Virus record (IMG/VR): IMGVR_UViG_3300044825_002173
Coordinates: 1,134-65,133 of that record
Origin: a virus
Lineage: Duplodnaviria > Caudoviricetes
DNA length: 64,000 nucleotides
Direction: 5' to 3' (one strand)
Shown here: piece by piece, positions 1 to 64,000 of the stretch
Position numbering within the stretch: the first letter of the stretch is position 1
Layout of the letters: each line of letters starts with the position of its first letter
Made by a program: the position numbers and the translations under genes
The notes under the pieces: generated by a model
The model's input: the letters and a program-made list of their open reading frames with translations, nothing else
Databases searched by the model: none
Told to the model about the DNA's origin: nothing

Positions 1-707
1 CCGCAAAGAGCAATTGAGTTGCGAATGAAAGTTGAGTCGAATGGACCTTCTGTGATGTAAACAGTTTGATCTTTTTTGATTTCATCGAGACCATATATTT
101 TTGGGGCATAATCATCAAGCATTACGGTAATATATTTAATCTTACTAGGACCAAGTGCTCTACCTTGAAATCCTACAAGAGTATTTTGATAGAACAGAGG
201 AATAATAATCCTAGGTTCATCTTTAAAAGTATTATCGAAGACTTCTTTAAAAGAATTAGTCCACGACTTAAATTTTTCGGCGTAATAATAGTTATATGGG
301 TTTAATTTTCTCTTTACCAAATACTCATTTGTACCAGAATTTTCTGATGCTTTTGGTAAATTTAATTTTGGTTTAAACTTTGGTACTTCAAAATTAAACT
401 CCGGTTCATCTACTATAAAATTTTTACCAGTTTTTCCATCCTTAAATTTTTCAAAAGTATATTGCTTATAGATTGTAGGATCTAATTGCTTAAGAAAGTT
501 GTTAAAAGAAATATTAATTCCACAATTATGACACTTAAAATTTGTATTGTTTTTTACTTGATACAAATATCCTCTTGCTTTATTTTTATTTTTTTGAGAA
601 TCACCACAAATAGGACAACGAAAATTGTAGAGATTGTGCTTTACTTTTTTAAACTTTTGAAATCGCGTAGAAATCAAATTGATGTACTTTACATCAACAA
701 AATCCAT
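1..707 (-). CDS. gp61: DNA primase (T4 gp61-like), N-terminal part; runs off the window edge
   Basis: Manual translation from ATG at 707: MDFVDVKYINLISTRFQKFKKVKHNLYNFRCPICGDSQKNKNKARGY, with the gp61 zinc finger; TOPRIM motif ITEGPFDS near positions 35-60. Not in the ORF track. Confidence 0.93.
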   Translation of the reverse strand, partial: MDFVDVKYINLISTRFQKFKKVKHNLYNFRCPICGDSQKNKNKARGYLYQVKNNTNFKCHNCGINISFNNFLKQLDPTIYKQYTFEKFKDGKTGKNFIVDEPEFNFEVPKFKPKLNLPKASENSGTNEYLVKRKLNPYNYYYAEKFKSWTNSFKEVFDNTFKDEPRIIIPLFYQNTLVGFQGRALGPSKIKYITVMLDDYAPKIYGLDEIKKDQTVYITEGPFDSTFIRNSIALC

Positions 708-731
708 AATCAAAAATTAACCTGTTGATGT

Positions 732-760
732 ACTCTACATGACCTACCCAATTTTGTCAA
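732..760 (-). promoter_or_regulatory. sigma70-like early promoter for primase
   Basis: TTGACA (760-755), 17-bp spacer, TAGAGT (737-732), about 25 bp upstream of the primase ATG. Confidence 0.65.
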
Positions 761-851
761 GACAAAGTGACGTGATTATTGCTGTCCATTTAACAACCGA
801 GTTCGTCGCTTTTTGTATGGTGTAGAGAGTGATTTTCTTTTGAGTTTTCAT
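744..851 (-). CDS. small hypothetical protein (35 aa)
   Basis: MKTQKKITLYTIQKATNSVVKWTAIITSLCLDKIG*; fills the gap on the coding strand; short and uncertain. Confidence 0.35.
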   Translation of the reverse strand: MKTQKKITLYTIQKATNSVVKWTAIITSLCLDKIG

Positions 852-873
852 TGGCGTTAATGCCAACACTCAA

Positions 874-1221
874 TTATTTATTTCTAACTTGATGAATAAA
901 AGAATTTATAGATGAAGATATTACGTTATTAATAACAGGAAGAAACAATAAAGCAAAAGCAACTACTCCTGCTGCCATCCATCTAAATTTAAAAAGTTCC
1001 TCTATTTTAACTTCTATTTTTCCAACCTTCTCGCCAATATTGATGTCTTGCTTTATACATTGATCAAGTCTCTCATCATGGACTGCAAGCATTTTGCAGA
1101 TATTTTGATTTGTTTCACTTAAGGTTTGAATGGCGGCATCTACACGCTCTACCATTTCCTCGTGAATTTTTACTCTTTCTTCAAGAACTGCAACTTTTAT
1201 TTTTGAGTCTTGACCGAACAT
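874..1221 (-). CDS. hypothetical coiled-coil protein with a C-terminal transmembrane helix
   Basis: Heptad-like N-terminal region followed by hydrophobic WMAAGVVAFALLFLPVI. Confidence 0.75.
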   Translation of the reverse strand: MFGQDSKIKVAVLEERVKIHEEMVERVDAAIQTLSETNQNICKMLAVHDERLDQCIKQDINIGEKVGKIEVKIEELFKFRWMAAGVVAFALLFLPVINNVISSSINSFIHQVRNK

Positions 1222-1226
1222 TGCTC

Positions 1227-1454
1227 TTATGGGGTTGATTTTTTTCTCTTTTTAATTAAATCAGTTCTATAAAGAGGTGGTAATCTTCTTGCAACTCCAC
1301 TTCTACCATCAAATTTTATTTTTTTTGATCTTCCAGCAGTTGGTCCTTCAGCAGGTGATGTTTCTCCAAATCCACCAGAACCTCCAGGAGAATTTGCTGT
1401 CATCATCTCTTCTCTTATTATTGAGATAATCCAGTCAAGTTTCTTCTTTTCCAT
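1227..1454 (-). CDS. hypothetical protein
   Basis: 75-aa ORF in the minus-strand operon; IIREE followed by a Gly-rich, basic tail. Confidence 0.65.
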   Translation of the reverse strand: MEKKKLDWIISIIREEMMTANSPGGSGGFGETSPAEGPTAGRSKKIKFDGRSGVARRLPPLYRTDLIKKRKKSTP

Positions 1455-1827
1455 TGTAGATTTTATAAAGTTCTCCTAAACATTGTAAGTCAACTTGAAT
1501 ATCGTGAATTCCAGTTTTTGGATATTCTGGAAGTTTATTCAAAAAAATAATAAATGATTTTAATATAGACCACAATTCTTTTTCTATTTTAAAAAATAAC
1601 ATAGGTGTTGTTGCTTCACCAAAAATATTATAGAGAATAATAAAATGATTTAAAATCAGATGAATTTTAAGTTCACCTGATTTTTTATATCTTTTCAACA
1701 ACCTTTTAATATACTTGAAATGATTTAAATCTTTTTCAAAATCCTCTTTTGTTACTGCTTGAGGGTTTTCATAATTTTTAATGGCAAATAAGAGAAAATT
1801 ATCCTCATTCAATTCATTGAATATCAT
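1435..1827 (-). CDS. conserved T4-like phage hypothetical protein
   Basis: LNEDNFLLFAIKNYENP...DLNHFKYIKRLL...LILNHFIILYNIFG pattern, recognised from T4-like phages. Confidence 0.8.
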   Translation of the reverse strand: MIFNELNEDNFLLFAIKNYENPQAVTKEDFEKDLNHFKYIKRLLKRYKKSGELKIHLILNHFIILYNIFGEATTPMLFFKIEKELWSILKSFIIFLNKLPEYPKTGIHDIQVDLQCLGELYKIYNGKEET

Positions 1828-1833
1828 TTAATA

Positions 1834-2595
1834 TCAAGCAAAAGGATTTGAATCATATAATGGAGTATTTCCAGTAGTAATTCCAGACATTGCAACTAGA
1901 ACTTCTTTTTTCACTCTCAAATTGCCTTCAGAATCCTTATAAGTTTGAATACCAACCCATCCCGAATGAGTCAATTCGTAAGTAGTGGTTGCAGCATCAG
2001 CAAGTCCAGCATCAGCAACACCATAGATAGATGCTTCATAACCACCACTTATTCTATCGAAATTAATGGCATTACCAGAGGTAATAGAAGAAGCAATAGT
2101 AGAAGCAAGAGAAACCGTTGTTGATGCGATTGAAGTAACAACTTTAGAAACACTTCCGCTAACTAAAGTATCACCAACTAAAATACCAGTTGTACTTGCA
2201 ATTGCAACAACATTAGTTCCAACACCAGAGGTGGCAGCTGCTGTGGTCGTTACAACAGTCGTTGTTTCAGTTGGATCAGTGAATATCTGTTGATATCTCT
2301 TGTCCTTGATAGTGTATTTTGGAAGTTCGCTAATATCAAACTGAACTCCAGAAATAGCAGCACCACTTAATCCACAAGTTCTTCCAATTGACAATTGAGT
2401 TGTACTTGCAATACCAACGATTACGGCATCGCCATAATAAGTCCCTGCTCTATCACCAAATCTAATTACATCTCCAGTGGCAGCAGCTCCAACTTGACCA
2501 AAAGTTGTTCCACTACCAGTTACAATAAGGGTATCATAATCCAGAGATACTGTTCCACCAGATCCTTTAGCATCATTATTTCCCCAGAGTGCCAT
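1834..2595 (-). CDS. putative virion structural protein
   Basis: MALWG start, Gly/Thr/Ser-rich beta-type composition, HSGWV...KEVLVAMS C-terminus, upstream late promoter. Confidence 0.7.
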   Translation of the reverse strand: MALWGNNDAKGSGGTVSLDYDTLIVTGSGTTFGQVGAAATGDVIRFGDRAGTYYGDAVIVGIASTTQLSIGRTCGLSGAAISGVQFDISELPKYTIKDKRYQQIFTDPTETTTVVTTTAAATSGVGTNVVAIASTTGILVGDTLVSGSVSKVVTSIASTTVSLASTIASSITSGNAINFDRISGGYEASIYGVADAGLADAATTTYELTHSGWVGIQTYKDSEGNLRVKKEVLVAMSGITTGNTPLYDSNPFA

Positions 2596-2629
2596 GTCTT
2601 TCTTCCGTATAAAAATTACTTGATAATAA

Positions 2630-2637
2630 TATTTATA
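2630..2637 (-). promoter_or_regulatory. T4-type late promoter TATAAATA
   Basis: Exact gp55 consensus 35 bp upstream of the ATG at 2595. Confidence 0.75.
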
Positions 2638-2650
2638 AAAAAGGAGACTA

Positions 2651-2815
2651 TTACTTTTTGTCTCCTTTGTGTAAAACTATTCTTAAAAAATTAGTTGTTA
2701 AATCTAATAATCCATTCTCTTCAAATTTTTTTGTTTTTGCTAACCACTCAGAGGCAGTTAGTAACAGACCAAGAACAATAGTTACTCCCCAGTTAGTTAC
2801 AAAACAAGTAATCAT
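2651..2815 (-). CDS. small membrane protein (54 aa), possibly holin-like
   Basis: MITCFVTNWGVTIVLGLLLTASEWLAKTKK...; ATGA overlap with the upstream ORF; below the ORF-track cutoff. Confidence 0.6.
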   Translation of the reverse strand: MITCFVTNWGVTIVLGLLLTASEWLAKTKKFEENGLLDLTTNFLRIVLHKGDKK

Positions 2816-2985
2816 GCTTGTGGTGTAAAGAGTTTGTCTTTAACTAACTCAAGAACTACATCATCAATACTATTGTCAGTTGATTTTACATATTTGGTTA
2901 AAAGTTCAACAACAAGATTTTTAACTGCCGGATGAGTCGCAATTGAAATAAGAAGTGGTTTTACCACTGCTACTACTGCACTCAT
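2812..2985 (-). CDS. small hypothetical protein (57 aa)
   Basis: MSAVVAVVKPLLISIATHPAVKNLVVELLTKYVKSTDNSIDDVVLELVKDKLFTPQA*, with a GGAGG Shine-Dalgarno. Confidence 0.75.
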   Translation of the reverse strand: MSAVVAVVKPLLISIATHPAVKNLVVELLTKYVKSTDNSIDDVVLELVKDKLFTPQA

Positions 2986-3039
2986 GATGTCCTCCGTGTG
3001 AAGAGTATCCTGTTCTATTTAGATTTAATTATTTTAATT

Positions 3040-4947
3040 TTAGATTTCTTTCACGAGAAGATGACGAGTTGAAACTTCTTCATCAACAAGTTCACCATTT
3101 AATTCATAAGAAGAAGAAAGTGATTGCAAATTAACTCCTCTTTGAGCAGCAATTTTTTGTGCTTGAGATAACTTTTGTTGAGCAGTATCAACATTTTTTC
3201 TTGCAGTTAAAACCTGACTAATTTGACTTGTGTTTTTTTGTTGAGATGATTTAGGTTCCTGTGTTTTTGGCTGAATAAGTTGTGCTGCCACTGATTGTTC
3301 TTCAATCTTTTCAATCATTTTAGAAAGAAGTGATTCTCTAATTGCTTCCTCTTTAGTTTGAACTTTTTTAGGAAGTCCTTCATGAGATGTCTTAGCAAAA
3401 TCACGAATTTTCTTTTCACTCATTGAATCAACAATGTTAAGAACTTCAGCACTTACTTCAGATCTTGGAGTTTCTCCTCTCTTTACAGAAAGAGCAAGTC
3501 CAAAAATCCTTTGCTGTTGCTTACTTTCTGATTTTTCAGAAAGTTGCAACTCCTCTTTTGTTAAACTTTTTAACAATTCATTTGCTTTTTTACGTTTTTC
3601 TGCTCTTTCTTTTTTCGCCTTTTCTTTTGCATCAATTTGTGCTTTTACATCCTCAACCGATGGACCACCTTTTCTTCTACGAGCACGACGTGGGTTTTTA
3701 GGTCCATCAGTTTTTATTGTCGTAGTTTTTACTTTTGGATTTGCTTTTGGTTTTGGTTTTGGTTTTTCTGGTGCAGATTTACCGACTCTAGGATTTTCTG
3801 ATGTTCCTTCAGATGATTTTGGTTTTTTAGGAGTTACATCTTTTACAGAGACTTTTTTAACTTCCGATTTAGATGGTTTTGGAGATCCTGCAACTTCAAT
3901 TTTTTTACCAGCACCAATTCCTCTGCGAAGACTTGGTGCTCTCGTTCCTGTCTTAGAATGAACTTCACTTGGTTTTTCTGGATTTTCTGGTTTTTCAACT
4001 TTCGTTTTCTTACCAAGTACTTTTTGAAGACCACGCTTTAATTTAGATGCAATTCTAGATAATAATCCAGGTTTTGATACAGAAGTAGAAGAACTATCAG
4101 ATACTTGAGATTGAGATTTTTCAGATTTGCCATGTCTACCTCTTTGGTATCCACTCGATACTTCTCTACGTAGTGCTTTTGCTCCTCTTACGGCAACTCC
4201 AGCAGCATATCCAGCACTTTTAGCAAGTGCTTTTCCCACTTTTTTAATAGCAGACTTAACTTTTTTAAGTCTGTCTTCTTTAATGGTAGTATCAGTATCT
4301 ACAGATTCACTTATGATTTGAGATGATACCTCCAGAGATTCTAAAAGAATATCTTGAATTTCTAATACATCATAACCTTCTTCAAGGCACTCTAAAAATA
4401 CTTCTTCTACGACTTGTTCGATCAAATTGTCGCTGAGAAAAAATATTTCAGATTCTGAAAGATGATCAAGAACTCCTTCAAAATCTTCTATTTCAGAAAA
4501 TTCTAAAAGAGTTCCTCCAAGATTTTCAATAGACTCTCTCATTCCATCACCAAGATCAATAGATGGATTGATGGTAATTTTATTTTCTACTTTCTTTTCA
4601 ACAACTTTTTCTGATTTTTCAATCTTATCAATTACTTCATATAAATCATTTCTCCAATTTGAGAAACCTTCCTTGATTTTTTTCTTTTTCTTAAACTTAC
4701 CAGAAACTTCTCCTGGTTCATATCCAATACCATCATCATCATCATCAAACCACTTCTTAATTTCTTTCGCTTCTTTTACCTTTTTTCTCTTAAACTTACC
4801 AGAAACTTCTCCTGGTTCATATCCAATACCATCATCATCATTATCCCACCAACGTTTTACTTTTGGTTTTTTTGCTTCATCAAGTTGTTGCCCAATAACT
4901 TGATTGAAATAAAGGTCAGTAATATCGTTTACAATATTATTATCCAT
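3040..4947 (-). CDS. modular late protein: duplicated DxDxDG peptide, acidic helical module, long basic region, DUF3008-like module
   Basis: 635-aa ORF; the segment SKQQQRIFGLALSVKRGE...MSEKKIRDFAKTSHEGLPKKV resembles DUF3008. Confidence 0.75.
   Translation of the reverse strand: MDNNIVNDITDLYFNQVIGQQLDEAKKPKVKRWWDNDDDGIGYEPGEVSGKFKRKKVKEAKEIKKWFDDDDDGIGYEPGEVSGKFKKKKKIKEGFSNWRNDLYEVIDKIEKSEKVVEKKVENKITINPSIDLGDGMRESIENLGGTLLEFSEIEDFEGVLDHLSESEIFFLSDNLIEQVVEEVFLECLEEGYDVLEIQDILLESLEVSSQIISESVDTDTTIKEDRLKKVKSAIKKVGKALAKSAGYAAGVAVRGAKALRREVSSGYQRGRHGKSEKSQSQVSDSSSTSVSKPGLLSRIASKLKRGLQKVLGKKTKVEKPENPEKPSEVHSKTGTRAPSLRRGIGAGKKIEVAGSPKPSKSEVKKVSVKDVTPKKPKSSEGTSENPRVGKSAPEKPKPKPKANPKVKTTTIKTDGPKNPRRARRRKGGPSVEDVKAQIDAKEKAKKERAEKRKKANELLKSLTKEELQLSEKSESKQQQRIFGLALSVKRGETPRSEVSAEVLNIVDSMSEKKIRDFAKTSHEGLPKKVQTKEEAIRESLLSKMIEKIEEQSVAAQLIQPKTQEPKSSQQKNTSQISQVLTARKNVDTAQQKLSQAQKIAAQRGVNLQSLSSSYELNGELVDEEVSTRHLLVKEI
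4689..4841. repeat. perfect 54-bp direct repeat, period 99 bp
   Basis: 4689-4742 is identical to 4788-4841; encodes DDDGIGYEPGEVSGKFK twice. Confidence 0.95.
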
Positions 4948-6238
4948 TAGAATAAATGCTTTCTTTTATTTTTCTATACTTATTTATGAAATTGACTCCA
5001 TATGCCTTTCCACCATACTGAAGATTTTCTTTTCCTGTTTCAATTGCTCCAGGAGTCTTACTTGCATAATGCTTAAATGCACCTAAAGTTCCTACAAGTG
5101 TATTTGGATGAGTTTTATCTCTCATTGGACTATCCATTTTAACTTCAGTATATTCTGTTAAATCTTTAATCCAAGACTTAAACATATATCCTTCTTCAGT
5201 TACACAGATTAGATGATTGGTTCCTCTACGCATTACTTCACCAATCAATCCAGTATTTAAATTTTGTATTTTATCTCCGATCTTAAAAATTTTACCAGTT
5301 ACATAATTTTCACGAAGATTTTTCATATCATATTTTGGAGCAATCTCCCAAAGATTATAACTTTCTTTTTGGACTTTTGTTTTCTTAATTTTCATTCCTT
5401 GACGAACTTGATCAAACAATGCTTGAGTTTCAGCATCATCTAATGTTTTTGGTGTTCCTCTTCTAAAAGTTGCAAAGTCATTATCCATTACTGCTTTTCT
5501 CATTTTAGATGCAGACATTCCCATCACACCTTCCGCATCAGCATCTCTAACTCCAGCAGAAATTACACGAATTAAATCAAAGTTGTAAAGATCTCCATTA
5601 TACTTTTGAGCAAGATTTTCAAATTCTGACTGACGATCAGATCCACATACAATATTTACATTTGCATATCCTTCCTCTGCGGCAGTCACTAATACATTGA
5701 ATATTGTTTTCATATCAGGATCATCAATAATATTGTCCTCGTATTGAGGAAACATTTTTCTCATATAATGAATTTTAACTTCAGGACTCAAAGGATTTTT
5801 TTTCGGATCTTGAGTTCTAGAAGGATATATTTTTAAGTCTCCACCAACTGATACTTTTTTTGCCATGTTAAAAGTCTTATCATGCCCAATTGTCGGTGGA
5901 TTAAATCTACCAAATACAATAGTGAGAGTACCACCTTCTTCCGGAACTTCTTCTTCTGGTGCTGGTGCTTGAATTCTTTGAGAAGCAGGTACTTGCGCTT
6001 TTGTTGATTGTGGTTGTGAGGTTACAGGTGCTTGTACTCCTTTTGCTTGTGCTGATGGTTCTTTAGATGCTTGTCTGCCATCAAGAAATACCAACTTTCC
6101 ACCCTCAGTTTTTGCGACCATTTTACCGGAGCGATTCAACCATCCACCATGACCATCACCAGTTAATCCTAGTTTTTTGGCCTGTAAGGATGCTTGAGAT
6201 TCTCTTGCTTCGGATAAAAATCGTAAAAAATTTTTCAT
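4940..6238 (-). CDS. cyanophage-type cytidyltransferase (HxGH nucleotidyltransferase superfamily) with N- and C-terminal extensions
   Basis: FGRFNPPTIGH, CGSDR and SASKMR motifs. Confidence 0.88.
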   Translation of the reverse strand: MKNFLRFLSEARESQASLQAKKLGLTGDGHGGWLNRSGKMVAKTEGGKLVFLDGRQASKEPSAQAKGVQAPVTSQPQSTKAQVPASQRIQAPAPEEEVPEEGGTLTIVFGRFNPPTIGHDKTFNMAKKVSVGGDLKIYPSRTQDPKKNPLSPEVKIHYMRKMFPQYEDNIIDDPDMKTIFNVLVTAAEEGYANVNIVCGSDRQSEFENLAQKYNGDLYNFDLIRVISAGVRDADAEGVMGMSASKMRKAVMDNDFATFRRGTPKTLDDAETQALFDQVRQGMKIKKTKVQKESYNLWEIAPKYDMKNLRENYVTGKIFKIGDKIQNLNTGLIGEVMRRGTNHLICVTEEGYMFKSWIKDLTEYTEVKMDSPMRDKTHPNTLVGTLGAFKHYASKTPGAIETGKENLQYGGKAYGVNFINKYRKIKESIYSNG

Positions 6239-6286
6239 ATAATTGTTTTTATATTTTTATTTATTTTTATCGCTTTTTTATATTTA

Positions 6287-6359
6287 TGGAGATAAGGGGG
6301 CACGATCCCCTAACCCCCAGCTTGCAAAGCTGGTGCTCTACCAATTGAGCTATATCCCC
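6287..6359 (-). tRNA. trnA: tRNA-Ala (anticodon UGC), CCA not encoded
   Basis: GGGGATA/TATCTCC acceptor stem with G3-U70; D-arm AGCTCAATTGGTAGAGC; anticodon arm CCAGC-TTTGCAA-GCTGG; T-arm AGGGG-ATCGTGC-CCCCT. Confidence 0.93.
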
Positions 6360-6369
6360 AGGTTTAAAT

Positions 6370-6407
6370 ATTATAAAACCCTCTCAACTAAAAAGTCAAG
6401 AGGGTTA
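6370..6407 (-). promoter_or_regulatory. sigma70-like promoter for the tRNA, overlapping a hairpin
   Basis: TTGACT-N18-TATAAT; hairpin AACCCTCTTGACT-TTTT-AGTTGAGAGGGTT probably also terminates upstream transcription. Confidence 0.7.
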
Positions 6408-6429
6408 GAGCAACCTTCCGATTTATTTA

Positions 6430-7587
6430 TCAACCACGAGAAGAATCAAGAATGTTATTTCTCCAATCTTCACTCATGTTAACCATGATTGCTTCTGCAG
6501 ACTCAACACTATCAGCATATCCTTCATCAAGAAGATGCTCAAGAACCACATCATAAAGATCAAGAGTTTCAACTTCTTCAATTAAATATGACTCTACTAA
6601 ATTAGAGGTTTGATCATCACACAAATTCTCAATTAGGTCGTATGCTTCATAAACATTGTTCACATATCCATCATTAATCAGGTCTTGAACTAAGATATCT
6701 AGAAGTTCAAAACTCTCTGAAGCAGTAAGTCTTGCTTCTCTTTTTTGTGCTTGTATTCTGGATTTTTTGGTTTTAAAAGTACCAGCAGGTTGTCCTTGTT
6801 GAACCGTTTCGGATGGACCAGATCCAGAAGCTGCTGAAGCAAGTTTAGCAGCTGCTGCTTTTCTTCTATCTACGGAAACTGTCTTAGTTTTTGCTGCAGG
6901 AAGTGCCGGTCTCTCTTTTCCAGGTTGTCCAATTCTTGGATTTGCTGAGGTTCCAACTGGAGATGCTTTAAATTCACTAGTATCTCTTCCTCTAGAAGCA
7001 GCTGCTTGGCGTCTAGCAGCTCTTCTCATTTCTCTACCAGTTGTTCTTGCTTTTGCTTCTCTTGCAGATTGTCCACTGAACTCTTTCTTAGCAGCAGAAG
7101 CACCTGCTTTAACTGCACTGCCAACTCTCTTAACTAGACCAACGATTTTTTCTTTAGCAGACTTAAGTTTACCACCAACTTTTGCAGCACCACCTGCTGC
7201 AGCAGAAACTGCTCCAGCACCTAGTGTCTTTGCTCTTTCTCCTGCTCTTTTTGCAGCACCCTTAATTCTTTCCATTCTTGCTGTTCTTCTTTCAGAAGCT
7301 TCAGCAGATCTCTTTGATTTAGTGGTTGATTTATTATATGCTTTTGCTTCTTTAGAACCTGCAGGAGCATATGGATTCATTTCTAAAATGAGTCCTTCAA
7401 AAACTTGAACACATTCAGAAAGTTCTACACCTTCAGAAAGAATTTCTTCCATTACTTGATCAAGTTCATTGTCACTTAAATCATCAATAAAAGAAAGATC
7501 TTCTTCGATAGAAATATCATCACGAAGTTCTTCATCATAAACAGCAACATATGCTTCACACAAACCTCTAATCTGTTTTGAGTCCAT
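6430..7587 (-). CDS. late hypothetical protein: acidic ends with LLDEGYA module, Ala/Lys/Arg-rich core
   Basis: 385-aa ORF; TATAAATA at 7615-7622; paralogous modules in 25162..26232. Confidence 0.8.
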   Translation of the reverse strand: MDSKQIRGLCEAYVAVYDEELRDDISIEEDLSFIDDLSDNELDQVMEEILSEGVELSECVQVFEGLILEMNPYAPAGSKEAKAYNKSTTKSKRSAEASERRTARMERIKGAAKRAGERAKTLGAGAVSAAAGGAAKVGGKLKSAKEKIVGLVKRVGSAVKAGASAAKKEFSGQSAREAKARTTGREMRRAARRQAAASRGRDTSEFKASPVGTSANPRIGQPGKERPALPAAKTKTVSVDRRKAAAAKLASAASGSGPSETVQQGQPAGTFKTKKSRIQAQKREARLTASESFELLDILVQDLINDGYVNNVYEAYDLIENLCDDQTSNLVESYLIEEVETLDLYDVVLEHLLDEGYADSVESAEAIMVNMSEDWRNNILDSSRG

Positions 7588-7614
7588 TTGATAATTTTTA
7601 TATTTTCTATGGAT

Positions 7615-7622
7615 TATTTATA
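7615..7622 (-). promoter_or_regulatory. T4-type late promoter
   Basis: Exact TATAAATA. Confidence 0.75.
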
Positions 7623-7630
7623 AAATAAAA

Positions 7631-8044
7631 CTATCCACCTCTTCCTTTTGTGCCATAAGTTCTTCCAGATCTTGCAATATTTGTTCCTCTTCCTCCAGCA
7701 GTTCCTTTCTTAGCATATCTGTGCTGAGTAATTACATCCGGTTCCGCAGGAAGATCTGTTCTTTGAACATTGCTGGTTGTTCCAACTCTACTTGCAACAT
7801 CTTTTGGTTTTGATGCATAACCACCAACATATGAATTTGGTTTCGTCTGTGGTTTTGGTTTATCGCTAGTAGCAGCTCCTATTTTTGCCTGAGTTCCTGC
7901 TTGAAGTTCGCCCGCCTGAACATTTAATTTCTTAAATGTTTCCATATCGCCTTTTTGCATTGCTTGTCTTGCCTTTGCTCTTAATGCTGCAATTTGAGAA
8001 GAAACGTTTTCTGCTTCAGCAATAAACTCCGAAAAAGTTTTCAT
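7631..8044 (-). CDS. putative internal head protein
   Basis: Likely start ATG at 8044: MKTFSEFIAE resembles the T4 IPII/IPIII capsid-targeting sequence; basic body. Confidence 0.75.
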   Translation of the reverse strand: MKTFSEFIAEAENVSSQIAALRAKARQAMQKGDMETFKKLNVQAGELQAGTQAKIGAATSDKPKPQTKPNSYVGGYASKPKDVASRVGTTSNVQRTDLPAEPDVITQHRYAKKGTAGGRGTNIARSGRTYGTKGRGG

Positions 8045-8075
8045 TACACCTAAACACTTTTTAGTATTTATCAAA

Positions 8076-8585
8076 TTAAACCAATTCCATTGGATAATGC
8101 TCAGAATCTATGTTTATAGTTTTTTTCTTTTTTTTCTTTGCTTCGTTAACTGGAGCAAGAGCAAATAATCCAGGATTTTTTTCTCCAAATTTTCTTACGA
8201 TTGTTCCTGCAAGTCTATTTGCTTCATTTTCTGTAGGACTTCCTGCCTTACCACTTCCATGAACTCCATAACTATGTTGACCATAATGAGTAAGTTCATG
8301 CGCTAATGTTCTTAGAATATCCATAATCTGACGACCTTTAATAGAAATCATAATACGATTATCTTTAATCTGACCAAATGCTGCAATTCTTTTTGCAAAC
8401 TTAGGATCATCAACAAAATGAATTTTTGGTAGTTTTTTGATTTTTAATTCTTTTTTTACAAAAGGAAGAAAGTTATGAACTATATTTTCAAATTGTTTTG
8501 TTGATATTCCTTCTGCAATAAAAGACAGTGAAATGATGAACATCTCACTGTCTCTTTGAAGTTTTCTCCACTCAGAAAAATACAT
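8076..8585 (-). CDS. putative zincin-like metallopeptidase
   Basis: LRTLAHELTH (HExxH) and downstream ENEAN motif. Confidence 0.7.
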   Translation of the reverse strand: MYFSEWRKLQRDSEMFIISLSFIAEGISTKQFENIVHNFLPFVKKELKIKKLPKIHFVDDPKFAKRIAAFGQIKDNRIMISIKGRQIMDILRTLAHELTHYGQHSYGVHGSGKAGSPTENEANRLAGTIVRKFGEKNPGLFALAPVNEAKKKKKKTINIDSEHYPMELV

Positions 8586-8605
8586 TGTCGTTTTCTAAGT
8601 ATTTA

Positions 8606-8791
8606 TTATTCTCCAACTACAAATTCAATTCCATCATCAAGTTGTCGAATCACTCCACGAATATCAGTTACACGAGGAGGAACACTCACTTCATCATAAG
8701 TATATCCTTTTTGAGAATCAAACAAAACTTGACGAACTGCTGCGGCACTACGAGCATCAAGTTTTAGAGTTACTTGTTTTTCTTTAGTCAT
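8606..8791 (-). CDS. small hypothetical protein
   Basis: 61-aa ORF with ATGA coupling to mazG. Confidence 0.7.
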   Translation of the reverse strand: MTKEKQVTLKLDARSAAAVRQVLFDSQKGYTYDEVSVPPRVTDIRGVIRQLDDGIEFVVGE

Positions 8792-9192
8792 AGATCTCCC
8801 ACCTTACGATTTTCTGAGCGTTCAATACTAAATGCACCTTCAGGATAACGAGCACTTAGTTTTTCAAAGTTCATTTGGATTACTTCTTCAATAGAAATAT
8901 CAAGTCCAATACATGCCTGTGAAACATACCACATAATATCTCCAAGTTCACGCTTTAGATGAAAAAGATTTTCTTCATTTACAGGTTTACCTTGGAATAC
9001 AATTTTTTTCACCACCTCAGTAAATTCACCTGCCTCAGCACTCATACCTACAGCAGCAGTAAGCAATCGCTCAGTAGGAAATCCTTTTTCACGAAGTTCA
9101 AGGAGACGATCGATGAAAGGTGTGTGTTCTTTACTAGGATTAGAGGTAGTGGCATTAACGAACTCAACATACTTGTTCAAATCAATAGTCAT
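8788..9192 (-). CDS. mazG: MazG-like nucleoside triphosphate pyrophosphohydrolase
   Basis: AEAGEFTEVVKK...ELGDIMWY...NFEKLSARYP motifs. Confidence 0.92.
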   Translation of the reverse strand: MTIDLNKYVEFVNATTSNPSKEHTPFIDRLLELREKGFPTERLLTAAVGMSAEAGEFTEVVKKIVFQGKPVNEENLFHLKRELGDIMWYVSQACIGLDISIEEVIQMNFEKLSARYPEGAFSIERSENRKVGDL

Positions 9193-9614
9193 TAGAATTT
9201 AAATCCTTCGAATGTTTTTTTGGGTTTCTTTTCTTCATAATCATACTCTTCATCCTTTCCGTTGTCAAGAATATCTTGTTGAGCAGATTGTTCGCAATCA
9301 TAAAGACGCATTTTAGCACGATCAATACCAATCACAAAACGCTTATGAATGGTAGGATCATTATAGCGATTCTTAAGTTGTTTAACAAGAATCTGTCCAA
9401 GTCCTTCAAGTTCTTCTGTAGAAATCAAAGCAAACATCAAGTCAGCAGTAGCAGGCAAACCAAATGACTCTGAAGTATCGGTCAATTCCACATCAGAACT
9501 ACTATTATGCGTGAGAATATCATTCGCATAGAACAGATGATTTCCAGACACTTCAATATCTACAAGTTCTCTTTCATCAAGTTCTTCAATTTTTAGAATT
9601 TTTTTCAATAACAT
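9192..9614 (-). CDS. gp41: DNA helicase gp41, C-terminal fragment fused to split-intein IntC
   Basis: MLLKKILKIEELDERELVDIEVSGNHLFYANDILTHN|SSSDVELTDTSESFGLPATAD...KQLKNRYND: IntC with terminal HN|S, then the helicase C-terminus. Confidence 0.95.
   Translation of the reverse strand: MLLKKILKIEELDERELVDIEVSGNHLFYANDILTHNSSSDVELTDTSESFGLPATADLMFALISTEELEGLGQILVKQLKNRYNDPTIHKRFVIGIDRAKMRLYDCEQSAQQDILDNGKDEEYDYEEKKPKKTFEGFKF
9504..9614 (-). mobile_element. split intein C-fragment (37 aa, gp41-1 type)
   Basis: Block F/G motifs DIEVSGNHLFYAN and THN, followed by Ser+1. Confidence 0.95.
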
Positions 9615-9616
9615 TT

Positions 9617-10168
9617 TCAATTCAAAATAGCATAACGAACTCTATAAAAAGCAACTAATTGAGGATAAGTCATTTTTCCATATCCATCTTCAACAACTAA
9701 TGTTTCTGTTCTAGCAGGAGTATAAGAAACCTCATAAAGAAACACCATCTTGTTATTTTCTTTGAGTTCCTTTACAAACTTCACAATCTCATCAAAGTTC
9801 TCACCCACAACCTTATAAGTTTTTGCTTCAACACTCTTTCGGTTATAAAGAGCAGTTGGTCCCAAAAGAAATCCATCAATATAATCTTTGATTTGATTTA
9901 CATAACCAATCGTATTCTCTTTTAGATTTTCTGGTTCCTCTTCTTTAAAAAGTTCATAATTCTTTTTCATAGAGGAAAGTGAATTCTCTAACCACTCATC
10001 AAAATCAAAAGTGATACAATAGTTTTCTTCTGGAATGGGTTCATCTTCCCATTCAAACTTTTTGTTTTCTCCAAACTCTTGGATTTGATTGAAATGAGAC
10101 ACTAATGCCTTATGCGTGTCTTCATCCGTAATCGCAAGGTTTTCGTTGTATTCATAAGTTTTAGTCAT
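9617..10168 (-). CDS. acidic hypothetical protein inserted between the gp41 halves
   Basis: 183-aa ORF with ATGA overlap to the endonuclease; no motif recognised. Confidence 0.75.
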   Translation of the reverse strand: MTKTYEYNENLAITDEDTHKALVSHFNQIQEFGENKKFEWEDEPIPEENYCITFDFDEWLENSLSSMKKNYELFKEEEPENLKENTIGYVNQIKDYIDGFLLGPTALYNRKSVEAKTYKVVGENFDEIVKFVKELKENNKMVFLYEVSYTPARTETLVVEDGYGKMTYPQLVAFYRVRYAILN

Positions 10169-10929
10169 TTTTTAATCCTCCCACAAACAAATCCTTTTTC
10201 AGTATAATTTTCATAATCCCAAATATCAACACATAAACATTCTACCACATTATTAATCCAAATAACACCTTTTCCATTTTCCCAACCATTCAATAAGTAA
10301 AGATTAATTTCTTCTTTTTTGATAAATTTTCTTTCTTTTAAATCTTTTTTATGTATCCAAGTTCTACCAGAAGAACATTCTGCTATTTTATTTTTATGTT
10401 CCTCTGTAAGTTTTTTCCCTCTTTTACTCTCTGCTATTTTATTTTTAGTTTCTTGTGAATGATTCGTATTGAATTTTGTGTATAAACCAAGAGAGTATCT
10501 ATGCTTTTTAGTTTTTCTCATTTTTTCTTTTGATTGTGTAGAAAAACTTATTCCATAGTTCCACGCCCTACCATTTCTAATATTCTCTTCTATTTGTTCT
10601 TGATTTGCTCCGTGATAGTGTTTCTCATAATTACAAGTTTCATATCTCATATTATATCCACATCCATCCATACAATGAGATTTGTATTTACGGATATAAT
10701 AATCTTCTTTCATTCTTGCTTCACTTTCATCAACTTCTTCTATCACCTCAATAGTAAAGTTTCTTTTACCATATTCAATAATAGCATCAGATAGAAGTTT
10801 ATTTCCTTCGTGCCTTCCAAGAGTAATATGTTCTTGCAATCTTCTATCCAATTCATTTTTAGTCAATCCAACATAATACATATGCGGATTGACTGCTGTG
10901 TTGGTAATTAGATAAATCTTTACTTTCAT
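10165..10929 (-). CDS. free-standing GIY-YIG homing endonuclease with NUMOD3-like repeats
   Basis: KIYLITN...YYVGLT...RRLQEH catalytic module and GYN motif; HSQETKNKIAESKRGKKLTEEHKNKIAE repeats. Confidence 0.9.
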   Translation of the reverse strand: MKVKIYLITNTAVNPHMYYVGLTKNELDRRLQEHITLGRHEGNKLLSDAIIEYGKRNFTIEVIEEVDESEARMKEDYYIRKYKSHCMDGCGYNMRYETCNYEKHYHGANQEQIEENIRNGRAWNYGISFSTQSKEKMRKTKKHRYSLGLYTKFNTNHSQETKNKIAESKRGKKLTEEHKNKIAECSSGRTWIHKKDLKERKFIKKEEINLYLLNGWENGKGVIWINNVVECLCVDIWDYENYTEKGFVCGRIKK

Positions 10930-10933
10930 ATCA

Positions 10934-10973
10934 GTAAGTTATACTACTATTATTTATAAGAAGTATAACTTAC
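10934..10973 (-). promoter_or_regulatory. late promoter TATAAATA inside a perfect 12-bp inverted repeat upstream of the endonuclease
   Basis: GTAAGTTATACT...TATAAATA (10958-10951)...AGTATAACTTAC, ending 4 nt before the ATG. Confidence 0.85.
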
Positions 10974-10978
10974 ACATA

Positions 10979-12310
10979 CTATTCCTTCACATAAAGATAC
11001 ATACCCTCGTTTAGTCCGCCCTTGATATTCATTTCGCCCGTTTGAGTTGGAAATAAGTGCTCCTCACTACAAATGATTTCTTTACCATCTTCCAAAGTAA
11101 TCTTATAAGATTTCTTTTTAGATTTTGGGAAGACATTTAGAACTTCATTATAACCAGTATTTGAAAGCAACAAATCTCCAACTTGAATATTTGAAAGTTC
11201 TTTCAGTCCTTGCGGTGTTTGAACTTGTGTTTTCAAATCCAAGCAATACCCTGAACGAGTAGTTTGAGTAGCACTTACAATCGGAACATTAAACTCAACA
11301 GCAAGTCCACGAAGTTCTTCGGCAATTGCTTTCACAAAAGTGTACGAATTAATATTTGCATTTCCACGATATCTGGAAGAAGAACAAATGTTAAGATAGT
11401 CAATAAAGATAATATCTGGTTTGAATGACTTCTTAAGAGCAAGTTCGTTAAGAAGAGATTTAAAATGTCCAGCATGAGCAGAAGCAGTTGGATATTCCTT
11501 AATAATCAAAGTGCCTTGAGTCTTCTTTGCCAGATTATTAACTTTATTTTCAAAAATTTGCTTAGGAAGATCAACGATGTCTTGAATAGGAACATTCAAG
11601 AGGTTTGCGTCAATTCTTTCAGCAATGCGTTCTTCTGCCATTTCCAGCGTAATGTACAAAACGTTCCTCCCTTGGAGCAAGACGGAGCTAGCAACATGGC
11701 ACATGAATAGAGACTTGCCGACGCCCGTACCAGCAAGAGCGATATTAAGAGTTTTGTTAGGGATCCCACCTTTCGTGATTTTGTTAAAATATTCAAGATC
11801 AAATTCAATTTTATCCTCCTTTTTATGATATGATTCGTACCTTTGTTCATAATCTTGTAAGTAATCGTGTCCAATGTGAGTATCAAAACTCACAGAAAGA
11901 GCATCAGAAAGAATAGAAGGAATACTATCTCGATTTTTCTTTTCATCCTTACCATCAGCAATATGAATTGATTCCATAAGTGCCAAATAAATGGCACGAT
12001 CACGACACCACTTTTCAGTACAATTTACTAACCAGTTAAATTCAACTGAAATATCTTCGAGAGAAGAAATCAAATGAATAATCTCTTTAAAAGAAGTGTC
12101 ATTGATGTCCTTACGTTTTTCTATCTCAATACAAAGAACTTCTTTGGTTGCTGGTTGATTATATTGCTCAACAAAAGAAAGTATTTCTTCAAATACAATC
12201 TTTTGGTTTTGATCTTCAAAATATTCAGATTTAATAAATGGTATAACTTTTCTGATGTATTGCTCATTATATAACAGGTTTCTAAGAATTAGAAACTCAA
12301 CCTTCTCCAT
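10979..12310 (-). CDS. gp41: DNA helicase gp41, N-terminal fragment fused to split-intein IntN
   Basis: Walker [33 protein letters not shown], then CLDLKT intein start and a stop after 88 aa. Confidence 0.96.
10982..11245 (-). mobile_element. split intein N-fragment (88 aa, gp41-1 type)
   Basis: Block A CLDLKTQV, block B CSEEHLF, no endonuclease domain. Confidence 0.95.
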
Positions 12311-13304
12311 AACTAAATTCCTTTCGTGCGATTTCGTCCAATTTTTGCATTACTTCTTCGGTAAAATATACTTCAGGTTCTTTTAGAATCTGTTTAGCAT
12401 AAAGTTTTTTACCATCAATCTCATAGCGTCCCGCTACGTTTTTCCAAAGTCCGCCAATCTCACCGAGTTCAAGAAGACCATAATATCGATCAAGACCACG
12501 CTCATCATAAAACAAACGAATCTCAACATCTTTGTTCTCCTTACTCAAACGCGATTTAGCAGTCTTAGCCTTGATAATATTTCCGACCACTTCCGTTCCA
12601 TCCTTTTCTTTCTTTTTGCTGAGATAAATGATCGTACTTGCTGCGTATTTGAGTCCAGAACCTCCTCCCATTTCTTTAGTTGGTACGTAAGCTCCGATGA
12701 CATCGTATGTATGATTTGTGACAATGAGCGGGACATTTGCTTGACCTAGTTTGAGTGTGAGCATTCGAAATGCACCTTTAATAAGTTGAGATTTAGTCAT
12801 ATCTCGAACTTCTTTTTCATTAAGTGCGTCAGTAATCTCTTTAGATGTAGAAAGCATACCCAAAGAGTCTAGCACAAACATACATGGTTTGCGATCTTCT
12901 ACAGGTGCCTTCAAATACATATCTACTGCTTTAAGTGCCTTTGTACGGAACTCTTCAATAGTAACTACATTAACAACAACTAAACGAGATGTATCAACAC
13001 CACGACTTTCTAGAAGAGATTTAGTGATAGCAGCCTCAGTGTCAAAGTAGAGACAGTAACCATCGGGATTAGAATCAAGAAAGTTCTTAACCACGGCGAG
13101 AGAGAAAAAAGTCTTTCCAGTAGAAGACTCTCCAGCAATAGCAGTAATCTTATTCCCAGATACACCGCCAAATATACTACCTGAGACCAATGCATTAAAA
13201 ACGTATGAACCCGTATCAACATAAGTTTCCGTCTCTTCTATGTCTGATGCTAATTTAGTGTAGTCATCACCAATTTCTTTTACAATATCTTTAAGAAAAT
13301 CCAT
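12297..13304 (-). CDS. uvsX: RecA-like recombinase UvsX
   Basis: [36 protein letters not shown]. Confidence 0.95.
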
Positions 13305-13428
13305 GATTTTTCTCCTTATTCAAATAATTTATTTTATATGACCAAAGTTTAGTATATAACTTAGGATGAACATTTTTTAAAATTTCTATAATTATTTCCA
13401 ATTCTTTTTTATTGATAGGTAAATACAT
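13291..13428 (-). CDS. small hypothetical protein
   Basis: [32 protein letters not shown]...; TGATG coupling to the gp43 stop. Confidence 0.6.
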
Positions 13429-15923
13429 CACACGAAAAAAGATTCCAAGGTTGCGGTTTTTTCTATTTTCCACCCAATAATATCAAGAATTGCCTTAAGT
13501 GGTTCTAGAAATGATTTTTCAAATTGTAATTCATAATCTATGTATCTGTCAAGATTTAACTCACTAGGAAACTCTTGTATGAATGAAATTACATTTTCAT
13601 GAATAGTATTTGGTTTCTTAAGGTAAATAAATTTGATCTTTTCTCCATTTTGTATAAGAGAATATTTACTATTAAGTTTATTTTGTTTTATGTAATAATT
13701 AAAAAGAAGTGCTCCCCTAACATGAATGGGAGTTCCTTTAATATAAATGTCAGAATGTGAGGCATATTTCTGAACATCAGAAGCAGAACGTGGAAATGAA
13801 ATTTCTTCAGGAGAAAGACTTATAAATTTATTGCGAGATTCCTCAATAAATTTAATCATATCATCTTCGCTACCACTCATCATAAGATTGAAAGATTCCT
13901 TTAGCATCTTACGACAAGGAGATGGAGTAGAAGATTTAATTGCTTCAATTCCTTTGATTTTAAGTTTAGGAGATTCATAACGAACTCCTTCACTATCCCA
14001 TACACTTAAAATATATCTCTTCTTCGCAGTCCAAATACCACGCTCAGCAATACACTCACGTTTCATAAACATTTTTTGATCGTAAGCATTCACGTATTCC
14101 GCCAATTCTTGGTAAGAATTTTCAATATACTTTTCAAGTTCCATAGAACAGATCTTATCAAGGAACGAGACAACGCTTTCAGTAGTTTTTTCTCTTCCTT
14201 TGTATACAGTTTCAACCAAAGGACCCATATTAATATAAAGAGAATCAGTATCTGAAGCAATAACATAATCTTCACCATCAGTTTTAAGAATTTTGTTGAG
14301 ATATGAATTCATTTTATTCATAATCCACTGAATTGATACTTGCCCTGAAAAAGTAATTGCTTCAGCATTCGACAATTTATAGTAACGAAAATACTGATTA
14401 CCAATAGCACCATAGGCAGAGTTGAGTTGAATCTTTCGTGCCATCTGAATGTTATTACAGCGAGCAATCTCTTTAATCAATTGCTTGTTCTTCGTTTTTT
14501 CATATTCTTGTTCAGCAGCAAGCATCTTCTTTTTAAAGATTACACGTTCATTGTAAATCTTTTCCATTAATTCTGGAAGAAAACCACGAACATCTTTACG
14601 ATACATTGCACCATTTGCACAAATTGCATAATCTTTATACATCTCAAAAGTAAGTTCTTGATTCAGAATCTTATCTACATTGACTGTTGGATGTTTTTCT
14701 TCAACCAATGTTTCGGGAGAAATATTGTATTGCATAATCAGGTGAGGGTATAGTGAGTTCAAGTCAAAACTCACAACCCAATCGTAAAGTCCAGGAATTG
14801 GTTCTTTTACATAGGCACCAGCATATTTTTCATCCTTACGTTCTTTATTTCGTGGAGGAATTACAATGTTTCTTTTCTTGAGGTATGTGTAGATAATATT
14901 GTCCCACATGCGAACTTGATAAAACACATCGGCATAATTTACCTTTGCGTCATATGCCATAGTAAGAGCAAGTTCAATCAGTTTCATCTTGTCTTCTAGT
15001 TTATCGACAAGTTCTACGTCAATAATATTATACTCAATAAACTTCTGCCACCCTTTAGTGTAGAAATCTTTAAATGTATCAAATTCAGAGTGATCCAACT
15101 TTTTCTGCCCAAGTTCAACTTCGGCAATATAATCAAGACGATAGGACTCTTGAACTTTATAAGTAAACTTTTTATAAAGATCTAGATAATCAAGTTGAGT
15201 TAGTCCACCTACATCAAATGTCGTATGCTTTCGTCCATTAATAAAGATTTCTCCTTCAGTTACAAGTCCCCAGTTAGAAAAACGCTTCATTAGTTTCTCA
15301 CCAAGAACACGATTCAGGCGCTTACAGATATAAGGAACGTCATACAACTGAATGTTCCATCCAGTAATCACATCAGGAACATCAACCATCCAATAGTTAA
15401 TGAAATGATTGAGAAGTTCATACTCAGAAGGACAATGATAGTATGTTACATCCTTACGAGTGTTATTGAATGGTTTAACTCCCCATGTTGTAATCTTCTT
15501 AGTAGTGTAATCCTGAATACTAATGGATAAGATTTCTTCTGAGGCAGATTCTACATCTGGGAATCCACCTTCAGAAGCAACCTCAATATCTAGAGTTACA
15601 AGTTTGATTTTGCTAATGTCAAATTTGATTTCATCTTCTGGATATTTCTCCGAGATATACTGATAAATGTAACGATCATTTCCGTAAATTTCGAATCCAT
15701 CTACATTTTCATACTTACTATAAAACTCACGACAGTCTTTAACTGTACCAGGATTTACCGGTTCAACTGCTTCGTCACTTAATGTTCTATATTTGGATTC
15801 TTTTTTAGTTTTTACATAAAGAGTTGGAAAAAACTCATCTCTTGTCTCAAATCTTTTTCCATTTTGTACACCGCGAACCAAAAACTGATTTCCAATCAAT
15901 TGAACATTAGTATAAAAATTCAT
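13428..15923 (-). CDS. gp43: family B DNA polymerase
   Basis: DIEV exonuclease motif, SFDLNSLYP, KIQLNSAYG, ASDTDS, KKRY. Confidence 0.97.
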   Translation of the reverse strand: MNFYTNVQLIGNQFLVRGVQNGKRFETRDEFFPTLYVKTKKESKYRTLSDEAVEPVNPGTVKDCREFYSKYENVDGFEIYGNDRYIYQYISEKYPEDEIKFDISKIKLVTLDIEVASEGGFPDVESASEEILSISIQDYTTKKITTWGVKPFNNTRKDVTYYHCPSEYELLNHFINYWMVDVPDVITGWNIQLYDVPYICKRLNRVLGEKLMKRFSNWGLVTEGEIFINGRKHTTFDVGGLTQLDYLDLYKKFTYKVQESYRLDYIAEVELGQKKLDHSEFDTFKDFYTKGWQKFIEYNIIDVELVDKLEDKMKLIELALTMAYDAKVNYADVFYQVRMWDNIIYTYLKKRNIVIPPRNKERKDEKYAGAYVKEPIPGLYDWVVSFDLNSLYPHLIMQYNISPETLVEEKHPTVNVDKILNQELTFEMYKDYAICANGAMYRKDVRGFLPELMEKIYNERVIFKKKMLAAEQEYEKTKNKQLIKEIARCNNIQMARKIQLNSAYGAIGNQYFRYYKLSNAEAITFSGQVSIQWIMNKMNSYLNKILKTDGEDYVIASDTDSLYINMGPLVETVYKGREKTTESVVSFLDKICSMELEKYIENSYQELAEYVNAYDQKMFMKRECIAERGIWTAKKRYILSVWDSEGVRYESPKLKIKGIEAIKSSTPSPCRKMLKESFNLMMSGSEDDMIKFIEESRNKFISLSPEEISFPRSASDVQKYASHSDIYIKGTPIHVRGALLFNYYIKQNKLNSKYSLIQNGEKIKFIYLKKPNTIHENVISFIQEFPSELNLDRYIDYELQFEKSFLEPLKAILDIIGWKIEKTATLESFFV

Positions 15924-16189
15924 TCTTTAATCAAATCCTCGTATTTTTCAAGAAGTGTTGGAGTAGGATCGGCAAGAGTAAGAATCTTATCCGAACTCAT
16001 CATAAATGTATCTTGTTTTGTAACTCCCATTAGAAAAGGTTCCAATGTTCTCGAAAGTCCTTCAATTTGTGGTTCTTTTATAAGAAATGGTTTAACTAAT
16101 TTGCAGTCAGGTTCTCCAATATCAGCACCTATCTCTTCAATCTGACTGATCAAAATGCAATTATTAACTAAAAACAATATCTTAATCAT
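15920..16189 (-). CDS. hypothetical protein (cyanophage-type, upstream of gp43)
   Basis: Likely ATG at 16189 after a GGAGG SD; IGEPDCKLVKPF and SSDKILTLADP motifs. Confidence 0.75.
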   Translation of the reverse strand: MIKILFLVNNCILISQIEEIGADIGEPDCKLVKPFLIKEPQIEGLSRTLEPFLMGVTKQDTFMMSSDKILTLADPTPTLLEKYEDLIKE

Positions 16190-16215
16190 TTTAGACAATA
16201 CCTCCAATAACTCAT

Positions 16216-16270
16216 ATTTTAGCAATAAAAAAAGGAGGAGTCAACCTGGATTTTGCCAGGTGCTCCTCGC
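16216..16270 (-). promoter_or_regulatory. sigma70-like promoter overlapping a terminator-like hairpin
   Basis: TTGACT (16244-16239), 17-bp spacer, TAAAAT (16221-16216); hairpin GAGGAG...CTCCTC with a T-run. Confidence 0.7.
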
Positions 16271-16291
16271 GCCGACGATATTCTTTTTTAT

Positions 16292-16474
16292 TTAGTCGCC
16301 ATTCCCACCACCATCACCAGCACCAGATCCAGGATTAATTGGAACTGCTCTACCAGCACCAACATTTGTGATTATAGATTTACCTCTTTTATTGGTACGA
16401 TAAACTTTATGTGGTTTTGCTGCTGGATACGAAATTGTTTTTATTTCGTTAAAAAATTGGCGGAAAGATTTCAT
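16292..16474 (-). CDS. small putative internal head protein
   Basis: MKSFRQFFNE N-terminus (capsid-targeting-like), basic middle, Gly-rich tail. Confidence 0.6.
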   Translation of the reverse strand: MKSFRQFFNEIKTISYPAAKPHKVYRTNKRGKSIITNVGAGRAVPINPGSGAGDGGGNGD

Positions 16475-16487
16475 TTTTTATTTTTAT

Positions 16488-16922
16488 TTAGAGATAGTCC
16501 TTTCGTGCGTGATGTTCTGGAACTATTTTCCCAAGTACGATCCGTAGAAGTCCGTCTTCGAATACAACCTCCCTGACTTCTGTGTCGTCGGATAAAGTCC
16601 ACGCTCGTTTAAAACTTCTGCTAGCCACTCCCTTGTGGATAAACGTCCTATCCGATTCGGTATCTGCTTTTTGTCCTTCGACAAAAAGTTTTCCATACTC
16701 TGTGTATACATTTACTTCTCCTTTTTTGAATCCTGCAAGTGCAAGTTCCAGATGGGATTCAACATTATTTATTTGAATAAGATTATACGGCGGATAATTT
16801 GTAGTGGTTTCATGAAGATTAAATAAACGATCAAAGTATTCATCCATTCCAATGCTATTGCGAGTAATCTTGTCCATTAAGGATGAAAGATCCGCAGCAG
16901 TATACCTTGCGAGGTTAGTCAT
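16488..16922 (-). CDS. hsp20: small heat shock protein Hsp20
   Basis: NYPPYN, LALAGF, HKGVASRSFKRAW, FEDGLL; start MTNLARY after an AAGGAG SD. Confidence 0.95.
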   Translation of the reverse strand: MTNLARYTAADLSSLMDKITRNSIGMDEYFDRLFNLHETTTNYPPYNLIQINNVESHLELALAGFKKGEVNVYTEYGKLFVEGQKADTESDRTFIHKGVASRSFKRAWTLSDDTEVREVVFEDGLLRIVLGKIVPEHHARKDYL

Positions 16923-16996
16923 TATAGTAGCTCCTTTACAGCGAGTTTGTGTTTTGTGGATCCTTTTCGGCATCCAATACTAATTATACAAGAAAC

Positions 16997-17032
16997 AAAA
17001 AAAGAGGTATCGGTAAAACCGAACCTCTTTTT
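16997..17032 (-). terminator. intrinsic terminator after regA
   Basis: AAAAGAGGTTCGGTTTTACCGATACCTCTTTTTTT hairpin with T-tract. Confidence 0.65.
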
Positions 17033-17079
17033 AGGGTTTTCCGACTTTTGTAGAGACCGCACGAAAGTCTCAATAATAT

Positions 17080-17517
17080 TTATTCGGTTTCTACTACTTT
17101 TCCTTTTTTACCAATATTATACTTTTGCTCTAGAATCCAATCACCCTTATCCTTATAAGAAAGAACTTTAATCTGATTGAGTGGAGCAATATCAGATACC
17201 CTGTCTTCTTTAACGATTGTAATCAATCCCCAATCAGCAAGAAGACGTGCAATACGATTGCGACGCTGAACATCATTTACAGTAAGATTTGCGTGCTTAC
17301 CATCAAGTGCAAATAGTTCTTTAAAGTGGACAATGTAATATCTACCCTGCTTATGCAGAATATGGCAAGATTGATAAAGTTTTTTCTCCTTACGTGATGC
17401 AACTCCGATGCGGGTCAAAGTTTCACGAACTTTCAAAAAGTCATCAGGTTCATTAAGAATTACCTCCACCATTTGGTCCTGAGACCAATCAACAGTAGGT
17501 TCTACCGTAGTAGTCAT
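17080..17517 (-). CDS. regA: translational repressor RegA
   Basis: DDFLKVRETLTRIGVA...LYQSCHILHKQGRYYIVHFKELFALDG. Confidence 0.96.
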   Translation of the reverse strand: MTTTVEPTVDWSQDQMVEVILNEPDDFLKVRETLTRIGVASRKEKKLYQSCHILHKQGRYYIVHFKELFALDGKHANLTVNDVQRRNRIARLLADWGLITIVKEDRVSDIAPLNQIKVLSYKDKGDWILEQKYNIGKKGKVVETE

Positions 17518-17894
17518 TTTGATCCTCCAGTTTCAAGTCGTTTTTTAATAAAGTTAATTTGTTCTTTTGTCAGGATTTTCAGTGCTTGAGATGCCTTTTC
17601 ATTACTATATCCATAATAACGTTTAACACATTCTAAGTCTGTGATTTTATCCTTACGGAGCCAGGGAGAAAATCTCTTCCGTTTCCTAAGACTATTTAGA
17701 TAAAATGAATATTGCATATCTTTATCGAGATGATGATTCATATTCATTTCATTTGCAAATAAAATAGTATCAATTTGCCCCGACAAACATTTATTGATAA
17801 TGAATGGAGAATATTCTTTTTTAAGTTCTGGGTCTTCTTCAATCAAATTTTCTTTCGTAAAGTTGATGGAATTCAACCAATCTTTAAGTTCCAT
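17514..17894 (-). CDS. gp62: clamp loader small subunit
   Basis: WLNSIN...YSPFIINKCLS...ANEMN...RKRKRFSPW...YYGYSNEKA. Confidence 0.93.
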   Translation of the reverse strand: MELKDWLNSINFTKENLIEEDPELKKEYSPFIINKCLSGQIDTILFANEMNMNHHLDKDMQYSFYLNSLRKRKRFSPWLRKDKITDLECVKRYYGYSNEKASQALKILTKEQINFIKKRLETGGSK

Positions 17895-19021
17895 TATCTT
17901 ATAATTTCAATTTCATCATCATCAGTCCAAAGTTCTACTTTGGTCCTAAATCTATTTTCTTTTTTCAGTTTTTCATACCGTTTTGTTGCCTTCTTTTTCC
18001 ACCAAAAAATAATATTTTCAAGATAAAATTTATCCCAATTAGGTCCACGAATGAGTTCTTCTTGTTCACCAAGAATTACTTCACGAACATTTGAGTAACC
18101 ATACTCTGAGATATAAAATCTCTTCTTCTGCGTAAGATTAAAAGCAGTATCAATCACACAATTAAACTCATCAAGTTTCTCTTTATCTTGAAGAGAGTTT
18201 CGAATGATAGAAATCATCTTTGTCTGACGTTTCATCTTTTTAGATGATGCCTTGTTATCAGTCAACGGAGTATTATTATTCAAGTAAGTAAACCTATCAT
18301 GGAGTTTATGAAATATTTCATCATGGAGAAGTGGAAGAAATTTACTTTCAGTAAGACCCTTATATCTAATGAAAGGTTTGAGTCCATCATATTGAGATGC
18401 ATCTGTGGTAGAACCATAGAGAGAGGTAGTTTCAAAAAGAGCAATGTCTTTTTCAAATACTTCGTTAAGAGTCTCACGCGCAAAGTGAGAACAGCACATA
18501 AGTGCTAGAAGTTTTCCACCAAGATAGTTGTACCCAAAAGGTTGAGAAGGAACGATTACAAAACCCATCGCAGCGTGGCGATTAAAAATGGAAAGATCTG
18601 GAGTTTTACCCAACCATTCATTCCTAGGTTTTGAGTTGATTGTGGGAGAACCAAAGCGAATAAATCCAATAACCTTTTTCGTATTCTTCTCAAAAATAAC
18701 CCAACGCAATTCTCTACCAGGAATATTTGACTCGTTATTATGCGAAGATACCACCTTAAGCAAGGTGTTGTAATATTCTTGCGGAAGTGCTTGTTGAAAT
18801 CTATCTCCAACAAACTTGATATCAAACTCCATGTCATTAGGATGAATGTCTTCATTAAAGAACTCATCATGAAGAGGAACAATAGAGTTATTGGTTTTAA
18901 TAACTTCTTTCTTTACAAAACGCAGATAATCTTCAATATTTCCCATGTTAGAGAAATACTGAATAAATTCATTTGCAGACCATTGTGCATCTTGTTCAGA
19001 AATAATCATCGGAATTCGCAT
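17894..19021 (-). CDS. DUF4338/DruA-like protein
   Basis: PGRELRW...IGFIRFGSP...RNEWLG, GYNYLGGKLLAL and ETTSLYG...SQYDGL resemble DruA-family motifs. Confidence 0.7.
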   Translation of the reverse strand: MRIPMIISEQDAQWSANEFIQYFSNMGNIEDYLRFVKKEVIKTNNSIVPLHDEFFNEDIHPNDMEFDIKFVGDRFQQALPQEYYNTLLKVVSSHNNESNIPGRELRWVIFEKNTKKVIGFIRFGSPTINSKPRNEWLGKTPDLSIFNRHAAMGFVIVPSQPFGYNYLGGKLLALMCCSHFARETLNEVFEKDIALFETTSLYGSTTDASQYDGLKPFIRYKGLTESKFLPLLHDEIFHKLHDRFTYLNNNTPLTDNKASSKKMKRQTKMISIIRNSLQDKEKLDEFNCVIDTAFNLTQKKRFYISEYGYSNVREVILGEQEELIRGPNWDKFYLENIIFWWKKKATKRYEKLKKENRFRTKVELWTDDDEIEIIR

Positions 19022-19950
19022 TCACACATAATTTCAGTAAGTGCTGCTAAGAGGTTAATTTCTTGGTCAACCACGAACGCACATTGGTATTGATACTTAG
19101 CAATAACAAGAACGGCAGCAGGGATAGATTGGGGGAGTAAGCAATCATAAAGAGCGTCATAAACCCTGCGAAGAAGGTGAGAAGCATCGTTATCCAAGTT
19201 GGAGACCACCCACTTTCGGACTTCAGGAAAGTTTTTATCCTTGAGAAATTTAACAAGTTCATTTACAGAGATGTCAGAGAAAGATGCAAGAATGCCCGTG
19301 TCGATTTTTCCGCCCGTAGCGTACCTCTGACACTCGTTGAGAACACGTCTGAAATCAGGAAAGTGCTTTGATACAAGTTCCGCAAGGACTTTTTGATCAT
19401 ATTCAATTTTTTCTTGATCCAAAATCGTTTGGAGACGTTTAAAGAATGCTCCTGCAAGTTGTTGTTTCTGTTTCCCCTTGATTGTGAAATCGATGACTGC
19501 ACATCGAGAATGGAGGGGTTCGATGATCTTGTTCTTGTAGTTGCAGGTGAAGATGAATCGGCAGTTGTTATAAAATGCCTCAATATTTGCCCGTAGTAAG
19601 AGTTGTACGTCGTTTCCTGTGTTATCAGCTTCATCGATAATGATGACTTTGTGTTTAGAAGATCCCGTAAGTGAGACGGTCGAAGCGAAGTTCTTTGCTT
19701 GGTTCCGTACAGTATCCAAGAAACGTCCTTCGTCGGATCCGTTGATGACATAATAATCTGCTCCTAATTCGTTACATAGTGCCTTTGCAATTGTAGTTTT
19801 ACCAATACCAGGAGGTCCAGCAAGAAGAAGGTTTGGAATCTCGCCCTTTTCTACAAACTCCTTAAATGTTTTTTTAGTTTCATCAGGAAGAATACAATCG
19901 TCAATTACTTGAGGACGGTATTTTTCCGTGAGAAGAAATTCACTTGCCAT
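19006..19950 (-). CDS. gp44: clamp loader large subunit (AAA+)
   Basis: EKYRP, GPPGIGKTT, IIDEAD, PLHSRC, FPDFRR. Confidence 0.96.
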   Translation of the reverse strand: MASEFLLTEKYRPQVIDDCILPDETKKTFKEFVEKGEIPNLLLAGPPGIGKTTIAKALCNELGADYYVINGSDEGRFLDTVRNQAKNFASTVSLTGSSKHKVIIIDEADNTGNDVQLLLRANIEAFYNNCRFIFTCNYKNKIIEPLHSRCAVIDFTIKGKQKQQLAGAFFKRLQTILDQEKIEYDQKVLAELVSKHFPDFRRVLNECQRYATGGKIDTGILASFSDISVNELVKFLKDKNFPEVRKWVVSNLDNDASHLLRRVYDALYDCLLPQSIPAAVLVIAKYQYQCAFVVDQEINLLAALTEIMCECEFR

Positions 19951-19953
19951 AAT

Positions 19954-20469
19954 TTAATTTATCCACGAAGGTTTTCTTTCAGGCATTTTAAGGTAATTAT
20001 CAGACACCCAAGGTTTGGATGCGATGTACCTTTTGTATGCTTCAAATGTATCAATAGTGTCGTCAAACTTCCACTCCTCAGGCATAGCACGAGCAAATGG
20101 AGTCACTTCTGTAATCTTACCCTTTGGAAACAAGTAATATGCCTCCACAAGAGTTTTATAACAGGAGTGAATTTTATTATACCGCAGGCAGTATTCATCA
20201 GACAAGTTCAATCCCCATTTGATTAACCAGTAGGCATTATGGATACTTTCCATTGCCCACTTGGTACAGGGATGATTGCGGAATGCTCCTTTCTCGGTCT
20301 TGTAGGGGGTTCCATCTGCCTTAGGAAGAGTGCCGTACCCATACCCCCATTTCTCTGATGCCACGATAGAGAGCATCTGACAGCACTCTAGAGGCATCTT
20401 AACAATGTGTTTGTCGGGGAGACAAATGGCACTCTCAGCAGGCCAAGGCGATGTAACGAATATATTCAT
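19954..20469 (-). CDS. pyrimidine-dimer DNA glycosylase / DenV-related protein (putative)
   Basis: MNIF...DKHIVKMPLECCQMLS...NHPCTKW...EYCLRYNKIH...FARAMP family pattern. Confidence 0.65.
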   Translation of the reverse strand: MNIFVTSPWPAESAICLPDKHIVKMPLECCQMLSIVASEKWGYGYGTLPKADGTPYKTEKGAFRNHPCTKWAMESIHNAYWLIKWGLNLSDEYCLRYNKIHSCYKTLVEAYYLFPKGKITEVTPFARAMPEEWKFDDTIDTFEAYKRYIASKPWVSDNYLKMPERKPSWIN

Positions 20470-21131
20470 CCGAAAGTAGAATCAGGTTCCAGAGCAATAT
20501 AGTAGCATAGGTCGTGGTTCTTGGATTGGAACCGTGACAAAAGTTTTTGTGACACAATCACTTCATAAGTTCCAGGAAGGATCTTAATATTCTCCACCTT
20601 GAAGTTGAATACAAACTCACTGTCAGTTTCACCAACAACAATAGAAAAATCGTTGGAAGTATCATTCTTCTTATCACGGACAACCAGTTTCACAACACCT
20701 GCTTCACCAACAGCAGAAATGTCAGGAAGTTGATAAACAGCAGCTGCTTTTAGCAGTTTATCCATTTGCTCTGTAGACAGTTCAAAACAAACATCCTCGC
20801 TGGGAAGATTGATTGCTTTATCAGGAGGAGTAACAATCACACTAGGATCTGCAAAGAAATACTTGGATCGCATCTTACCTTCACGAATGACAACATAACC
20901 ATCATTCTCAAAGTCCAATTCAGGTGCTTTATGAAGACCAAGACCATTCAAGAACTGATTCAGATCATAAATTCCAAAATCCTTAGGAAATTGTTCGGTA
21001 ATCGTTGCTTCAGCAAGGATGTTTTTCATCACACTAATTGTTCGAAGTTTGTTTCCTTCCTTAAAAAGAATAGATTGATTGATGCCAGAAAAGTTCTTGA
21101 GAACCGAAAGAGTTTTATCGGATAGTTTCAT
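20466..21131 (-). CDS. gp45: sliding clamp
   Basis: MKLSDKTLSVLKNFSGINQSI...FGIYDLNQFL...YYIALE. Confidence 0.95.
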   Translation of the reverse strand: MKLSDKTLSVLKNFSGINQSILFKEGNKLRTISVMKNILAEATITEQFPKDFGIYDLNQFLNGLGLHKAPELDFENDGYVVIREGKMRSKYFFADPSVIVTPPDKAINLPSEDVCFELSTEQMDKLLKAAAVYQLPDISAVGEAGVVKLVVRDKKNDTSNDFSIVVGETDSEFVFNFKVENIKILPGTYEVIVSQKLLSRFQSKNHDLCYYIALEPDSTFG

Positions 21132-21136
21132 AATAA

Positions 21137-21490
21137 TCAGCGAAATTCAGAGAGACCATTTTCTTGACGATTATAGTGTCCGTCAAAGTGGAGAAGCAAC
21201 ATAGCATAGTGAATAACTTTCATCAAATCACGTTTGCTACGACCATCCTTATCTCCATAGCGAGAACCATATTTGATGATGTTTGCTTGACAGAAAGCAG
21301 AAGCAAGTTCTTTTGCTGCCATCAAATCAATTGTTTGAACATCTTTGTAATCTTGTTGATGTCCGCAGTAGTGACTTCCATAAGTACTCGTCACATAGTC
21401 CTGAATGTCTTTCAGGATTTTATCTTCATTGTATTTCCAAAGATGATTAGTAGATTCACTCATAGTAATAGTAAAAGTTGATTCAGTCAT
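21137..21490 (-). CDS. DUF3310-like protein
   Basis: HY...QTIDL...FCQANIIKYGSRYGDKDG...DLMKVIHY; start codon uncertain. Confidence 0.7.
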   Translation of the reverse strand: MTESTFTITMSESTNHLWKYNEDKILKDIQDYVTSTYGSHYCGHQQDYKDVQTIDLMAAKELASAFCQANIIKYGSRYGDKDGRSKRDLMKVIHYAMLLLHFDGHYNRQENGLSEFR

Positions 21491-21520
21491 AAAAAGAGGA
21501 GGCACTTTTTACCTCCTCAT

Positions 21521-21549
21521 ATTCTATCAGTTTGCTTGCCTATCGTCAA
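21521..21549 (-). promoter_or_regulatory. sigma70-like promoter
   Basis: TTGACG-N17-TAGAAT overlapping the cobS stop. Confidence 0.6.
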
Positions 21550-22645
21550 TATATTGTTCAGTCCGTTCAGGTTGTGACGGCATTTGGAAATCAGCATCTA
21601 CTTTATCATAAAGTTCAAGGAATGCTTGTTTGGTTTCATCATCAAAGCGGTTTACACACACTTGGATTGCCTTTGCTTTATCTTGGAAGATGCTATAGGC
21701 ACGGATGATATGAACCAAACGGCGGGTACTGATGATTTCCTCAATACCACCATCATAAAATGTTTTACGAATAATGTCACTCCAATCAACCAACCGCTTG
21801 CAGAAATCACGGTCTTCCACGCCAAGATCCAGAGCAACGCCTTCAAGGATCTTCTGCTCGGTGGCAGGAGCAGGATAGGACTGCTCAAAGGTCACGGGGA
21901 AACGTTCCAGGAATGCCTCATTGAGCACGTTGGTGCCGATGAACCTACCGTCATCAGAACCCTTGCCCTTAGTGTTTGCGGTGGCAATCACGTTGAATCC
22001 AGCAGCGGGTTTGACCCAGCGACCAATCTTCTTCAGGAAGACACCTTTACCCTCCAGAATGGATTGGAGACACAAGATTTTGTTGGAAGCAAGGTCAATC
22101 TCATCAAGAAGAAGAATCGCGCCACGCTCCAGTGCCTCAATCACAGGACCATTATGCCAGGCAGTATTTCCATCAACAAGACGGAAACCTCCGATAAGAT
22201 CGTCTTCATCAGTCTCAATAGTGATGTTAACACGAATCAATTCACGCTTAAGTTGAGCACACGCTTGCTCCACCGAGAACGTTTTACCGTTACCCGAAAG
22301 ACCCGTAATGAACGTAGGGTAAAAGAGACGGGACTGAATAATCTTTTTAATATCGTTAAAGTTACCAAACTTGACGAAGGTATCATCTTTATCAGGAATA
22401 AGGTTTTGCTCTACAGGAGGAACCACGGCAGGTGCTTGGAAAGTACGTTCGATTTCTTCTACCTTTTGTTGAGTTACTTCAAGATTCCATTTACCACGAC
22501 CGACTTTAAACGGTTCAAGTTTTTTAGTTACAGTCTGATAGTTAGAGTCATTCAGAGCACACCAAGCACGAATATCGGCACCAGTCACAGTGTTGCCGTA
22601 GAGTGCCTGAAGAGAAGTGCGGATGTAGTCGGAAGAGAGTGTCAT
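21527..22645 (-). CDS. cobS: CobS-like AAA+ ATPase (MoxR-type)
   Basis: GLSGNGKT, LLLDEIDL, ATANTKGKG, NEAFLERF, ISTRRL; likely start MTLSSDY. Confidence 0.9.
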   Translation of the reverse strand: MTLSSDYIRTSLQALYGNTVTGADIRAWCALNDSNYQTVTKKLEPFKVGRGKWNLEVTQQKVEEIERTFQAPAVVPPVEQNLIPDKDDTFVKFGNFNDIKKIIQSRLFYPTFITGLSGNGKTFSVEQACAQLKRELIRVNITIETDEDDLIGGFRLVDGNTAWHNGPVIEALERGAILLLDEIDLASNKILCLQSILEGKGVFLKKIGRWVKPAAGFNVIATANTKGKGSDDGRFIGTNVLNEAFLERFPVTFEQSYPAPATEQKILEGVALDLGVEDRDFCKRLVDWSDIIRKTFYDGGIEEIISTRRLVHIIRAYSIFQDKAKAIQVCVNRFDDETKQAFLELYDKVDADFQMPSQPERTEQYIDDRQAN

Positions 22646-22746
22646 TCGTTTGTTTTGTTTCAACCTAGTCATTATAAACGAAAAAGGGGTCCTCTTGTGA
22701 CCCACATGGTCAGTTCGCTAACTGGTCGTCGAATTTCTCAAGTAAA

Positions 22747-22896
22747 TCACTTCAATTCATAATCTGGATATTTTTCTCGAACTTTATCTCTAAATCTACC
22801 ATTAAATGATGGAGGATTTAGTTCTCTTTTTTGGGTGATAATTTTATTGTTGTGATCAATATTTAAAAGTTTATCGATGTTGTCAGTTTTTTTCAT
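22747..22896 (-). CDS. small hypothetical protein (49 aa)
   Basis: MKKTDNIDKLLNIDHNNKIITQKRELNPPSFNGRFRDKVREKYPDYELK*; ATGA coupling to the upstream gene. Confidence 0.55.
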   Translation of the reverse strand: MKKTDNIDKLLNIDHNNKIITQKRELNPPSFNGRFRDKVREKYPDYELK

Positions 22897-25082
22897 GCTA
22901 CCAATGAAATAAACTCACCAAGAACTTTTTTATTTAGTTTCTTAGTCTTCAAAGACTTGACAAAAGCAGATTTGATTTGTGCTTTGGTTGCACATTCATG
23001 AACATCAAACTCAGTGTCTTGAGCAAGTGCAGATGCAGACATACCAAAGTATGCATCATATCCAGAGTTGGTGATAGTAAAACTTTTCATTTTTTTCCAG
23101 TCACTTTGAATTTTTTCATACTGCTTATCAAGTTGCGAATGATAAAGTTGAATAAAACGACTTGCGTTACGGTTCTCAAGAACACGAATACCAATAAAGT
23201 TCATAGAAGAAAACTTATCCTTCAGGTTCTTCAGAAGAGCGTCAGTAAATGCATGATAACCATAACCAACACTATAGGTTGTTCCAAGTTTACGATCACG
23301 AAGAAATGTAGAACCAGGATAAGTATAACCAGTACCAAGAACAGGTTCTTTTGAGTAAGAACGACGAACTTCTTTGTGGTAAACAAGTTGATTTGCTTCA
23401 CCATCAGTAAGAACAATACACTGAACTTTCTGAAGTTTGTTTTCTTTTTGGAACTTAGGAAGAATTTGATGCAGAGCAATCAATGATTCATTCAAAGGAG
23501 TTCCGGACAAAGACATACGATGAGAGAAAGTATAAGGAGAACTATAAGTCCTACCAAAGCAATAAGCAAGACGCCAGATGTTAAGCAGTTGATGCTCCAG
23601 TTCTTTACCAGAAACTTTGCTTGTGAGAATATTCATCATTGTGAATGTTTCATCTACAAGCAATAGATTTTCCTTTTTCTTATAGTGAGGAGTGCGATCA
23701 GCCGCAAGATACCTATCATTCTCATAATCATATTCTCCACGACGCCATTCATTAGTGAAAGCATATACTTCAAAGGGAATAGAAACCTTCTTGCAGAACC
23801 AAACGAGATTGAAGAGTTGCTTGCAAGTATCAAGCATCACATCTCCCATAGAACCACTCCAGTCCAGTACAAATACAAGACCATGATTCTTTCCATCAGG
23901 AAGTACGGAAACTTTCTTGAATAGATCTTCATTATACTTGTAAGTGTGAAGACGGGAGGTATCAAGAACTCCAGTACGAGCAGTTGATGCACGAGCATAC
24001 TGATCTGCTGCTTTGCGACATTCAAACTCTTTCACTAGATAGTTGACTTCTTTCTGAGCAGAAGACTTGAACTTCCTAAACTCAGTATCAGATTCTTTAT
24101 AAAGATTTGTTGGAGTAATATTTTTTTCTTGTGACCAATCATTATGAATTTTTTGTTGATGAGCAAATGAGTTGTCAATATCTTTATGAACTTCAGAATT
24201 CTTAGCAATTACGGTGTCAAGATTCAATTGAGGAACTTCTACATAGGTATTTTCATAAGGATCATTTCCCACAAGATCACGAATCTTTTCTTCTAGAGAA
24301 TCTGCAGTGCGAACTTCAGGTTCATACTCATCACTAGAAGAATTTACTGGAGTTTGCTCTCCTTGAGCAGTTCCACCATAAGAACCATCATCCTCTTTTG
24401 GTTGTGGGTTATCACTCTCACCATCTTGTTCCGAAGAGGAGTCATTAGTCTCCACTATTTCATTGGCAGGAGACTGAGAGTTTCCTTGAGTTTCGTGCGT
24501 ATCAAAATCAGAAACTTTTTGTTCTTGCTCTTTTTCTTTCTTACAATACTTATAAAGTTCTTCAGCAGCAATCAGAACATCGGCAAAAGTTTCTGTTGCA
24601 GAAATCAAATTGACAATTTCTGATTCTTCACCATCTTCAATAGGAATATAAGTATAATTTCCAATTTTGAAAAGAAGATTTGCACGGTCAGCAAGATTAA
24701 ATTTAGAAATGTCTTCTTCTTTAATTTGAAAGAAGTCATCTTCGTTCAGTTCCTTATAACCATTGAAGAAAGTCTTAGCAAGACCTGCATACTTACGTTT
24801 CATTAATTTTTCAACGCGAACATCTTCTACAACGTTCACAAACTGAGCAGGAATCTTTACCGTATCTGTCCAATCCTCATCAGGTGTATAGAGAGCGTGA
24901 CCGACCTCATGACCCACCAGAAGGTCATATACAAGACCACTTGCCTTCTCCCATAGAGGAAGCGTAAGAACACGAGTATGGACGTTGAAGCAGGCAGTAG
25001 AGACCTTCTTGTGCTCTACCACCAAATCTTCAGTGGCAAGCAGTTTGGCAAGTTGAGATTTGATTTCGTGACGAACAGGCAT
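22893..25082 (-). CDS. metallopeptidase-like + vWA domain protein (CobT-like partner of CobS)
   Basis: HEVGHALYT and NVVEDVRVE at the N-terminus; MIDAS motifs LDWSGSM, SGTPL, LTDGE; likely start MPVRHEIK. Confidence 0.85.
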   Translation of the reverse strand: MPVRHEIKSQLAKLLATEDLVVEHKKVSTACFNVHTRVLTLPLWEKASGLVYDLLVGHEVGHALYTPDEDWTDTVKIPAQFVNVVEDVRVEKLMKRKYAGLAKTFFNGYKELNEDDFFQIKEEDISKFNLADRANLLFKIGNYTYIPIEDGEESEIVNLISATETFADVLIAAEELYKYCKKEKEQEQKVSDFDTHETQGNSQSPANEIVETNDSSSEQDGESDNPQPKEDDGSYGGTAQGEQTPVNSSSDEYEPEVRTADSLEEKIRDLVGNDPYENTYVEVPQLNLDTVIAKNSEVHKDIDNSFAHQQKIHNDWSQEKNITPTNLYKESDTEFRKFKSSAQKEVNYLVKEFECRKAADQYARASTARTGVLDTSRLHTYKYNEDLFKKVSVLPDGKNHGLVFVLDWSGSMGDVMLDTCKQLFNLVWFCKKVSIPFEVYAFTNEWRRGEYDYENDRYLAADRTPHYKKKENLLLVDETFTMMNILTSKVSGKELEHQLLNIWRLAYCFGRTYSSPYTFSHRMSLSGTPLNESLIALHQILPKFQKENKLQKVQCIVLTDGEANQLVYHKEVRRSYSKEPVLGTGYTYPGSTFLRDRKLGTTYSVGYGYHAFTDALLKNLKDKFSSMNFIGIRVLENRNASRFIQLYHSQLDKQYEKIQSDWKKMKSFTITNSGYDAYFGMSASALAQDTEFDVHECATKAQIKSAFVKSLKTKKLNKKVLGEFISLVA

Positions 25083-25161
25083 TAGTTTGTTGCGTATGAA
25101 ATCATTATACAAAAAAAAGAGGCCTTGCGACCTCCTAGTGGACAGTTTGAAAAGTGTCTTA

Positions 25162-26232
25162 TTACATTCCATACTTTTCAAAATCAGCTCGCGCATCTGC
25201 AGCTGCTTGCTTATGTTGATTTTGCCTATATTCTCCGGATTTCGATCTATTTTTTCTCGCCTGAGAAGTTGAATATTTTCTTTCAATAGGAGTATCTAAT
25301 TTATCTGCCACAATTCTAAGGACATCTCCACGATCACCGCCAAGTCTTTTTGCTTGTCTTTCTATTTTTCCTCGATTCATTCTTTTAAATCCTTCGTCTA
25401 AAACTTCCCCACACCACTCTTCACTCATATTCATAAGAATTACTTCAGCACCTTCAACAGTTTCGGCATATCCTTCATCAAGAAGATGTGAAAGGATGTA
25501 GTCATATTCCTCTTTACTGAGAGCACGTCTTCTAGCAGTAGATGCTCCAAGAGTGCGCCCAAGAGCACCTCCAGCGGCAGTAAGAACTTGAGTGTGACGT
25601 TTAACACCTTTATGAGTAGCAACTCTTGCTTGCCTTGCCAGTCTAGAATCACTTGCTGTATTTAAAGCATCAATTCCAGTTTTAACTGCTTTACCTACAG
25701 TTTGAGCGGTTTTTTTAGTCAATTCAATATCCTGCTTGGCTTTCTTAACAGCACCGCCAAGAGCAGCTCCAAGTCTTCCAGCAATTCCCATTCTAGTTTG
25801 AGTTGGAGTTGAGGAAGATGCTGGTTGTTTTGCTTGTGCGGATGCAACAGCACCTTCTCTTTTCTTAATTACACCAGAAACTCCACCAGAAATACCACCT
25901 CTTACGGTTCCACCATATTTTTTAATAGCTGCTTTTGTGGTGCTTTGCGGTCTGCTTCCCTTAGGTCCAACTAAAATTTTATTTTTCTTATCTGCCATTT
26001 TTTGGAGGCGAGTTTGAGATGCCTCTTCCAAATAAGACTCCTCTACAATTTCATCAACCCAATCAACAAACTCATCTTCACCAAGTTCTTCAATTAGAAT
26101 ATCAATTCCATACTCATTCAGACCCATCTCATAGAAATACTCAGTAGCAATTTCAACCTCTTCACTAATATACTGAGGTTGATAAACAGAAATATATGCT
26201 TCTGAAAGATTGCGAATGTCTTTTGCGTCCAT
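25162..26232 (-). CDS. late hypothetical protein with LLDEGYA module and basic core
   Basis: TATAAATA at 26253-26260; shares motifs with 6430..7587. Confidence 0.8.
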   Translation of the reverse strand: MDAKDIRNLSEAYISVYQPQYISEEVEIATEYFYEMGLNEYGIDILIEELGEDEFVDWVDEIVEESYLEEASQTRLQKMADKKNKILVGPKGSRPQSTTKAAIKKYGGTVRGGISGGVSGVIKKREGAVASAQAKQPASSSTPTQTRMGIAGRLGAALGGAVKKAKQDIELTKKTAQTVGKAVKTGIDALNTASDSRLARQARVATHKGVKRHTQVLTAAGGALGRTLGASTARRRALSKEEYDYILSHLLDEGYAETVEGAEVILMNMSEEWCGEVLDEGFKRMNRGKIERQAKRLGGDRGDVLRIVADKLDTPIERKYSTSQARKNRSKSGEYRQNQHKQAAADARADFEKYGM

Positions 26233-26252
26233 TGTTACAAATACTTTTTAGT

Positions 26253-26260
26253 TATTTATA
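26253..26260 (-). promoter_or_regulatory. T4-type late promoter
   Basis: Exact TATAAATA just after a terminator-like hairpin (GAAGCGTC...GGCGCTTC-TTTTT). Confidence 0.75.
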
Positions 26261-26393
26261 AAAAAGAAGCGCCTCGGTGATGGAGACGCTTCTTAAGTGC
26301 TTGTCTTCGGGATTTTGCTTGTCGCAATGCTTGTGGTTTAAGTTTTCGTTTTTGCTGTTTACCGGAGTTGTGTTGCCAGTTTGGAGTGTTCAT
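26256..26393 (-). CDS. small basic hypothetical protein (45 aa)
   Basis: MNTPNWQHNSGKQQKRKLKPQALRQAKSRRQALKKRL...; directly follows gp46. Confidence 0.6.
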   Translation of the reverse strand: MNTPNWQHNSGKQQKRKLKPQALRQAKSRRQALKKRLHHRGASFL

Positions 26394-26407
26394 TATTCTT
26401 AAGAGGT

Positions 26408-28120
26408 TTAGACTATCATACGCGAAAAACCTTTGACTTTCTCAAACTTTATGACACTTTCAAATCTGTCCTCTAGACCAGTCTTATGAGAGATGACAAA
26501 TATATTAGCATCTTTAATGACATAACGGATAATCTTAAGGAACTCTTCTGTTCCAAATCCATCAAGTGAAGAATCAAACACCTCATCCATAATCAAAAGA
26601 TTTGTATTGACTGAGTTTTTCATTCTTGCAACTTCTCTCCAAGTAAAGAGTAATGCAAGGTCTATTCTCATTTTTTCACCTTCACTAAAAGAGGCATATG
26701 AGAAATCTTCATGAATTGGAGACTGGACGGTTTCGTTAAATTCCTCATCAAGAGTGAAGTTAATATAGAAATCCATCATCTGAAGATAACGGTTTACTTG
26801 CTGATTTATCAGCGGTAGATACTTCTTAATGATTTTGGATTTTACTCCACCGTCTTTAAGCAAACTATACGAAAAATCGTAATAGTTGATTGTGTCTTTT
26901 TTAGAAGCGAGTTCGTCGTATGTTGTTTTTAAGTTTTTATTGAAGGATTCTAACTTCTCATGTTCAGAATTTCGGTTTGCAAGTTGTTCGGTAATTTTTT
27001 GAATTTCCGATTCAAGATTTCGGATTTGTCTCCGCAATCCATTAATCTTAATATTGTTTTGAGAAATGCCATTCGTTAAGTTTGAAATCTCCTTCGATAG
27101 AGTATTGAATTGACGCTCTCGCTCCTCTTCCTCTTTAATTGCCTCTTCTAGTTCTTTATAACCAGATTGCAACTCCTTTGCTTTATCTTGAGCGTTCTTA
27201 ATTCTATTTATTCTAAACTCTTCATCAATGGATTGTGTGCATGTAGGGCATACCGTATTCTCAGTAAAGAACTTATGTTCTTTTGTAATTGTGGATACTT
27301 TTTGAGAAATTTTTCCTTTAAGATTTCCTAGTTTACGAAGTTTTTCAGCATATCCAGTAATTGCATCTTGCTCACGAATAAGTGCTCTAAGAGGTTCTTC
27401 TACAGACTCATTTTCTTGCGTATATTGTTCAATTTCTTTATCCAAATCGGAAATTTTCCGATTATTATTGTTTATATTATCTTTTCCTCTATTTTCAAGT
27501 TCTTCAATAAATTCTTCCTGCATCTGAACTTTATCAAGAAGAGATTCTTTCTTAAGTTCAAGAGTTTTAATTTCATCTTTAATTGAACGAATCTTTTCTT
27601 TAATTACAACATTCATAGAAGAAAATATTTTAATATCAAGAAGATCCTCAATTACTTCTCTACGATGAGATGCAGGCAGTTGCATGAAAGGAACAAAAGT
27701 ACTACTACCCAAAATCACGATTTGAGTAAAAGACTTGTAGTTCATCTTTAAAACATTTTGCTCTAACCACTTCTGCTGATCTATAGCTGCAGCAGACTGA
27801 TCTAAAAGAGAGTCATCACGATAAATCTCAAAAATATTAGGTTTGATACCTCTCACCACTTTCCACGAAGTGCTTCCAATATCAAACTCAACCTCAACTC
27901 TACAATCCTTATCATTTACAGAATTGATGAGTTGAGGTTTATTAATTTTACGGAATGGTTTACCAAACAAAGAAAATGTTAGAGCATCAAGAACTGTACT
28001 TTTTCCCGCACCATTAGAACCAATAATGAGATTTGTTGAATTTTTTGTAAAATCAACCTCAGTTTCATGTTGTCCGGTAGAAAGAAAATTACGCCATTTT
28101 ATAGTTTTAAATAAAATCAT
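26408..28120 (-). CDS. gp46: recombination endonuclease subunit (Rad50/SbcC-like)
   Basis: GSNGAGKST, CPTC zinc hook, FSEGEKMRIDLAL, MDEVFD. Confidence 0.96.
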   Translation of the reverse strand: MILFKTIKWRNFLSTGQHETEVDFTKNSTNLIIGSNGAGKSTVLDALTFSLFGKPFRKINKPQLINSVNDKDCRVEVEFDIGSTSWKVVRGIKPNIFEIYRDDSLLDQSAAAIDQQKWLEQNVLKMNYKSFTQIVILGSSTFVPFMQLPASHRREVIEDLLDIKIFSSMNVVIKEKIRSIKDEIKTLELKKESLLDKVQMQEEFIEELENRGKDNINNNNRKISDLDKEIEQYTQENESVEEPLRALIREQDAITGYAEKLRKLGNLKGKISQKVSTITKEHKFFTENTVCPTCTQSIDEEFRINRIKNAQDKAKELQSGYKELEEAIKEEEERERQFNTLSKEISNLTNGISQNNIKINGLRRQIRNLESEIQKITEQLANRNSEHEKLESFNKNLKTTYDELASKKDTINYYDFSYSLLKDGGVKSKIIKKYLPLINQQVNRYLQMMDFYINFTLDEEFNETVQSPIHEDFSYASFSEGEKMRIDLALLFTWREVARMKNSVNTNLLIMDEVFDSSLDGFGTEEFLKIIRYVIKDANIFVISHKTGLEDRFESVIKFEKVKGFSRMIV

Positions 28121-28382
28121 GAGTTACATTACTTGGAGGAATAACAATATCATTTGAGGTAATTACTGTATATTGATAATCATGAAGTTCGCAAGTTTTT
28201 ATCATAACTTCATCTTCAATTTCAATTACATGCATTTCTGGATATCCATCATCTTCTAACATCATAGCATATCTAACTGCATCATCCTCCTCTTCAAACA
28301 GATAGAGAATATGATCACCATCATCGTTTAAAACGGAATATGCACCTTCAGTTTCTCTGCCGTTGATTGTTAGAATAAACAT
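28107..28382 (-). CDS. conserved hypothetical protein
   Basis: 91-aa acidic ORF between gp47 and gp46 (LFEEEDDAVRYA). Confidence 0.75.
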   Translation of the reverse strand: MFILTINGRETEGAYSVLNDDGDHILYLFEEEDDAVRYAMMLEDDGYPEMHVIEIEDEVMIKTCELHDYQYTVITSNDIVIPPSNVTHDFI

Positions 28383-29422
28383 TAAACCATCTCACATGCC
28401 TCTTGATAAACTTCTTGCAATAGTTTTTGAACTAGTGATTTATCAAGATTTACTTCAGACTCCTCAATATATCTATTCAGAATTGAAAGTGTATCTTCAG
28501 ATTCAAATACTTCGAAATTTTCAGATTCTTGAATATCAAAATTTTCAATTACCTTAAGTTCCGCAACATTAGATGTGTATAGTTTATCAATAAATTTTTC
28601 AAACTTTTTGGTGTCTGTTTTTTTACGAACAACTACTTTTACGATTTTATTCTCATATTCTCGTGTATCAAAAGTTTGATAGTTAGTATCTTCATAATAA
28701 ATGTTATGAAACATTTTATAAGGATTATCAATAGATTCGTGATCTAAAGTTTCAGTATCAAAGATAGTAAACCCACGGGTATCACCTACGTCTGTCCAAT
28801 AAATCTCATAAGGATTTCCTAGATAAAAGACTACTCCGTTATTCGATCTAGTGTGATAGTGTCCCGAATAGACCCTGGTGAACTTATCAAATAGTTTGCT
28901 TTCCAGACCATGCTCCATGACGATTTGTCTATTAACTCTAAATCCTTGGAGTTCAAGGTGCCCCATCGCACACTTGCAAGCAGTCTTTTTAATGAGTTTG
29001 AGAGTTTGCTCTTCATTTTCTTGATTAATCCAGGGTATAAAAAGTATAGGTAGTTTACCCAACATTACTTCTGTTGGTTCAGAATAAACGGTTACATTAT
29101 CATATTCACGTAGAAGCAAATCTACTGCGTTTACATTATTAGTATTTTTATAATAAGCAGTATGATTTCCAACGATCGTATGAACTCGCACTCCCATTTC
29201 CTGGAGACGATCATAATAATTGTTTTTAGCCCAGGAAAGTGATGAAAAATCAATACCTTTACGACTATCAAATGTATCGCCCATATCAACAACTGTGGTA
29301 ATCCCGTACTGTTCCAGCGTAGGGAAAAACACGTCATTATAGAACTTTAAAAAATAATCATGAAAAAGTTTTGAATTTTTTCTGGCACCAAAGTGCTGAT
29401 CTGTGATGATTGCGACTTTCAT
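28382..29422 (-). CDS. gp47: recombination endonuclease subunit (Mre11/SbcD-like)
   Basis: DQHFG, GDTFD, GNH, GHLEL, SGHYH phosphoesterase motifs. Confidence 0.96.
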   Translation of the reverse strand: MKVAIITDQHFGARKNSKLFHDYFLKFYNDVFFPTLEQYGITTVVDMGDTFDSRKGIDFSSLSWAKNNYYDRLQEMGVRVHTIVGNHTAYYKNTNNVNAVDLLLREYDNVTVYSEPTEVMLGKLPILFIPWINQENEEQTLKLIKKTACKCAMGHLELQGFRVNRQIVMEHGLESKLFDKFTRVYSGHYHTRSNNGVVFYLGNPYEIYWTDVGDTRGFTIFDTETLDHESIDNPYKMFHNIYYEDTNYQTFDTREYENKIVKVVVRKKTDTKKFEKFIDKLYTSNVAELKVIENFDIQESENFEVFESEDTLSILNRYIEESEVNLDKSLVQKLLQEVYQEACEMV

Positions 29423-29917
29423 TCAATAGCGAAGTTTAGAATGCACTGCGTCTTTAATCGAATTATAGTCGCTATAGTTGCTTCCGTCAATAGAGTTGTC
29501 CTCAAATACTTCAGAGTATCCAGAACGCTCAAGGATTTTGTTCTTGATTTCTAACTGACGCTTCTCTCTTTGAATACGACGAAGAAAAGCGTAGTGAATG
29601 ATTTGAGTGAAGTAAGCAAAAGGATTCTGTGACTTCTCAGGATTGAAGTTGTGAATATACTGAACGCAGTTTTCAATACCATCGGAAATCATGTCTTCCT
29701 TAAACATATAGTTTACGAAGTTAGGTTTAAAGGAAAGATGATTTGCGATCTTCAGGAAACACTCTCCAATGTAGCGAGGAATGGGAGGTTTTGGTTTTCC
29801 TTGAATCTCTGCGATTTCTTTATCTTCGCGGTATTTAATCAATGCTGCAAGAAACTCTTTGTTATTGACGTAATGCTCTGACCTCTTTCTTTTGGTCATG
29901 ACTGCTGTGGTAATCAT
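29423..29917 (-). CDS. gp55: late sigma factor
   Basis: HYVNNKEFL, DMISDGIENC, NPFAYFTQI, AFLRRI. Confidence 0.96.
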   Translation of the reverse strand: MITTAVMTKRKRSEHYVNNKEFLAALIKYREDKEIAEIQGKPKPPIPRYIGECFLKIANHLSFKPNFVNYMFKEDMISDGIENCVQYIHNFNPEKSQNPFAYFTQIIHYAFLRRIQREKRQLEIKNKILERSGYSEVFEDNSIDGSNYSDYNSIKDAVHSKLRY

Positions 29918-29942
29918 AAGTTTTTATCATTATTATGTATAA

Positions 29943-29993
29943 ATTATACCATCTATAAAAATACTTGACAAGGTATTCAAAACCTTGTACAAT
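29943..29993. promoter_or_regulatory. back-to-back sigma70-like promoters sharing a -35 region
   Basis: Minus strand: TTGTCA-N17-TATAAT toward gp55. Plus strand: TTGACA (29965-29970)-N17-TACAAT (29988-29993). Confidence 0.7.
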
Positions 29994-30021
29994 TACCTTT
30001 GTCGAGGTTGAAAAGATTGAT

Positions 30022-30414
30022 TTAGCTATTTTTATAAAGCTTTTCTAATATCTCCTTAGCATCATTAACATTAGCAAGATATCCCATTCTACGATTAATT
30101 TTAGAATGATTATTCCTATCTTTTACAGATTGACGAACATAAGATTGATACATCATAATTATTTCTATATCAGAAGATTCAGAGAGAGTTAATACATCAT
30201 CAAGATTAATAATAAACATATCTTCTGTTGTTGTTTTTAACCATGGTTCTATTTTATATCCAACTGTTCCAGATCTACTTTTTATTTCATTAATAATAAT
30301 TGGGTTTGTAATAATTAATAAGGTTTTATCTTCTTCTTCAGAAGCTGCTACTTTGGCAAAGATTTCTTCACCTGTTTTAAGTTTTAAAGTTGCATAAAAA
30401 TCATCTTCTATCAT
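30022..30414 (-). CDS. conserved hypothetical protein (Sm-like fold suspected)
   Basis: FYATLKLKTGEEIFAKV...IEPW; sits between uvsW and gp55. Confidence 0.8.
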   Translation of the reverse strand: MIEDDFYATLKLKTGEEIFAKVAASEEEDKTLLIITNPIIINEIKSRSGTVGYKIEPWLKTTTEDMFIINLDDVLTLSESSDIEIIMMYQSYVRQSVKDRNNHSKINRRMGYLANVNDAKEILEKLYKNS

Positions 30415-31876
30415 TTTTCTTAAGTTGTATGGTGATTATTTCATAATTAAACTTTTCTTCGTTATAAATTTTAATTCTTTCTATCAAATGATTTAAAGTA
30501 TAATTTTTTCTTGAATTATAAGTACAATCATCAGAAATATCATATAAGACTGCTTTTGTTTTGTTGTTACCTTTTCTTAGAACTCTTCCAATTGATTGTA
30601 AATTACGAATTCTAGACTTTGAAGGTGATGCAAAAATAACGTTATGTAAATTTTTAATGTTAATTCCTGTGCTAAATGTGCCGTATGATGCAACAATAAT
30701 TGCATTGTTTTCTCTTTCTGCAATTTCTCTAACTAATTCTCTTTCCTCAGTATCAACTCCACCATGAATAAAAAATACTTTGCGATCACCTCGCTTAGTA
30801 TTATTTATCTTTTCATATAAAACTGCTCCATGTGCTTCTACTCGTGAAAATAAAACAAGAGTATTTCCTTTTAAAGAAAGCGAAAGATTTGTAATAAACT
30901 TATTTCTTTGTTCATGTTGAATTAAATATTGAATTTCATCTTCATAAGTTTCAAACTTTTGTTGAGGATGTTTAAGAACAAGACAACGAATATCTAACTG
31001 AGAAATATGTCCTTGTTCCATCAGTTCATAAGTTCTGGTAACTTTATATGATGGACCAAACAATCCTTCTAAAACCCATTTATGAGTTTGAGTTCCATCA
31101 AGAGTTCCAGTAAATCCAAAACGATATTTTGCATGATGAAGTTTAGTCATAATGTCAATAAGTGACTTACTCTTAAATAAATGAGCTTCATCTCCTATAA
31201 CTACTCCATAGTTTTCAAAGAATGAACGTTCTAACTTATAGACAGATTGCCAAGTTGTAATTGTTACCGAATGTTCGTTTGTTTTTTCTCTGCCAGAATA
31301 AATTTTATGACAATATGACTCAGCATCCCAACCATAATCTTGGAAATCCTTGTACATCTGCTCTACCAAAGATGTCGTTGGAACAACTAAGAGAATTTTT
31401 TCTCCTTTATCTACATAATACCTTACAAGGGAATAAATCATTAAGGATTTACCTGAGGCTGTGGGTGATATCAATAATTTTCTATTATGTCGTAGAGCAT
31501 CGTATACTCCCTCTACTTGATACTCTCGTGGAGAATGAGCACAAATAGAAGACATATAATCTTTAACACCCTCATAAGAAATACCTTGATTTACTTCAAA
31601 AGGTAATCCATAGAATTTATTTTCTTTAAACTCATATGTATAGTTATGTAGAGTTAGTTTGTCAATGACTTTAGCCAACAAACCAGTGTAAATTTCTCCC
31701 GTGTGAGTACTTAAAAGTCTGATTTTTCCGTCCCAATGTCTACTTCTATATTGAGACATGAATTTTGCAGACTCAACTTCAAATGTAAAGTATGGTTGAA
31801 GTTCGTAAAGAATATGTGGTTCGCAATGAAGTTTTAAAAAAACTTCATTTTTCTTTTCAATAATTACGTCACTCAT
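30401..31876 (-). CDS. uvsW: SF2 helicase UvsW
   Basis: PTASGKS, GDEAH, FTGT, QSIGRVLR. Confidence 0.95.
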   Translation of the reverse strand: MSDVIIEKKNEVFLKLHCEPHILYELQPYFTFEVESAKFMSQYRSRHWDGKIRLLSTHTGEIYTGLLAKVIDKLTLHNYTYEFKENKFYGLPFEVNQGISYEGVKDYMSSICAHSPREYQVEGVYDALRHNRKLLISPTASGKSLMIYSLVRYYVDKGEKILLVVPTTSLVEQMYKDFQDYGWDAESYCHKIYSGREKTNEHSVTITTWQSVYKLERSFFENYGVVIGDEAHLFKSKSLIDIMTKLHHAKYRFGFTGTLDGTQTHKWVLEGLFGPSYKVTRTYELMEQGHISQLDIRCLVLKHPQQKFETYEDEIQYLIQHEQRNKFITNLSLSLKGNTLVLFSRVEAHGAVLYEKINNTKRGDRKVFFIHGGVDTEERELVREIAERENNAIIVASYGTFSTGINIKNLHNVIFASPSKSRIRNLQSIGRVLRKGNNKTKAVLYDISDDCTYNSRKNYTLNHLIERIKIYNEEKFNYEIITIQLKKNDRR

Positions 31877-31903
31877 ATCATTAATGATGCTATGAGTATT
31901 TAT

Positions 31904-32341
31904 TTACCCCAGACCAGCATTAAAACGCATAAATTCTATGGAGTTTTTAATTTGATAGGTTCTATTTTGAATCATTTTCAAAATACTTTCAATATACACT
32001 AACATTGTATCGTAGTAATCAATCTTTAAACATACTGTAGAAAGTTTTTCATCTGCATCAAGATACTTTTGCATTGTATCTTTGTCGCGGATTTTTTTAG
32101 GAAAAGGATTTTCTACATATACATCAGGATCTGCTTTTCCAGAATAATATTCATAACGTTCGTGTCGAATATTTCTTTTTTGCTGCTCTGCTTTTTTCCT
32201 GAGTAGAAAAATTGTATTATAAAGATCAAAATATTTTGCATGAAGTATTGGGATATTCAAAGATTCTGTATGAAGATTATCTATATCTATCTTTGAATCT
32301 TGCTCCCACATTTTTTGTATAGAATCAAGATCTAAAGTCAT
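31904..32341 (-). CDS. uvsY: recombination mediator UvsY
   Basis: DSKID...IPILHAKY...EYYSGKA...YLDAD...RTYQIKNSIEF. Confidence 0.9.
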   Translation of the reverse strand: MTLDLDSIQKMWEQDSKIDIDNLHTESLNIPILHAKYFDLYNTIFLLRKKAEQQKRNIRHERYEYYSGKADPDVYVENPFPKKIRDKDTMQKYLDADEKLSTVCLKIDYYDTMLVYIESILKMIQNRTYQIKNSIEFMRFNAGLG

Positions 32342-32886
32342 AAAGGATTTCCGCCAAGATCAACTATATTGTAAATAGTATACTTGAAACTAACATCTGC
32401 TGTAAAGTATTGTATATCTGTATTTGTGGCATCAAAGATTAAAGTTGACAATGAATATGGAAATAAATCTTTAAAAACAATTTGAAAATTTGGTATCTGA
32501 CTACTAGTTAAAACTTGTAAAGTTCCATCAGAATATATGTTTTGTCTATCTTTTGGATAATTTGCTTGAATTTGTCCAGATTTTTCTAAATCCTCAAATT
32601 GACTTAACCTTTCTGGAAATCCAAGACCCCGAATCCAATTTTGAATTTGCATGTAATTTTCAAGATTTTCATCTACCAAAAATCTTAAATTTAAATCACC
32701 AAATTCTATAATGTCACCTGGAGTTGGCAACATTTTAGTATAAGATGGTTGTGTAGCTACTCCAAGATTTAAATCAGGAATATTAGCTTCATTACAAAAA
32801 AAACCAACCTTTGGAGTTCTTGTAAGAGTAAATTTAAATCCTGTTGGTGATAAAAAATTTCTATTCTCTATTTGTCCTACTGTCAT
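32338..32886 (-). CDS. gp3: tail completion / sheath stabilizer
   Basis: NFLSPTGFKF...ANIP...PGD...LRFLVDENLENY...WIRGL; downstream of gp23. Confidence 0.88.
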   Translation of the reverse strand: MTVGQIENRNFLSPTGFKFTLTRTPKVGFFCNEANIPDLNLGVATQPSYTKMLPTPGDIIEFGDLNLRFLVDENLENYMQIQNWIRGLGFPERLSQFEDLEKSGQIQANYPKDRQNIYSDGTLQVLTSSQIPNFQIVFKDLFPYSLSTLIFDATNTDIQYFTADVSFKYTIYNIVDLGGNPL

Positions 32887-32906
32887 CTTTTTTTAAATAT
32901 TTAGAT

Positions 32907-32934
32907 AAAAAAAGAGGACCCCGAAGGATCCTCT
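32907..32934 (-). terminator. intrinsic terminator after gp23 (UUCG tetraloop)
   Basis: AGAGGATCC-TTCG-GGGTCCTCT-TTTTTT. Confidence 0.9.
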
Positions 32935-32955
32935 GTATTTCTTATGTGAAATAGA

Positions 32956-34389
32956 TTACATAAGATTTTTCACCGCAACTCTTCTGTAGTAACGGTTAGA
33001 GTTGACTTGGAGACGACCAAGACCCTGATCAAGACCCTCAGCGAATGGGTTAGCAACAAGACCATAGCGGGTCTTAAAGCCAATCTTGGGTTGGAAGCTG
33101 TTCTCACCAACGGCACGTACCATTTGGAGAGGAACATAAGGACAATAGAAGAGTCCAGCGTCATAAGGTGATGAACCCTTATAACCTACAACATAATACT
33201 GATTGCCAGGAGATGCATTACCTGAAGTGAGGTTAGCAGCATATGGGTCAATGTAGACACGGAATTTGCCCATGAGAGTACCAGCAAAGGTGTTGCCGGT
33301 GTCGTCTACGTTGAGGTTTGCGTTGAGTGCAGGGGTGTAGTCGAGAACACCAGCCATGGTCAGTGCTGAAGCAACGTCAGCAGAGCACATGATGATGTTA
33401 CCCTTTCCTCTACGAGTTCTCTGAGCGATAGCGTTAGCATCACGCTCAATTTGGAACAGAAGACCCTTGAACTTCTCAACAGACCAACGACCATTGGAGT
33501 CGATGTCTAGGTCAAAGATACCAGCAGTTGCAACGTTCTGAACAGCACCTTGCTCAGCAACTTTATAGATGGTACGAATAACTTCGCGGTTGATCTCAGC
33601 AAGAATCTCAGTTGAGAGAATGTTTGCGAGTTCCGCTTCAGCATTCAGTCCATGAATTGCCTTGAGGTCCTGAGCGAGTTCGAGTGAATACTCAGCTTTC
33701 AGAGCGCGTGACTTTGCAGTAACAGTGACTTTCTCGATTGAGAATGCCATCTGGTTGAACTGGTCACCATTTACGCCATCGCCAAGTGCTTCTGCATCAC
33801 CAGTTGGCATACCTTGACCAACGTTATAAGCAGTTTGACTGCCAGCACCACCGACTGGGTTGAGGACTGATGGATTAGAACCTGTTTGTGCAGTCGTACC
33901 AATACCAGCAGCAGTGCTACCGAATCCAACAACATCAAATGCTGAGTTTTGACCAGAATATGCAGTATCTACTTCGTTGTAGAATGTTTCTGCTCCACTC
34001 TGATTGGTGTAGCGAGAACGCATTGCAAAGATGAGTCCTGTTGGACCACTCATTGGTTGAACGCCTGCGAGGTCATAAGCGACCAGGTTAGGCATTGAAC
34101 GACGAATGAGTGAAATTAGAACGGGGTCAAAACCTGCGGTAGGACCACCAGCAGCAGCACTACCACCAAATCCTCCACCAAATCCAGCAGCATTGCCACT
34201 GTTTGTTGGTGATTCCATCAGGTTAGTAATACCACCTGAATTAAATGCTGACTCTTCTCTTAAGAATTTTTCTTGGTTTTCGAGCAGGACAGCGGTTACA
34301 GCTCTACGATGAGAATCTTTGATTGGATCAAGACCCTGATAGTCGAGAAGAGGTGCCCACTTTTCCTGCAGATGCTCGGAATGAAACAT
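32956..34389 (-). CDS. gp23: major capsid protein
   Basis: KWAPLL, VQPMSGPTGLIFAMR, KSRALKAEYSLELAQDLKAIHGL, FQPKIGFKTRYG. Confidence 0.98.
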   Translation of the reverse strand: MFHSEHLQEKWAPLLDYQGLDPIKDSHRRAVTAVLLENQEKFLREESAFNSGGITNLMESPTNSGNAAGFGGGFGGSAAAGGPTAGFDPVLISLIRRSMPNLVAYDLAGVQPMSGPTGLIFAMRSRYTNQSGAETFYNEVDTAYSGQNSAFDVVGFGSTAAGIGTTAQTGSNPSVLNPVGGAGSQTAYNVGQGMPTGDAEALGDGVNGDQFNQMAFSIEKVTVTAKSRALKAEYSLELAQDLKAIHGLNAEAELANILSTEILAEINREVIRTIYKVAEQGAVQNVATAGIFDLDIDSNGRWSVEKFKGLLFQIERDANAIAQRTRRGKGNIIMCSADVASALTMAGVLDYTPALNANLNVDDTGNTFAGTLMGKFRVYIDPYAANLTSGNASPGNQYYVVGYKGSSPYDAGLFYCPYVPLQMVRAVGENSFQPKIGFKTRYGLVANPFAEGLDQGLGRLQVNSNRYYRRVAVKNLM

Positions 34390-34444
34390 TTGCGTTTTAC
34401 CTTTTTACTAAGTGTTTGTTTTTTGCGTTTGAATTATATTAAAT

Positions 34445-35611
34445 TCAATTTTTTCTAAATCCTGAAAGTGTTCTCAGGTAAGCAGCCATTGCATCAGAAA
34501 CTGGTTCTTGAACTGCTTCAGTGCTTTCCGAAAGAGTTTCAGTTTTAGCTGAAGGAGAAACTACTCTTGAAGGAAAATATGATTCCTTCAAAGTCTCCAG
34601 TTTTTCACGATATTCTGTTTCACTTTCAAACTCAACACTTTCGGCAAGTGAAGCGAGCTTGTCTTTCTGAGTGTCTGCAAGACCATCAGCGACCTGTTCA
34701 AAGATTCCATCAGCAACCGACTCTGCGAGACGCTTGTTTAGGGAAACATTCTTTTCGATTTGCTCGTTGAGTTTTGTCTCCATTTCATCAAGTTTTTCTA
34801 CCATGCTCTCAAGCACATCATATTTATCTTCAGGGATTGATACATAATGTTCTTCAAAAAGACCTTTCATTCCTTGGAGGAATGATTCGGTCATTTCGGT
34901 CTTAAGACCTTGCTCAATGACGAGTGCATTTTCTTGCATCCACTCGTCAGCAACATACTCTAGATAAGCATCTACACGCTCGCTGAGTTCTAATTTAATT
35001 TCTTCAACTTCCTCAGCAAGAGCAACTGCATATTGCTCCTCAAGTGCTTCCTGAATATCAGAAACCTTGGAGCGAAGAGCAGCTTCAAAGATAGTGCGTG
35101 CTTTTTCTTGGAACTCTTCGGAGAGTTCTTCACCTTCTAGAAGAGCATTGACATCTTCTTCAATGTCAAACTCTTCTTCCATTTTCTTTTTCTTACCACC
35201 CTCTTCTTCCTCTTCTTCTTCGCCTTCCTCTTCTTCCTCTTCTTCCTCTTCCTTATGCTTAGCTTCTACAAGTTCTTCGTCCTCATCACTTTCTTCATCG
35301 ATTAAATCTTCATCATCCAGTTCTTCTTCTTCTTTCATACCCTTCATTGCTTCCGCAGACTTAGCTCCCTTATTTACAACATCTTTAACTTGCTTAAGAG
35401 TTGCTCCTGGGGTTTTAAGTTTTGCTGAGTCATCATCTGGACGATAGTTGGAAGGATCTGGACCACCAAGATCTTCCCAACCTGCGGTTTGACCATCAGG
35501 AATACCTGTAGTTAGTTTTGGCATCGCATCCGCTGCTTTAGCATTAGCATTAACAGCGGTTCTGGATTGCTTAGTGCCTACTTCCATTTCTTGTAAATCT
35601 CCACGAGACAT
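34445..35611 (-). CDS. gp22: prohead core scaffold protein
   Basis: LSEEFQEKARTIFEAA, YLEYVADEW; very acidic; between gp21 and gp23. Confidence 0.93.
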   Translation of the reverse strand: MSRGDLQEMEVGTKQSRTAVNANAKAADAMPKLTTGIPDGQTAGWEDLGGPDPSNYRPDDDSAKLKTPGATLKQVKDVVNKGAKSAEAMKGMKEEEELDDEDLIDEESDEDEELVEAKHKEEEEEEEEEGEEEEEEEGGKKKKMEEEFDIEEDVNALLEGEELSEEFQEKARTIFEAALRSKVSDIQEALEEQYAVALAEEVEEIKLELSERVDAYLEYVADEWMQENALVIEQGLKTEMTESFLQGMKGLFEEHYVSIPEDKYDVLESMVEKLDEMETKLNEQIEKNVSLNKRLAESVADGIFEQVADGLADTQKDKLASLAESVEFESETEYREKLETLKESYFPSRVVSPSAKTETLSESTEAVQEPVSDAMAAYLRTLSGFRKN

Positions 35612-35649
35612 TTGAACTCTCCGTTTAACCTTTAGTTATAAACTATATT

Positions 35650-35657
35650 TATTTATA
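35650..35657 (-). promoter_or_regulatory. T4-type late promoter
   Basis: Exact TATAAATA upstream of gp22. Confidence 0.75.
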
Positions 35658-35667
35658 ATTTAATAAA

Positions 35668-36318
35668 TTACAATGAGTTTAAAAACTCATTAAAAAGTGA
35701 TAATTTATATTCCTCAAGAATTCTTTGATCAACTAAGTTATTTATTTTAATTTTTGTATTCTCTGCTACTCTTTCTTTTAGAATTCCACCATCCCAACAC
35801 CACTCTTTACCTTCCATAATTCCTTGAACAAAAGCATCAGGTGCTGAGGGGTCTGCAACAATGTCAGCAGCAGTTGCAAGCATAAAATCTTCGCCAACTT
35901 CTTTATATCCTTTATTATTTTCTCTTAGTGAACCAATACCACGAGAAGAAACGCCAAGACAAACACCTTCTTTAAGAAGTGATTCTGCAATCTTACCCAT
36001 TGGAGTGGAAAGAATCTGTGCCTTACCAATAAAATTGTTTCCTTCTTGTGTAAGAGAAACAATCTTATGTGATACTCTGTCAAGATTTACAGTAGGGCCA
36101 TCAGGATGTCCTAGTTCTCCAAGAGCACGACCCTTATCTACATACTGCTCAGTATATCTTTTTACTTCACGCTCCATAATGGACATAGGATACATACGTC
36201 CATTACGATTGACGCATTCTGCCTGTAAAAAAGGACCCTGAATGTAGAGTTTTTGGTTAGTACCTTTTCCTTCAGTAATAACTTCTACCTTTTCGATTTC
36301 TTCTGTGATGAGTTTCAT
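35668..36318 (-). CDS. gp21: prohead protease
   Basis: NRNGRMY, ALGELGHP, GVSSRGIGS, DIVADPSAPDA. Confidence 0.96.
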   Translation of the reverse strand: MKLITEEIEKVEVITEGKGTNQKLYIQGPFLQAECVNRNGRMYPMSIMEREVKRYTEQYVDKGRALGELGHPDGPTVNLDRVSHKIVSLTQEGNNFIGKAQILSTPMGKIAESLLKEGVCLGVSSRGIGSLRENNKGYKEVGEDFMLATAADIVADPSAPDAFVQGIMEGKEWCWDGGILKERVAENTKIKINNLVDQRILEEYKLSLFNEFLNSL

Positions 36319-36875
36319 TATGCTTGACCTGTGATTTGTACTTGTTGGTAATAAAGAGTTCCTGAACCTGCTCCATAAGCAGAAACTTTATTTGAAATTG
36401 ATATTGTTGCATCTAAAGGTGCAAATGCAGTTACAATTCCACTTGAATTATTAGCAACGGTCATTCTAGTTTGATAATATCCATTTACTCCTGCAGAAGT
36501 ATCAACCGATAATACTTCTTTATGAGTAAAATCGTAATAAGATTGACCACTTGCACTTAATGTTACATAATCACCAACACCAAATGGAACTTGAGTACCT
36601 TCTGGGACAGTAACAATTGTTGTTGTTCCAGTCGTCACTCCAACAACACGATTCGATGCTTTGGTAAGAGCAAGTGTTGCAGTTCCACCTGAAGGAATAT
36701 AATAATCAGTATTTGTAGCAGAAGGAGTTCCTACTCCAATTTTGACATATGCACCTGCACCTTCAGCAACAACTCTCAGAACACTTGATTGAACTGTAAA
36801 AGAGTTTGCCGATGTTGTTGCAGTGCCTGCTGAAAATGTAAATGAGGAACCAACCCCAACTGGTCTATGAGCCAT
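36318..36875 (-). CDS. hypothetical (probable virion) protein
   Basis: 185-aa Thr/Gly/Val-rich ORF; TAATG coupling to gp21; late promoter-like AATAAATA upstream. Confidence 0.75.
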   Translation of the reverse strand: MAHRPVGVGSSFTFSAGTATTSANSFTVQSSVLRVVAEGAGAYVKIGVGTPSATNTDYYIPSGGTATLALTKASNRVVGVTTGTTTIVTVPEGTQVPFGVGDYVTLSASGQSYYDFTHKEVLSVDTSAGVNGYYQTRMTVANNSSGIVTAFAPLDATISISNKVSAYGAGSGTLYYQQVQITGQA

Positions 36876-36908
36876 TATTTTAAATATACACTTTTAGTTA
36901 TTTATTAT

Positions 36909-38339
36909 TTAATAAATCTCTCTCCACTGAAGAGCAGCAGCAACGTTAGCAGTAGCATTACCTGTAGTAGTAATGGTTCTTACAGCAAGCACATAAATTT
37001 CAGAGTTTGATGAATCAATATTTTGAACAATGATATTTTTCTTTGCAGCACTTAATGCTCCAGAAGCAACTGGTGAAAGTGAGTTTTGTGATGCGCCAGA
37101 AGGAACATAGCCCGATGCAAATTCATCACCATCACTATAAGTTGTAGCATCCACACAATATTCAACTCCACTATTGGCAGAGGCAGAAGTCCAAGTTAAA
37201 GTTCCAGCATTGCTCAAATAAGCAGAACTTGGAAGTTTCACGACCCTATAAATGATACTATTTGTTTCACAATGTATTGAAAGGTTATTTAACCTTACTG
37301 ATATTCTATTTGGATATCCTTGGAACGTATTTTTGAGACGAATTGCGATCAATGGAAGTTCAGTTCCTGCTGGTGTTGGAGTTGTTCTTGATGTGGTCAT
37401 TGTAACAGCAAAGTCAATACCACTTTCTACATATCCACCTTCCGACATTACAGAAGAACAGATTTGATCAAAAGATGCTCCAATACCAACACCAGTGTTT
37501 CTAATTTCACAACGAACTGGTAAATTTGGATTGGCAATATAAACAGTTGCTAGATTGTTAGAGTGGTAAAATTCGTGTGCTGTGATAAGTTGTCCATTAT
37601 GAGCAAAACCACAACGAACTCTACCAACACCTAACCACTGGAAATCTATAAACGCAAGTTGAGTTTTTGTGACATCTAAATCAAATCCAGATGTTCCTGT
37701 ACCATCACACTTGTCTCTGTTCCATTGTGATTGTGGAATTCTGGTTTCTGTTGCAATTCCACTTGTAAAAGATCTAATTACCCAGTTGAGAGTTCCAATA
37801 TCAGGGTTTACCCCATCTGAGGTATTAATTCCAACTTGCTCAAGATAGATTCCATCTCTATCATCAAAATATCCCGTTCTTTTCGTTGCGTTTTGTTGAG
37901 GGGCATAAAAGTTAAAAGAACTAAAAATTAATTGCCCTTTTCCTGGTTGATAATGATGATAAAATTTTGTTTGGTGAATACAAGACGCTGTAGATCCAAT
38001 CCCAGTTTGTAATCTTGCTGCTGCCTGGTTTTGGAAGAACGTTACCGTTGAACCTGCCCCAGAAACACTATCTAAAAAGTTTGGGTCAATAGCATAAACG
38101 TGCTTATAGTCACCAAGAGTAAATAATTCAGAAACTCTTGCTCTACCAAATGCATCAACAGCATTTGTATCTGGATTGATAGTTATAAGAGTTTCAGAAG
38201 AAATTCCAACCGTTCCCGTAACTGGAAATGGATTTTGTGGACTAATTATTCGACCATCGCTTGATGCAACACCTACAACTTCAAATAGAGATCTTTCCTG
38301 ATTAAGATAATCTTGAGTTGTTATATTCCACTGAGCCAT
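36909..38339 (-). CDS. hypothetical (probable virion) protein
   Basis: 476-aa beta-rich ORF in the head gene cluster (DAFGRARVS, YQPGK, IDFQWLGVGRVRCGF). Confidence 0.75.
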   Translation of the reverse strand: MAQWNITTQDYLNQERSLFEVVGVASSDGRIISPQNPFPVTGTVGISSETLITINPDTNAVDAFGRARVSELFTLGDYKHVYAIDPNFLDSVSGAGSTVTFFQNQAAARLQTGIGSTASCIHQTKFYHHYQPGKGQLIFSSFNFYAPQQNATKRTGYFDDRDGIYLEQVGINTSDGVNPDIGTLNWVIRSFTSGIATETRIPQSQWNRDKCDGTGTSGFDLDVTKTQLAFIDFQWLGVGRVRCGFAHNGQLITAHEFYHSNNLATVYIANPNLPVRCEIRNTGVGIGASFDQICSSVMSEGGYVESGIDFAVTMTTSRTTPTPAGTELPLIAIRLKNTFQGYPNRISVRLNNLSIHCETNSIIYRVVKLPSSAYLSNAGTLTWTSASANSGVEYCVDATTYSDGDEFASGYVPSGASQNSLSPVASGALSAAKKNIIVQNIDSSNSEIYVLAVRTITTTGNATANVAAALQWREIY

Positions 38340-38342
38340 TTA

Positions 38343-38663
38343 TCAATCAATCCATTCTAATTTTGATGGGTGGTATCTTTGTGCGTTTTTGATGTTTAAA
38401 TTTTTTTCCATTACAGGATAAATTTGATGAACAACTGCTCCTGGATAGTCTAGTTGTAATTGCTCACCAAGTTCTCTAGTAGAAGGAATGCCAGTTTTAG
38501 TGACTAACTCCAAACGATATAAACTACCTTGCCACATTACATCGGCAACATATTCTTCACCAACTTGCTGTGGTTGTTCTGGTTCTGAGTTGATATAAAG
38601 ATTTCCTGTGAAATCGCCAGCAATATTAACTGATTCTGAGATAAATTGCTTGAAGGATTTCAT
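38343..38663 (-). CDS. putative internal head protein
   Basis: MKSFKQFISE capsid-targeting-like N-terminus; domain similar to a module of 45718..47625. Confidence 0.75.
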   Translation of the reverse strand: MKSFKQFISESVNIAGDFTGNLYINSEPEQPQQVGEEYVADVMWQGSLYRLELVTKTGIPSTRELGEQLQLDYPGAVVHQIYPVMEKNLNIKNAQRYHPSKLEWID

Positions 38664-38664
38664 A

Positions 38665-38826
38665 TCATTCCTCTTCTTGGTCGTCTTGTCCGAACATACT
38701 CATCGCTACCACTGGACGAAACGTATCAATTTTTTCTGCAGATTTCGCAAAAATAAGTTCTTTAATTTTATCGCTAATTTGAGAAGGAGATTCGTCAGTA
38801 GCAATCATATCTAAAAGATCATCCAT
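38665..38826 (-). CDS. small acidic prohead core protein (gp67-like position)
   Basis: MDDLLDMIATDESPSQISDKIKELIFAKSAEKIDTFRPVVAMSMFGQDDQEEE*; directly after the portal gene, with TATAAATA at 38850-38857. Confidence 0.7.
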   Translation of the reverse strand: MDDLLDMIATDESPSQISDKIKELIFAKSAEKIDTFRPVVAMSMFGQDDQEEE

Positions 38827-38852
38827 TTTAATACCTAAGTAATTTTCTTTAT

Positions 38853-40538
38853 TTATATCTCACCACCCTTGGGCATTTCTGCTACTTTTGCATTAACTTG
38901 AGTTTCTTTTCCTTGAGATTCTAAATCTGGTTCCATTACTGGTTGTCCCAAATCCATTTGAGAAGTTTGATCTAAAGGCATACCAGTCATAGGATCAACA
39001 GGTGCATTTGGATCCGGAATAATACCATCTGCAATTTCTTTTTTCATAATTTTGTCTTGTTCAATAATTTCCTCATCAGTTTGACGAAGAATCTTTCTCC
39101 TAAGATAATCTTGTGAAAAATATTTTCCAACATAAGGTTCTGCAATTTGAACCATATTTAATCTCTCATTTAATAGTTCAGAATCTTTTAATTCTGCAAA
39201 ATGGTTATCATATAAGAAATTATATTGAATATGCTCTTCCATCATATTCCAGTCTTCTGGAGTAATGATATTTTTAAGAATTAATTGTGTCTTGAGCATA
39301 TCATGGAACATATAAGAGAATCTTTTCCTCAATCGAGCAACAAATTTGCTAAATTTGACTTCATCACGAAGAATTTCTGATGATCTTCCAAGATTAAATC
39401 CACCATCTCCACCAATTCTTGTTGTAGGAACATTTAAAGATCTATAAAGTTTTTCTTGAAAATAATTAATATCTGTAATTTCGCCAAGATTCTGTCCACC
39501 AGGAAGTGTAGAAATTTCTGTTCCTCTTCCACCTTCTCTTCTTGGAAGCCAAAAATCTTCAAGCATCGCCATAAATTTCTTATCATCACGAATTTCTCCA
39601 GTGCTTGCGTCATAAACCATTTTATTTCTATAACGCATCATTACATCACGAAGATATTGTTCCGCTTTTACTTTAGGAAGATTTCCAACATCGATATAAA
39701 AAATTCTTCTTTCGGGAGCTCTTGATAATCTGTAAATAACAAGAGAATCTTCAATCATACGAAGTTGATTGAGAGATTTAATTGCTTTGTGGAGATATGA
39801 TAGAGTCGATCCTTTATTACGATCTACAAGTCCAGAAGTACAATAGGTTATTGAATCTCTAGTAAATTTAATTCCACCAGTTCCACCCAAAGAAGCTGGA
39901 TTACTGGTTGGATAAGTCATTTTTGGATTATAAATGAAATATTCCTCAATTTGAGGAAATTCAAAATTCATAGGGTCATCTGAATTGACACCAGCCATCC
40001 TATAAGTTCTTTTATCTTTTTCAGATTTTTTTTGTTGACGCACATATCGCATCTTCATTGCGTCAATATATCTTAATTCTTGAATTCCCAAGTGAGGGTT
40101 CTTCAAATCAATTACTTTATGATAATAAAGTCTTCCATCAACATACCAGTTTCTATAAATTTCATGAGATTTTTTGTCAAAATCCAAAAGTGAAAGAATA
40201 TATTTAAATTCTTGCCTAATTTTATTTTTGATACCATCACTTGCATTCAGATTAGATAATTCAATTTCAATTGGAGTATCATTCGTATCACTAACAATAG
40301 CTTCGTTTACAATATCTTCAATGGCACTATCACATTCTGGGTGAAGTGCCATTTCACGATATCTTTTGATAAGATCAAATTCTGTTCTATAAACACCCTC
40401 AATATCTACATATGAACCAAAAAAACCACTGCTCAAGTAATAATCTGATTCGTCCTCTCTATTATCAGGAACAGGAGAAGCAATACTCGGAGACAGTGGT
40501 TCTGTATCTTCAATAGAAAATCCAAATAATTTTGCCAT
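38853..40538 (-). CDS. gp20: portal vertex protein
   Basis: YRLSRAPERRIFYIDVGNLPK, EDFWLPRREGGRGTEISTLPGG. Confidence 0.97.
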   Translation of the reverse strand: MAKLFGFSIEDTEPLSPSIASPVPDNREDESDYYLSSGFFGSYVDIEGVYRTEFDLIKRYREMALHPECDSAIEDIVNEAIVSDTNDTPIEIELSNLNASDGIKNKIRQEFKYILSLLDFDKKSHEIYRNWYVDGRLYYHKVIDLKNPHLGIQELRYIDAMKMRYVRQQKKSEKDKRTYRMAGVNSDDPMNFEFPQIEEYFIYNPKMTYPTSNPASLGGTGGIKFTRDSITYCTSGLVDRNKGSTLSYLHKAIKSLNQLRMIEDSLVIYRLSRAPERRIFYIDVGNLPKVKAEQYLRDVMMRYRNKMVYDASTGEIRDDKKFMAMLEDFWLPRREGGRGTEISTLPGGQNLGEITDINYFQEKLYRSLNVPTTRIGGDGGFNLGRSSEILRDEVKFSKFVARLRKRFSYMFHDMLKTQLILKNIITPEDWNMMEEHIQYNFLYDNHFAELKDSELLNERLNMVQIAEPYVGKYFSQDYLRRKILRQTDEEIIEQDKIMKKEIADGIIPDPNAPVDPMTGMPLDQTSQMDLGQPVMEPDLESQGKETQVNAKVAEMPKGGEI

Positions 40539-40569
40539 AATTTATTTTAGGTATTTTGACTATTTATTA

Positions 40570-41157
40570 TTATCTTAAACGTGTCCAATATTGAACTTGG
40601 AAGTCAACAGTAAACTCTTCAATGGTATCAGTAGTATCATAAGATAAATCGATTGCAGAAATATTTGTTGGGAAAATATCATAAAACTGATATTCAGCAG
40701 CAACATCAAGTCCAGGACCAAAAGGAGGTTCTGCACCTACAGACCCACCAGTTGTTCCTGTAGCGCCACCTCTCTTTAGTTGTTTGACAATTGCATTCTG
40801 CATATAAACTTCAGGATTAGCAAAACCGCTTGCATCTCCATATTGTGCAATTGCTTGCATCCAATTTTCCATAGTATTTCTAATAGCAAAATCCTGGTCA
40901 TTAATTACCGTAACTGTCCAAACATCAAATGTTCTATCTCCAGCAACTTTAAAAACTCTTCCTCTGAAAGGAACATCAATAGAAGCTATGGTTGAAGCTG
41001 GAAGAGCAGCTGATTTACAAAGAATGGAGAATTTATTATCTGCATAATTTGCATCTTTTTCAATAGCAGTTGGTAGTGTGAGATCCACTTGGAATAAATT
41101 GGGGCGAGCGCCGCCTCCAATAAGTGCTGATTTAAAATCCTGAATGTTGTGAGCCAT
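40570..41157 (-). CDS. gp19: tail tube protein
   Basis: GGARPNLF, PFRGR...AGDRTF..WTVTVIND, IEEFTVDF. Confidence 0.95.
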   Translation of the reverse strand: MAHNIQDFKSALIGGGARPNLFQVDLTLPTAIEKDANYADNKFSILCKSAALPASTIASIDVPFRGRVFKVAGDRTFDVWTVTVINDQDFAIRNTMENWMQAIAQYGDASGFANPEVYMQNAIVKQLKRGGATGTTGGSVGAEPPFGPGLDVAAEYQFYDIFPTNISAIDLSYDTTDTIEEFTVDFQVQYWTRLR

Positions 41158-41189
41158 TTTTAGTTCCTCCTTTTTTGTTTATTTTAAAA

Positions 41190-43736
41190 TCAAACAGTAC
41201 CAGCAACTTCTTCAAAACTTACACCTGTTCTGGTAGCAACAAAGGTAAGTGTGACATAATTAATTGATTTAGTTGGTTTCAGGAAGATGTCTGCTCTAAA
41301 TTCATTGTTATCGATAACATCAGGAGTATTGTTTGAAGAATCACAAACTACCAGGAATCCATAAAGACCTCGTTTTGCCTGAACATCACGCAGATAAGGT
41401 TCAACAATATTTTTAAAGTTTGCTCTAGTGATTTCATCATTTAATTCAAAAAGTTGAGCTTGAGCACTTCTTTGAAGTGCCTGTTCAATAGTAAGGAATA
41501 GGCGACGTACATTAATGCGATCAAATGCAGATGCATAACCAAGACCAGTTTTATCTCCAAACAAGAGAGTTCCAACACCAGGTTGAGTTATAATTGAATT
41601 AACTCTGCTGGAATAAAGTCTATCTCTTTGTGCTTTATTTGGATTATATGCTAATTTTATTGCATTATTAAGTATTCCTCTTTGCTGTCCTGCTGGAGAG
41701 AACCAAGGATATGCAACAATATTTGTACGACACATAAGTCCAGCAACATCTGGGTTGCATGGAATGTACACAAATCTATTGTTAAATCTATCATAAGTGT
41801 ACTTATATCCACTATCAAATACTGCATAAGAAGATGATGGCATTTGAGTGAAGAATCCAATTATATTATCAGTTTGAGTATTAGTGTTTGTAACACCAAT
41901 AACATTTCCTCTATGTGGAGAAACAACTGCAATACAATCTTTTCTTTGCTCTGCAATTGAAACTAGATAATTTGCTTTAGTTTTGGATTCATCTTCATTT
42001 GCTAATCCAGGACCCATAATTAAATAATCTACTTCAATTTCATCTCTATTTTCAAATAGATCGTAGGAATTTAATAGATCACCAAGTAATGGAGTAAAAC
42101 TTCCGGTTTCTCCATTTCCATTTTGCTTATAGTCATTTCCTCCACCTAATGTATATAATGCATTTCCAAGAGCACTAAAGACTTTATCTTGAGAAGGTTC
42201 ATTCCACAATCCTTCAGTTTGTGAATAAGGTGAAAAATCTTCACTAAATCCAGTTGCAAAAATTTCTTCATTGTTTGATGCATCTGATGGATTATCTCCA
42301 ACATAAACATAATTAGAATATTGTGCAAGATATTCTTTCCACCAAATTCTTTGTGGTGAATTTACTGCAGAAACTGCATCGCTTGCTTTTGATAGGAATA
42401 AGTGCTTCTCAAGAAGGTTTCCTTGGACACCTGTAATACTTCCGGTGTCGTCAAATATTGCCACATGGAGTGCATCATTTTTACCATTTCTATCAAGGAC
42501 ATACTTATTAGAAACTGGTTTCGGTGCAATTGATTTCCAATAAATTGATCCATTAAGTAGATCAATTCTTTGCTCATCATACCAGTCTTTTACATTTGAA
42601 GAAGAACTTCCAACAGTATTAACTCCAACAGCGCCAAGAACACCACCATCTTCAGTGAATCTTAAAGTATTTCCAGGTCTAATTGATGCTGCCTGGTTTC
42701 TCTCCTGATACGTAATAGGAATATCAGTGGAAGTTCCGGCTGCCACTCTAGAAACAATCTTAACATCTATTGCATCTGTTTGAACTCCAGTTATAATTCC
42801 TTTCAAATAACCATTAAATGAAGTTGTTACTCCAGGAATATTTTGATTGACTAAAGCAACAGTAACCCCAAGTCCAATGCCATTATCTGCTCTTGCAGTT
42901 AATGTCTGAGCAAATGTAGAACCAACAGTAATAATTTGATCCGCTTTATCGTCAATAATACAAACTTTTAGATCATTTGCCCAAGAACCAGGAGTTTTTG
43001 CTGAAAAAATGTAACTTGCAATATCATCAGCGTGAGATTCGTTATAATTATCAAAATTAGTAATTTTTAAAGTAGAATCACCTACTACAGATGTGCCGGA
43101 TGTTGTGTAAATATCAGTAATATCAAGAGTGATAGAACCGGTTGTTGCCACACCCACTGTAGCGCCAATTTTAGTATTACTGATCGTAATGGTATCTGCG
43201 GTAGTAAATCCAACACCACCGTTAGTAATTAAAACTGATGAAAACTTTGCGTTTGCAATTCCATCTGTAGATGCAATACTAACCTTTAATATTGCACCTG
43301 TACCACTACCACTTGTACTATAATCCGTTTCAGTAAGAGTAAAATCTCCACCAACAGTGGTTCCAATACCTGTAGTTTCGTTGGTAACGTTATAAACGAC
43401 AGTGGTATCAAATCCAGTTATCTCACCAGTTCTTGTTCTCTTTGCATTTGCATTTACAAGATAATCTCCATCAGTTCTTACTACTTTAAGAACTCCTCCA
43501 TAAGTCAAATAAGAGGATGCGCTCATCCAGTATTCATACTGACCATCTAAAGTTAGTGGTTTTCCAAAATTGTTGATTAACTCTTGTTCAGTTGCAATAT
43601 CAATTGGATAATCTACAGGTCCAATTGAAAAAGGTCCTGCAATTCCTCCAATATTATCTAAAACATTATCAGCTCTTCCTACTGTTAAATCAACCTCTCT
43701 GACGAGTACGCCTGGAGATAATTGAGGAGTCGCCAT
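41190..43736 (-). CDS. gp18: tail sheath protein, with an insertion
   Basis: LSPGVLVREVDLT, WFSPAG, FDRINVRRLF, KPTKSINYVTLTF. Confidence 0.96.
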   Translation of the reverse strand: MATPQLSPGVLVREVDLTVGRADNVLDNIGGIAGPFSIGPVDYPIDIATEQELINNFGKPLTLDGQYEYWMSASSYLTYGGVLKVVRTDGDYLVNANAKRTRTGEITGFDTTVVYNVTNETTGIGTTVGGDFTLTETDYSTSGSGTGAILKVSIASTDGIANAKFSSVLITNGGVGFTTADTITISNTKIGATVGVATTGSITLDITDIYTTSGTSVVGDSTLKITNFDNYNESHADDIASYIFSAKTPGSWANDLKVCIIDDKADQIITVGSTFAQTLTARADNGIGLGVTVALVNQNIPGVTTSFNGYLKGIITGVQTDAIDVKIVSRVAAGTSTDIPITYQERNQAASIRPGNTLRFTEDGGVLGAVGVNTVGSSSSNVKDWYDEQRIDLLNGSIYWKSIAPKPVSNKYVLDRNGKNDALHVAIFDDTGSITGVQGNLLEKHLFLSKASDAVSAVNSPQRIWWKEYLAQYSNYVYVGDNPSDASNNEEIFATGFSEDFSPYSQTEGLWNEPSQDKVFSALGNALYTLGGGNDYKQNGNGETGSFTPLLGDLLNSYDLFENRDEIEVDYLIMGPGLANEDESKTKANYLVSIAEQRKDCIAVVSPHRGNVIGVTNTNTQTDNIIGFFTQMPSSSYAVFDSGYKYTYDRFNNRFVYIPCNPDVAGLMCRTNIVAYPWFSPAGQQRGILNNAIKLAYNPNKAQRDRLYSSRVNSIITQPGVGTLLFGDKTGLGYASAFDRINVRRLFLTIEQALQRSAQAQLFELNDEITRANFKNIVEPYLRDVQAKRGLYGFLVVCDSSNNTPDVIDNNEFRADIFLKPTKSINYVTLTFVATRTGVSFEEVAGTV

Positions 43737-43817
43737 GTTTTTCTCCGTAAATCTCAGTTTAACTAAAAATTATTTATTAAAAATGTACTTTACGTGGAGA
43801 AAACGTGACGTGAATAT

Positions 43818-44066
43818 TCACCAATCAGGATATTGCCATTGCAAAGTAGTTGATATATTTCTTTTCTTTGACTCAATAACTCTCTTTACCGTACATTCTT
43901 TACACTCATATGAAAAGGATGATGCAACAGGACCTCTATCTTTACGAGTTCTATAAAAACCATCAATTAAATTTTTGTCTTCACCACAAGTCCTGCATTT
44001 TCTATCTGTGAGTAGTAAATGCCCCAATTTGATTTGCTTATCCAAATCCATTATTGATATTCCCAC
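43818..44066 (-). CDS. small zinc-ribbon hypothetical protein
   Basis: CRTC...FY...CKEC. Confidence 0.7.
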   Translation of the reverse strand: MGISIMDLDKQIKLGHLLLTDRKCRTCGEDKNLIDGFYRTRKDRGPVASSFSYECKECTVKRVIESKKRNISTTLQWQYPDW

Positions 44067-45700
44067 ATATATGCCATATCACCATATTCATCAACAAACC
44101 ATCTATCACCATTTACATCAACAAAACTACTATCGTTTAATCCATCGGTTATAAAACCAAATGGTGCCATATCTTGTTCTATTTGATTTTTTTGTTCTTC
44201 ATATAATCTTTTTCTAACATCTTGGTCAGTAAGTTCTTTGAAATAATCTTGTGCGACTAACCAAGCATAAATTACCAAACACATTGCCAAGTCATCATTA
44301 CAACCTTCTTCTGCTTCAAATGAATTATGCTTTTGTATAAAAGTTGTAAGTTCACTCATAATATCGTAATCTTTAAAGAGAAGTTTATTCTCCTCAATCA
44401 TAGTTTTTAGGTTAAGACATCCAACTTTTTTTACGGTTTTGGACATCTTTACTCCAAGTTGAGTTTTCTTTCCTGAAAAACCTTGTCCAACAATTTGACC
44501 TGCTCTTCCTCTCATAGAGCACATCAAAAGATTAGTATATTCCAAATCATAATGTATAATTGATGCTACTTGATCTCCAACATCATTAACTTCACATAAA
44601 ATATATGCATTATTATAATTTTTTGCTACATCTACGATAATGCTTGGAAATAACATTGGTTTAATTTCATTATTTCTATATTTTGCAACTACCTGATGTG
44701 GAAATGTAGTAATATCGACTACAATAAATGCTGAATAATCATTACCAACTCCTCTAGCAACGTCCACTGAAATTAAATAATCATGGTTTTCCATAGAATC
44801 TTCATAAACATCCAACCCACCACTACTTGTTTTTGGATGATCATATACAAGTGCTCTAAGTTTTGATGGTGCTATTAAAGTATCTACTGACCCTAAAAAC
44901 TCACATTCAAACTCAACTTTGAATTGATTTTCTGAAGTGTTTGCAATAGTCTGCTTCTTCCATTCTTCGTCTCTACCGGGAACTTCACTCCAATGAACGT
45001 CAGTATAAACATACTCATTTTTGCCTTTTTCTGCATCATGCCACATACGGTAGAAATGATTCATACCGTGCGGAGTTGAAACTATAATAACTTTAGTTTG
45101 TTTACCTGAAGTAATGGTAGGATATACTGATGCAAAGAACGAATCTGCAATATGATTTGGGACGAAAGCAAATTCGTCCAAGAATAAAATGTTAAATGAC
45201 ATTCCTCGGACAGCAGATGCAGATGTTGAAGCTGCAAGAATCTTAGAACCATTTTCAAGTTCAAGAGAACCTTTGTTCCAAGAAATAATACCTTGCTGCA
45301 TCCACTTTGGAAGGTTTTCATAAGCAGTCTGTAACCTATCCAGAAGTTCTCTGGCTGTCGCTGCTTTATTTGCCAAGATACCAATATTTACGTTGTCATT
45401 AAAAACAGCATAATGCAAGAGAAAGGATACCACAGTCGTTGACTTACCAGTCTGTCTTGGCATCTTACAGATATTAAATCTGTGCTTATGAAAATTATTA
45501 ATTAATTTCTCTTGAAAATGATATGGTTGAAATGGTTGTAATCCATGATCAAGAGTAACAATTTTTACATAATTTTTGGAAAAATAAACCGGATCATTCT
45601 GGCATTTGACAAACTCAAGAATTTGTTCTTGAGTAAATTCGTGAGTAGTATTTGCCTTTTTTAAAAGTGGATTACCAAGATATACATCATTATTTGCCAT
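44051..45700 (-). CDS. gp17: terminase large subunit
   Basis: PRQTGKST, LDEFAF, STPHGMNHFY, VDVARG, DDLAMCL; uninterrupted. Confidence 0.97.
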   Translation of the reverse strand: MANNDVYLGNPLLKKANTTHEFTQEQILEFVKCQNDPVYFSKNYVKIVTLDHGLQPFQPYHFQEKLINNFHKHRFNICKMPRQTGKSTTVVSFLLHYAVFNDNVNIGILANKAATARELLDRLQTAYENLPKWMQQGIISWNKGSLELENGSKILAASTSASAVRGMSFNILFLDEFAFVPNHIADSFFASVYPTITSGKQTKVIIVSTPHGMNHFYRMWHDAEKGKNEYVYTDVHWSEVPGRDEEWKKQTIANTSENQFKVEFECEFLGSVDTLIAPSKLRALVYDHPKTSSGGLDVYEDSMENHDYLISVDVARGVGNDYSAFIVVDITTFPHQVVAKYRNNEIKPMLFPSIIVDVAKNYNNAYILCEVNDVGDQVASIIHYDLEYTNLLMCSMRGRAGQIVGQGFSGKKTQLGVKMSKTVKKVGCLNLKTMIEENKLLFKDYDIMSELTTFIQKHNSFEAEEGCNDDLAMCLVIYAWLVAQDYFKELTDQDVRKRLYEEQKNQIEQDMAPFGFITDGLNDSSFVDVNGDRWFVDEYGDMAYMWEYQ

Positions 45701-45717
45701 AACAAATTCCTAAAAAA

Positions 45718-47625
45718 TTAATTACAATTCCAGCGTTTGCGTGCTGCCTTACCTCTTTCTCCAGTCCAACTTCTAGAACGACTACAGAAATTTCTTCTCC
45801 TTTTCCAGTCTGCCGAACCTGGTTTTAATTCTGAAGGAGGTGTGGTAACAGCAGTTTTAAGTTTTGAACCTTTATTTTCTCTTCGATATGCCTTTACTGC
45901 AGCACGACTCAAACCATCAGTTCTGTCTTGACGATTAATCCTTTGCCAGTCTTCATCAACCTCAACTTCTTCTCCCATTGGTTTTACATAATTTCTACTA
46001 GGACCAGGTTTTGCTGCACTTCCACCTTGAGGTCCAAATGCCTGGATTAAAGGTTGTCCTGGTTGAATTTCAGAGACGGAATGATAAACAACTATTGATC
46101 CTGGATAAACTTTTTGAAGTTCATCATTGATTTCTTTACGTGTTGGAAGTTTGACTTGAGGAAAAAACATTTTAAGAGAATAATATTTTCCTCTCCAATT
46201 TAAAGTTACTCCAATTACATTGCCAGTTTGTGCCTGAAGTCTTGTCGCTTCATCTACTTGAGATTTAAATCCTTTAATTGGTTCAGGTTTAATAATATCA
46301 ACAACTTCTGCAAATGTATTTCCATTTGCATCCTCAATAGTAACATTTTCCGATTTTACGCAAGAACCTTTTTCAAATTTAGTAGTTCCTTTTTTTCTTT
46401 TATAACCTTTCCAACATGGACCACTTTCTCCTAGTTCTGATAAAATTTTATCTACTATGGATGGTTCGTATTCGGCATTTATGTTTCTAATATTAGTATC
46501 TCCAGGTCTCACCAAAGGCATTCTAGGTTCTTTTCTTTTTGATTGTGCCGCCTCTCTTTCTCCTTCAGTTGCACCTTGCTGAGAAAGATTTCTAATACTT
46601 GTAGAACGTTTAGATTTTCTAATATCTTTAGGATTTACTTCAAAACTTATTCCCTCTTCCATCTCTCCACTCGCAACATAGTCTGCAGCAGTATCAATAT
46701 AATCTGCAGCCTTAGTAATTTTTGATTGAACCCATGCCTCAAGATCACCTTCGCCTTTACCAACTTTTGCTTTAAGTCTTTTTACTGCGTCCTCAATGGT
46801 CTTGAGTTCTGATCTTGCCATCGAATATTCTTCATCTTTCACAGATACTTTATCCCATGCTTTCTCTCCATAAGAACACTCAGATCTTGTTTCTCTTTTA
46901 TCACATAAAGGACAGTATCTTTCTTCTTCGTGCATGGTTTCCTCCGATTTAGTTCCCCAGTTTGCAGCACCAACTTTACGGCATTTTACAAGTGCTCCAG
47001 ATGCATATGCACTTGGCCATACATCATATTTAGACTTTACTTTATGATAGCAAGCATCTTTTTTACCGCTACCTTTACCTGGTTTATCTTTCACTTCTAG
47101 CAAATCCATTTCTTCTTTCCTTGTTTTTCTATCTGTTCTTACCATAGTTGGTTTAGCAGCACCAGATTTTTGTGGTTGATTTGGATCTTCTCTTCTCTTC
47201 GCTGCTCGTGCAGCAAGTCTTTCTGCTCTAGTCATCGAAGCACGCTTTTCGGATGATACGCATTTAGGAGTGGCAGTTTCTCCTTCTTCTCTAGCACAAG
47301 CATCTCCATCTACAACATCAACCCAACCTTTTTCGCCTTTTTTTGATTTGGACTTACCAAACCAATCACGAAGACCTTCTTCAGTTACATCTTTAAACTT
47401 TTTATGATGTTTTTTAGCGTCTGCTTCCATTTTTTTGAGACGAGTATAATAATCTGGAATTTCATCTAGATGCTGAAGAGCAATATCCATCGCTAACTCA
47501 TGATCTTTTGTGTGTTCATGTTCAATAGGTTCGCCCATATCAAGTTGCTTTTGTATAAAAGAAACATCAAGACGATGCTTCTTTGCAATTTGCTCAACTG
47601 TTTTATGAGATTTGAGTTTATTCAT
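45718..47625 (-). CDS. multi-module late protein (string of small domains)
   Basis: 635 aa with about 7 distinct modules, each preceded by an xxE junction; late promoter-like AATAAATA upstream. Confidence 0.8.
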   Translation of the reverse strand: MNKLKSHKTVEQIAKKHRLDVSFIQKQLDMGEPIEHEHTKDHELAMDIALQHLDEIPDYYTRLKKMEADAKKHHKKFKDVTEEGLRDWFGKSKSKKGEKGWVDVVDGDACAREEGETATPKCVSSEKRASMTRAERLAARAAKRREDPNQPQKSGAAKPTMVRTDRKTRKEEMDLLEVKDKPGKGSGKKDACYHKVKSKYDVWPSAYASGALVKCRKVGAANWGTKSEETMHEEERYCPLCDKRETRSECSYGEKAWDKVSVKDEEYSMARSELKTIEDAVKRLKAKVGKGEGDLEAWVQSKITKAADYIDTAADYVASGEMEEGISFEVNPKDIRKSKRSTSIRNLSQQGATEGEREAAQSKRKEPRMPLVRPGDTNIRNINAEYEPSIVDKILSELGESGPCWKGYKRKKGTTKFEKGSCVKSENVTIEDANGNTFAEVVDIIKPEPIKGFKSQVDEATRLQAQTGNVIGVTLNWRGKYYSLKMFFPQVKLPTRKEINDELQKVYPGSIVVYHSVSEIQPGQPLIQAFGPQGGSAAKPGPSRNYVKPMGEEVEVDEDWQRINRQDRTDGLSRAAVKAYRRENKGSKLKTAVTTPPSELKPGSADWKRRRNFCSRSRSWTGERGKAARKRWNCN

Positions 47626-47652
47626 TGATAAAATAGAACCTTTATTTATTTA

Positions 47653-48084
47653 TTATTCCTGTTCTCCTTGCGATTGTTGCTTAAGAAGTTTTGCTAATTC
47701 TGCAGTTGATCCAACAAAAAGTGCATTGTTTACTGTTGTAGGTCCTTTTGTCGTCTCTTCTTCAACATCTTTTTTAATTTTATGTAGTGCCATAAGTTTT
47801 TCGGCAATTTCACTTGTGTTTTTGATTAACTGTCCAGCAACTTCATATGCTCTTGGCATCTCACTTTCTTGCGCTAATTCAAGAATACCATTAATTGCCT
47901 CTTGACCTTTTTCGACTAGAGAATATAAATTTCCTCTTGCATATTCATAATCTTTCTTGATATCATCAGCAGTTGATGCTAATTTTTCTATTTTTTCATC
48001 AACGGTTTGCTTTTCTATGGAAACTACTTCTCCATCTACATTAAAAGCATCATTTAATCCATCAAATTTTTTAGTCATTTTCAT
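47653..48084 (-). CDS. gp16: terminase small subunit
   Basis: DYEYARGNL, PRAYEVAGQL, NALFVGSTAEL. Confidence 0.93.
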   Translation of the reverse strand: MKMTKKFDGLNDAFNVDGEVVSIEKQTVDEKIEKLASTADDIKKDYEYARGNLYSLVEKGQEAINGILELAQESEMPRAYEVAGQLIKNTSEIAEKLMALHKIKKDVEEETTKGPTTVNNALFVGSTAELAKLLKQQSQGEQE

Positions 48085-49082
48085 AACACAGAACCATTAA
48101 ATCCAAAATCATCGCCTTCTTCGACTAAGATGTTGTCTGCCTCAGTAATGGATTTAATAGCAGTTCCTGAAAGATGAGATGCAATTGGTGTGTTATCTCT
48201 TCCTCTATCTACAGTTAACACATTTCCAGATTTAGATTTAACATAAATTTCTTCACCTTCAATATCCAAATAGGTGTCTATAAGAATAGAAGATGCATCA
48301 TTGACAGTAATTAAAGTATCAGATATTGAAATGTCTTGTGTAAGATTTGTTAGTACTGTACCAGTATAATTTTTAATAGCCCTTGGTGTTGTTGAATAAA
48401 CAATTTCTCTTGTTGGTGATGTAGCGGAATCTCCTGCAATATATCCAATGGTAGTCTTTTTGATAATATCTTTTGTTGCACTGATAACTGGACCAAACAA
48501 ATATGTTTTTGCAGTAAATCTTAAAGTGTATATAAGAACTCTTCTTGTAGTAAAATCACCCTCATAATCATCCTGCATTGTTATATTTTCAAGAACCACA
48601 GGAATATCTCTTTTTTCATTAATAATGTCTACCAATTCAACTGTCATTGTATAGGCTGGTTGAAAATACGGAAGAATTTGTTCAACTATTTGAAGAGCAT
48701 CATCATTTAACTTTGACATTATGCTTAGTTCAAATTGCATATTATATGGAACTGGTAAATATGTTTTTTTTACTTCTTTACCATCTTCTACAGATTTTGC
48801 AGTAAATGTCTGAGTTGTTGTTGCCTTTCTCGCTGAATCGTAAGTTAAACCTGTAAATTCAAATGACATCCTAGGTAATGTTATCTGAACTGGTTTATTC
48901 AAATCCGGCGATTGTTGAAGTCTTGCTAGAAATTTTTGTGTAGGTCCATATGCTAATGGAACTTTAATGACACTTGATATATCACCTGAATTATTTTTAT
49001 GTTTAATAGTTATGTTGTTAAATAGAGAACCAAAAGCAACAACAGTGTTTCTTAAAATTTCGTGATAAAAATAATCAAACAT
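48081..49082 (-). CDS. gp15: tail sheath stabilizer / tail terminator
   Basis: FYHEILR...FGSLFNNI, VPLAYGP, LPRMSFE, QIVEQILPYFQP. Confidence 0.94.
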   Translation of the reverse strand: MFDYFYHEILRNTVVAFGSLFNNITIKHKNNSGDISSVIKVPLAYGPTQKFLARLQQSPDLNKPVQITLPRMSFEFTGLTYDSARKATTTQTFTAKSVEDGKEVKKTYLPVPYNMQFELSIMSKLNDDALQIVEQILPYFQPAYTMTVELVDIINEKRDIPVVLENITMQDDYEGDFTTRRVLIYTLRFTAKTYLFGPVISATKDIIKKTTIGYIAGDSATSPTREIVYSTTPRAIKNYTGTVLTNLTQDISISDTLITVNDASSILIDTYLDIEGEEIYVKSKSGNVLTVDRGRDNTPIASHLSGTAIKSITEADNILVEEGDDFGFNGSVL

Positions 49083-49131
49083 ATTGGTAACTTACAATAC
49101 TACTATTTAACATAATTAAATTAATAACTAA

Positions 49132-49139
49132 TATTTATA
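49132..49139 (-). promoter_or_regulatory. T4-type late promoter
   Basis: Exact TATAAATA upstream of gp15. Confidence 0.7.
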
Positions 49140-49143
49140 AGAA

Positions 49144-50547
49144 TTATGGCATTCCAAATGGATTACTTTCACTAAAATCTATAATTTTATCTGCTTCTTC
49201 CTCAATTTCATCATTTGCAGAATATCCATCTTTAACAGTATATGTATCGATAAAACGCAAATAATGAGATGCGCTAGAAGCACTTCCCACAATATTTTCT
49301 CCCGGAATAAACTGACCATCAACTTTAGAAACCTCAAGTATATTAGTAACAGAGTTCCATGATCTAACTCTTGCAGTAACTCCACTTTGAGATCCAGTAA
49401 CTACCTCATTAAATACAAAGTTTCCTGTAGAGTTTAATGCTGGATTTTGGATTGTTATTGATGGTGTTTGAGTATATCCAAGACCAGCATTTGTAATATA
49501 AATTGCAGTAATAGTTCCTGCTGTAGATACAACAGCAGTTGCTGCGGCTGATACTGTAGAAATTCCTGTAAATGTAATTGTTGGCGGATTTACATACCCA
49601 GATCCTCCATTAGTTACTGTAATAATACCAACAATTCCATTTCCAACAGTTGCGGTTGCAGTTGCTCCTTTTCCTCCACCACCGTAAATTTTTACACCAG
49701 GATTAACTGTATATCCATATCCGGCATTTACCACTTGAACATATTGAACAGACTTTGCAACCGGATTTGCATTATCATTACATACAACTATTCCACTGAT
49801 CATTTGGGCAATTGCAGTCGCTGTTTTTCCGCCAGATGGAGCAGAGGAAATGCCAACACTAGGAACACTTGTGTATCCTCCACCACGATTTGTTACCGTA
49901 ATGAATCTTACTCCGCCATTTACAATATTGGAAATTGCAGTTGCCGTAATTCCAACCCCAACCATAGTAAGTTTTTGTATATTTCCTGCAGCAGATAACC
50001 CATCTGTACTTCCACTTATATTGTCATCGATTTCTTCAACACTTGTATCAATAATTTCGTCTTCATATCTAAAGAGTTCACATCTTAACTCATATGTATA
50101 TAATCCTTGGAGTTGATAAAAAGGTTTTTCGTGTTCAACATATTTAATTTCAAATAGACGGTCACCTAAAGGAAAATAAATTAAATCTCCCTCTTTTGGT
50201 CTAGATGATAATTTAATGTTAGGATGATTTGCGATTAAAGGAGAAATATAATTTTTAAATCTTTCTCTTGAAATTGTCAGTGTTATTTCATTAAGTGCTT
50301 GTATTCCAAATTTTGATAAAATTGTTGGATTATCAGAGTATCCTTCATAAGTATTTACGTATGCTTCAATTGGATAAGCACTATCAAAGGCAGATTCTAT
50401 AACTTCTCTTATTACTTTTTTTTCTGTAATGTATTTTCTGGGCAAGTAATGAATTTCAACACCATACATTCTCAATTGCTCATTGATTAAGTCTTGTATT
50501 AAACCCTGTTCTGGTCTTGATCCGTTTAAAAAGAATGGATTTAACAT
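49144..50547 (-). CDS. gp14: neck protein, with internal beta-repeat insertion
   Basis: LNPFF, YGVEIHYLPR, RPKEGDLIYFP, FEIKYVEHEKPFYQL, DFSESNPFG. Confidence 0.92.
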   Translation of the reverse strand: MLNPFFLNGSRPEQGLIQDLINEQLRMYGVEIHYLPRKYITEKKVIREVIESAFDSAYPIEAYVNTYEGYSDNPTILSKFGIQALNEITLTISRERFKNYISPLIANHPNIKLSSRPKEGDLIYFPLGDRLFEIKYVEHEKPFYQLQGLYTYELRCELFRYEDEIIDTSVEEIDDNISGSTDGLSAAGNIQKLTMVGVGITATAISNIVNGGVRFITVTNRGGGYTSVPSVGISSAPSGGKTATAIAQMISGIVVCNDNANPVAKSVQYVQVVNAGYGYTVNPGVKIYGGGGKGATATATVGNGIVGIITVTNGGSGYVNPPTITFTGISTVSAAATAVVSTAGTITAIYITNAGLGYTQTPSITIQNPALNSTGNFVFNEVVTGSQSGVTARVRSWNSVTNILEVSKVDGQFIPGENIVGSASSASHYLRFIDTYTVKDGYSANDEIEEEADKIIDFSESNPFGMP

Positions 50548-50552
50548 AGATC

Positions 50553-51401
50553 TTAACCAATCATGTCTAGAGGTGGAAGTTCATAAGTATTTGACATTTT
50601 TTCCATTAAGATATCAATCTCTCTTTGAGCATCATCATACAATTGTCTTCCATTAAACTCTACTCCTCCAGGCAACTTAACTCCTGTAAATTTAATTAAA
50701 TTTTGACCCCATTGCCTCTTTATCAATGCAGTTAAATAAGGTTTTAAAAATGAATCATTCCAAACTCTTGAATAATCATTTGGATCTAGTGTTGAATAAC
50801 AATCAATTATAAAATATTGATTTGTTGTAACTGATCCCCAATCAATATCAAGATAAAGGCGATCTTGTCTTTTATTAAAACGTATCTGTTTTTGTGTATT
50901 AAGTAGAAAATCTAAATCTTCGAGATATGTTTTAACCATAGCATAACTCAATAGTTCAGTAGTTCCCCAGTAGTAAATATCATTTAAAAATAACTGATAT
51001 TTAACGCTAAACATGTTATGAGTAATAGTATTAGCACCATCAAAAGTAAAAATTTTATTTACTCCAATAACATTTGGAGGAACCTGCAAATAATTACTAT
51101 TTTCATAATATGAAAATGTAGTTGCCGTTCCTACTATATTTGTAGTTACCGTTGTAGTAGCTATTCCTGGCGAACCATCTAAGTTTGGTTTTGCTCTTCC
51201 CCTATCTATATCTTCTTGAGTTACTTTATACTTATAAAAAGTTGGGTAGACTCCATCAAAATGTCTTTCTTGAAAAAATTGAACAGCATCATCTACTAAA
51301 TCTTCAATTTGCTCGTCGGCAACATTAATTTCTAAAACTGGATATCCCAATTTTCTTTTACAATAATCAATAAGTTCTTGTCTAGTAGATGGTTGTGCCA
51401 T
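50553..51401 (-). CDS. gp13: neck protein
   Basis: LIDYCKRKLGYPVLEINV, ERHFDG, KRQWGQNLIKF.GVKLPGGV. Confidence 0.95.
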   Translation of the reverse strand: MAQPSTRQELIDYCKRKLGYPVLEINVADEQIEDLVDDAVQFFQERHFDGVYPTFYKYKVTQEDIDRGRAKPNLDGSPGIATTTVTTNIVGTATTFSYYENSNYLQVPPNVIGVNKIFTFDGANTITHNMFSVKYQLFLNDIYYWGTTELLSYAMVKTYLEDLDFLLNTQKQIRFNKRQDRLYLDIDWGSVTTNQYFIIDCYSTLDPNDYSRVWNDSFLKPYLTALIKRQWGQNLIKFTGVKLPGGVEFNGRQLYDDAQREIDILMEKMSNTYELPPLDMIG

Positions 51402-51565
51402 TATAGTTTTGATAAAACTTCTTGTTGTTTAAGATAAAGCTTTAAGTAAGATTTTGCGTAGTTCCGCAAAATATCAAAATCTTCTATACTATCTATATCT
51501 CTAGCAAGTTTTTCATATTCAAATGATTTATTCAAATCATCTAAGGTAATTTTATTTGGATCCAT
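51401..51565 (-). CDS. NblA-like small protein (54 aa)
   Basis: MDPNKITLDDLNKSFEYEKLARDIDSIEDFDILRNYAKSYLKLYLKQQEVLSKL*; TAATG coupling to gp13; below the ORF-track cutoff. Confidence 0.6.
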   Translation of the reverse strand: MDPNKITLDDLNKSFEYEKLARDIDSIEDFDILRNYAKSYLKLYLKQQEVLSKL

Positions 51566-51779
51566 TTGATAAATTCCTTAATAAGTTTTTAATTTCATCC
51601 AAGTCATTTTTAATATCATTCATATCATTTTCTAAATTATCAATTCTCTTTTTTTCATTATCTTTCATTTGTTTTATTTTTATATAATTATTATAGTCAT
51701 TCATATTTGTATTTAAAATAGCACTTGTTTTTGCATCTCTTATTAAATTTGGGTGACCTTCAACTTTTAAATATTTCAT
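51552..51779 (-). CDS. conserved hypothetical coiled-coil protein
   Basis: MKYLKVEGHPNLIRD..TSAILN...IKNDLDEIKNLL. Confidence 0.8.
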   Translation of the reverse strand: MKYLKVEGHPNLIRDAKTSAILNTNMNDYNNYIKIKQMKDNEKKRIDNLENDMNDIKNDLDEIKNLLRNLSNGSK

Positions 51780-51780
51780 A

Positions 51781-54276
51781 TCAAGCAAGTGCAATAACTC
51801 TAAAGTCTTTTACTCTTGGTGGAAAAGCTTGGTTTGTTCCTGATCCAATTAATTTAATACTGAAATATTTAAAGGGTGGAAGACTAGGCACAGTAAATTC
51901 ATAATCTTTAAATACCAAATCACTGGAAATATATCCAATAGAATCGGTTTTAATCATTTTTTTATCTGAGGTTCCATCACTAAGTGATTCTGAAATAACA
52001 ACTCCTTCATTCGTTAGATTTGAGTACCCAGGAAATGGATAATAAATTGTTTTTTCGTTAAGATTATTCTTAATAGAATATAATGCTCTCAAATCACTAA
52101 AAACATTGACATAAGCAGATACAATTACCTTTAAAGAAGTTGCAGGAATTTCTAATTGAATAATATTTGTTGCATACACAAAGGATGATGGATCTTCTGT
52201 TAAATTACTAACTCTATTATCTTCAGCATAATCCTGAATAGGACTATTGATTCTATTACTAGTAAATATCATAGAAACCCTATCCAAATCCACAACTGGT
52301 GACAAATAAGAATCTGAAGTTTCTAAAAATAAATCTATAGACATAGATTTATTTCCAGGAAGAGTAGTTAATCTCTCCGTCTCATTAATTTTTGAACAAA
52401 TTAATCTTGGCGAATCAAAATAATTATTTTTGCTCAATTCAATATCAACAAATCCTTTATCCTCAAAAGAATTTTCTGTTCCATCAACACTAGTTCCGGA
52501 AATAGTTCTCATTCTTGAAGTTATGTTAGTTCCATTTAATATTGTAGTTTGTATATTTGGATTTGCAATTTCATATTGAATATTTTGAGTGGCATTTATA
52601 AAAGACCCACCAGTTGATTTTGTTTCATTTGAATAAAGTTTAGGAAAATTTGTTCCAATACTTCTATCGACTTGTCCATATGGAAGAGAACTTGTCTTTC
52701 CATCTTGTGAAGTATCTATTTTAATAGTATAATAATCAAAATCAATAGGATCTGAAACTTCAGCATCCTGAAGAGTATGTGTAGTATTAATCCTCCTCAA
52801 AGATATTCCATTTAATTCGTATTTGTAGATTGAAGTATTTTGAGTGTAAGAAGCAGATAATGTTTGATCAATTCCTCTAGTTATTCCAGTTAAAGAGTTG
52901 GAAGTAACTCCATCATAGGATATAATTTCATTTCCAATTAAAATATATCCTGGATTTGTAGTTCCAACTCCAACATTTTCAAATGTAGAGAAATTTGTTG
53001 TACTATCAACTAAAATGCTTGCAGTAGAAGTTCTATCATAATTAGATGTTAATTTTATCGGTGGCACATCACTTAAAACATTAGATATTCTTACAATGTT
53101 TTCTCCAGCGTGCATTCCATGATTTCTATGATTTACTTTTATATGCAATCCATCAGTTTCTGTTTGAATACCATCGGCAGGTATAAAAACATTTCCACCA
53201 ACAGATTGATTTAAATTAGTAGTTATACCAGAATTATTAACATATTGTATTGTTTTTCCTACTCCTGTTGCAAAATCTCCCTGTACGTTATCAAGTATTA
53301 ACTCATTTATTCCACTTAAATTAGAAACAGAAAGTTGTAAATTTCTACCAAGAGTTTCTGATCCAATTTGAGATGCTGTTAAAACATCACCAATAACATA
53401 TCCAGTTCCTCCATTTAATATAGTTGCTCCAATCGCAACTCCATTTGAGATCGTAATATCTGCCGTTGCGTTTCTACCATTTCCTGTAATATTAGTTAAT
53501 GTAATATTTGAATATGTGGCATTTCCGGTATAACCAATTCCAGAGTTTATAATATTTAAAGTTCCTGTCGCAATTCCAGCAGATGCAACATAATTTCCAG
53601 TTGCATTACTTCCTACTTGTAAAATTGTATTTCCTAAAGTAAGATTTGTGTCTTGCACTGTAGTCCCTAATCCCACTCTTATTCTTTTCGATGAAAACTC
53701 AAGTGGATTTGAAACTAGTGTTGCTATTTGTTTGTTTCCTAAACCTAATTCTGGGTTATAAAAACTAAAGTTTCCTTCGGTTTGTGTAAAATTTGCTCTA
53801 TACAAGGTAAATTTTAAGTCTTCATATGGACTTTCATTCCAAGTTGAAGCATTTTGTGATTTAAAAAGACCTCCAGAAACTGGTTGCTTAGTCACAAAAA
53901 TCTGTCTAGATTCTGGTCCTGACAAAGTTGTAACATCAACTTCACCAAGTCTAGAAACCCAAACATTATAATTTTGTGACTGAGAGAGTATTACAAGCGC
54001 ATGAAATCTTTGTCCAAGCAAATATATTGGAGATGGAAAAGTAATTCTTGTTGGAACTGAAGCATCATTAAATGCCTTAATATCTTTTGGATCTATTACA
54101 ACTTCACTAAATGGATAAACTTTTTGTGTAGGAAGACCAAGTTCCATTGGTCTAAGTTGAATAGTTACTGGTAAAGTTTCATCCTTTGATAAAAAATATA
54201 AATCAACAGAGGTAATAAAGGCTCCTTTTGGATTTTCAATATAAAATGATTGTGCTAATGGATCTATAACATTCAT
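51781..54276 (-). CDS. large virion structural protein, C-terminal part of a VrlC/DUF4815-like protein
   Basis: Starts DPLAQSF...ITSVDLYF; GLFKSQNASTW...DLKFTLYRANF; ends PPRVKDFRVIALA. Confidence 0.8.
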   Translation of the reverse strand: MNVIDPLAQSFYIENPKGAFITSVDLYFLSKDETLPVTIQLRPMELGLPTQKVYPFSEVVIDPKDIKAFNDASVPTRITFPSPIYLLGQRFHALVILSQSQNYNVWVSRLGEVDVTTLSGPESRQIFVTKQPVSGGLFKSQNASTWNESPYEDLKFTLYRANFTQTEGNFSFYNPELGLGNKQIATLVSNPLEFSSKRIRVGLGTTVQDTNLTLGNTILQVGSNATGNYVASAGIATGTLNIINSGIGYTGNATYSNITLTNITGNGRNATADITISNGVAIGATILNGGTGYVIGDVLTASQIGSETLGRNLQLSVSNLSGINELILDNVQGDFATGVGKTIQYVNNSGITTNLNQSVGGNVFIPADGIQTETDGLHIKVNHRNHGMHAGENIVRISNVLSDVPPIKLTSNYDRTSTASILVDSTTNFSTFENVGVGTTNPGYILIGNEIISYDGVTSNSLTGITRGIDQTLSASYTQNTSIYKYELNGISLRRINTTHTLQDAEVSDPIDFDYYTIKIDTSQDGKTSSLPYGQVDRSIGTNFPKLYSNETKSTGGSFINATQNIQYEIANPNIQTTILNGTNITSRMRTISGTSVDGTENSFEDKGFVDIELSKNNYFDSPRLICSKINETERLTTLPGNKSMSIDLFLETSDSYLSPVVDLDRVSMIFTSNRINSPIQDYAEDNRVSNLTEDPSSFVYATNIIQLEIPATSLKVIVSAYVNVFSDLRALYSIKNNLNEKTIYYPFPGYSNLTNEGVVISESLSDGTSDKKMIKTDSIGYISSDLVFKDYEFTVPSLPPFKYFSIKLIGSGTNQAFPPRVKDFRVIALA

Positions 54277-54317
54277 TTGACTATTCTTTATTATTCTTTA
54301 TTTATTTTGCTTAAATA

Positions 54318-57300
54318 TTATTTTTTATTTTTATTATTTTTATTATTGTTATTGTTGTTACTGCCGAAGGGATTTCCGCCAGTGAATCCCGATGGCAGTC
54401 CTCCAGAAGATGGGTTGTTTGGTTTGGTAGGTGCTGTAGATGGTTTGGCAGGCACAGTGTTATTACCTCCACCTCCACTGCCGAAGGGATTTCCGCCGGT
54501 GAATCCCGATGGTAGATTAGATCCTCCACTACTAGATATAGGAGTACGGACAATACTATTCATAAATTTATCGCCTGTTACGTTGTTATTTTTATTACTT
54601 CCTGGTGGTGGTTCATTAACTCTAGCCTTAGTTTCTCCAGATCCTATCCTTTCAGGTTGTACTGCAACTACTTGCCCAGTTCCAATTGTAGTTTTAGCTG
54701 AATTGTAAGCATTTCCTGTAGATACTTTTATATTATTATTGCTAGAATAAGAACTGTTATTAATTTGATTAACAATTCTTTTTTCTTGGGTTCTCGACAT
54801 ATTTTCATCAATTTTTTCGATAAGATCTTTTGAAACACCTCCTTTTCTTGCAAGGTCTTTTAATCTCTGCCTACCACTATCATCTAAATCTGGTTTATAA
54901 TAATTGTAGTAAACTGTAGTTGGTAGTGTTGTGAGTGGTCCTGTGATGGGTGCTGGTAACTGTTGTGGTGTTGCTGCTGGTTGTGCTGCTGGTTGTGCTG
55001 CTGGTTGTGCTGCTGGTTGTGCTGCTGGTTCTGATGATGGTCTTGATGATGGTCTTGATGATGGTGCTGAAGGTGGAGGTGTTCCAGGACCAGGAATCAT
55101 TGGTTCATCTTGAGGAGCTTCTATTCTAATTGGTCTAGAAACAATAACATTTTCTTGAACTGTATTTATCTTACCTTCGGAAACATACTTTTCTTCAGCA
55201 CTAGTTGTATATGTACCAAATATTAATGAATTAGTATTACTGCTAGTTAATCTAAAAGTTTTACTACCACATTCAAATTTTGGATTAACATCTACATTTG
55301 GATTTGGAATAAAGAAAGAACCAAGAACCGCACCAGTGTCGTCAGTTATTAATTTAACATCTACAATAGTTGCTTCTGCTTGACTTGTTTGTCCTCTTAA
55401 TTTCATTCCAATTGCAACATATCCACTAAATTGTCCTTGTGGTTGATTAGATAAACTATAAGTATCAATATTAAGAATAGATGATGTTGAAGAATATGAT
55501 TCTGAAATATTAGTGGTAGAATTATATGGGTTTATTGTATAGACATCAGAAGGACTGTTGTATGTTCCATACTTATGATTTTGCTGAGCAACTCTAAAAG
55601 TTATTTTTGGTAATAATCCATTAGGATCATCAAAACTACCTATAACAGTTTCTCCTACCTGAAAAACACCGCTAATCATAGTAATTTCAAGTAATTTTGG
55701 TATAATATACTTATTAGTATCAATACCACCAAAGAATGAATAAACTTTTGTCAATGGTTTTAATCTTTTAGCGATAAATTCAATATTTCTAGATCTCATA
55801 TATGGTATTAATCTAGTATTAAGAACTACATCTCCGAAAGAAGTTCTTTTTTCTGATACGGCCCAAGTATTTGTTGCTGCATCCCAAGTAGCTCCAGCAA
55901 ACCCCGTTTGTGGATCAGATTGAAGAATTTTTTGTATTTCAGATTCTTCTCTATCAACAAAAATAGTATTTCCAGTAGATCTAGATTGGTCTACCCAAAC
56001 ATCGGATGATGGTTGTAGGAAAATGGTTCCCGTATAAAAATCGGTAGTATATGGGTTTACATTTACTGCTCTTGATGCATATGGTTGATCAATAATTATA
56101 GACTCTGTGTAATCTAATGTTACAAGTTGTCCAGTTCTTTTTACTCCACTTCCAATTAAACTAGTATCTGTTCTTGCATCTGCTAAAGGATTTGCTTCTG
56201 TTCCTAACCCAATGGAAGAATTTGTTCCAAGTAACAGATCAACTGATGTTGTAAAATGAGTTGGTCTTAATTCTAAGTTATTAGGATCAATAGAATTTTT
56301 ATAAACTGTCAATCTATCTTGATTATCATTTGAAGTAAAATTATCAACAAAAAATCCACATTTAAATCTGTTGCGTTGATTATCATCTAATGTTGAAAAA
56401 TTAGAAGCATTAACCTCAAGTAAAGAAAGCGAGGTGTAATATTCTAAATTTTCAATTCTATCTTCTAGTTTACCAATATCTGACATCCTATATCTTTTAT
56501 GTTCCTTTAATTCAATATTAATTTCATTCACATTAATAAGATATGGTTGTAAATATGCAGTGGCAATTTCTAGAACATCTTCATTGATAATTGGTGGTTG
56601 AGGAGTTTCTGCAGGAGTTCCTATTTTTAATTGAAATCCGCCAGTTTTATCGATAAGAATTTTATCAATTCTTGGAAGATAGAACGAATATGATAAAAGA
56701 ATCGATTCATCTGATGCTAAAACATTGGAAGCAGAATTTCCGGAAGATGTAAAATTCCTTGCTAAAAATTCAAATGGAGATCTTGAATTTAAAGACGGTG
56801 AAATAGTAGAAACTCTTGGTCTAATATCTAGAATATCTGAATTTCTTAAAGTAGTGTAAACACTTGGTATATTAGAATAATTAAATTGCTCATAAGAATT
56901 TACCGTTGTTATGTCACCAGTGTCCGATGCGGAAAAACTTGCAGATTCATAAACAATTTTTAATTTTCTTATGGGTTCTTTTGAGTTACTATTTCTAATA
57001 ATCTTAGAATAGTCATAAATAGTTTCCTTTTGATTTGAATCGAAAGTAAAAGAAGAACTAATATCTTTATCTCCAGAATTTATAACAGAAATAAATGCAG
57101 TAATTCCAGATTCTCCAAATGTTACTTTTTCACCTTCAATAAAACTATTTGAATTCAAATTTACAAATCCTATCTGTAAATCATTAATTTTTTCTGCATA
57201 TACTCCTAAAGATTGACTGCGTTCTCCAATAAAAGATTCTCCAATTAAAAGATCTCCAGTTTTATTGGTTGGACCATTTATAGAAGTTAAAACAATAGAT

Positions 57301-59858
57301 GGGATGTTAGGATCGGTTACATCACTTGATTCAAATATACCATAAACACCTGTTACATCAGATTCAAGTAAACAAATTTCTTCATCATGTACTCTAGTAC
57401 CATATGGATAGTTTCCATATGTAAGACCATCATTTAAGGTAGTGGCACCAACTCCAGATGCAGAATATATTGATTTATCAACAACTATAGATTTTATTCT
57501 ATTTCTATTTTTAATTTTTGATTTTACATTGTTTTTTCTAAGAGTAGCAATTAATTTTGCAGATCCACTTCCAGAAATACCATTGATAGTTAATGAACTT
57601 GATCCAGGACCAAAAGAAAATTTATCTTCAGTTAATGTTTCTGTTTGACCACTGCTCATTATTAAAACATATCGTTCTTCATCGAATGGTAAAAATGTTT
57701 CATTTGTTCCGGCATTAATCACTCCAGTAGAACTAGAGGTAATAGTAACATCAAACTGTTTTCTTATTGTTAAACTAGAATTGGTTAAATCGACGTTTGA
57801 TACATATTGTTTTGGAAGAATGGTGTATAAAGAATTATCCTCTGATGATTGCAATGTTGTGGTTATGATTTTAAAATCTGAAGGATTAATCTCAACTGTC
57901 GGAAGATCACCATTACAAACACCAACAACTGATGTAACACTACTAATTCCTAATGTTCTATCAGATACTGAGGTAATTTTGGCGTAACTAATTGTAGAAA
58001 TTCCGGGATTAGAAAATGCTACTAGATTTCCTGTAGTTACAATTCCGGTAAAAATTACATTAGAAGAAGTTACTGTACTAATTCCACCAGATTCTGCAGT
58101 TATCTTCACTTGCCCAATAAGTCCAGAAGAACTCTGAATCGTATCTGCATTAAATGTATATGCAGTTCCAACTACACCATAAATTGATTTTACATCACTT
58201 ATTCCATATTCTTTTATTGATTTAGTTACTCTAGTGTTCTCTACGCCATCAAAAATAAGTTTTTCTCCTAATGAAAATTTGCCGCTAGAACTATAAACTG
58301 TAACTGCTGTTCCTGCAGAAACATCATATCTAAGAAAACCTACAGCACCACTTTGCTTCCCTTTAATATGAGTAGGGGTATTTAAAGTTATTGGTTCATT
58401 TAATTGAATAGTTGTATATGGTTGTATATCATACAGAGTAATATCCCACTGATTTTCTTGTGGATTTGATGTGGTGTATGAACCAGATTCTAAAGCAAAG
58501 TCATATACTCTAGCAAGACCAATTTCATTTCCCGATTCAATATGAGAAGATACTCCTACTCTAGAGTCTCTTAAACTAACATAATAAGTAGTAGCAATGC
58601 TAACTATTGGTGAACCATAAACTCTGTTAAGTGTAATTGTAGATCCTGTAAAATAATTTATACTTTGATTTTCTAAAGTTTTCGTATTTCTTGGTTTAGG
58701 AAAATCTAAAAATGTTGGACTAATAGTTTCAATTTCAAATCCTCTCACATATGCTTTAAGTGGAGATATATTATAAGTTCCAAGATCTTCACTTGGAGTA
58801 TTATTATTATATGTTAATTGATCTGAATTGAAGATACCATTATTCCCTAAAAAATTATTAAGAGTTTCTTGCGCCTTTACAATAGGGGGATTTACATAAT
58901 AGTCTCCAGATTCATCAAATGTTCTTCTTGCAAATTCTTGCGATAATACATTATATTCCACCTTGCCTGAAATATTAACAAGTTTTCCTGCATTAATCTC
59001 TAATAATTGTACAAAATTATTAGTGTCAATTGAGTCTAAAGGTATTTGTTCTAATGTTGCAAAAATCGAAAATCTGTCTGCTCCAGGTGCTGCATAATTT
59101 GAGAATCCTTGAGAATTATCGTATAAAGAATCATCGTCATATGATGTTTTAATTTCTTCATATATTCTAAGACCTACTTTAGCACTTGGAACATTTGAAT
59201 ATGGGTCTAAGTATAAAATACTTGTAGGAACAGTTACAAAGTATCCTCTTAGAAAATATATTCCTTCTTCCAAATAAACTGCGGAACCTATGGATGTGCT
59301 ATTTTGTGAGATTGTAGTTGCAAATCCTTCTCCTGTTCTAATTAAAATTTCTGAGGGATCCTCTTCATCTATGGTATTTGGATCTAATACTAAAATGTCT
59401 TGATCCAATAATAAGTTTTCGCCATCTATAAAAGTTTTTTGTGAATTATCTTGATTTCCTGAGGTTAAATATTTTACAAATAAAGTATTCTTACTTACAC
59501 CGTTACCCGTTTTTAAATAACTTTCAATCGTAGCAGTAACACCACTCTGTTGACCTTTTATTTTTGTTCCCAATAAACTTTCAAGATAGATATCAGAAGG
59601 AAGTCCTTGATAATAATCATCTAAAATTACACTATTAAGATCATTTTTATAAACTATGTTTCCAGGAACAACTACAGAACCCTCTTTAAAAATATGATTT
59701 CCAAATTGTTCAATTTGATTTTGTAATATAGATTGTAATGTAGTTAATTCTCTTGCCTGGACTGGATATCCGGGTTTAAAAAGAACTTTATAATATTCGT
59801 TTTTAAAATCAAAGTCATCAAAATAAGGAGAGACATTAAGGTTTGTTTCTTGTGACAT
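54318..59858 (-). CDS. large virion structural protein, N-terminal part of a VrlC/DUF4815-like protein
   Basis: TNLNVSPYFDDF..YYKVLFKPGYPVQARELTTLQSILQNQ, APGADR, ARRTFDESGDY, KRYRMSDIGKLE.RI.NLEYYTSLSLLE; low-complexity tail. Confidence 0.85.
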   Translation of the reverse strand: MSQETNLNVSPYFDDFDFKNEYYKVLFKPGYPVQARELTTLQSILQNQIEQFGNHIFKEGSVVVPGNIVYKNDLNSVILDDYYQGLPSDIYLESLLGTKIKGQQSGVTATIESYLKTGNGVSKNTLFVKYLTSGNQDNSQKTFIDGENLLLDQDILVLDPNTIDEEDPSEILIRTGEGFATTISQNSTSIGSAVYLEEGIYFLRGYFVTVPTSILYLDPYSNVPSAKVGLRIYEEIKTSYDDDSLYDNSQGFSNYAAPGADRFSIFATLEQIPLDSIDTNNFVQLLEINAGKLVNISGKVEYNVLSQEFARRTFDESGDYYVNPPIVKAQETLNNFLGNNGIFNSDQLTYNNNTPSEDLGTYNISPLKAYVRGFEIETISPTFLDFPKPRNTKTLENQSINYFTGSTITLNRVYGSPIVSIATTYYVSLRDSRVGVSSHIESGNEIGLARVYDFALESGSYTTSNPQENQWDITLYDIQPYTTIQLNEPITLNTPTHIKGKQSGAVGFLRYDVSAGTAVTVYSSSGKFSLGEKLIFDGVENTRVTKSIKEYGISDVKSIYGVVGTAYTFNADTIQSSSGLIGQVKITAESGGISTVTSSNVIFTGIVTTGNLVAFSNPGISTISYAKITSVSDRTLGISSVTSVVGVCNGDLPTVEINPSDFKIITTTLQSSEDNSLYTILPKQYVSNVDLTNSSLTIRKQFDVTITSSSTGVINAGTNETFLPFDEERYVLIMSSGQTETLTEDKFSFGPGSSSLTINGISGSGSAKLIATLRKNNVKSKIKNRNRIKSIVVDKSIYSASGVGATTLNDGLTYGNYPYGTRVHDEEICLLESDVTGVYGIFESSDVTDPNIPSIVLTSINGPTNKTGDLLIGESFIGERSQSLGVYAEKINDLQIGFVNLNSNSFIEGEKVTFGESGITAFISVINSGDKDISSSFTFDSNQKETIYDYSKIIRNSNSKEPIRKLKIVYESASFSASDTGDITTVNSYEQFNYSNIPSVYTTLRNSDILDIRPRVSTISPSLNSRSPFEFLARNFTSSGNSASNVLASDESILLSYSFYLPRIDKILIDKTGGFQLKIGTPAETPQPPIINEDVLEIATAYLQPYLINVNEINIELKEHKRYRMSDIGKLEDRIENLEYYTSLSLLEVNASNFSTLDDNQRNRFKCGFFVDNFTSNDNQDRLTVYKNSIDPNNLELRPTHFTTSVDLLLGTNSSIGLGTEANPLADARTDTSLIGSGVKRTGQLVTLDYTESIIIDQPYASRAVNVNPYTTDFYTGTIFLQPSSDVWVDQSRSTGNTIFVDREESEIQKILQSDPQTGFAGATWDAATNTWAVSEKRTSFGDVVLNTRLIPYMRSRNIEFIAKRLKPLTKVYSFFGGIDTNKYIIPKLLEITMISGVFQVGETVIGSFDDPNGLLPKITFRVAQQNHKYGTYNSPSDVYTINPYNSTTNISESYSSTSSILNIDTYSLSNQPQGQFSGYVAIGMKLRGQTSQAEATIVDVKLITDDTGAVLGSFFIPNPNVDVNPKFECGSKTFRLTSSNTNSLIFGTYTTSAEEKYVSEGKINTVQENVIVSRPIRIEAPQDEPMIPGPGTPPPSAPSSRPSSRPSSEPAAQPAAQPAAQPAAQPAATPQQLPAPITGPLTTLPTTVYYNYYKPDLDDSGRQRLKDLARKGGVSKDLIEKIDENMSRTQEKRIVNQINNSSYSSNNNIKVSTGNAYNSAKTTIGTGQVVAVQPERIGSGETKARVNEPPPGSNKNNNVTGDKFMNSIVRTPISSSGGSNLPSGFTGGNPFGSGGGGNNTVPAKPSTAPTKPNNPSSGGLPSGFTGGNPFGSNNNNNNKNNKNKK
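54360..54515. repeat. 39-bp near-perfect direct repeat (2 mismatches), period 117 bp
   Basis: 54360-54398 versus 54477-54515; encodes LPSGFTGGNPFGS twice. Confidence 0.9.
54972..55065. repeat. two adjacent 12-bp tandem arrays
   Basis: TGCTGCTGGTTG about 5 copies (PAAQ) and TGATGATGGTCT about 3 copies (PSSR). Confidence 0.92.
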
Positions 59859-59870
59859 AGTGTTTAATCT

Positions 59871-61424
59871 TTAAAATTGCAAAATAACTTTGATATCTTC
59901 TTTTTGATTTGTAGACCTAGTTATTGACGGTCTATGATCAACATAAATTATATTTCCCGAATATTTTTTAACCTCAGGATTTGATATTCCTTTGGTAAAG
60001 GATTGTCCAAGATAGTATGTTCTACTATTTATTGAAGTGGATACACCACTAAAGGAAGTATCTATTCCCAAAACTACACTTCCACCAGTAATATTTAATG
60101 ATCCTCCTGTTGAAAGAGAAGAGGTGAATCTATTTAAATTAAATCCATAAGTTGGAGAAGAATTTTGCGTTCCATCACTATTAAATCCAACTAAAGATTT
60201 ATCTTGCCAATATTTTAGAACACCAGTATTCTTATCATAAGAAATTACTCTACCAACAGCGGTAGATGCAGTTCCAATAGTTTGTGTAATTCTAGAATCT
60301 GGAACAAAGGTTGCTGAATCATATCCATTTCCAGATAACTTAAGTGCATAAACTGCACTCGCTTTGTTTTCTACCAATAGAGAAGATGACCCATATACTT
60401 CAGGATTTTCAACAATTCCAATTCTAGAAATTTGATTTCCTGTTATAAAATCAGGATTTTCTGAATCATTTTCAATTCTAGAAAAAATTAAAACGTTTTT
60501 TGCTCCTAATTCTCTATAAATATCTGCTCCATGACCACCTTTTGGCGGAATAATCACATCAAAAGATGGCGTTGTAGACCCCGTAGGAACTCCACCAGAA
60601 ACCAAATCAACCGTTCCATAAGTATACCCAGATCCACCCTTAGAAACAGTAATTGAATCTATTTTTGAGTCATTATTGACAATTATTGTAACCTCAGCTC
60701 CAGATCCATCACCTACAATAGGAACTTTTACATATGATCTATTAGGAGGTCCAACTTCAACTCCACGATTTGTAATTGTTACTACTTTTATTTGACCACT
60801 AGTTAATGCATTATCTCTTACTGTGGCATTGTCATCACTAGTTTCCCAATTCTTTGGAACAGGTATAAAATTAGCAGAATCAAATTTTATAATTTCACTA
60901 GGTTTAATTGTATACAAATATTTCCAAACATACCCGTCTCCACTATCTCCTGCGATTCTTGGTTCCAGATCTGTAAATGTAGGTTGATCTAAAGATGGTC
61001 TTCCTTCAGGGTTTTCTGGATCAGTTCCATTTTGAAGACAGATATAAACTCTATAATCTTCATTTATCACATAATAGTTTGCAGAATATAAACTAGTTGC
61101 TCCTGATGGTTTTGATGTATTAGTTCTACTAATATTATGGCGGTACATATCATATATTGTACCTGATGTCCAAACATTCTTTTTTACAACTTGATTTATA
61201 TCACTAGGATAGATTTTTTTTAATCCAACCATTGTATCCCAATAATCATTCTCTTGATCAAAACTATCTTTAGGTGCTGGTGGATTAAAATCCCAATTTG
61301 AATCATAATCAGTAGGATTTGTCAGACCAACAAAGCAATAATAAGAATTTGTAGTAGAAGTTGCGGTCGCTACAAAGTTTTTTGCATTTAAAATTCTAAG
61401 TTGATCAGTTATTATTGCAGACAT
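59871..61424 (-). CDS. gp8: baseplate wedge subunit
   Basis: MSAIITDQLRILNA, YRVYICL.NG, DGYVWKYLYTI, SGNIIYVDHRPSITR..NQKEDIKVILQF. Confidence 0.9.
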   Translation of the reverse strand: MSAIITDQLRILNAKNFVATATSTTNSYYCFVGLTNPTDYDSNWDFNPPAPKDSFDQENDYWDTMVGLKKIYPSDINQVVKKNVWTSGTIYDMYRHNISRTNTSKPSGATSLYSANYYVINEDYRVYICLQNGTDPENPEGRPSLDQPTFTDLEPRIAGDSGDGYVWKYLYTIKPSEIIKFDSANFIPVPKNWETSDDNATVRDNALTSGQIKVVTITNRGVEVGPPNRSYVKVPIVGDGSGAEVTIIVNNDSKIDSITVSKGGSGYTYGTVDLVSGGVPTGSTTPSFDVIIPPKGGHGADIYRELGAKNVLIFSRIENDSENPDFITGNQISRIGIVENPEVYGSSSLLVENKASAVYALKLSGNGYDSATFVPDSRITQTIGTASTAVGRVISYDKNTGVLKYWQDKSLVGFNSDGTQNSSPTYGFNLNRFTSSLSTGGSLNITGGSVVLGIDTSFSGVSTSINSRTYYLGQSFTKGISNPEVKKYSGNIIYVDHRPSITRSTNQKEDIKVILQF

Positions 61425-61446
61425 TTTGCAGTTTTTTATTTATTTA

Positions 61447-64000
61447 TTAGATATATTTTGAATAATTAAGAGGATTATATCTTTCTACGATTGGTGATGT
61501 TGAAATTCCAACTAAACCATTATTATAAAATTCAAAATCTTTTGGATTTGATCTAAATGGAGCAGAAATTCTTCCCCAACTAAATTCTCCAAAAAATTCA
61601 CTATAACCGGTTCCAACAAGACCATTATAATTTCTAACACTTACTGTTACTTTAGCAACATGTGTAATTCCTAACCCAGGAACACTTGTTTGGGCAATTG
61701 AAACTGCGGCAACTTGATATACATTATCTAAGAAAGAATTTCCAATTGAAACTATTGATCCATTTGATCTTAAAGAAGTGACACCATATCCAATATTTGA
61801 ATTGTATACAACAAAATAATAACCAGTTTGAATTCCACTTACCGTTATTGCAGTGCCAACTATTGAAGAATCTCTTAGGAAGGAATCTTTGGGTATAACA
61901 AGATCAAATACAATTCCTGTAGATGCAACTCCCACAGACACTGTTGAAACTCCAGAAATAATTCCAAAATCTCCAGTATATGTAACTAATGAAATGTCTT
62001 CTACATAATCTGAAATTTTAGGATTTTCAATAATAACTATTGGCGGATTTGTTGATGTATATCCAAATCCAGAATTTGTAATACTAATAGAAGTAACAAT
62101 TCCAGATGTAATTGATGAAGTTGCACTAGCTTTTTCATTGTTTACTCCAAATTCAAATGTTGTTGTTGCAATTCCAAGATTAGTAGTTGTAGTTCCAAGA
62201 CCAACTTGACTAGATCCCAAAGAAACAACCACAGTTCCAGTAGGAACATATTCATTTTGAACTATCAATCCTGTAGTTATTCCTATTGTATTAATTCCAG
62301 TAACAATGTTTGTACTCACTCCAATTATACCTTCAGCAGATACAATCGAAACAAAATCTCCAACATCTATTGGATCAGCAAAAATAACTGTTGGAGCAGA
62401 TATATAACCAATACCACCGTTTGTAATAGATATTGAAGTTATTGTGCCAGCAGTAGAGACTATTGCAGTAGCAGAAGCTCCAACAAGATTGTCTTGCGAT
62501 ACTATTCTAATCTTATTTTGTTTTAAAGAATTTTCTTTTGCACTATCAAAAAATGTTTTTACACTTTCAACAAAAATAACTGTAGATCCTATACCAACAG
62601 ATTGTATAATTTTTGTATTTGGATAAATTAAAGGTTCATACCAAATTCTATCTTTTGTGATCGGTTTTCCATCAACAAATAAATCATCAGTTTGTTTACA
62701 CCAAATTAATGGTCTAGTATAATTTGTATCAACATTTATTCCTGGTCCAGGATATGAATTGGTATCAATACTATCAATAGAGTTAACTGACATTACAATT
62801 CTCTCTTCTTCACTATAAGCAAAGTTATCATCATTTAATCTTACATTATCTCCAACTTTAATTGTCTCTAGAATATCAACATCAATAACATCAACAGAAG
62901 AAGTTCCTTGATAAAAAAGTATTTTTGAGGTATCTCCTGGTTTTGGAGCTTCTGTAAATGTAATATAACTTCCTCCATTAAATGTATATCCTTTACCGGG
63001 AACTTGTAATATATCATTTATGAATATTAATAATGTTGCTTGCACATCAATATTAGAACCTTTTTTGGATTTAATTGACCTAGGAGATCCATTCAATTTA
63101 ATTTGAAATGATGTGGAATTTCCATCAAATAATTCATCGAAAGGATCAAGAACTAAAAGATTTCCCAAAGACCAACCAGAAAAACTATCTGAATATGTTC
63201 TATCTACAATAATTTGGAATTCATTAAATGTAATTTCAGACGAAGTGGGAATACCAACAGTTCCACCAACACCAACTGTTAAAATTTCTCCAGATTTATA
63301 TCCATATCCAGTATTTTGAATTTCAAAATCAATTATACTAGATCCTTGTCCAACAACTATATTAATTCTAGCTTCAGTACCAATTCCAGCAGTAGAAGAA
63401 GAACTATATTTCAAAGGAATGTTAGAATAACTTAATGGAGAATCAAATACAACTATAGGTGGATTTGTAAAAGTATATCCAATGCCAGGATTTGTAATTG
63501 CAACACTTACTATGTTTCCATTTTGAACTGAAGCAATACCGACATATGTAATATTAATATCTTCTAGATCTTCTGTTTTAATACCAACTCTAACGGATTG
63601 AAGACCAGAACGATATCCAGATCCACTATTTCCAATAGAAATCGAAGAAACTGTTCCTAACCCAGAAATAATCGCAGTTCCTCCAGCAGAAACTAATGGT
63701 TGATATCCAAGACCTGGAGTAGAAGCAACTGAAATTATCACTCCACCTAAAGGAACATTAGCAGTGTTAATATCATATGATGTTGATGAAATTGACCCCG
63801 TAAATTGAATACTAGTGATTCCTACATTTTCTTTAAGAGTGTAATCTCCAATAGAACTAGTAGGAAAATAAAGTCCTTGTGGACCTTGGAAAATTTGATT
63901 AACTAATATTACAGAGTTATCTGATGAAATATCAGTTACATTGTTTCCATTTGATTTTAATGTAAATGAGGTTGAATAACCACTAAATCCCAATGAAATA
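61447..64000 (-). CDS. large baseplate wedge initiator (gp7-like), C-terminal part; runs off the window edge
   Basis: Open frame to the window end; LLIFINDILQVPG..Y and GxGY repeats; FGEFSWGRI C-terminus; immediately upstream of gp8. Confidence 0.7.
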   Translation of the reverse strand, partial: ISLGFSGYSTSFTLKSNGNNVTDISSDNSVILVNQIFQGPQGLYFPTSSIGDYTLKENVGITSIQFTGSISSTSYDINTANVPLGGVIISVASTPGLGYQPLVSAGGTAIISGLGTVSSISIGNSGSGYRSGLQSVRVGIKTEDLEDINITYVGIASVQNGNIVSVAITNPGIGYTFTNPPIVVFDSPLSYSNIPLKYSSSSTAGIGTEARINIVVGQGSSIIDFEIQNTGYGYKSGEILTVGVGGTVGIPTSSEITFNEFQIIVDRTYSDSFSGWSLGNLLVLDPFDELFDGNSTSFQIKLNGSPRSIKSKKGSNIDVQATLLIFINDILQVPGKGYTFNGGSYITFTEAPKPGDTSKILFYQGTSSVDVIDVDILETIKVGDNVRLNDDNFAYSEEERIVMSVNSIDSIDTNSYPGPGINVDTNYTRPLIWCKQTDDLFVDGKPITKDRIWYEPLIYPNTKIIQSVGIGSTVIFVESVKTFFDSAKENSLKQNKIRIVSQDNLVGASATAIVSTAGTITSISITNGGIGYISAPTVIFADPIDVGDFVSIVSAEGIIGVSTNIVTGINTIGITTGLIVQNEYVPTGTVVVSLGSSQVGLGTTTTNLGIATTTFEFGVNNEKASATSSITSGIVTSISITNSGFGYTSTNPPIVIIENPKISDYVEDISLVTYTGDFGIISGVSTVSVGVASTGIVFDLVIPKDSFLRDSSIVGTAITVSGIQTGYYFVVYNSNIGYGVTSLRSNGSIVSIGNSFLDNVYQVAAVSIAQTSVPGLGITHVAKVTVSVRNYNGLVGTGYSEFFGEFSWGRISAPFRSNPKDFEFYNNGLVGISTSPIVERYNPLNYSKYI

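Follow-up and report, generated by a model that had tools for sequence, protein, structure and literature searches.

Four otherwise unrelated proteins of a cyanomyovirus begin with a decapeptide resembling the T4 capsid-targeting sequence

The window, that is, the whole 64 kb stretch of viral DNA analyzed here, carries on its minus strand four genes whose products, referred to as cargo 1 to cargo 4, begin with the same ten-residue pattern, and it also carries genes for T4-type head proteins, a prohead protease, and a late sigma factor. The features are as follows, with a slash marking the putative cleavage position.

4940..6238, minus strand, cargo 1, 432 residues, with the leader MKNFLRFLSE/A at 6238-6209
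6258..6287, minus strand, a pair of late-promoter-like ATAAATA elements (6287-6281 and 6264-6258) that start 49 and 26 nt ahead of the cargo 1 ATG
7631..8044, minus strand, cargo 2, 137 residues, with the leader MKTFSEFIAE/A at 8044-8015
8065..8071, minus strand, ATAAATA, starting 27 nt before the cargo 2 ATG
16292..16474, minus strand, cargo 3, 60 residues, with the leader MKSFRQFFNE/I at 16474-16445
29423..29917, minus strand, gp55-type late sigma factor (phrog_234 late sigma transcription factor, E=1.7e-67)
32956..34389, minus strand, gp23 major head protein (phrog_138, E=6.9e-169; 200 identical columns with T4 gp23 in a MAFFT alignment)
34445..35611, minus strand, gp22-type head scaffolding (core) protein (phrog_237, E=1.8e-107; aligned with T4 gp22)
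35668..36318, minus strand, gp21-type prohead maturation protease (phrog_207 head maturation protease, E=3.7e-82; 82 identical columns with T4 gp21)
38343..38663, minus strand, cargo 4, 106 residues (phrog_1742), with the leader MKSFKQFISE/S at 38663-38634
38850..38856, minus strand, ATAAATA, 30 nt upstream of the ATG of a 53-residue gene (38665-38826)
45718..47625, minus strand, DUF5661 protein, 635 residues, flanked by the terminase subunits, preceded by an ATAAATA of its own, and without the leader here

When the window was translated in six frames, the pattern MK.[FY]..F[ILFV].E matched exactly four times, and all four matches were ATG starts of minus-strand ORFs on the coding strand, at 6238, 8044, 16474, and 38663. 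A looser pattern recovered the same four ORF starts, and in 200 mononucleotide shuffles of the window the number of matches expected by chance was 0.01 on average with a maximum of 1. F4, F7, and E10 are present in all four leaders, position 8 is L, I, or F, and the residue that follows the leader (P1') is A, A, I, and S in cargo 1 to 4, respectively. Residues 8-10 are LSE, IAE, and ISE in three of the leaders, which is a strict L/I-X-E, and the variant FNE in the 60-residue protein. Once the first 12 residues were removed the four proteins fell into four different BLASTP clusters (E<=1e-5) and therefore they are unrelated beyond the leader, as the initial annotation had claimed of these ORFs. 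The conserved positions are amino acid positions with varying codons, and since the codons differ among the four leaders their sharing does not reflect a recent DNA duplication. The consensus of the leader in cyanomyoviruses is M-K-(S/T)-F-x-(Q/E)-F-(L/I)-x-E.

The reference for this leader is T4, where ipII and ipIII both begin MKTYQEFIAE/A, as had been correctly pointed out earlier. This capsid-targeting sequence (CTS) is that of Mullaney and Black 1996, for which PMC9026906 and PMC3012670 give summaries. According to PMC9026906, ten residues at the start of IPIII are enough to direct packaging, and amber-suppressor work assigned targeting to residues 4 and 7 and processing to residues 8 and 10. 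The same source gives L/I-X-E as the motif after which gp21 cuts, a Glu-Ala bond as the cleavage site in gp22, and 65 residues as the length of the T4 gp23 propeptide. The invariant positions of the window leaders, 4, 7, 8, and 10, are those functionally mapped in T4. The window also encodes homologues of the corresponding T4 machinery. Its gp21 homologue is the enzyme expected to cut after Glu10, its gp22 homologue, which has ten [LIVMF].E[AGS] sites, is the presumed docking platform, and residues 57-60 of its gp23, NLME/S, align to the FLTE/A propeptide junction of T4.

The gp55 homologue would read ATAAATA promoters. This element shows a strand bias of 32:2 across the window in favor of the coding strand, and it lies within 80 nt upstream of 18 of the 66 window genes; cargo 1 and cargo 2 are among these, as is the operon to which cargo 4 belongs. 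Cargo 4 itself has no ATAAATA within 80 nt upstream, and its start overlaps the stop of the 53-residue gene 38665-38826 in an ATGA, so the two genes appear from this arrangement to be translationally coupled. Cargo 3 has only CTAAATA, 16 nt upstream, and no canonical late promoter. Enrichment of the motif behind late promoters, which had been proposed as a check, was found but is modest: among the IMG/VR loci listed, 21 of 95 leader ORFs had the element compared to 156 of 1313 other ORFs (odds ratio 2.1, p=0.006).

Cargo 1 is a basic protein of 47 kDa. Behind its leader lie a small beta module (LGL..DGHGGW, around residues 20-55), a linker that is disordered and rich in P and Q (59-97), the nucleotidyltransferase domain, which is of the HxGH type and annotated as 'cytidyltransferase' or NMNAT-like (104-281), and, at the C-terminus, another small beta domain (323-362). 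A Rossmann-like fold, an (H/T)xGH motif near the N-terminus, and an SxxxxR-type motif further along characterize the HxGH nucleotidyltransferases, and in the family alignment FGRFNPPTIGH and MSASKMR are nearly invariant. The match to phrog_395 cytidyltransferase is at E=3e-100, whereas the score against Pfam CTP_transf_like (PF01467), a model that is matched by 16 of 109 leader proteins among the IMG/VR matches listed, is 15 bits and falls below the cutoff of 21. The AlphaFold model (mean pLDDT 73.6) shows the same segments, and the structures that Foldseek found with it were PPAT, NaMNAT/NadD, and NMNAT with TM(target) of 0.6-0.68, E of about 1e-5, and a probability of 1.00. Cargo 1 therefore belongs to the HxGH nucleotidyltransferase superfamily (cytidylyltransferase-like; PPAT, NaMNAT, NMNAT); as regards NMN or NaMN specificity, PPAT and NMNAT structures score alike against the model. 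In four IMG/VR relatives (L025, L051, L091, and L106) the domain is fused to a P-loop kinase, an architecture which we take to resemble that of NadR; this kinase matches the AAA_33 and Zeta_toxin models and no ribosylnicotinamide-kinase model. The placement of the leader varies in this family, being directly on the catalytic domain, on an extra N-terminal module, or on the C-terminal domain alone. When 120 nucleotidyltransferases were chosen by the catalytic domain alone the leader was present in 116; of the other four, two have a miscalled start that leaves the leader slightly internal and two are fragments. The nucleotidyltransferases of P-HM2 and GAP32 have no leader.

The view that the tagged cytidyltransferase would be a virion protein finds support in its orthologues. 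The P-SSM2 orthologue of cargo 1, PSSM2_194, is T4-GC190, and T4-GC190 was detected in S-SM1 virions (PMC3037559), where the protein, SSM1_190, begins MKKFSAFLNE. The S-SCSM1 orthologue, which is 56% identical to cargo 1, is the NMNAT ORF91 detected in virions (PMC9602691) and it begins MKSFLQFLKE. S-SZBM1_140, also detected in virions (PMC9146016 Table 1), begins MRFRQFIIE/A, a variant of the leader that is one residue shorter. T4-GC190 of S-PM2 was not detected in virions (PMC3037559), and in S-PM2 the leader is absent. The NMNAT of S-SCSM2R has the leader MKSFSKFFSE/A, and the available text on the 23-protein virion proteome of that phage does not name this protein. Virion carriage of the NMNAT-like protein had already been suspected by the authors of PMC9602691 and PMC10665884. 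The available text of the S-SM1, S-SCSM1, S-SZBM1, and S-CREM2 virion papers names no targeting or packaging signal and leaves the contaminant question standing. Thus, the cytidyltransferase in cyanophage virions is already in print, while the leader as the reason for it was not found in the portions of this literature that were available.

Cargo 2 has a leader that shares 8 of its 10 residues, and also the P1' residue, with that of T4 IPII/IPIII, and its mature part is a basic protein of 13 kDa (pI 10.4) with a G/R-rich tail. In its family the strict leader is present in 81 of 82 metagenomic homologue clusters, the remaining one starting MRTF..., and conservation is highest in the block formed by the first ten residues (0.87 vs 0.39-0.77). 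Cargo 3 is also basic (pI 10.4; 5 kDa when mature) and lies in the replication module between Hsp20 (16488-16973) and DNA polymerase. In its leader P3 is F and P1' is I, and its one homologue among the IMG/VR matches listed (L061) starts MKTFHQFLSE/I and has the same gene neighborhood. When 50,697 phage records, T4 included, were searched by tblastn no match was found for cargo 2 or for cargo 3. Membership of cargo 2, 3, and 4 in the IPI/IPII/IPIII family was rejected, as the mature parts have no homology to it (cargo 4 matches only cyanophages). Judged by sequence, the window cargo proteins would be analogues of the T4 internal proteins and not members of their sequence family.

The HExxH ORF at 8076-8585, a peptidase for which a related leader had been claimed, does read MYFSEW...SFIAE/G. 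The sole homologues it has in phages match it from residue 30-31 on, and the protein of S-SRM01 lacks such a leader, and hence a relationship to the decapeptide is unsupported. The DUF5661 protein has homologues in T4-like contigs (L035, L077, L137, and L103) that begin with the leader, and it shows weak internal similarity to cargo 4 (E=5e-5).

In a scan of 14 complete phage genomes, of the kind that the initial annotation had suggested for T4-like phages, the DNA pattern of the leader had 12 matches, with at least one in 8 of the 14, and the reversed-pattern control had none in any of them. The three matches in T4 are ipII, ipIII, and gene 61.1. The last lies in a replication-gene cluster and its record says only hypothetical protein, and therefore the motif alone is no proof of packaging. 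RB49, Aeh1, HTVC008M, P-HM2, and S-PM2 lack the strict motif. Among the IMG/VR matches listed, 104 of 128 (from 119 loci) open a reading frame of no fewer than 40 residues at its first ATG, which is 81% compared to a baseline of 14% (444 of 3141) for any ATGAAR in the same loci. Leader positions outside the constraint of the pattern are also biased: in 98 leader ORFs among these matches position 3 is S/T in 74, position 6 is Q/E in 55, and position 11 is A/S in 57, and position 8 is L/I in 80. At least 119 leader proteins from these matches fall into at least 61 cargo clusters, 51 of them singletons. In the 109 of the listed leader proteins searched with Pfam, the matches were CTP_transf_like in 16, AAA_33 in 9, DUF6267 in 8, adenylate kinase in 4, RimK in 2, and DnaJ, SET, GNAT, and HAD in one each. 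Thus, of the earlier statement that the cargo is varied and includes two enzymes, the variety is confirmed, but with the HExxH ORF dropped one enzyme is left in the window. DUF6267 has no leader in S-SZBM1, P-HM2, and S-PM2 (M..KNTHLEHLED), and in the IMG/VR locus L048 ten residues are simply prefixed to it (MKSFLSFISE+SKNTHLEHLED). Similarity to non-cargo proteins of the window was found in 77 of the 119 motif loci listed compared to 27 of 117 loci of the reversed-pattern control (Fisher p=9e-11), and to at least two such proteins in 53 and 13, respectively; the other 42 motif loci have no similarity to window proteins. The leader is thus portable across unrelated cargo, mostly in T4-like contexts.

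Given the motif, its restriction to ORF starts, the match to T4 at the mapped positions, the portability, the enrichment in T4-like contexts, and the processing machinery, all of which are observed, we propose that the decapeptide is probably the cyanomyovirus counterpart of the T4 CTS, a natural T4-type capsid-targeting sequence. By analogy with T4, the tagged genes would be transcribed mainly from gp55-dependent ATAAATA late promoters, and the leader, predicted to be a short amphipathic helix, would dock the precursor on the gp22 core during prohead formation. Then gp21 would cut after Glu10 at L/I-X-E, usually before Ala or Ser, and free the mature protein in the head, and the proteins that survive maturation would be ejected with the DNA.

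It is also conceivable, but in our view unlikely, that the leader targets the prohead core and that some or all of the cargo are assembly components that, like T4 gp67 and gp68, are cut up and expelled as the head matures instead of being injected as effectors. The best fit for this is cargo 4, an acidic protein (pI 4.7) of a conserved cyanomyovirus family, phrog_1742, encoded in the head module between the portal and the protease. Its neighbors are the gp67-like 53-residue gene and a virion structural protein gene, and this adjacency is found in 10 of the 14 IMG/VR loci listed that have the family. The family occurs in 135 phage records, all of cyanophages, and the leader is present in 120 of 120 homologue clusters (the best 120 of 825). 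It is absent from two virion lists, for in the available text of PMC9146016 it has no mention among the 30 S-SZBM1 virion proteins of Table 1, and its S-SCSM1 member, SSCSM1_30, is annotated 'hypothetical' and not 'virion protein'. T4 gp68 is present in 240 copies in the prohead and in none in the mature head (PMC9026906). Against this, three phages have the nucleotidyltransferase in their mature virions, and the non-detection of the cargo 4 family is weak evidence because, as judged from the sequence, it yields few tryptic peptides of usable size. Moreover, cargo 4 has no apparent similarity to T4 gp68, from which it differs at the N-terminus, and its family matches only cyanophages. The model of cargo 4 (mean pLDDT 69.5) has no PDB match at E<=0.001.

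A role of the shared N-terminus unrelated to the capsid, either as an A/T-rich translation-friendly start with AAA as the second codon or as a generic amphipathic tag for a membrane or a partner, seems to us quite improbable. The location of T4 61.1 and cargo 3 in replication-gene clusters, the only two-fold late-promoter enrichment, and the 42 of 119 listed motif loci without demonstrable T4-like context would fit such a role. It does not account for conserved amino acid positions that have varying codons and match those mapped in T4, for the Ala/Ser bias at P1', which fits a protease site, for a tagged enzyme found in virions, or for the enrichment in T4-like contexts. Chance resemblance of short hydrophobic and acidic N-termini, for which nothing but the brevity of the motif speaks, is scarcely credible and is already contradicted by the counts in the window (4 against 0.01 expected), in the 14 genomes (12 against 0 for the reversed control), and at the ORF starts of the listed IMG/VR matches (81% against 14%).

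A capsid-targeting role of the decapeptide can be compared with known systems. Like the CTS of T4 IPII/IPIII it spans ten residues at the N-terminus and has M1, K2, an aromatic residue at position 4, F7, I/L8, E10, and Ala at P1', the tagged proteins are mutually unrelated and mostly small and basic, and gp21 and gp22 are encoded. It differs in its setting, a phage that has a marine cyanobacterium as host and falls, by the taxonomy lines, in Kyanoviridae and not Straboviridae, and in position 4, which is Phe in the window and Tyr in T4. Also, one natural cyanophage cargo is a 47-kDa multidomain enzyme and many enzyme families are found among the cargo of marine T4-like contigs, whereas the T4 CTS proteins are small and non-enzymatic. 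An enzyme in the head has a precedent in T4 Alt, an ADP-ribosyltransferase of low copy number (40 in each head) that gp21 processes and that enters the host on ejection (PMC9026906). The tagged enzyme would parallel Alt as a head enzyme that is cut by gp21 and ejected, but Alt has its own 7-residue N-terminal propeptide (MELITE...) as well as a C-terminal one and is of another enzyme family. The NMNAT/cytidylyltransferases of S-SM1, S-SCSM1, S-SZBM1, and S-CREM2 virions are of the same protein family as cargo 1, and to those reports, in whose available text no packaging signal is named, the leader would add a mechanism. Giant phages (SPN3US, phiKZ-like), in which propeptides are needed to load the ejection proteins, also have a prohead protease that cuts head proteins and carry a bolus of ejected proteins; they are not T4-like, are compared here by published description only, and the strict motif is absent from GAP32, the one jumbo phage scanned.

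If the decapeptide is a capsid-targeting sequence, it would explain why the nucleotidyltransferase is found repeatedly inside purified cyanophage particles. More tentatively, it may serve as a readable address label on a large group of hitherto unrecognised proteins which are packed into the heads of abundant marine T4-like phages and injected. This group would then include many nucleotide and cofactor enzymes, namely NMNAT-like proteins, sometimes kinase-fused, adenylate kinase, RimK-type ATP-grasp, and ligase-like DUF6267, and DnaJ, SET, and GNAT proteins would also be among them. Such injected enzymes would act before phage gene expression, for example by holding NAD+ or adenylate pools against abortive-infection defences, and the injected proteome of uncultured ocean phages would become predictable from sequence alone.

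The initial annotation reported that four open reading frames of the window begin with one ten-residue pattern, and all four starts were confirmed: MKNFLRFLSE (6238), MKTFSEFIAE (8044), MKSFRQFFNE (16474), and MKSFKQFISE (38663). The proteins that carry this leader are as follows.

4940-6238, minus strand, 432 aa, cytidyltransferase/NMNAT-like nucleotidyltransferase
7631-8044, minus strand, 137 aa
16292-16474, minus strand, 60 aa
38343-38663, minus strand, 106 aa, acidic

When the window was examined in six frames no further match to MK.[FY]..F[ILFV].E was found, and the mean over 200 shuffles was 0.01; with four matches in 64 kb the window is motif-rich. Upon removal of the leader the four proteins had no mutual similarity at E<=1e-5, and they are thus otherwise unrelated, as had been claimed. 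The leader codons differ among the four ORFs and therefore the likeness appears to be selected at the protein level. All four peptides retain F4, F7, L/I/F8, and E10, and Ala or Ser follows the leader directly in three of them. The T4 ipII and ipIII sequences both begin MKTYQEFIAE/A (the slash marks the expected gp21 cut), exactly as the initial annotation had stated for the capsid-targeting sequence (CTS). In the accessible part of PMC9026906 it is stated that the first ten residues of IPIII are enough for packaging, that residues 4 and 7 of its leader are the main ones for targeting and 8 and 10 for processing, and that gp21 cleaves after L/I-X-E, gp22 being cleaved at a Glu-Ala bond. The window leaders agree with the T4 CTS at the mapped positions 4, 7, 8, and 10, the 60-aa protein having F8.

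The window belongs to a T4-like cyanomyovirus with nearly all genes on the minus strand, and it comes from an IMG/VR fragment of 65 kb whose completeness is estimated at 34%. A nucleotide search with the window gave just one match, 58 nt long and tRNA-like; at the protein level the nearest cultured relatives are the Synechococcus phages Bellamy, S-SM2, and S-SCSM1. Both terminase subunits, DNA polymerase, helicase, Hsp20, and the genes listed next were recognised by PHROG search and by alignment with T4.

38853-40538, portal
35668-36318, minus strand, prohead protease gp21
34445-35611, minus strand, scaffold gp22
32956-34389, minus strand, major head protein gp23
29423-29917, minus strand, late sigma factor gp55

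In the alignment of gp23, NLME/S of the window lines up with the T4 propeptide junction FLTE/A, and by this sequence comparison the protease specificity looks conserved. The coding strand of the window has 32 copies of the late-promoter-like element ATAAATA and the other strand 2; for 18 of the 66 genes a copy is found no more than 80 nt upstream. The initial annotation had seen a TAAATA late-promoter-like element upstream of all four leader ORFs; ATAAATA precedes the 432-aa and 137-aa genes and a 53-aa gene ahead of the 106-aa gene, and at the 60-aa gene there is just CTAAATA, very near its ATG. Each of five consecutive genes at 3040-8585 (minus strand), among them the 432-aa gene, the 137-aa gene, and an HExxH protein gene, has an ATAAATA of its own 21-49 nt upstream; together these genes make up a late-gene island within the replication module that adjoins mazG-like and helicase genes. 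A tRNA-Ala(TGC) (6286-6360, minus strand) is directly upstream of the cytidyltransferase promoter, the distal ATAAATA overlapping its 3' end, and in S-SM2, too, this neighbourhood contains a tRNA-Ala. Among the IMG/VR loci listed, a late-promoter-like element was found for 21 of 95 leader ORFs and for 156 of 1313 others, which is a two-fold difference (p=0.006).

Retention of the leader was examined in homologue sets chosen without the motif, the members of which are close relatives (76-100% identical), so that this is not a deep test. In the 137-aa family 81 of 82 clusters carry the leader, the remaining one begins MRTF, and conservation is highest over residues 1-10. The leader is present in all of the best 120 of 825 clusters of the 106-aa protein and in 116 of 120 listed nucleotidyltransferases retrieved by the catalytic domain alone, the other four being two miscalled starts and two fragments.

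When IMG/VR was scanned with a codon-restricted pattern, at least 119 stretches were found. Of the at least 128 motif matches listed, 104 sit at the first ATG of a frame that stays open for 40 aa or more, 6 lie a few codons downstream of one or more other ATGs, 7 are internal, and 11 belong to short open frames; the baseline in the same listed loci for any ATGAAR as first ATG is 444 of 3141. Relatives of non-cargo window proteins were present in 77 of 119 motif loci compared to 27 of 117 reversed-pattern control loci among those listed (p=9e-11), and at least two such relatives in 53 and 13, respectively. At the positions that the pattern leaves free the 98 listed leaders are biased, with S/T at position 3 in 74, Q/E at 6 in 55, L/I at 8 in 80, and A/S at 11 in 57. 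With the first 12 residues removed, 115 listed proteins of at least 40 aa and the four window proteins fell into 61 clusters, 51 of them singletons, a count that takes in the 7 internal matches. The varied cargo that the initial annotation envisaged is thus borne out by about 60 unrelated families behind the motif among the matches listed in this small sample. Pfam, run on 109 listed proteins without those 7, gave cytidylyltransferase-like 16, AAA_33 9, DUF6267 8, adenylate kinase 4, RimK-type ATP-grasp 2, and DnaJ, SET, GNAT, and HAD one each.

The leader is found on different arrangements of one family. In some nucleotidyltransferases it is joined to an extra N-terminal module, and in others it is a few residues from the catalytic FGRFNPPTxGH or on the C-terminal domain alone. 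The DUF6267 proteins of S-SZBM1, P-HM2, and S-PM2 begin M..KNTHLEHLED, and that of one IMG/VR locus (L048) has MKSFLSFISE followed by SKNTHLEHLED. DUF6267 proteins adjoin the cytidyltransferase in several cyanophages and have a K-W-D-G stretch (loci L039, L048, L257, L258, L278), which we take to resemble the KxDG motif of nucleotidyl-transferring ligases. In four other loci (L025, L051, L091, L106) the leader-tagged nucleotidyltransferase is fused to a C-terminal P-loop kinase (AAA_33, Zeta_toxin models), a two-domain layout that presumably resembles NadR.

A scan of complete genomes, as had been suggested for T4-like phages, gave 12 matches in 14 genomes and none with the reversed control: three in T4, two each in P-SSM2 and S-SCSM1, one each in S-SM2, S-SM1, Syn9, S-SZBM1, and KVP40, and none in S-PM2, P-HM2, HTVC008M, Aeh1, RB49, and the jumbo phage GAP32. 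Hence many T4-like phages, but not all of them, have the strict motif. The three T4 matches to the degenerate DNA pattern (control 0) are ipII, ipIII, and gene 61.1 (54 aa, hypothetical, MKTFKEFIKE); the last (NC_000866 18966-19130, minus strand) belongs to the cluster of primase genes and is not labelled a virion protein in its record. The KVP40 match is the 215-aa KVP40.0066 (AY283928 39187-39834), which contains DYGAGKYG, presumably a likeness to a SAM-methyltransferase motif. The nucleotidyltransferase of pelagiphage HTVC008M (KC465899, about 107.2 kb) starts MKTLKELLRK, hydrophobic at 4, 7, and 8 and with Lys instead of Glu at 10.

The evidence from virions concerns mainly the nucleotidyltransferase, which had been proposed to be packaged. 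In the accessible parts of their papers several groups report a cytidyltransferase/NMNAT-like enzyme from purified cyanophage particles, and the authors were unable to separate cargo from contaminant (PMC9602691, PMC10665884). The accessible text of Sullivan et al. 2010 reports the 'citidylyltransferase' T4-GC190 in S-SM1 virions and gives it as not detected in S-PM2 (PMC3037559). T4-GC190 comprises PSSM2_194 and SSM1_190; SSM1_190 begins MKKFSAFLNE and S-PM2p139 has no leader, being annotated as a fusion to the C-terminal half of DUF6267. S-PM2p138 and p139 together look like a DUF6267 gene that was split and joined to a nucleotidyltransferase. S-SCSM1 ORF91 'NMNAT', which begins MKSFLQFLKE, was detected by mass spectrometry, its authors leaving carriage or contamination undecided in the part of the paper available (PMC9602691). 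S-SZBM1_140, with the one residue shorter N-terminus MRFRQFIIE/A, is in a 30-protein virion table at emPAI 0.26 compared to 2.83 for the portal (PMC9146016), and from this ratio and 12 portal copies a rough estimate is about one copy per head. Its downstream neighbour S-SZBM1_139 is also in that table. S-CREM2 likewise lists a cytidylyltransferase in the accessible part of its report (PMC10665884). Packaging is thus supported by the orthologues in S-SM1, S-SCSM1, and S-SZBM1 virions, but the NMNAT of S-SCSM2R carries the leader, yet is not named among its 23 virion proteins in the text available. The 30-protein table of S-SZBM1 has no member of the 106-aa family, and in S-SCSM1 the family has no 'virion protein' annotation.

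The mature pI would be basic in three of the cargo proteins (9.2, 10.4, 10.4) and acidic (4.7) in the 106-aa protein. The model of the 432-aa protein has a leader helix, a small beta module, a disordered linker, a Rossmann-like nucleotidyltransferase, and a small beta domain. Its fold matched PPAT, NaMNAT, and NMNAT equally well and does not separate PPAT from NMNAT as a guide to the substrate. A PDB sequence search gave only a spurious match of residues 271-292, TQALFDQVRQGMKIKKTKVQKE, to the WH2 actin-binding repeats of N-WASP (3m3n_W, E=0.0019), which is probably a chance likeness due to a basic amphipathic helix. The model of the 106-aa protein had no PDB structural match at E<=0.001; the top non-significant neighbours (E=0.29-0.66) were T7 Gp2, the best at E=0.29, and YkzG, both small RNA-polymerase-binding proteins, with TM(target) 0.58-0.61 over about 52 residues, and all that the ESM Atlas gave were viral clusters without a name. 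Its identification with T4 gp68 was rejected, as the N-terminus is unlike, no similarity was found, and the resemblance is of position only. A predicted complex of gp21 with residues 1-40 of the 137-aa family, run without controls, scored 0.00 against a mark of 0.32, a score that counts neither for nor against the pairing.

The HExxH protein (8076-8585, minus strand), which the initial annotation credited with a related leader, was rejected as tagged cargo: in its four phage-record matches the alignment begins no earlier than residue 30-31, and the protein of S-SRM01, which opens with MSLIGKRKG, has no leader. The IAE/G of the HExxH protein (residues 23-26) does not set it apart, as [LIVMF].E[AGS] sites are frequent. 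Two paralogous late-promoter genes, 6430-7587 (385 aa) and 25162-26232 (356 aa), both on the minus strand, share a different N-terminus, MDSKQIRGLCEA/Y and MDAKDIRNLSEA/Y, and an IMG/VR homologue (L105) begins MIETKELRSLQEA/Y; L-x-E/A at residues 9-12 suggests, from sequence, a further class of propeptide cut by gp21. Between the terminase subunits lies a 635-aa DUF5661 protein (45718-47625, minus strand) that is preceded by ATAAATA and has no leader in the window; its homologues in L035, L077, L137, and L103 carry one, sometimes followed by a Cys-rich insert, and near 47220-47363 its residues resemble the 106-aa cargo (E=5e-5).

The most likely reading, which we consider probable, is that a T4-type CTS works in Kyanoviridae. 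Under this reading the nucleotidyltransferase would genuinely be carried in the head, at low copy number, the two small basic proteins would be cargo of the IP type, and the acidic 106-aa protein would be cargo or else a transient core component. By analogy with T4, the leader would be cleaved, would bind the core, and its cargo would be ejected. In T-even coliphages it is established that a single conserved CTS can precede diverse proteins (PMC3012670), and the cyanophage leader is therefore an extension and not a new principle. Virion localisation of the cytidyltransferase/NMNAT enzyme is already published; a search of largely open-access literature, PMC2993671 included, found the leader described neither in cyanophages nor as spread over enzyme families. 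T4-like cyanophages are among the most abundant ocean viruses. A leader that matches the T4 CTS at the mapped positions supplies a mechanism for the presence of the enzyme in particles, the ten-residue motif can be used to predict which proteins uncultured marine phages package, and the reach of the CTS as a tool of T4 engineering is extended to a second phage family.

Follow-up and report, generated by a model that had tools for sequence, protein, structure and literature searches.

The split intein gp41-1 is among the most widely used in protein engineering, yet all known sources of it are, to our knowledge, short assemblies of metagenomic reads. The halves of the cyanobacterial DnaE split intein lie far apart in the genome, have no endonuclease between them and splice to a +1 Cys, and phage Aeh1 reportedly has a split NrdA that lacks an intein and whose pieces assemble non-covalently. 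gp41-1 consists of halves of 88 and 37 residues followed by a +1 Ser and is reported as very fast splicing in the text that describes its structure, for which the DnaE split intein served as the molecular-replacement model (bioRxiv 10.1101/546465); the title of PDB 6QAZ calls it the 'cyanophage-like gp41-1 intein.' In the text of Dassa et al. (2009; PMC2677866), the arrangement, the link to cyanophages, the endonuclease and the hairpin are already described: the alleles gp41-1 to gp41-7 are called cyanophage-like, uvsX is placed upstream, P-SSM2 position 356 is named, and fractured genes are laid out on one strand as the N-terminal part with IntN, a non-coding spacer of 27–51 nt, an endonuclease, and IntC with the C-terminal part. 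For the gp41-1 loci, that text also gives a hairpin and TATAAATA upstream of the endonuclease start; among the other fractured genes that it covers (NrdA-2, NrdJ-1, IMPDH-1, gp41-8, DnaE, ligase, and terminase), half of the loci carry a Vsr-like rather than a GIY-YIG endonuclease, and fractures without an intein are exemplified by mobE in Aeh1 nrdA and a GIY-YIG gene in Aeromonas phage 25 gp43 (PMC2677866).

The locus analyzed here lies in a window (the whole stretch of viral DNA studied) of 64 kb that includes gp43, gp46-like, gp23, gp20, gp18, and MazG genes and has the uvsX-gp41-mazG order of P-SSM2. At the DNA level it is most similar to myoviruses of Synechococcus and Prochlorococcus (68–76% identity), and Synechococcus phages make up 376 of the 692 matching records. 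By gene content and DNA matches, the host virus is assigned to the uncultured T4-like cyanomyoviruses (Kyanoviridae). The cyanophage-like link that had been proposed for this intein family agrees with these host genes and matches, although it is not a new link, being present already in the text of the 2009 study (PMC2677866).

Gene 41, which encodes the DnaB-like replicative helicase, is divided between two genes on the minus strand, as read from the listing of open reading frames and from our own translation. The first (12310..10979, 443 aa) encodes helicase residues 1–355 up to ...ATQTTRSGY, followed by an 88-aa IntN and a stop; the second (9614..9192) encodes a 37-aa IntC followed by helicase residues 356–458 (103 residues), and 1,367 nt separate the ATG of IntC from the final codon of IntN. 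The N-extein (11246..12310) matches PF03796 (DnaB_C, E = 1.2e-17), PF00772, and phrog_19 (E = 1.6e-107), aligns with the T4 gp41 structure 8DTP (E = 3e-82) as far as residue 360 of the latter, and is 75% identical to residues 1–355 of P-SSM2 gp41. The C-extein (SSSDVELTDTSES...GFKF and stop, 9192..9503) matches phrog_19 (E = 2.7e-21) and residues 362–436 of T4 gp41 (E = 1e-14), and its 103 residues are 85% identical to P-SSM2 gp41 356–459. The insertion point corresponds to P-SSM2 gp41 355/356, and no residue is lost between the two extein alignments. The original prediction placed the break after ATQTTRSGY plus an 88-aa IntN with CSEEHLF and YLYVKE, the restart about 1.37 kb downstream with a 37-aa IntC, and the restored junction at TRSGY/SSSDV; translation bears out the letters and coordinates, and the extein alignments bear out the junction. 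It also had the size of the gap right but overlooked the two open reading frames and the hairpin that the gap contains.

IntN (10982..11245, minus strand) continues the reading frame of the N-extein; it begins at Cys1, carries the block-B motif CSEEHLF and is closed by a TAG stop at 10981..10979; IntC (9504..9614, minus strand), MLLKKILKIEELDERELVDIEVSGNHLFYANDILTHN (MLLKK...ILTHN), starts at the ATG at 9614. The residues of a class-1 intein are all present (C1, ...SEEH..., ...THN, and S+1). Leaving aside C1A, which was engineered into the crystallized construct, IntN is identical at 82 of 88 positions to the gp41-1 intein of PDB 6QAZ/6RIZ (E ~4e-51 among all PDB chains), and IntC at 35 of 37 positions to residues 91–128 of 6QAZ (E = 1.5e-16 for the IntC-bearing protein among all PDB chains); with such E-values, the match is far beyond chance. 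Eight of 125 positions differ from the characterized gp41-1 (93–95% identity), namely M>L, I>L, V>L, S>K, K>N, and C>Y in IntN and M>L and I>V (ELVD) in IntC. Each difference from gp41-1 listed in the earlier reading is real against 6QAZ/6RIZ, as is the proposed loss of one internal Cys: the only Cys residues of IntN are those at positions 1 and 59, and Tyr replaces Cys at position 83. The TIGR01443 model (intein_Cterm) scores 24.2 bits on IntC, above its cut-off of 15.6, and the remaining profiles fall below threshold (PF14890, 16.5 and 18.8 bits vs. 35.8; PF01079, 15.6 vs. 29.7; TIGR01445 intein_Nterm, 18.4 vs. 24.5), which for the Pfam intein models is expected because the split intein is so small. 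In place of profiles, the direct PDB match is taken as decisive; the equal 88 + 37 lengths and the equal +1 Ser also support the predicted gp41-1-type identity.

Between the two intein halves lie a spacer and two genes, all on the minus strand. The larger gene (10165..10929, 254 aa) encodes a predicted free-standing homing endonuclease of the GIY-YIG type with a DNA-binding motif, NUMOD3: it scores above the cut-offs of TIGR01453 ('group I intron endonuclease,' a model that we take to be of the GIY-YIG group; 61.5 bits vs. 56.05) and PF07460 (NUMOD3; 21.6 vs. 20.4) and matches phrog_314 (E = 1e-24) and phrog_5123 ('homing endonuclease with GIY-YIG motif,' E = 2e-11). The Pfam GIY-YIG model gave no match to it at E ≤ 0.1 and the PDB no sequence match at E ≤ 10; by eye, the N-terminus reads ...KIYLITN-x7-YYVG.... 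Sequences that would be candidate targets of the enzyme are the P-SSM2-type site TRSGF/ASSDV and an intein-free contig of run X4. The second gene, ORF183 (9617..10168, 183 aa), has an ATG that overlaps the endonuclease stop (ATGA) and a stop 2 nt before the IntC ATG. It belongs to no Pfam, PHROG or NCBIfam family, its 66 homologs are all unnamed or 'hypothetical,' and its AlphaFold2 model (pLDDT 85) has no convincing fold match in the PDB.

The non-coding spacer between IntN and the endonuclease gene (10930..10978, 49 nt) can form a 12-bp stem (10973..10962 with 10945..10934) whose loop contains TATAAATA at 10958..10951, and an outer 4-bp stem (10979..10976 with 10931..10928) takes in the first two letters (A and U) of the endonuclease start codon. 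The predicted RNA fold has −15.8 kcal/mol (z = −2.9; 2 of 200 shuffles as good). TATAAATA is invariant in 39 of 39 endonuclease-bearing sequences, in which the mean column identity of the spacer is 97%. In the alignment, 96.9% of cells are paired, with a single compensatory change (24 of 500 shuffles as good), and 7 of the 20 distinct sequences break pair 25-50; covariation gives the hairpin almost no support. In the window, TATAAATA is not enriched (8 found vs. 7.3 expected), and σ70-like promoters in the region are not above chance.

The locus shares with gp41-1 and the alleles gp41-1 to gp41-7, as these are presented in the text of the 2009 study and in that on the gp41-1 structure, the host gene, the P-SSM2 355/356 site, the 88 + 37 halves, Cys1 and Ser+1, uvsX upstream, and a GIY-YIG endonuclease that follows a spacer of 27–51 nt (49 nt here) with a hairpin and TATAAATA. 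It differs from gp41-1 at six residues of IntN, one of them the Cys to Tyr change at position 83, and at two of IntC, and by its setting in 64 kb of phage context. It also has the extra 183-codon reading frame between endonuclease and IntC, whereas in the text of the 2009 study the endonuclease runs into or overlaps IntC and no passenger gene is mentioned (PMC2677866). The other fractured genes have the same architecture, whereas their host genes are different and their intein sequences unrelated (PMC2677866). With the Ssp and Npu DnaE split inteins, the locus would have in common natural trans-splicing of an essential replication protein by class-1 chemistry; unlike those of DnaE, its halves are separated by only 1.37 kb, which a mobile cassette occupies, and the +1 residue is Ser. 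As described for mobE/nrdA and phage 25 gp43, a free-standing homing endonuclease equipped with a late promoter and a hairpin that sequesters the ribosome-binding site, both in putative roles here, splits an essential T4-like gene of replication or nucleotide metabolism (PMC2677866); the proteins of those two systems reassemble non-covalently, whereas here intein halves flank the break. The basic picture published in 2009 is unchanged. What the window adds is 64 kb of genome context, from a T4-like cyanomyovirus, for a near-identical natural gp41-1 allele.

We propose that the replication genes and this block probably share their transcription and that the intein halves bring the two polypeptides together, whereupon splicing would take the class-1 route: an N-S acyl shift at Cys1, transesterification to Ser+1, cyclization of the terminal Asn and an O-N shift, yielding a seamless 458-aa helicase (...TRSGY-SSSDV...). 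The helicase would depend on trans-splicing, as the earlier reading inferred. The hairpin at the endonuclease start codon probably blocks translation of the endonuclease in read-through transcripts, whereas TATAAATA in the loop would act as a late promoter, and the enzyme would be translated from the shorter late transcript that starts there. The endonuclease would then cut intein-free gene 41 of co-infecting phages, and repair would copy in the whole cassette, with ORF183 most likely a hitch-hiking accessory gene that has no part in splicing.

The best explanation of the locus as a whole, with a probability of roughly 0.92, is a natural gp41-1 split intein allele in gene 41 of an uncultured T4-like cyanomyovirus; the intein is real and, judged from its identity to gp41-1 and its invariant catalytic residues, probably functional. 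It is very unlikely that splicing has been lost, leaving the intein halves as a mere dimerization handle or helicase pieces that assemble non-covalently, even though the text of the 2009 study cites Aeh1 nrdA and Aeromonas phage 25 gp43 as fractured genes whose products function with no intein (PMC2677866). Against such a loss, those residues checked that are needed for the chemistry alone are invariant: Cys1 and the block-B His in 45 of 45 sequences (the window and 44 loci), and the terminal His-Asn and Ser+1 in 41 of 41 (the window and IMG/VR loci). Ser+1 goes with the intein, since the intein-free alleles have Ala (P-SSM2) or Gly (the run X4 contig) at that position, and the allele has 93–95% identity with an intein whose splicing is reported to be very fast (bioRxiv 10.1101/546465). 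In all but one of 44 loci (43), the stop that closes IntN has kept its codon position. IntN position 83, by comparison, is Cys in 35 and Tyr in 7 of 45 sequences (Tyr, Ser or Phe together in 10), and the natural panel of 45 IntN and 41 IntC sequences indicates such positions that tolerate change.

Decay of gene 41 to a pseudogene, with another helicase doing the work, is extremely unlikely. With the viral record ~34% complete by the CheckV estimate, the rest of the genome could conceivably encode a second, intact helicase, but the 64-kb window holds no other DnaB-like sequence or second helicase gene. Both exteins are full length and align end to end with P-SSM2 and T4 gp41, and the identical fracture is maintained across helicases diverged to 64% amino-acid identity. 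The N-terminal helicase part (helN) has pN 0.12 vs. pS 0.62, and median pN/pS values are 0.037/0.348 for IntN (n = 44; ratio ~0.1), 0.039/0.205 for IntC (n = 37), and 0.068/0.296 for the endonuclease (n = 36); by these values, exteins and intein are under purifying selection. An assembly artefact or chimera, with the gene contiguous in the real phage, is practically out of the question. The window is a metagenomic contig and run X4 holds an intein-free allele, but IntN is present in 48 IMG/VR loci from many data sets (82–97% identical), and the split is seen in all 41 in which IntC can be read in register. Contigs with no difference from the window in runs X1 and X2 (two studies, DNA) bridge every insert junction, from IntC through ORF183 to the endonuclease and from the endonuclease through the spacer to IntN, and a contig of marine run X4 bridges IntC-ORF183-endonuclease with one difference. 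Because the fracture recurs in IMG/VR loci and in contigs of three studies, it is not an artefact, and the split is real as had been claimed.

In comparisons that always have the window as one partner and use loci related to each other, which makes the counts non-independent, synonymous sites of the cassette show about half the divergence of those of the helicase, the synonymous divergence of the cassette being lower than that of helN in 23 of 24 loci for IntN, 21 of 21 for the endonuclease, and 17 of 17 for IntC. In the same comparisons, host genes co-vary (helN vs. uvsX, rho 0.80; helN vs. the C-terminal helicase part, helC, rho 0.69), whereas helN and IntN do not (rho −0.04). The lower divergence and the uncoupling from the host gene point to horizontal spread of the cassette, and homing by the endonuclease would fit a cassette that is younger than, and phylogenetically uncoupled from, the gene it occupies. 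At the joint of the run X4 intein-free allele, 1,755 nt are missing and 13 letters stand in their place; the net loss of 1,742 nt equals precisely the stretch from IntN to IntC.

Empty, endonuclease-bearing, endonuclease-deleted and cargo-bearing stages of the element can be seen side by side. A tentative extension, which we rate as less likely than not, is that the split intein and endonuclease form a cargo-carrying mobile element, into which unrelated accessory genes are dropped, swapped and ferried between divergent cyanophages by homing; the DNA between the intein halves would be a safe harbor, since repair of the helicase takes place in the protein. Gaps of relatives contain no endonuclease, the endonuclease alone, or the endonuclease and one of several passenger genes, and of the 40 related loci whose gap is complete, 33 have the endonuclease. 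ORF183 is full length in 5 of these 40, a 75-aa remnant in 6 and absent from 29, and the intein halves are intact in the latter two groups, so ORF183 is dispensable for the intein. Besides the ORF183 family, cargo in the 40 complete gaps includes an N6/N4 DNA methyltransferase, proteins that share a C-terminal module (...LLDEGYA...AIMVNMSE.W...) and a few singletons. A free-standing homolog of ORF183 (32% identity) is present in Synechococcus phages B3/B23.

The gene 41 (gp41) helicase of this T4-like cyanophage is encoded in two pieces, and all features of the fractured locus lie on the minus strand. The upstream ORF (12310..10979; 443 residues in the ORF listing and on translation) begins with a DnaB-like helicase N-extein at residues 1–355, hereafter helN (PF03796, E 1.2e-17; PF00772; phrog_19, E 1.6e-107; T4 gp41 structures 8DTP and 8DUE, E ~3e-82), and continues at residues 356–443 (nt 11245..10982) into an 88-aa N-terminal intein half, IntN, which is closed by TAG. 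The last IntN codon is separated by 1,367 nt from the ATG (9614) of the 37-aa C-terminal half, IntC (9614..9504), downstream of which the same ORF carries a C-extein of 103 residues (helC) that starts SSSDVELTDTSES... and has its stop at 9194..9192. A TTG at 9620, two codons upstream, offers an alternative start; 9614 is taken as the start of the IntC gene because this TTG overlaps the stop of the preceding ORF and because 37 of 41 related sequences begin with Met at the equivalent position (in three, a stop precedes the Met). The original prediction, that a fractured helicase is served by a gp41-1-type split intein, is correct and the finding is real; its coordinates, sequences and listed substitutions agree throughout with the ORF listing, our own translation and the PDB comparison, and the content of the gap between the halves (spacer, endonuclease and a 183-codon passenger gene, ORF183) is an addition to it.

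In a search of all PDB chains, IntN matched the "cyanophage-like gp41-1 intein" structures 6QAZ and 6RIZ (E ~4e-51), and the IntC-bearing protein matched residues 91–128 of the same entries (E 1.5e-16). The substitutions relative to 6QAZ are M>L, I>L, V>L, S>K, K>N and C>Y in IntN and M2L and I>V in IntC. The proposed alignment of both halves to gp41-1 thus gives natural identities of 82/88, a count that sets aside the C1A change engineered at position 1 for crystallisation (bioRxiv 10.1101/546465), and 35/37, respectively. The predicted absence of one internal cysteine is borne out, the only cysteines of the window IntN being at positions 1 and 59. gp41-1 itself is described as having an IntN of 88 residues, an IntC of 37 residues, Ser at +1 and very fast splicing (bioRxiv 10.1101/546465). 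The gp41 of Prochlorococcus phage P-SSM2, which is uninterrupted, aligns with helN over its residues 1–355 (75% identity) and with helC over residues 356–459 (85%), and in T4 gp41 the N part aligns up to residue 360 and the C part from residue 362; the helicase is complete across the split. The insertion point is the site published for gp41-1 to -7, given as "position 356 of cyanophage P-SSM2 gp41" (Dassa et al., 2009; PMC2677866). The +1 residue is Ala in P-SSM2 vs. Ser in intein-bearing alleles.

A scan of IMG/VR with IntN retrieved 48 loci with IntN 82–97% identical. The catalytic residues are conserved: Cys1 and the block-B His are invariant in 45 IntN sequences (the window and 44 others), and the terminal His-Asn and Ser+1 are invariant in 41 IntC sequences, while position 83 of IntN varies among the 45 (Cys in 35, Tyr in 7, Ser in 2, Phe in 1). 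From the near-identity to a solved intein reported to splice and from the invariant catalytic residues, we infer that the two halves associate and that class-1 splicing would yield a 458-aa helicase.

Contigs from several sequencing runs argue against a gene that is contiguous in the phage and was broken in assembly. In X1 and X2, DNA runs of different studies (X1 may be the source sample; X2, like the marine run X4, belongs to another study), contigs with zero differences from the window bridge helC-IntC-ORF183-endonuclease (9390..10534 and 9390..10645) and endonuclease-spacer-IntN (10505..11097; 10712..10984 and 10955..11093). Since these junction contigs occur in the runs of two studies, the fracture is real DNA and not an assembly artefact. 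A contig of X4 also bridges IntC-ORF183-endonuclease, with one difference. A further X4 contig skips 9498..11252, with 13 other letters between, for a net loss of 1,742 nt that equals exactly IntN through IntC; with the flanking codons it reads ...TRSGF-G-SSDV..., with Gly at +1, and is an intein-free allele of gene 41. Filled and empty contigs are both found in X4, and therefore both alleles coexist in one community. Contigs of X15, an RNA library, lie on ORF183 and on the ORF183/endonuclease, endonuclease/spacer/IntN and IntN/N-extein junctions with 4–10 differences each; they are read as the presence of relatives only, as the library may contain DNA and contigs are blind to transcription, strand and ends.

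The first element of the gap is a 49-nt spacer (10978..10930) with a 12-bp stem, the loop of which contains TATAAATA, and an outer 4-bp stem, which takes in the A and U of the endonuclease AUG. The predicted fold has an energy of −15.8 kcal/mol (z = −2.9), with 2 of 200 shuffles equally stable; mean column identity of the spacer is 97%, and TATAAATA is present in 39 of 39 endonuclease-bearing sequences. Covariation amounts to one compensatory change, equalled by 24 of 500 shuffles, and variation is sparse, 10 of 18 pairs being invariant. PMC2677866 cites a comparable case in Aeh1; by analogy with it, and on the strength here of fold energy and sequence conservation, the hairpin and late promoter may control translation of the endonuclease. 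In the region of the locus, σ70-like promoters give no signal above chance (17 sites vs. 19.7 expected), and neither do terminator-like sites (3 vs. 1.9 expected). Across the window, TATAAATA is not enriched (8 found vs. 7.3 expected). Seven of the eight TATAAATA copies are on the minus (coding) strand, at 2630, 7615, 10951, 26253, 35650, 38850 and 49132, and one is on the plus strand at 60515.

The endonuclease gene (10929..10165, minus strand; 254 aa) exceeds the cut-offs of TIGR01453 (61.5 bits; cut-off 56.05) and NUMOD3 (21.6 bits; cut-off 20.4) and matches PHROG homing-endonuclease families down to E 1e-24, one of which is named for the GIY-YIG motif; tblastn against phage records returned matches annotated as GIY-YIG or SegB-like endonucleases at 24–33% identity. 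Neither Pfam's own GIY-YIG model nor the PDB gave a match. This enzyme would be the agent that drives homing of the cassette, i.e., the intein halves together with the gap content. ORF183 (10168..9617, minus strand) comes next; its ATG shares bases with the endonuclease stop, and 2 nt separate its stop codon from the ATG of IntC. Its family is conserved and unnamed, with 66 homologues at 39–93% identity. Synechococcus phages B3/B23 carry a free-standing copy, with small hypothetical genes as its neighbours. Searches of Pfam, PHROG and NCBIfam placed ORF183 in no family (two Pfam matches, E 0.02 and 0.058, are weak and fall under the cut-off), and the ESM Atlas gave no usable match and has no model of it. 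An AlphaFold2 model is confident (pLDDT 85.4); Foldseek against the PDB returned 0 matches at E ≤ 0.001 (best 0.13), and the best VIA-align score among 48,161 chains (Z 5.8 to encapsulin/HK97-like shell proteins over 103 residues, rmsd 3.9) is below the noise level of Z 7–8, so that no fold or function is assigned. ORF183 is probably a hitch-hiker, because in 35 of 40 gaps it is absent or incomplete and yet the intein halves are intact.

Gap content was compared across the 40 loci in which both intein halves are readable. Six loci have a gap of 234 nt without endonuclease, one has 650 nt, seven have the endonuclease alone (807–858 nt), and 26 have the endonuclease and one or more further ORFs (988–1,600 nt). 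The second ORF belongs to a family with a ...LLDEGYA...AIMVNMSE.W... C-terminal module in 17 loci, to the ORF183 family in 5 full-length copies and 6 remnants, to N6/N4 DNA methyltransferases (PF01555, E 3.2e-29) in three, and to other families in a few; the methyltransferase ORF sits behind the endonuclease in L028 (1591–2397), L030 and L040. A 385-aa ORF of no known family elsewhere in the window (6430–7587, minus strand) has a 41-residue C-terminal module common to the passenger ORFs of the 17 loci (66% identity, E 7e-19). In the endonuclease-free loci (L011–L014, L045 and L047) the left hairpin arm is kept and is followed by a direct jump into the ORF183 frame at ...KVVGENFDEIVKFV...; these six alleles arose from a window-type ancestor by a deletion of ~1.13 kb that took out the endonuclease along with the 5′ portion of ORF183 and spared both intein halves. 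A second kind of endonuclease deletion is seen in an X15 contig, which skips 711 nt (window 10271–10981) and runs from the end of IntN straight into the final ~105 nt of the endonuclease gene. The 650-nt gap, decayed in look, is that of L032 (4565–5592), which has no stop after IntN (...YVREF), no endonuclease, and an IntC-like ORF that reads ...NHLFDENQTLFIN and not ...THN; it is possibly a decaying copy.

Synonymous differences from the window are fewer in the cassette than in the helicase, with median pS of 0.62 for both helN and helC and 0.55 for uvsX vs. 0.35 for IntN, 0.30 for the endonuclease and 0.21 for IntC. Divergence was below that of helN in 23 of 24 loci for IntN, 21 of 21 for the endonuclease and 17 of 17 for IntC; because the window is one side of every comparison and the loci are related among themselves, these counts overstate independence. 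Non-synonymous proportions are low (IntN, 0.037; IntC, 0.039; endonuclease, 0.068), which shows purifying selection. At the amino-acid level, helN identity correlates with uvsX identity (rho 0.80, n = 21) and with helC identity (rho 0.69, n = 17) and is uncoupled from IntN identity (rho −0.04, n = 24). The most similar cassette, that of L001 (endonuclease 100%, IntN 97%), accompanies a helN only 85% identical, and the most similar helN (L046, 95%) accompanies an IntN among the most different (85%). This pattern is consistent with a cassette that spreads horizontally between diverged phages.

The host is placed among the T4-like cyanomyoviruses by its gp43 polymerase, gp46-like SbcC subunit, gp23 major head protein, gp20 portal, gp18 sheath and MazG, by the gene order uvsX-gp41-mazG as in P-SSM2, and by best nucleotide matches to Synechococcus and Prochlorococcus myoviruses (68–76% identity). 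The IMG/VR record (65,133 bases, ~34% complete) contains no other intein match. No gp41-1-type IntN was found by tblastn in 50,697 phage records, a set from which the window's own genome may be missing, and none of 692 records matching the 3.5-kb region covers at least 80% of it. The closest IntN match among cultured phages is gene 41 (annotated DNA primase/helicase) of the T4-like coliphage relative Shigella phage ESh36 (ON528746.1, 24667–24909; 44% identity over 81 residues, E 2e-14).

The window locus represents an allele of a system that has been in print since 2009 and has found wide use. As described in the main text of Dassa et al. (2009; PMC2677866), the enzyme N-part with IntN, 27–51 non-coding bases, the endonuclease, and IntC with the enzyme C-part follow one another on one strand; gp41-1 to -7 lie downstream of uvsX, with >85% similarity to cyanomyovirus gp41 and Ka/Ks < 1; their endonucleases are of the GIY-YIG type and are preceded by a hairpin with the late-promoter element TATAAATA, and gp41-7 is one allele without endonuclease. 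The window agrees with these alleles on all the features listed there. It differs in having a passenger ORF in the gap, of which that main text makes no mention, although its figure 1 or supplements may show such alleles. The modest novelty lies in the 64 kb of phage context, in the passenger ORF, in the range of cargo that relatives carry at the site, and in the quantitative evidence of a cassette moving independently of its host gene.

The window helicase is uninterrupted at a second site, between ...ALAG and TGVGKS of the Walker A loop, where 7 of 35 related loci judgeable there carry a further insert (L011, L012, L013, L014, L038, L009 and L041). In L012 (5092–5517) this is an in-frame insert of 142 aa that begins with Cys, ends ...SSHN before Thr, and is homologous to the VidaL intein (PDB 6VGV, E 5.9e-13). 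In L009 (1216–2339) and L041 (1891–2911) it is split after ~16 residues, in the former by an ORF on the opposite strand in which an HNH-like motif is visible by eye (no Pfam match) and in the latter by a passenger gene. The insert, being contiguous in L012 and split in L009 and L041, thus represents contiguous and atypically split alleles of one intein at one site, and the helicase of L009 and L041 is encoded in three pieces with two different split inteins.

Follow-up and report, generated by a model that had tools for sequence, protein, structure and literature searches.

The proteins carried inside the head are the first phage proteins inside an infected cell, and the closest described counterparts of the locus considered here are those of T4, i.e., IPI, IPII, IPIII and Alt, a small and mostly basic cargo. 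The prohead protease gp21 cuts the leader of the T4 internal proteins, a 10-residue sequence with hydrophobic-x-Glu at its end (the ipII and ipIII N-termini read MKTYQEFIAE in the T4 record). According to the available excerpts of PMC9026906, positions 8 and 10 of this leader control processing and positions 4 and 7 targeting, Asp at position 10 abolishes processing and leaves targeting intact, gp21 cleaves after L/I-X-E, the internal-protein gene content differs among related phages, and IPI blocks a host restriction system. The same excerpts describe gp22, gp67 and gp68 of T4, in which gp21 makes several L/I-X-E cuts in one polypeptide inside the prohead. In the giant phages phiKZ, 201phi2-1 and SPN3US, inner-head or ejection proteins are cut after Glu by the prohead protease, some of them at multiple sites, and their propeptides are thought to direct them to the prohead (PMC5694885, in excerpt).

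We analysed a window of 64,000 nucleotides (the whole stretch of DNA under study) from a T4-like marine cyanomyovirus, which contains a 635-aa ORF, here P0001 (45718..47625, minus strand), whose translation is identical to the one quoted earlier. It lies between the small terminase gene gp16 (47653..48084, on the basis of phrog_445) and the large terminase gene gp17 (44051..45700, on the basis of the annotation of matching phage records), and the late structural genes around it share its strand. The prohead protease gp21 is encoded at 35668..36318, also on the minus strand (Peptidase_S77, E 6.6e-38; phrog_207, E 3.7e-82), and shares 82 identical positions with T4 gp21 in a pairwise alignment. 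Both the placement between the terminase genes and the location of gp21, as given in an earlier note on this DNA, are thus borne out.

P0001 is a member of the T4-GC119/phrog_727 family: phrog_727 matches it with E 1.2e-72, and the tblastn matches S-SM2 SSM2_109, S-SM1 SSM1_115, Syn19_101 and PSSM4_160 are each labelled T4-GC 119. At least 7971 relatives have E <= 0.001 (7971 of 8000 scored candidates). The gp16-gp17 position is repeated in S-SRM01, S-SM2, S-SM1, Syn19 and S-P4; in P-SSM4 the T4-GC119 gene is sited elsewhere, outside this interval. Pfam DUF5661 covers residues 11-67 (E 3.7e-13, 50.1 bits vs a gathering cutoff of 27) and is weakly similar to the small helical IF2_N domain (E 0.13). 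Pfam DUF6321 gave no match to P0001 at E <= 1; since all four homologues scanned match DUF6321 in their C-terminal region (53.0 and 53.8 bits, above the 28.5-bit cutoff, and 27.6 and 28.3, just below it), the C-terminal module of P0001 is a diverged DUF6321. A PDB sequence search returned nothing for P0001, ESM Atlas matches were to its own family only, and no similarity of its modules to the T4 internal proteins was detected by Pfam, PDB sequence or fold searches. T4-GC119 is called merely “hypothetical” in the accessible part of Sullivan et al. 2010, where its architecture, leader and processing are not described, and we found no published account of its architecture in the literature searched, which was available in part.

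From the N-terminus onwards (all coordinates on the minus strand), module 1 (residues 1-82, 47380..47625) comprises DUF5661 and a helical tail to KKFKDVTE; breakpoints here fall at 79-87, FKDV-x-E is conserved and a cut is predicted after E82 (junction J1). Module 2 (residues 83-177, 47095..47379) reads LRDWF...GW...C110...C122 with a basic tail to LLE and a predicted cut after E177 (J2); phrog_12753 matches it at 85-171, and it is relocated or free-standing in P0233, P0242 and P0383. Module 3 (residues 178-233, 46927..47094) reads VKDKPGKGSGKK-DACYHKVKS...C215 and ends in MHE (J3). It is followed by a three-Cys module, 4a (residues 234-262, 46840..46926; RYCPLC...C250), which in P0209, P0169 and P0198 stands by itself or has moved and whose Cys are invariant, and by the helical module 4b (residues 263-324, 46654..46839; EYSMARSE...AWVQSKITKAADY), which ends in GEMEE (J4), has breakpoints at 261-265 and 324-327 and lacks a protease-like motif at its N-terminal boundary. 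Residues 325-400 (46426..46653) combine a variable insert (325-386) with a VDKIL helix leading to LSELGE (J5); the insert is present in about half of the close homologues (occupancy about 0.5), and 62 HSPs end at 324 while 51 start at 387. Module 6 (residues 401-459, 46249..46425) contains C404-W-x-G-Y...C422 and a linker with IKGFKSQVDE, which resembles a degenerate targeting leader and has a predicted cut after E459 (J6). Module 7 (residues 460-558, 45952..46248) is a beta-beta-alpha-beta domain (about 464-525) with a disordered linker to EVDE (J7), and module 8 (residues 559-635, 45721..45951) is helical, of DUF6321 type, with a pI of 11.5 and C614 and C634; its counterpart in phage DSL-LC04 is a free-standing 94-aa DUF6321 protein within a head gene cluster. 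The 11 Cys of P0001 lie at 110 and 122; 192 and 215; 238, 241 and 250; 404 and 422; and 614 and 634. The description of the predicted fragments as “small basic, often Cys-paired peptides” holds in so far as they are mostly basic and their Cys conserved, but “basic” is not true of every fragment because one is acidic (predicted pI 4.8) and one neutral (pI 7.1).

The modules of P0001 are autonomous and are shuffled independently. Separate stretches of the protein are matched by 11 PHROG families. Breakpoints were taken from the blastp HSPs of 239 homologues, defined blind to the motif, and form 10 clusters at about 82, 174, 232, 263, 325, 386, 401, 426, 457 and 557. Only 2 of the 383 matching phage records reach a query cover of 80% or more, both of them S-SRM01. 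P0147 corresponds to residues 1-82, 233-335 and 456-634 of P0001 joined together, the modules are reordered relative to P0001 in P0192, P0209 and P0242, and S-SM2, S-SCSM1, S-SM1, Syn19, P-SSM4 and S-P4 show differing module orders and extra beads, e.g., DUF192. Module 3 was found in 2936 representative proteins, at positions from 2 to about 660; 2 Roseobacter-phage records also carry it. The suggested beads-on-a-string organisation therefore stands, as short modules vary in number and order among homologues with breakpoints at all seven named junctions, and the question raised earlier, whether modules are shuffled or standalone elsewhere, is answered by deletions, relocations, reorderings and free-standing forms. 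The claim that boundaries coincide with xxE sites is true of 7 of the 10 clusters but not of those at about 263, 386 and 426, which have no motif; the first of these divides what had been described as a single fourth module into a three-Cys part and a helical part that are shuffled separately.

The full-length AlphaFold model (mean pLDDT 45.8, pTM 0.20) was too poor and was rejected as a source of domain boundaries. Six of its seven junctions lie in segments with pLDDT < 50, which says little because such segments make up 375 of the 635 residues. An AF2 model of residues 401-635 (pTM 0.32) has confident domains at 464-525 (pLDDT 82-90) and 560-635 (pLDDT 79-90), with pLDDT < 50 at 437-463 and 528-556, ending at J6 and J7, so that separate domains with disordered linkers are predicted in this region. 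Foldseek found no PDB match to the 401-635 model at E <= 0.001 (phi29 p6, YkzG, p56 and T7 Gp2, with E 0.3-1.1, were rejected as noise), and BFVD matches were relatives only, i.e., DUF6321 proteins and the virion protein of S-SCSM1.

The seven junction motifs quoted in the earlier note were each found in the sequence (VTE80-82, LLE175-177, MHE231-233, MEE322-324, LGE398-400, VDE457-459 and VDE556-558). Their number is uninformative by itself because the 12 [ILVM]xE motifs in P0001 are at chance level (10.1 +/- 2.8 in 2000 shuffles, 0.31 of which reach 12). Eight of the 12 lie within 4 residues of a breakpoint cluster (binomial P 4.7e-5); Glu is enriched overall at the module boundaries, and a hydrophobic P3 is seen at 8 of 25 boundary Glu vs 4 of 36 others (Fisher P 0.046), i.e., the within-protein signal is weak after correction for Glu enrichment. 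Across homologues, P1 is Glu in 155/180 sequences at J2, 179/192 at J6 and 166/176 at J7, and P3 is hydrophobic in 158/180 (L/V/I/M), 176/192 (V/I/M/L) and 160/176 (I/V/L/F), respectively, with D, E, S, N or T at P2 of J6. Judged by sequence, most modules family-wide are preceded at a fixed distance by hydrophobic-x-Glu with a variable middle residue: [ILVMF]xE is present in 395 of 525 unique upstream contexts (11 module anchors, 327 sequences) vs 205 expected from shuffled contexts, although the sequence sets are mutually related and these counts are non-independent events. Before module 3 (147 representatives, identity at most 50%) it is found in 133 of 137 instances vs 53 expected, exactly 12 residues before DACY in 119 of them regardless of the upstream sequence, with P3 being L (57), I (38), V (28), F (5) or M (5), and it precedes the CW of module 6 in 119 of 126 contexts. 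No enrichment was seen before the EYSM module (14/53 vs 13.3 expected) or the AAWT form of module 8 (3/7 vs 2.7). The proposed (V/L/M)xE before most modules is therefore upheld in its conserved placement across the family, but not in its number within P0001. Of the 7 P0001 junctions, 5 have V or M at P3 vs L/I in the T4 consensus, and an acidic P1' is found at J1, J3 and J7, compared with A or S after the T4 leaders (T4 record).

The N-terminus of P0001, which reads MNKLKSHKTVEQ..., lacks the leader M-K-x-aromatic-x-x-F-[IL]-x-E, and 0 of 119 near-length homologues match this pattern. The leader opens seven “shorter” family members (MKTFQEFILE, MKSFTAFILE, MKTFNQFVLE and similar), the first of these being identical to T4 MKTYQEFIAE at 8 of 10 positions. 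Of 75 related loci that are complete at the 5' end, 38 show a leader-type start; the use of MKTFQEFI among the search patterns biases this sample. Among 45 related loci examined for context, gp16 is immediately upstream in 40 and the other 5 begin at the gene, and gp17 is downstream in 33. A near-identical leader, MKSFKQFISE, also starts P0121 (106 aa; 38343..38663, minus strand), which adjoins the portal gene and is homologous to module 7 (hhalign probability 95%, E 3.4e-8) but free-standing; the PDB sequence search returned noise alone for it. The start M-K-S-[FY]-x-Q-F-[ILV]-x-E is shared by 121 of 121 sequences (P0121 and 120 relatives). In a global hhalign alignment the P0121 leader falls on residues 450-459 of P0001, IKGFKSQVDE at J6, which retains leader positions 2, 4, 5, 8 (as V) and 10; degenerate internal copies of the leader occur in P0001 only at 75-82 and 450-459, and their position-7 aromatic is lost. 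Module 7 is thus, by sequence comparison, a paralogue of this putative leader-bearing cargo protein. In P0121, P0179 and P0383 the same modules are encoded separately, each gene having a leader of its own, and in 4 related loci a P0121-type gene directly adjoins a P0001-type gene. Leader-bearing orthologues and this module paralogue support a tie between the P0001 family and a T4-type capsid-targeting and processing system; no targeting leader published for cyanophages was found in the literature searched, seen in part.

Virion status was drawn from GenBank product names and published text. A 432-aa cytidylyltransferase-type ORF of the window (4940..6238; phrog_395, E 3e-100) starts with the leader MKNFLRFLSE, and its S-SCSM1 orthologue, which starts MKSFLQFLKE, is the NMNAT reported in the S-SCSM1 virion proteome by mass spectrometry (PMC9602691, in excerpt); this is counted in favour of the leader accompanying virion localisation in cyanophages. 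The S-SCSM1 homologue of P0001 itself, SSCSM1_29, is annotated as a virion protein with the leader likewise absent, and the S-P4 and S-B43 homologues are annotated as structural proteins. As described in the accessible part of PMC9602691, the S-SCSM1 proteomics was of the shotgun type and hence uninformative on fragment size. A record note “similar to Synechococcus phage S-SM1 protein” is attached to gp14, gp15, gp18 and T4-GC119 and not to gp16 or gp17, a hint that it may flag orthologues of S-SM1 virion proteins.

Because its modules are shuffled and its linkers resemble head-protease sites, P0001 is probably a packaged and cut precursor; specifically, we lean modestly towards a late head-internal cargo precursor that gp21 would cut at the junctions into small proteins. 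P0001 would be a chain of about eight or nine small self-folding modules, akin to packaged T4-like internal proteins, incorporated as a precursor into the prohead core, where activated gp21 would cleave after Glu in exposed hydrophobic-x-Glu linkers. Candidate cuts lie after E82, E177, E233, E324, E400, E459 and E558, or some of these, and would yield 6-11 kDa fragments that would remain with the DNA and reach the host along with it. Most of the predicted fragments are basic, five contain a conserved pair or triplet of Cys, and their candidate roles are condensing or protecting DNA, anti-defence and host takeover. Such a system is partly supported as a variant of the T4 internal-protein system, which most modules resemble in being small and mostly basic, the family in its leaders and the modules in differing between related phages; unlike the T4 internal proteins, P0001 strings many modules in one ORF with internal candidate sites and no N-terminal leader. 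The acidic T4 scaffolds gp22, gp67 and gp68 give fragments that for the most part exit the head, whereas P0001 consists of predicted folded mini-domains in a phage-specific set, and the phiKZ-type proteins differ in having propeptides of > 100 residues, an A/S-X-E motif and, in the excerpted literature, no reported small-module shuffling. Picornavirus P1 and retroviral Gag likewise give rise to several mature proteins from one precursor by the action of the virus's own protease in the assembling particle. These viruses and their proteases are unrelated, and the products are the capsid itself, as opposed to the accessory cargo suggested for P0001. A polyprotein strategy “rarely described for phages”, as had been claimed, fits the literature searched (available in part), but multi-site cutting by prohead proteases is known for the T4 core and for phiKZ-like phages (PMC9026906, PMC5694885).

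Counted against processing of P0001 are the missing N-terminal leader, the motif-free boundaries and the chance-level motif count, and the same points favour a multi-domain virion protein that remains uncut, in the head or elsewhere, with at most an N-terminal leader removed in the orthologues that have one and with the motifs as relics of fusion or module edges. Flexible multi-domain proteins likewise yield a low pTM, the fossil leader at J6 is without the position-7 aromatic, and a conserved L-x-E at a module edge could be a mere part of the module fold. Relics should decay, yet J2, J6 and J7 conserve P3 and P1 but let P2 vary, the motif stands before nearly every instance of module 3 in distantly related proteins, and the same modules exist as separate leader-bearing genes; we regard an uncut protein as rather unlikely. 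A prohead-core assembly factor like gp22, gp67 and gp68, the pieces of which would exit the head before DNA packaging with nothing delivered, would match the cutting of T4 core proteins at several L/I-X-E sites and their predominant expulsion (PMC9026906), as well as the fusion of DUF5661 to a DUF2213 protein in Vibrio phage VPs20, upstream of a DUF2184 gene and between the terminase gene and tail genes. Nevertheless, conserved, Cys-stabilised and mostly basic modules are unlike the acidic coiled-coil gp22 of the same phage, their content is free to vary between phages, unlike that of an essential scaffold, and S-SCSM1 has a homologue annotated as a virion protein of its mature particles, all of which makes such a factor improbable.

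An intracellular protein outside the particle, e.g., a nucleic-acid-binding regulator belonging to the hyperplastic gp16-gp17 region, appears more improbable still, to the point of being barely credible. The interval is a known hot-spot of accessory genes (PMC3037559, in excerpt) and DUF5661 is faintly IF2_N-like, but homologues are annotated as virion (S-SCSM1) or structural (S-P4, S-B43) proteins, positional orthologues carry targeting leaders, and P0001 sits among late structural genes of its own strand.

Beyond this single gene, and returning to a packaged precursor cut by gp21, we tentatively postulate, with more doubt than confidence, that T4-like cyanophages load their heads with combinatorial, small, Cys-stabilised effectors from one shuffled, protease-cut precursor, the gp16-gp17 gene being an evolvable cargo cassette. 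New anti-defence or takeover modules would be gained by in-frame insertion of a module together with its leader and cut site, and module shuffling between phages is the pattern expected of arms-race cargo. T4-like cyanophages are among the most abundant viruses of the sea. If the proposal is true, marine cyanomyoviruses would possess a large set of injected proteins that had so far gone unannotated, and a simple genetic route for diversifying this set is suggested. The leader-type N-termini show, as far as sequence resemblance can, that cyanophages use the T4 capsid-targeting leader, and packaged proteins may therefore be predictable from sequence; on this contig four ORFs other than P0001, the cytidylyltransferase-type ORF among them, have such N-termini and are predicted to be packaged.

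The 635-aa translation of the ORF at 45718..47625 (−) is the protein quoted in the earlier note, and the gene lies, as stated there, between those for the small (gp16, 47653..48084, phrog_445) and large (gp17, 44051..45700) terminase subunits. The window is a portion of a 65-kb T4-like cyanomyovirus contig that best matches Synechococcus and Prochlorococcus myoviruses at both the DNA and the protein level; further flanking genes include the portal gene (38853..40538), the prohead protease gene gp21 (35668..36318; Peptidase_S77, E 6.6e-38), endonuclease VII, tail sheath, gp22 and gp23. The protein contains 79 Lys, 61 Glu and 11 Cys in five groups, carries Pfam DUF5661 at residues 11-67, and is matched by 11 distinct PHROGs families, each on a different stretch, while DUF6321 is found at the C-terminus of all four homologues scanned. 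Judged by candidate scoring, the family is huge, i.e., at least 7971 similar-length relatives (7971 of 8000 scored candidates) and at least 6470 shorter ones (6470 of 8000) have E ≤ 0.001. Isolate genomes label the gene T4-GC 119, "hypothetical protein", "structural protein" or "virion protein"; excerpts of one study mention T4-GC119 solely as a hypothetical protein and describe the gp16-gp17 interval as a hot-spot (PMC3037559). Another 635-aa ORF, at 3040..4947 (−), has DUF3008 at residues 474-529 and no sequence kinship to this one.

The beads-on-a-string architecture proposed from the sequence is borne out, with modules deleted, relocated and reordered among homologues. Only two of 383 matching phage records, both S-SRM01, reach 80% query coverage, and the remainder share subsets (e.g., residues 80-173, 85-233, 191-233, 229-262, 450-527 and 571-634). 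Among 22 shorter relatives mapped, mostly from contigs >10 kb, there are clean deletions (P0147 consists of 1-82, 233-335 and 456-634) and three changes of module order (P0192, P0209 and P0242). Six full-length isolate proteins have differing module orders and additional beads; the S-SM2 member (SSM2_109, locus L002 3704..5830) has a CxxGYYYC module and a complete DUF192 bead (E 3.6e-24) between VKE and IEE, the latter indicating that the chain can take up unrelated domains. Breakpoints from blastp against 239 relatives cluster at about 82, 174, 232, 263, 325, 386, 401, 426, 457 and 557, and all seven proposed junctions (J1-J7: E82, E177, E233, E324, E400, E459 and E558) coincide with such clusters. 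The cluster at about 263 cuts through the fourth proposed module, whose three-Cys and helical portions move independently of each other. A module 3 query (residues 170-235) matched 2936 representative proteins, which range from 95 to 885 aa in length, with the hit lying anywhere from the N-terminus to past residue 600.

Structure prediction, suggested in the earlier note as a check for independent domains, is consistent with modularity: the whole-protein AlphaFold model has a pTM of 0.20, and that of the 401-635 piece (pTM 0.32) contains confident domains at 464-525 and 560-635, separated by linkers with pLDDT <50 (residues 437-463 and 528-556), which run up to the VDE motifs of J6 and J7. The number of [ILVM]xE motifs in the protein is not above chance (12 vs 10.1 ± 2.8). 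Eight of the 12 lie within four residues of 10 independently defined breakpoints (P 4.7e-5), a signal partly due to Glu being common in linkers and weak once Glu is controlled for (8/25 vs 4/36, P 0.046). Comparative conservation is stronger evidence than this within-protein placement: of the 176-192 relatives aligned at J2, J6 and J7, 86-93% retain Glu at P1 and a hydrophobic residue at P3, and P2 varies freely. When 11 module types were anchored by regular expressions in 327 sequences, [ILVMF]xE occurred in 395 of 525 unique upstream contexts (205 expected from shuffled contexts), without enrichment before the EYSM helical module or the AAWT form of DUF6321, and among 147 representatives at ≤50% identity it preceded module 3 in 133 of 137 instances (53 expected), in 119 exactly 12 residues before DACY after unrelated upstream sequence and in 123 with L, I or V at P3, although such counts overstate independent events because the sequences are related to one another. 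The junction motif matches the L/I-X-E preference that excerpts of PMC9026906 give for T4 gp21.

A link of the family to head protease and packaging through N-terminal leaders is new beyond the earlier note. T4 ipII and ipIII both begin MKTYQEFIAE in the T4 record; according to the same excerpts, gp21 removes this 10-residue capsid targeting sequence, in which positions 4 and 7 serve targeting and 8 and 10 processing (PMC9026906). Seven shorter family members start with MKTFQEFILE, MKSFTAFILE, MKTFNQFVLE, MKTFSKFLVE, MKTFSQFLLE or MITFKQYLEE, directly followed by a Cys module, DUF5661 or a CW module. Scanning viral contigs with one leader-bearing member gave 80 loci, and in 45 examined for context gp16 was just upstream in 40 (the other five begin at the gene) and gp17 downstream in 33, making them positional orthologues of the ORF. 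Among the 75 loci whose 5' end is complete, 38 begin with a leader, a share inflated by the leader itself being one scan pattern. The 635-aa protein and its 119 near-length relatives lack an N-terminal leader; the S-SCSM1 homologue, likewise leaderless, is annotated as a virion protein.

Four other ORFs on the contig carry leaders: the 106-aa P0121 beside the portal gene (38343..38663 (−), MKSFKQFISE), 7631..8044 (−) (MKTFSEFIAE, 8/10 identical to T4), 16292..16474 (−) (MKSFRQFFNE) and 4940..6238 (−) (MKNFLRFLSE), the last a cytidylyltransferase/NMNAT-type protein (phrog_395). Its S-SCSM1 orthologue starts MKSFLQFLKE and is the NMNAT reported for that phage's virion proteome in PMC9602691, so the leader goes with an experimentally virion-associated cyanomyovirus enzyme, which suggests that it can serve to predict packaged cyanomyovirus proteins. 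Separately, the otherwise unannotated products of 6430..7587 (−) (385 aa; no Pfam and only a weak PHROGs match) and 25162..26232 (−) (356 aa; no PHROGs match) have similar N-termini, MDSKQIRGLCEAYVAVY and MDAKDIRNLSEAYISVY, which may be another leader or a paralogous domain.

In P0121 and 120 relatives, M1, K2, S3, F/Y4, F7, I/L/V8 and E10 are invariant. A local hhalign comparison (probability 95%, E 3.4e-8) makes module 7 a P0121 paralogue, and a global alignment places the P0121 leader over IKGFKSQVDE at junction J6. There the processing positions are kept (V/I/M/L at position 8 in 176/192 relatives, Glu at position 10 in 179/192) and the position-7 aromatic is lost, a pattern that would be expected of a fused leader still cut with no remaining targeting need; KKFKDVTE at the end of module 1 is a weaker look-alike. 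Here the P0121 gene and that of a 476-aa "virion structural protein" (36909..38339 (−), phrog_1645) adjoin the portal gene. In four related loci (L026, L043, L044 and L045) both types lie between gp16 and gp17, the P0121-type gene and its companion directly after the T4-GC119 gene, and the three genes therefore travel together. In Vibrio phage vB_VpaM_VPs20, unrelated to T4, DUF5661 occurs within a DUF2213 protein with a coiled-coil C-terminus (L008 4392..5660), whose gene follows that of the terminase and immediately precedes a DUF2184 gene, ahead of the tail genes; we take DUF2213 proteins to act in head maturation and DUF2184 to be a capsid protein.

We are highly confident that the family is at least virion-associated and modular, and lean towards the ORF product being a head-internal cargo precursor. 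Such a precursor would enter the prohead core, gp21 would cut it at exposed hydrophobic-x-Glu joints, and the pieces would remain with the DNA and be injected with it. The earlier observation is thus confirmed, and its interpretation as a packaged, gp21-cut precursor partly supported. Predicted pieces of 82, 95, 56, 91, 76, 59, 99 and 77 residues have pI values of 7.1, 9.4, 9.5, 4.8, 9.2, 8.6, 9.0 and 11.5, so that "basic" describes most of them but not those at 4.8 and 7.1. The main weakness of the precursor reading is the missing leader in the ORF and its near-length relatives. An uncut multi-domain virion protein, its motifs being fusion relics or module edges, is a less probable account, to be weighed with both that absence and the conserved P3 and P1 residues. 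A core protein of scaffold type, cleaved so that its pieces can be discarded, seems improbable, and a non-virion protein, to be set beside the virion annotations and the leaders of shorter members, very improbable.

As a cargo precursor, the ORF product would work like T4 internal proteins, yet it lacks their defining N-terminal leader, though its relatives have one; its proposed multiple cutting resembles that of T4 core proteins and, from excerpts of PMC5694885, of inner-head proteins of phiKZ-like phages. The main texts of the literature searched held no shuffled chain of cargo modules in a single ORF.

Residues 325-386 (within 325-400, 46426..46653 (−)) form a poorly conserved insert present in about half of close homologues, and where it is absent the MEE of J4 directly abuts the VDKI helix. 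On one 250,788-bp metagenomic contig the gene appears split into P0133 (N-terminal, 309 aa) and P0218 (C-terminal, 230 aa); the tail of P0133 is non-homologous, and the split may thus reflect a frameshift or insertion.
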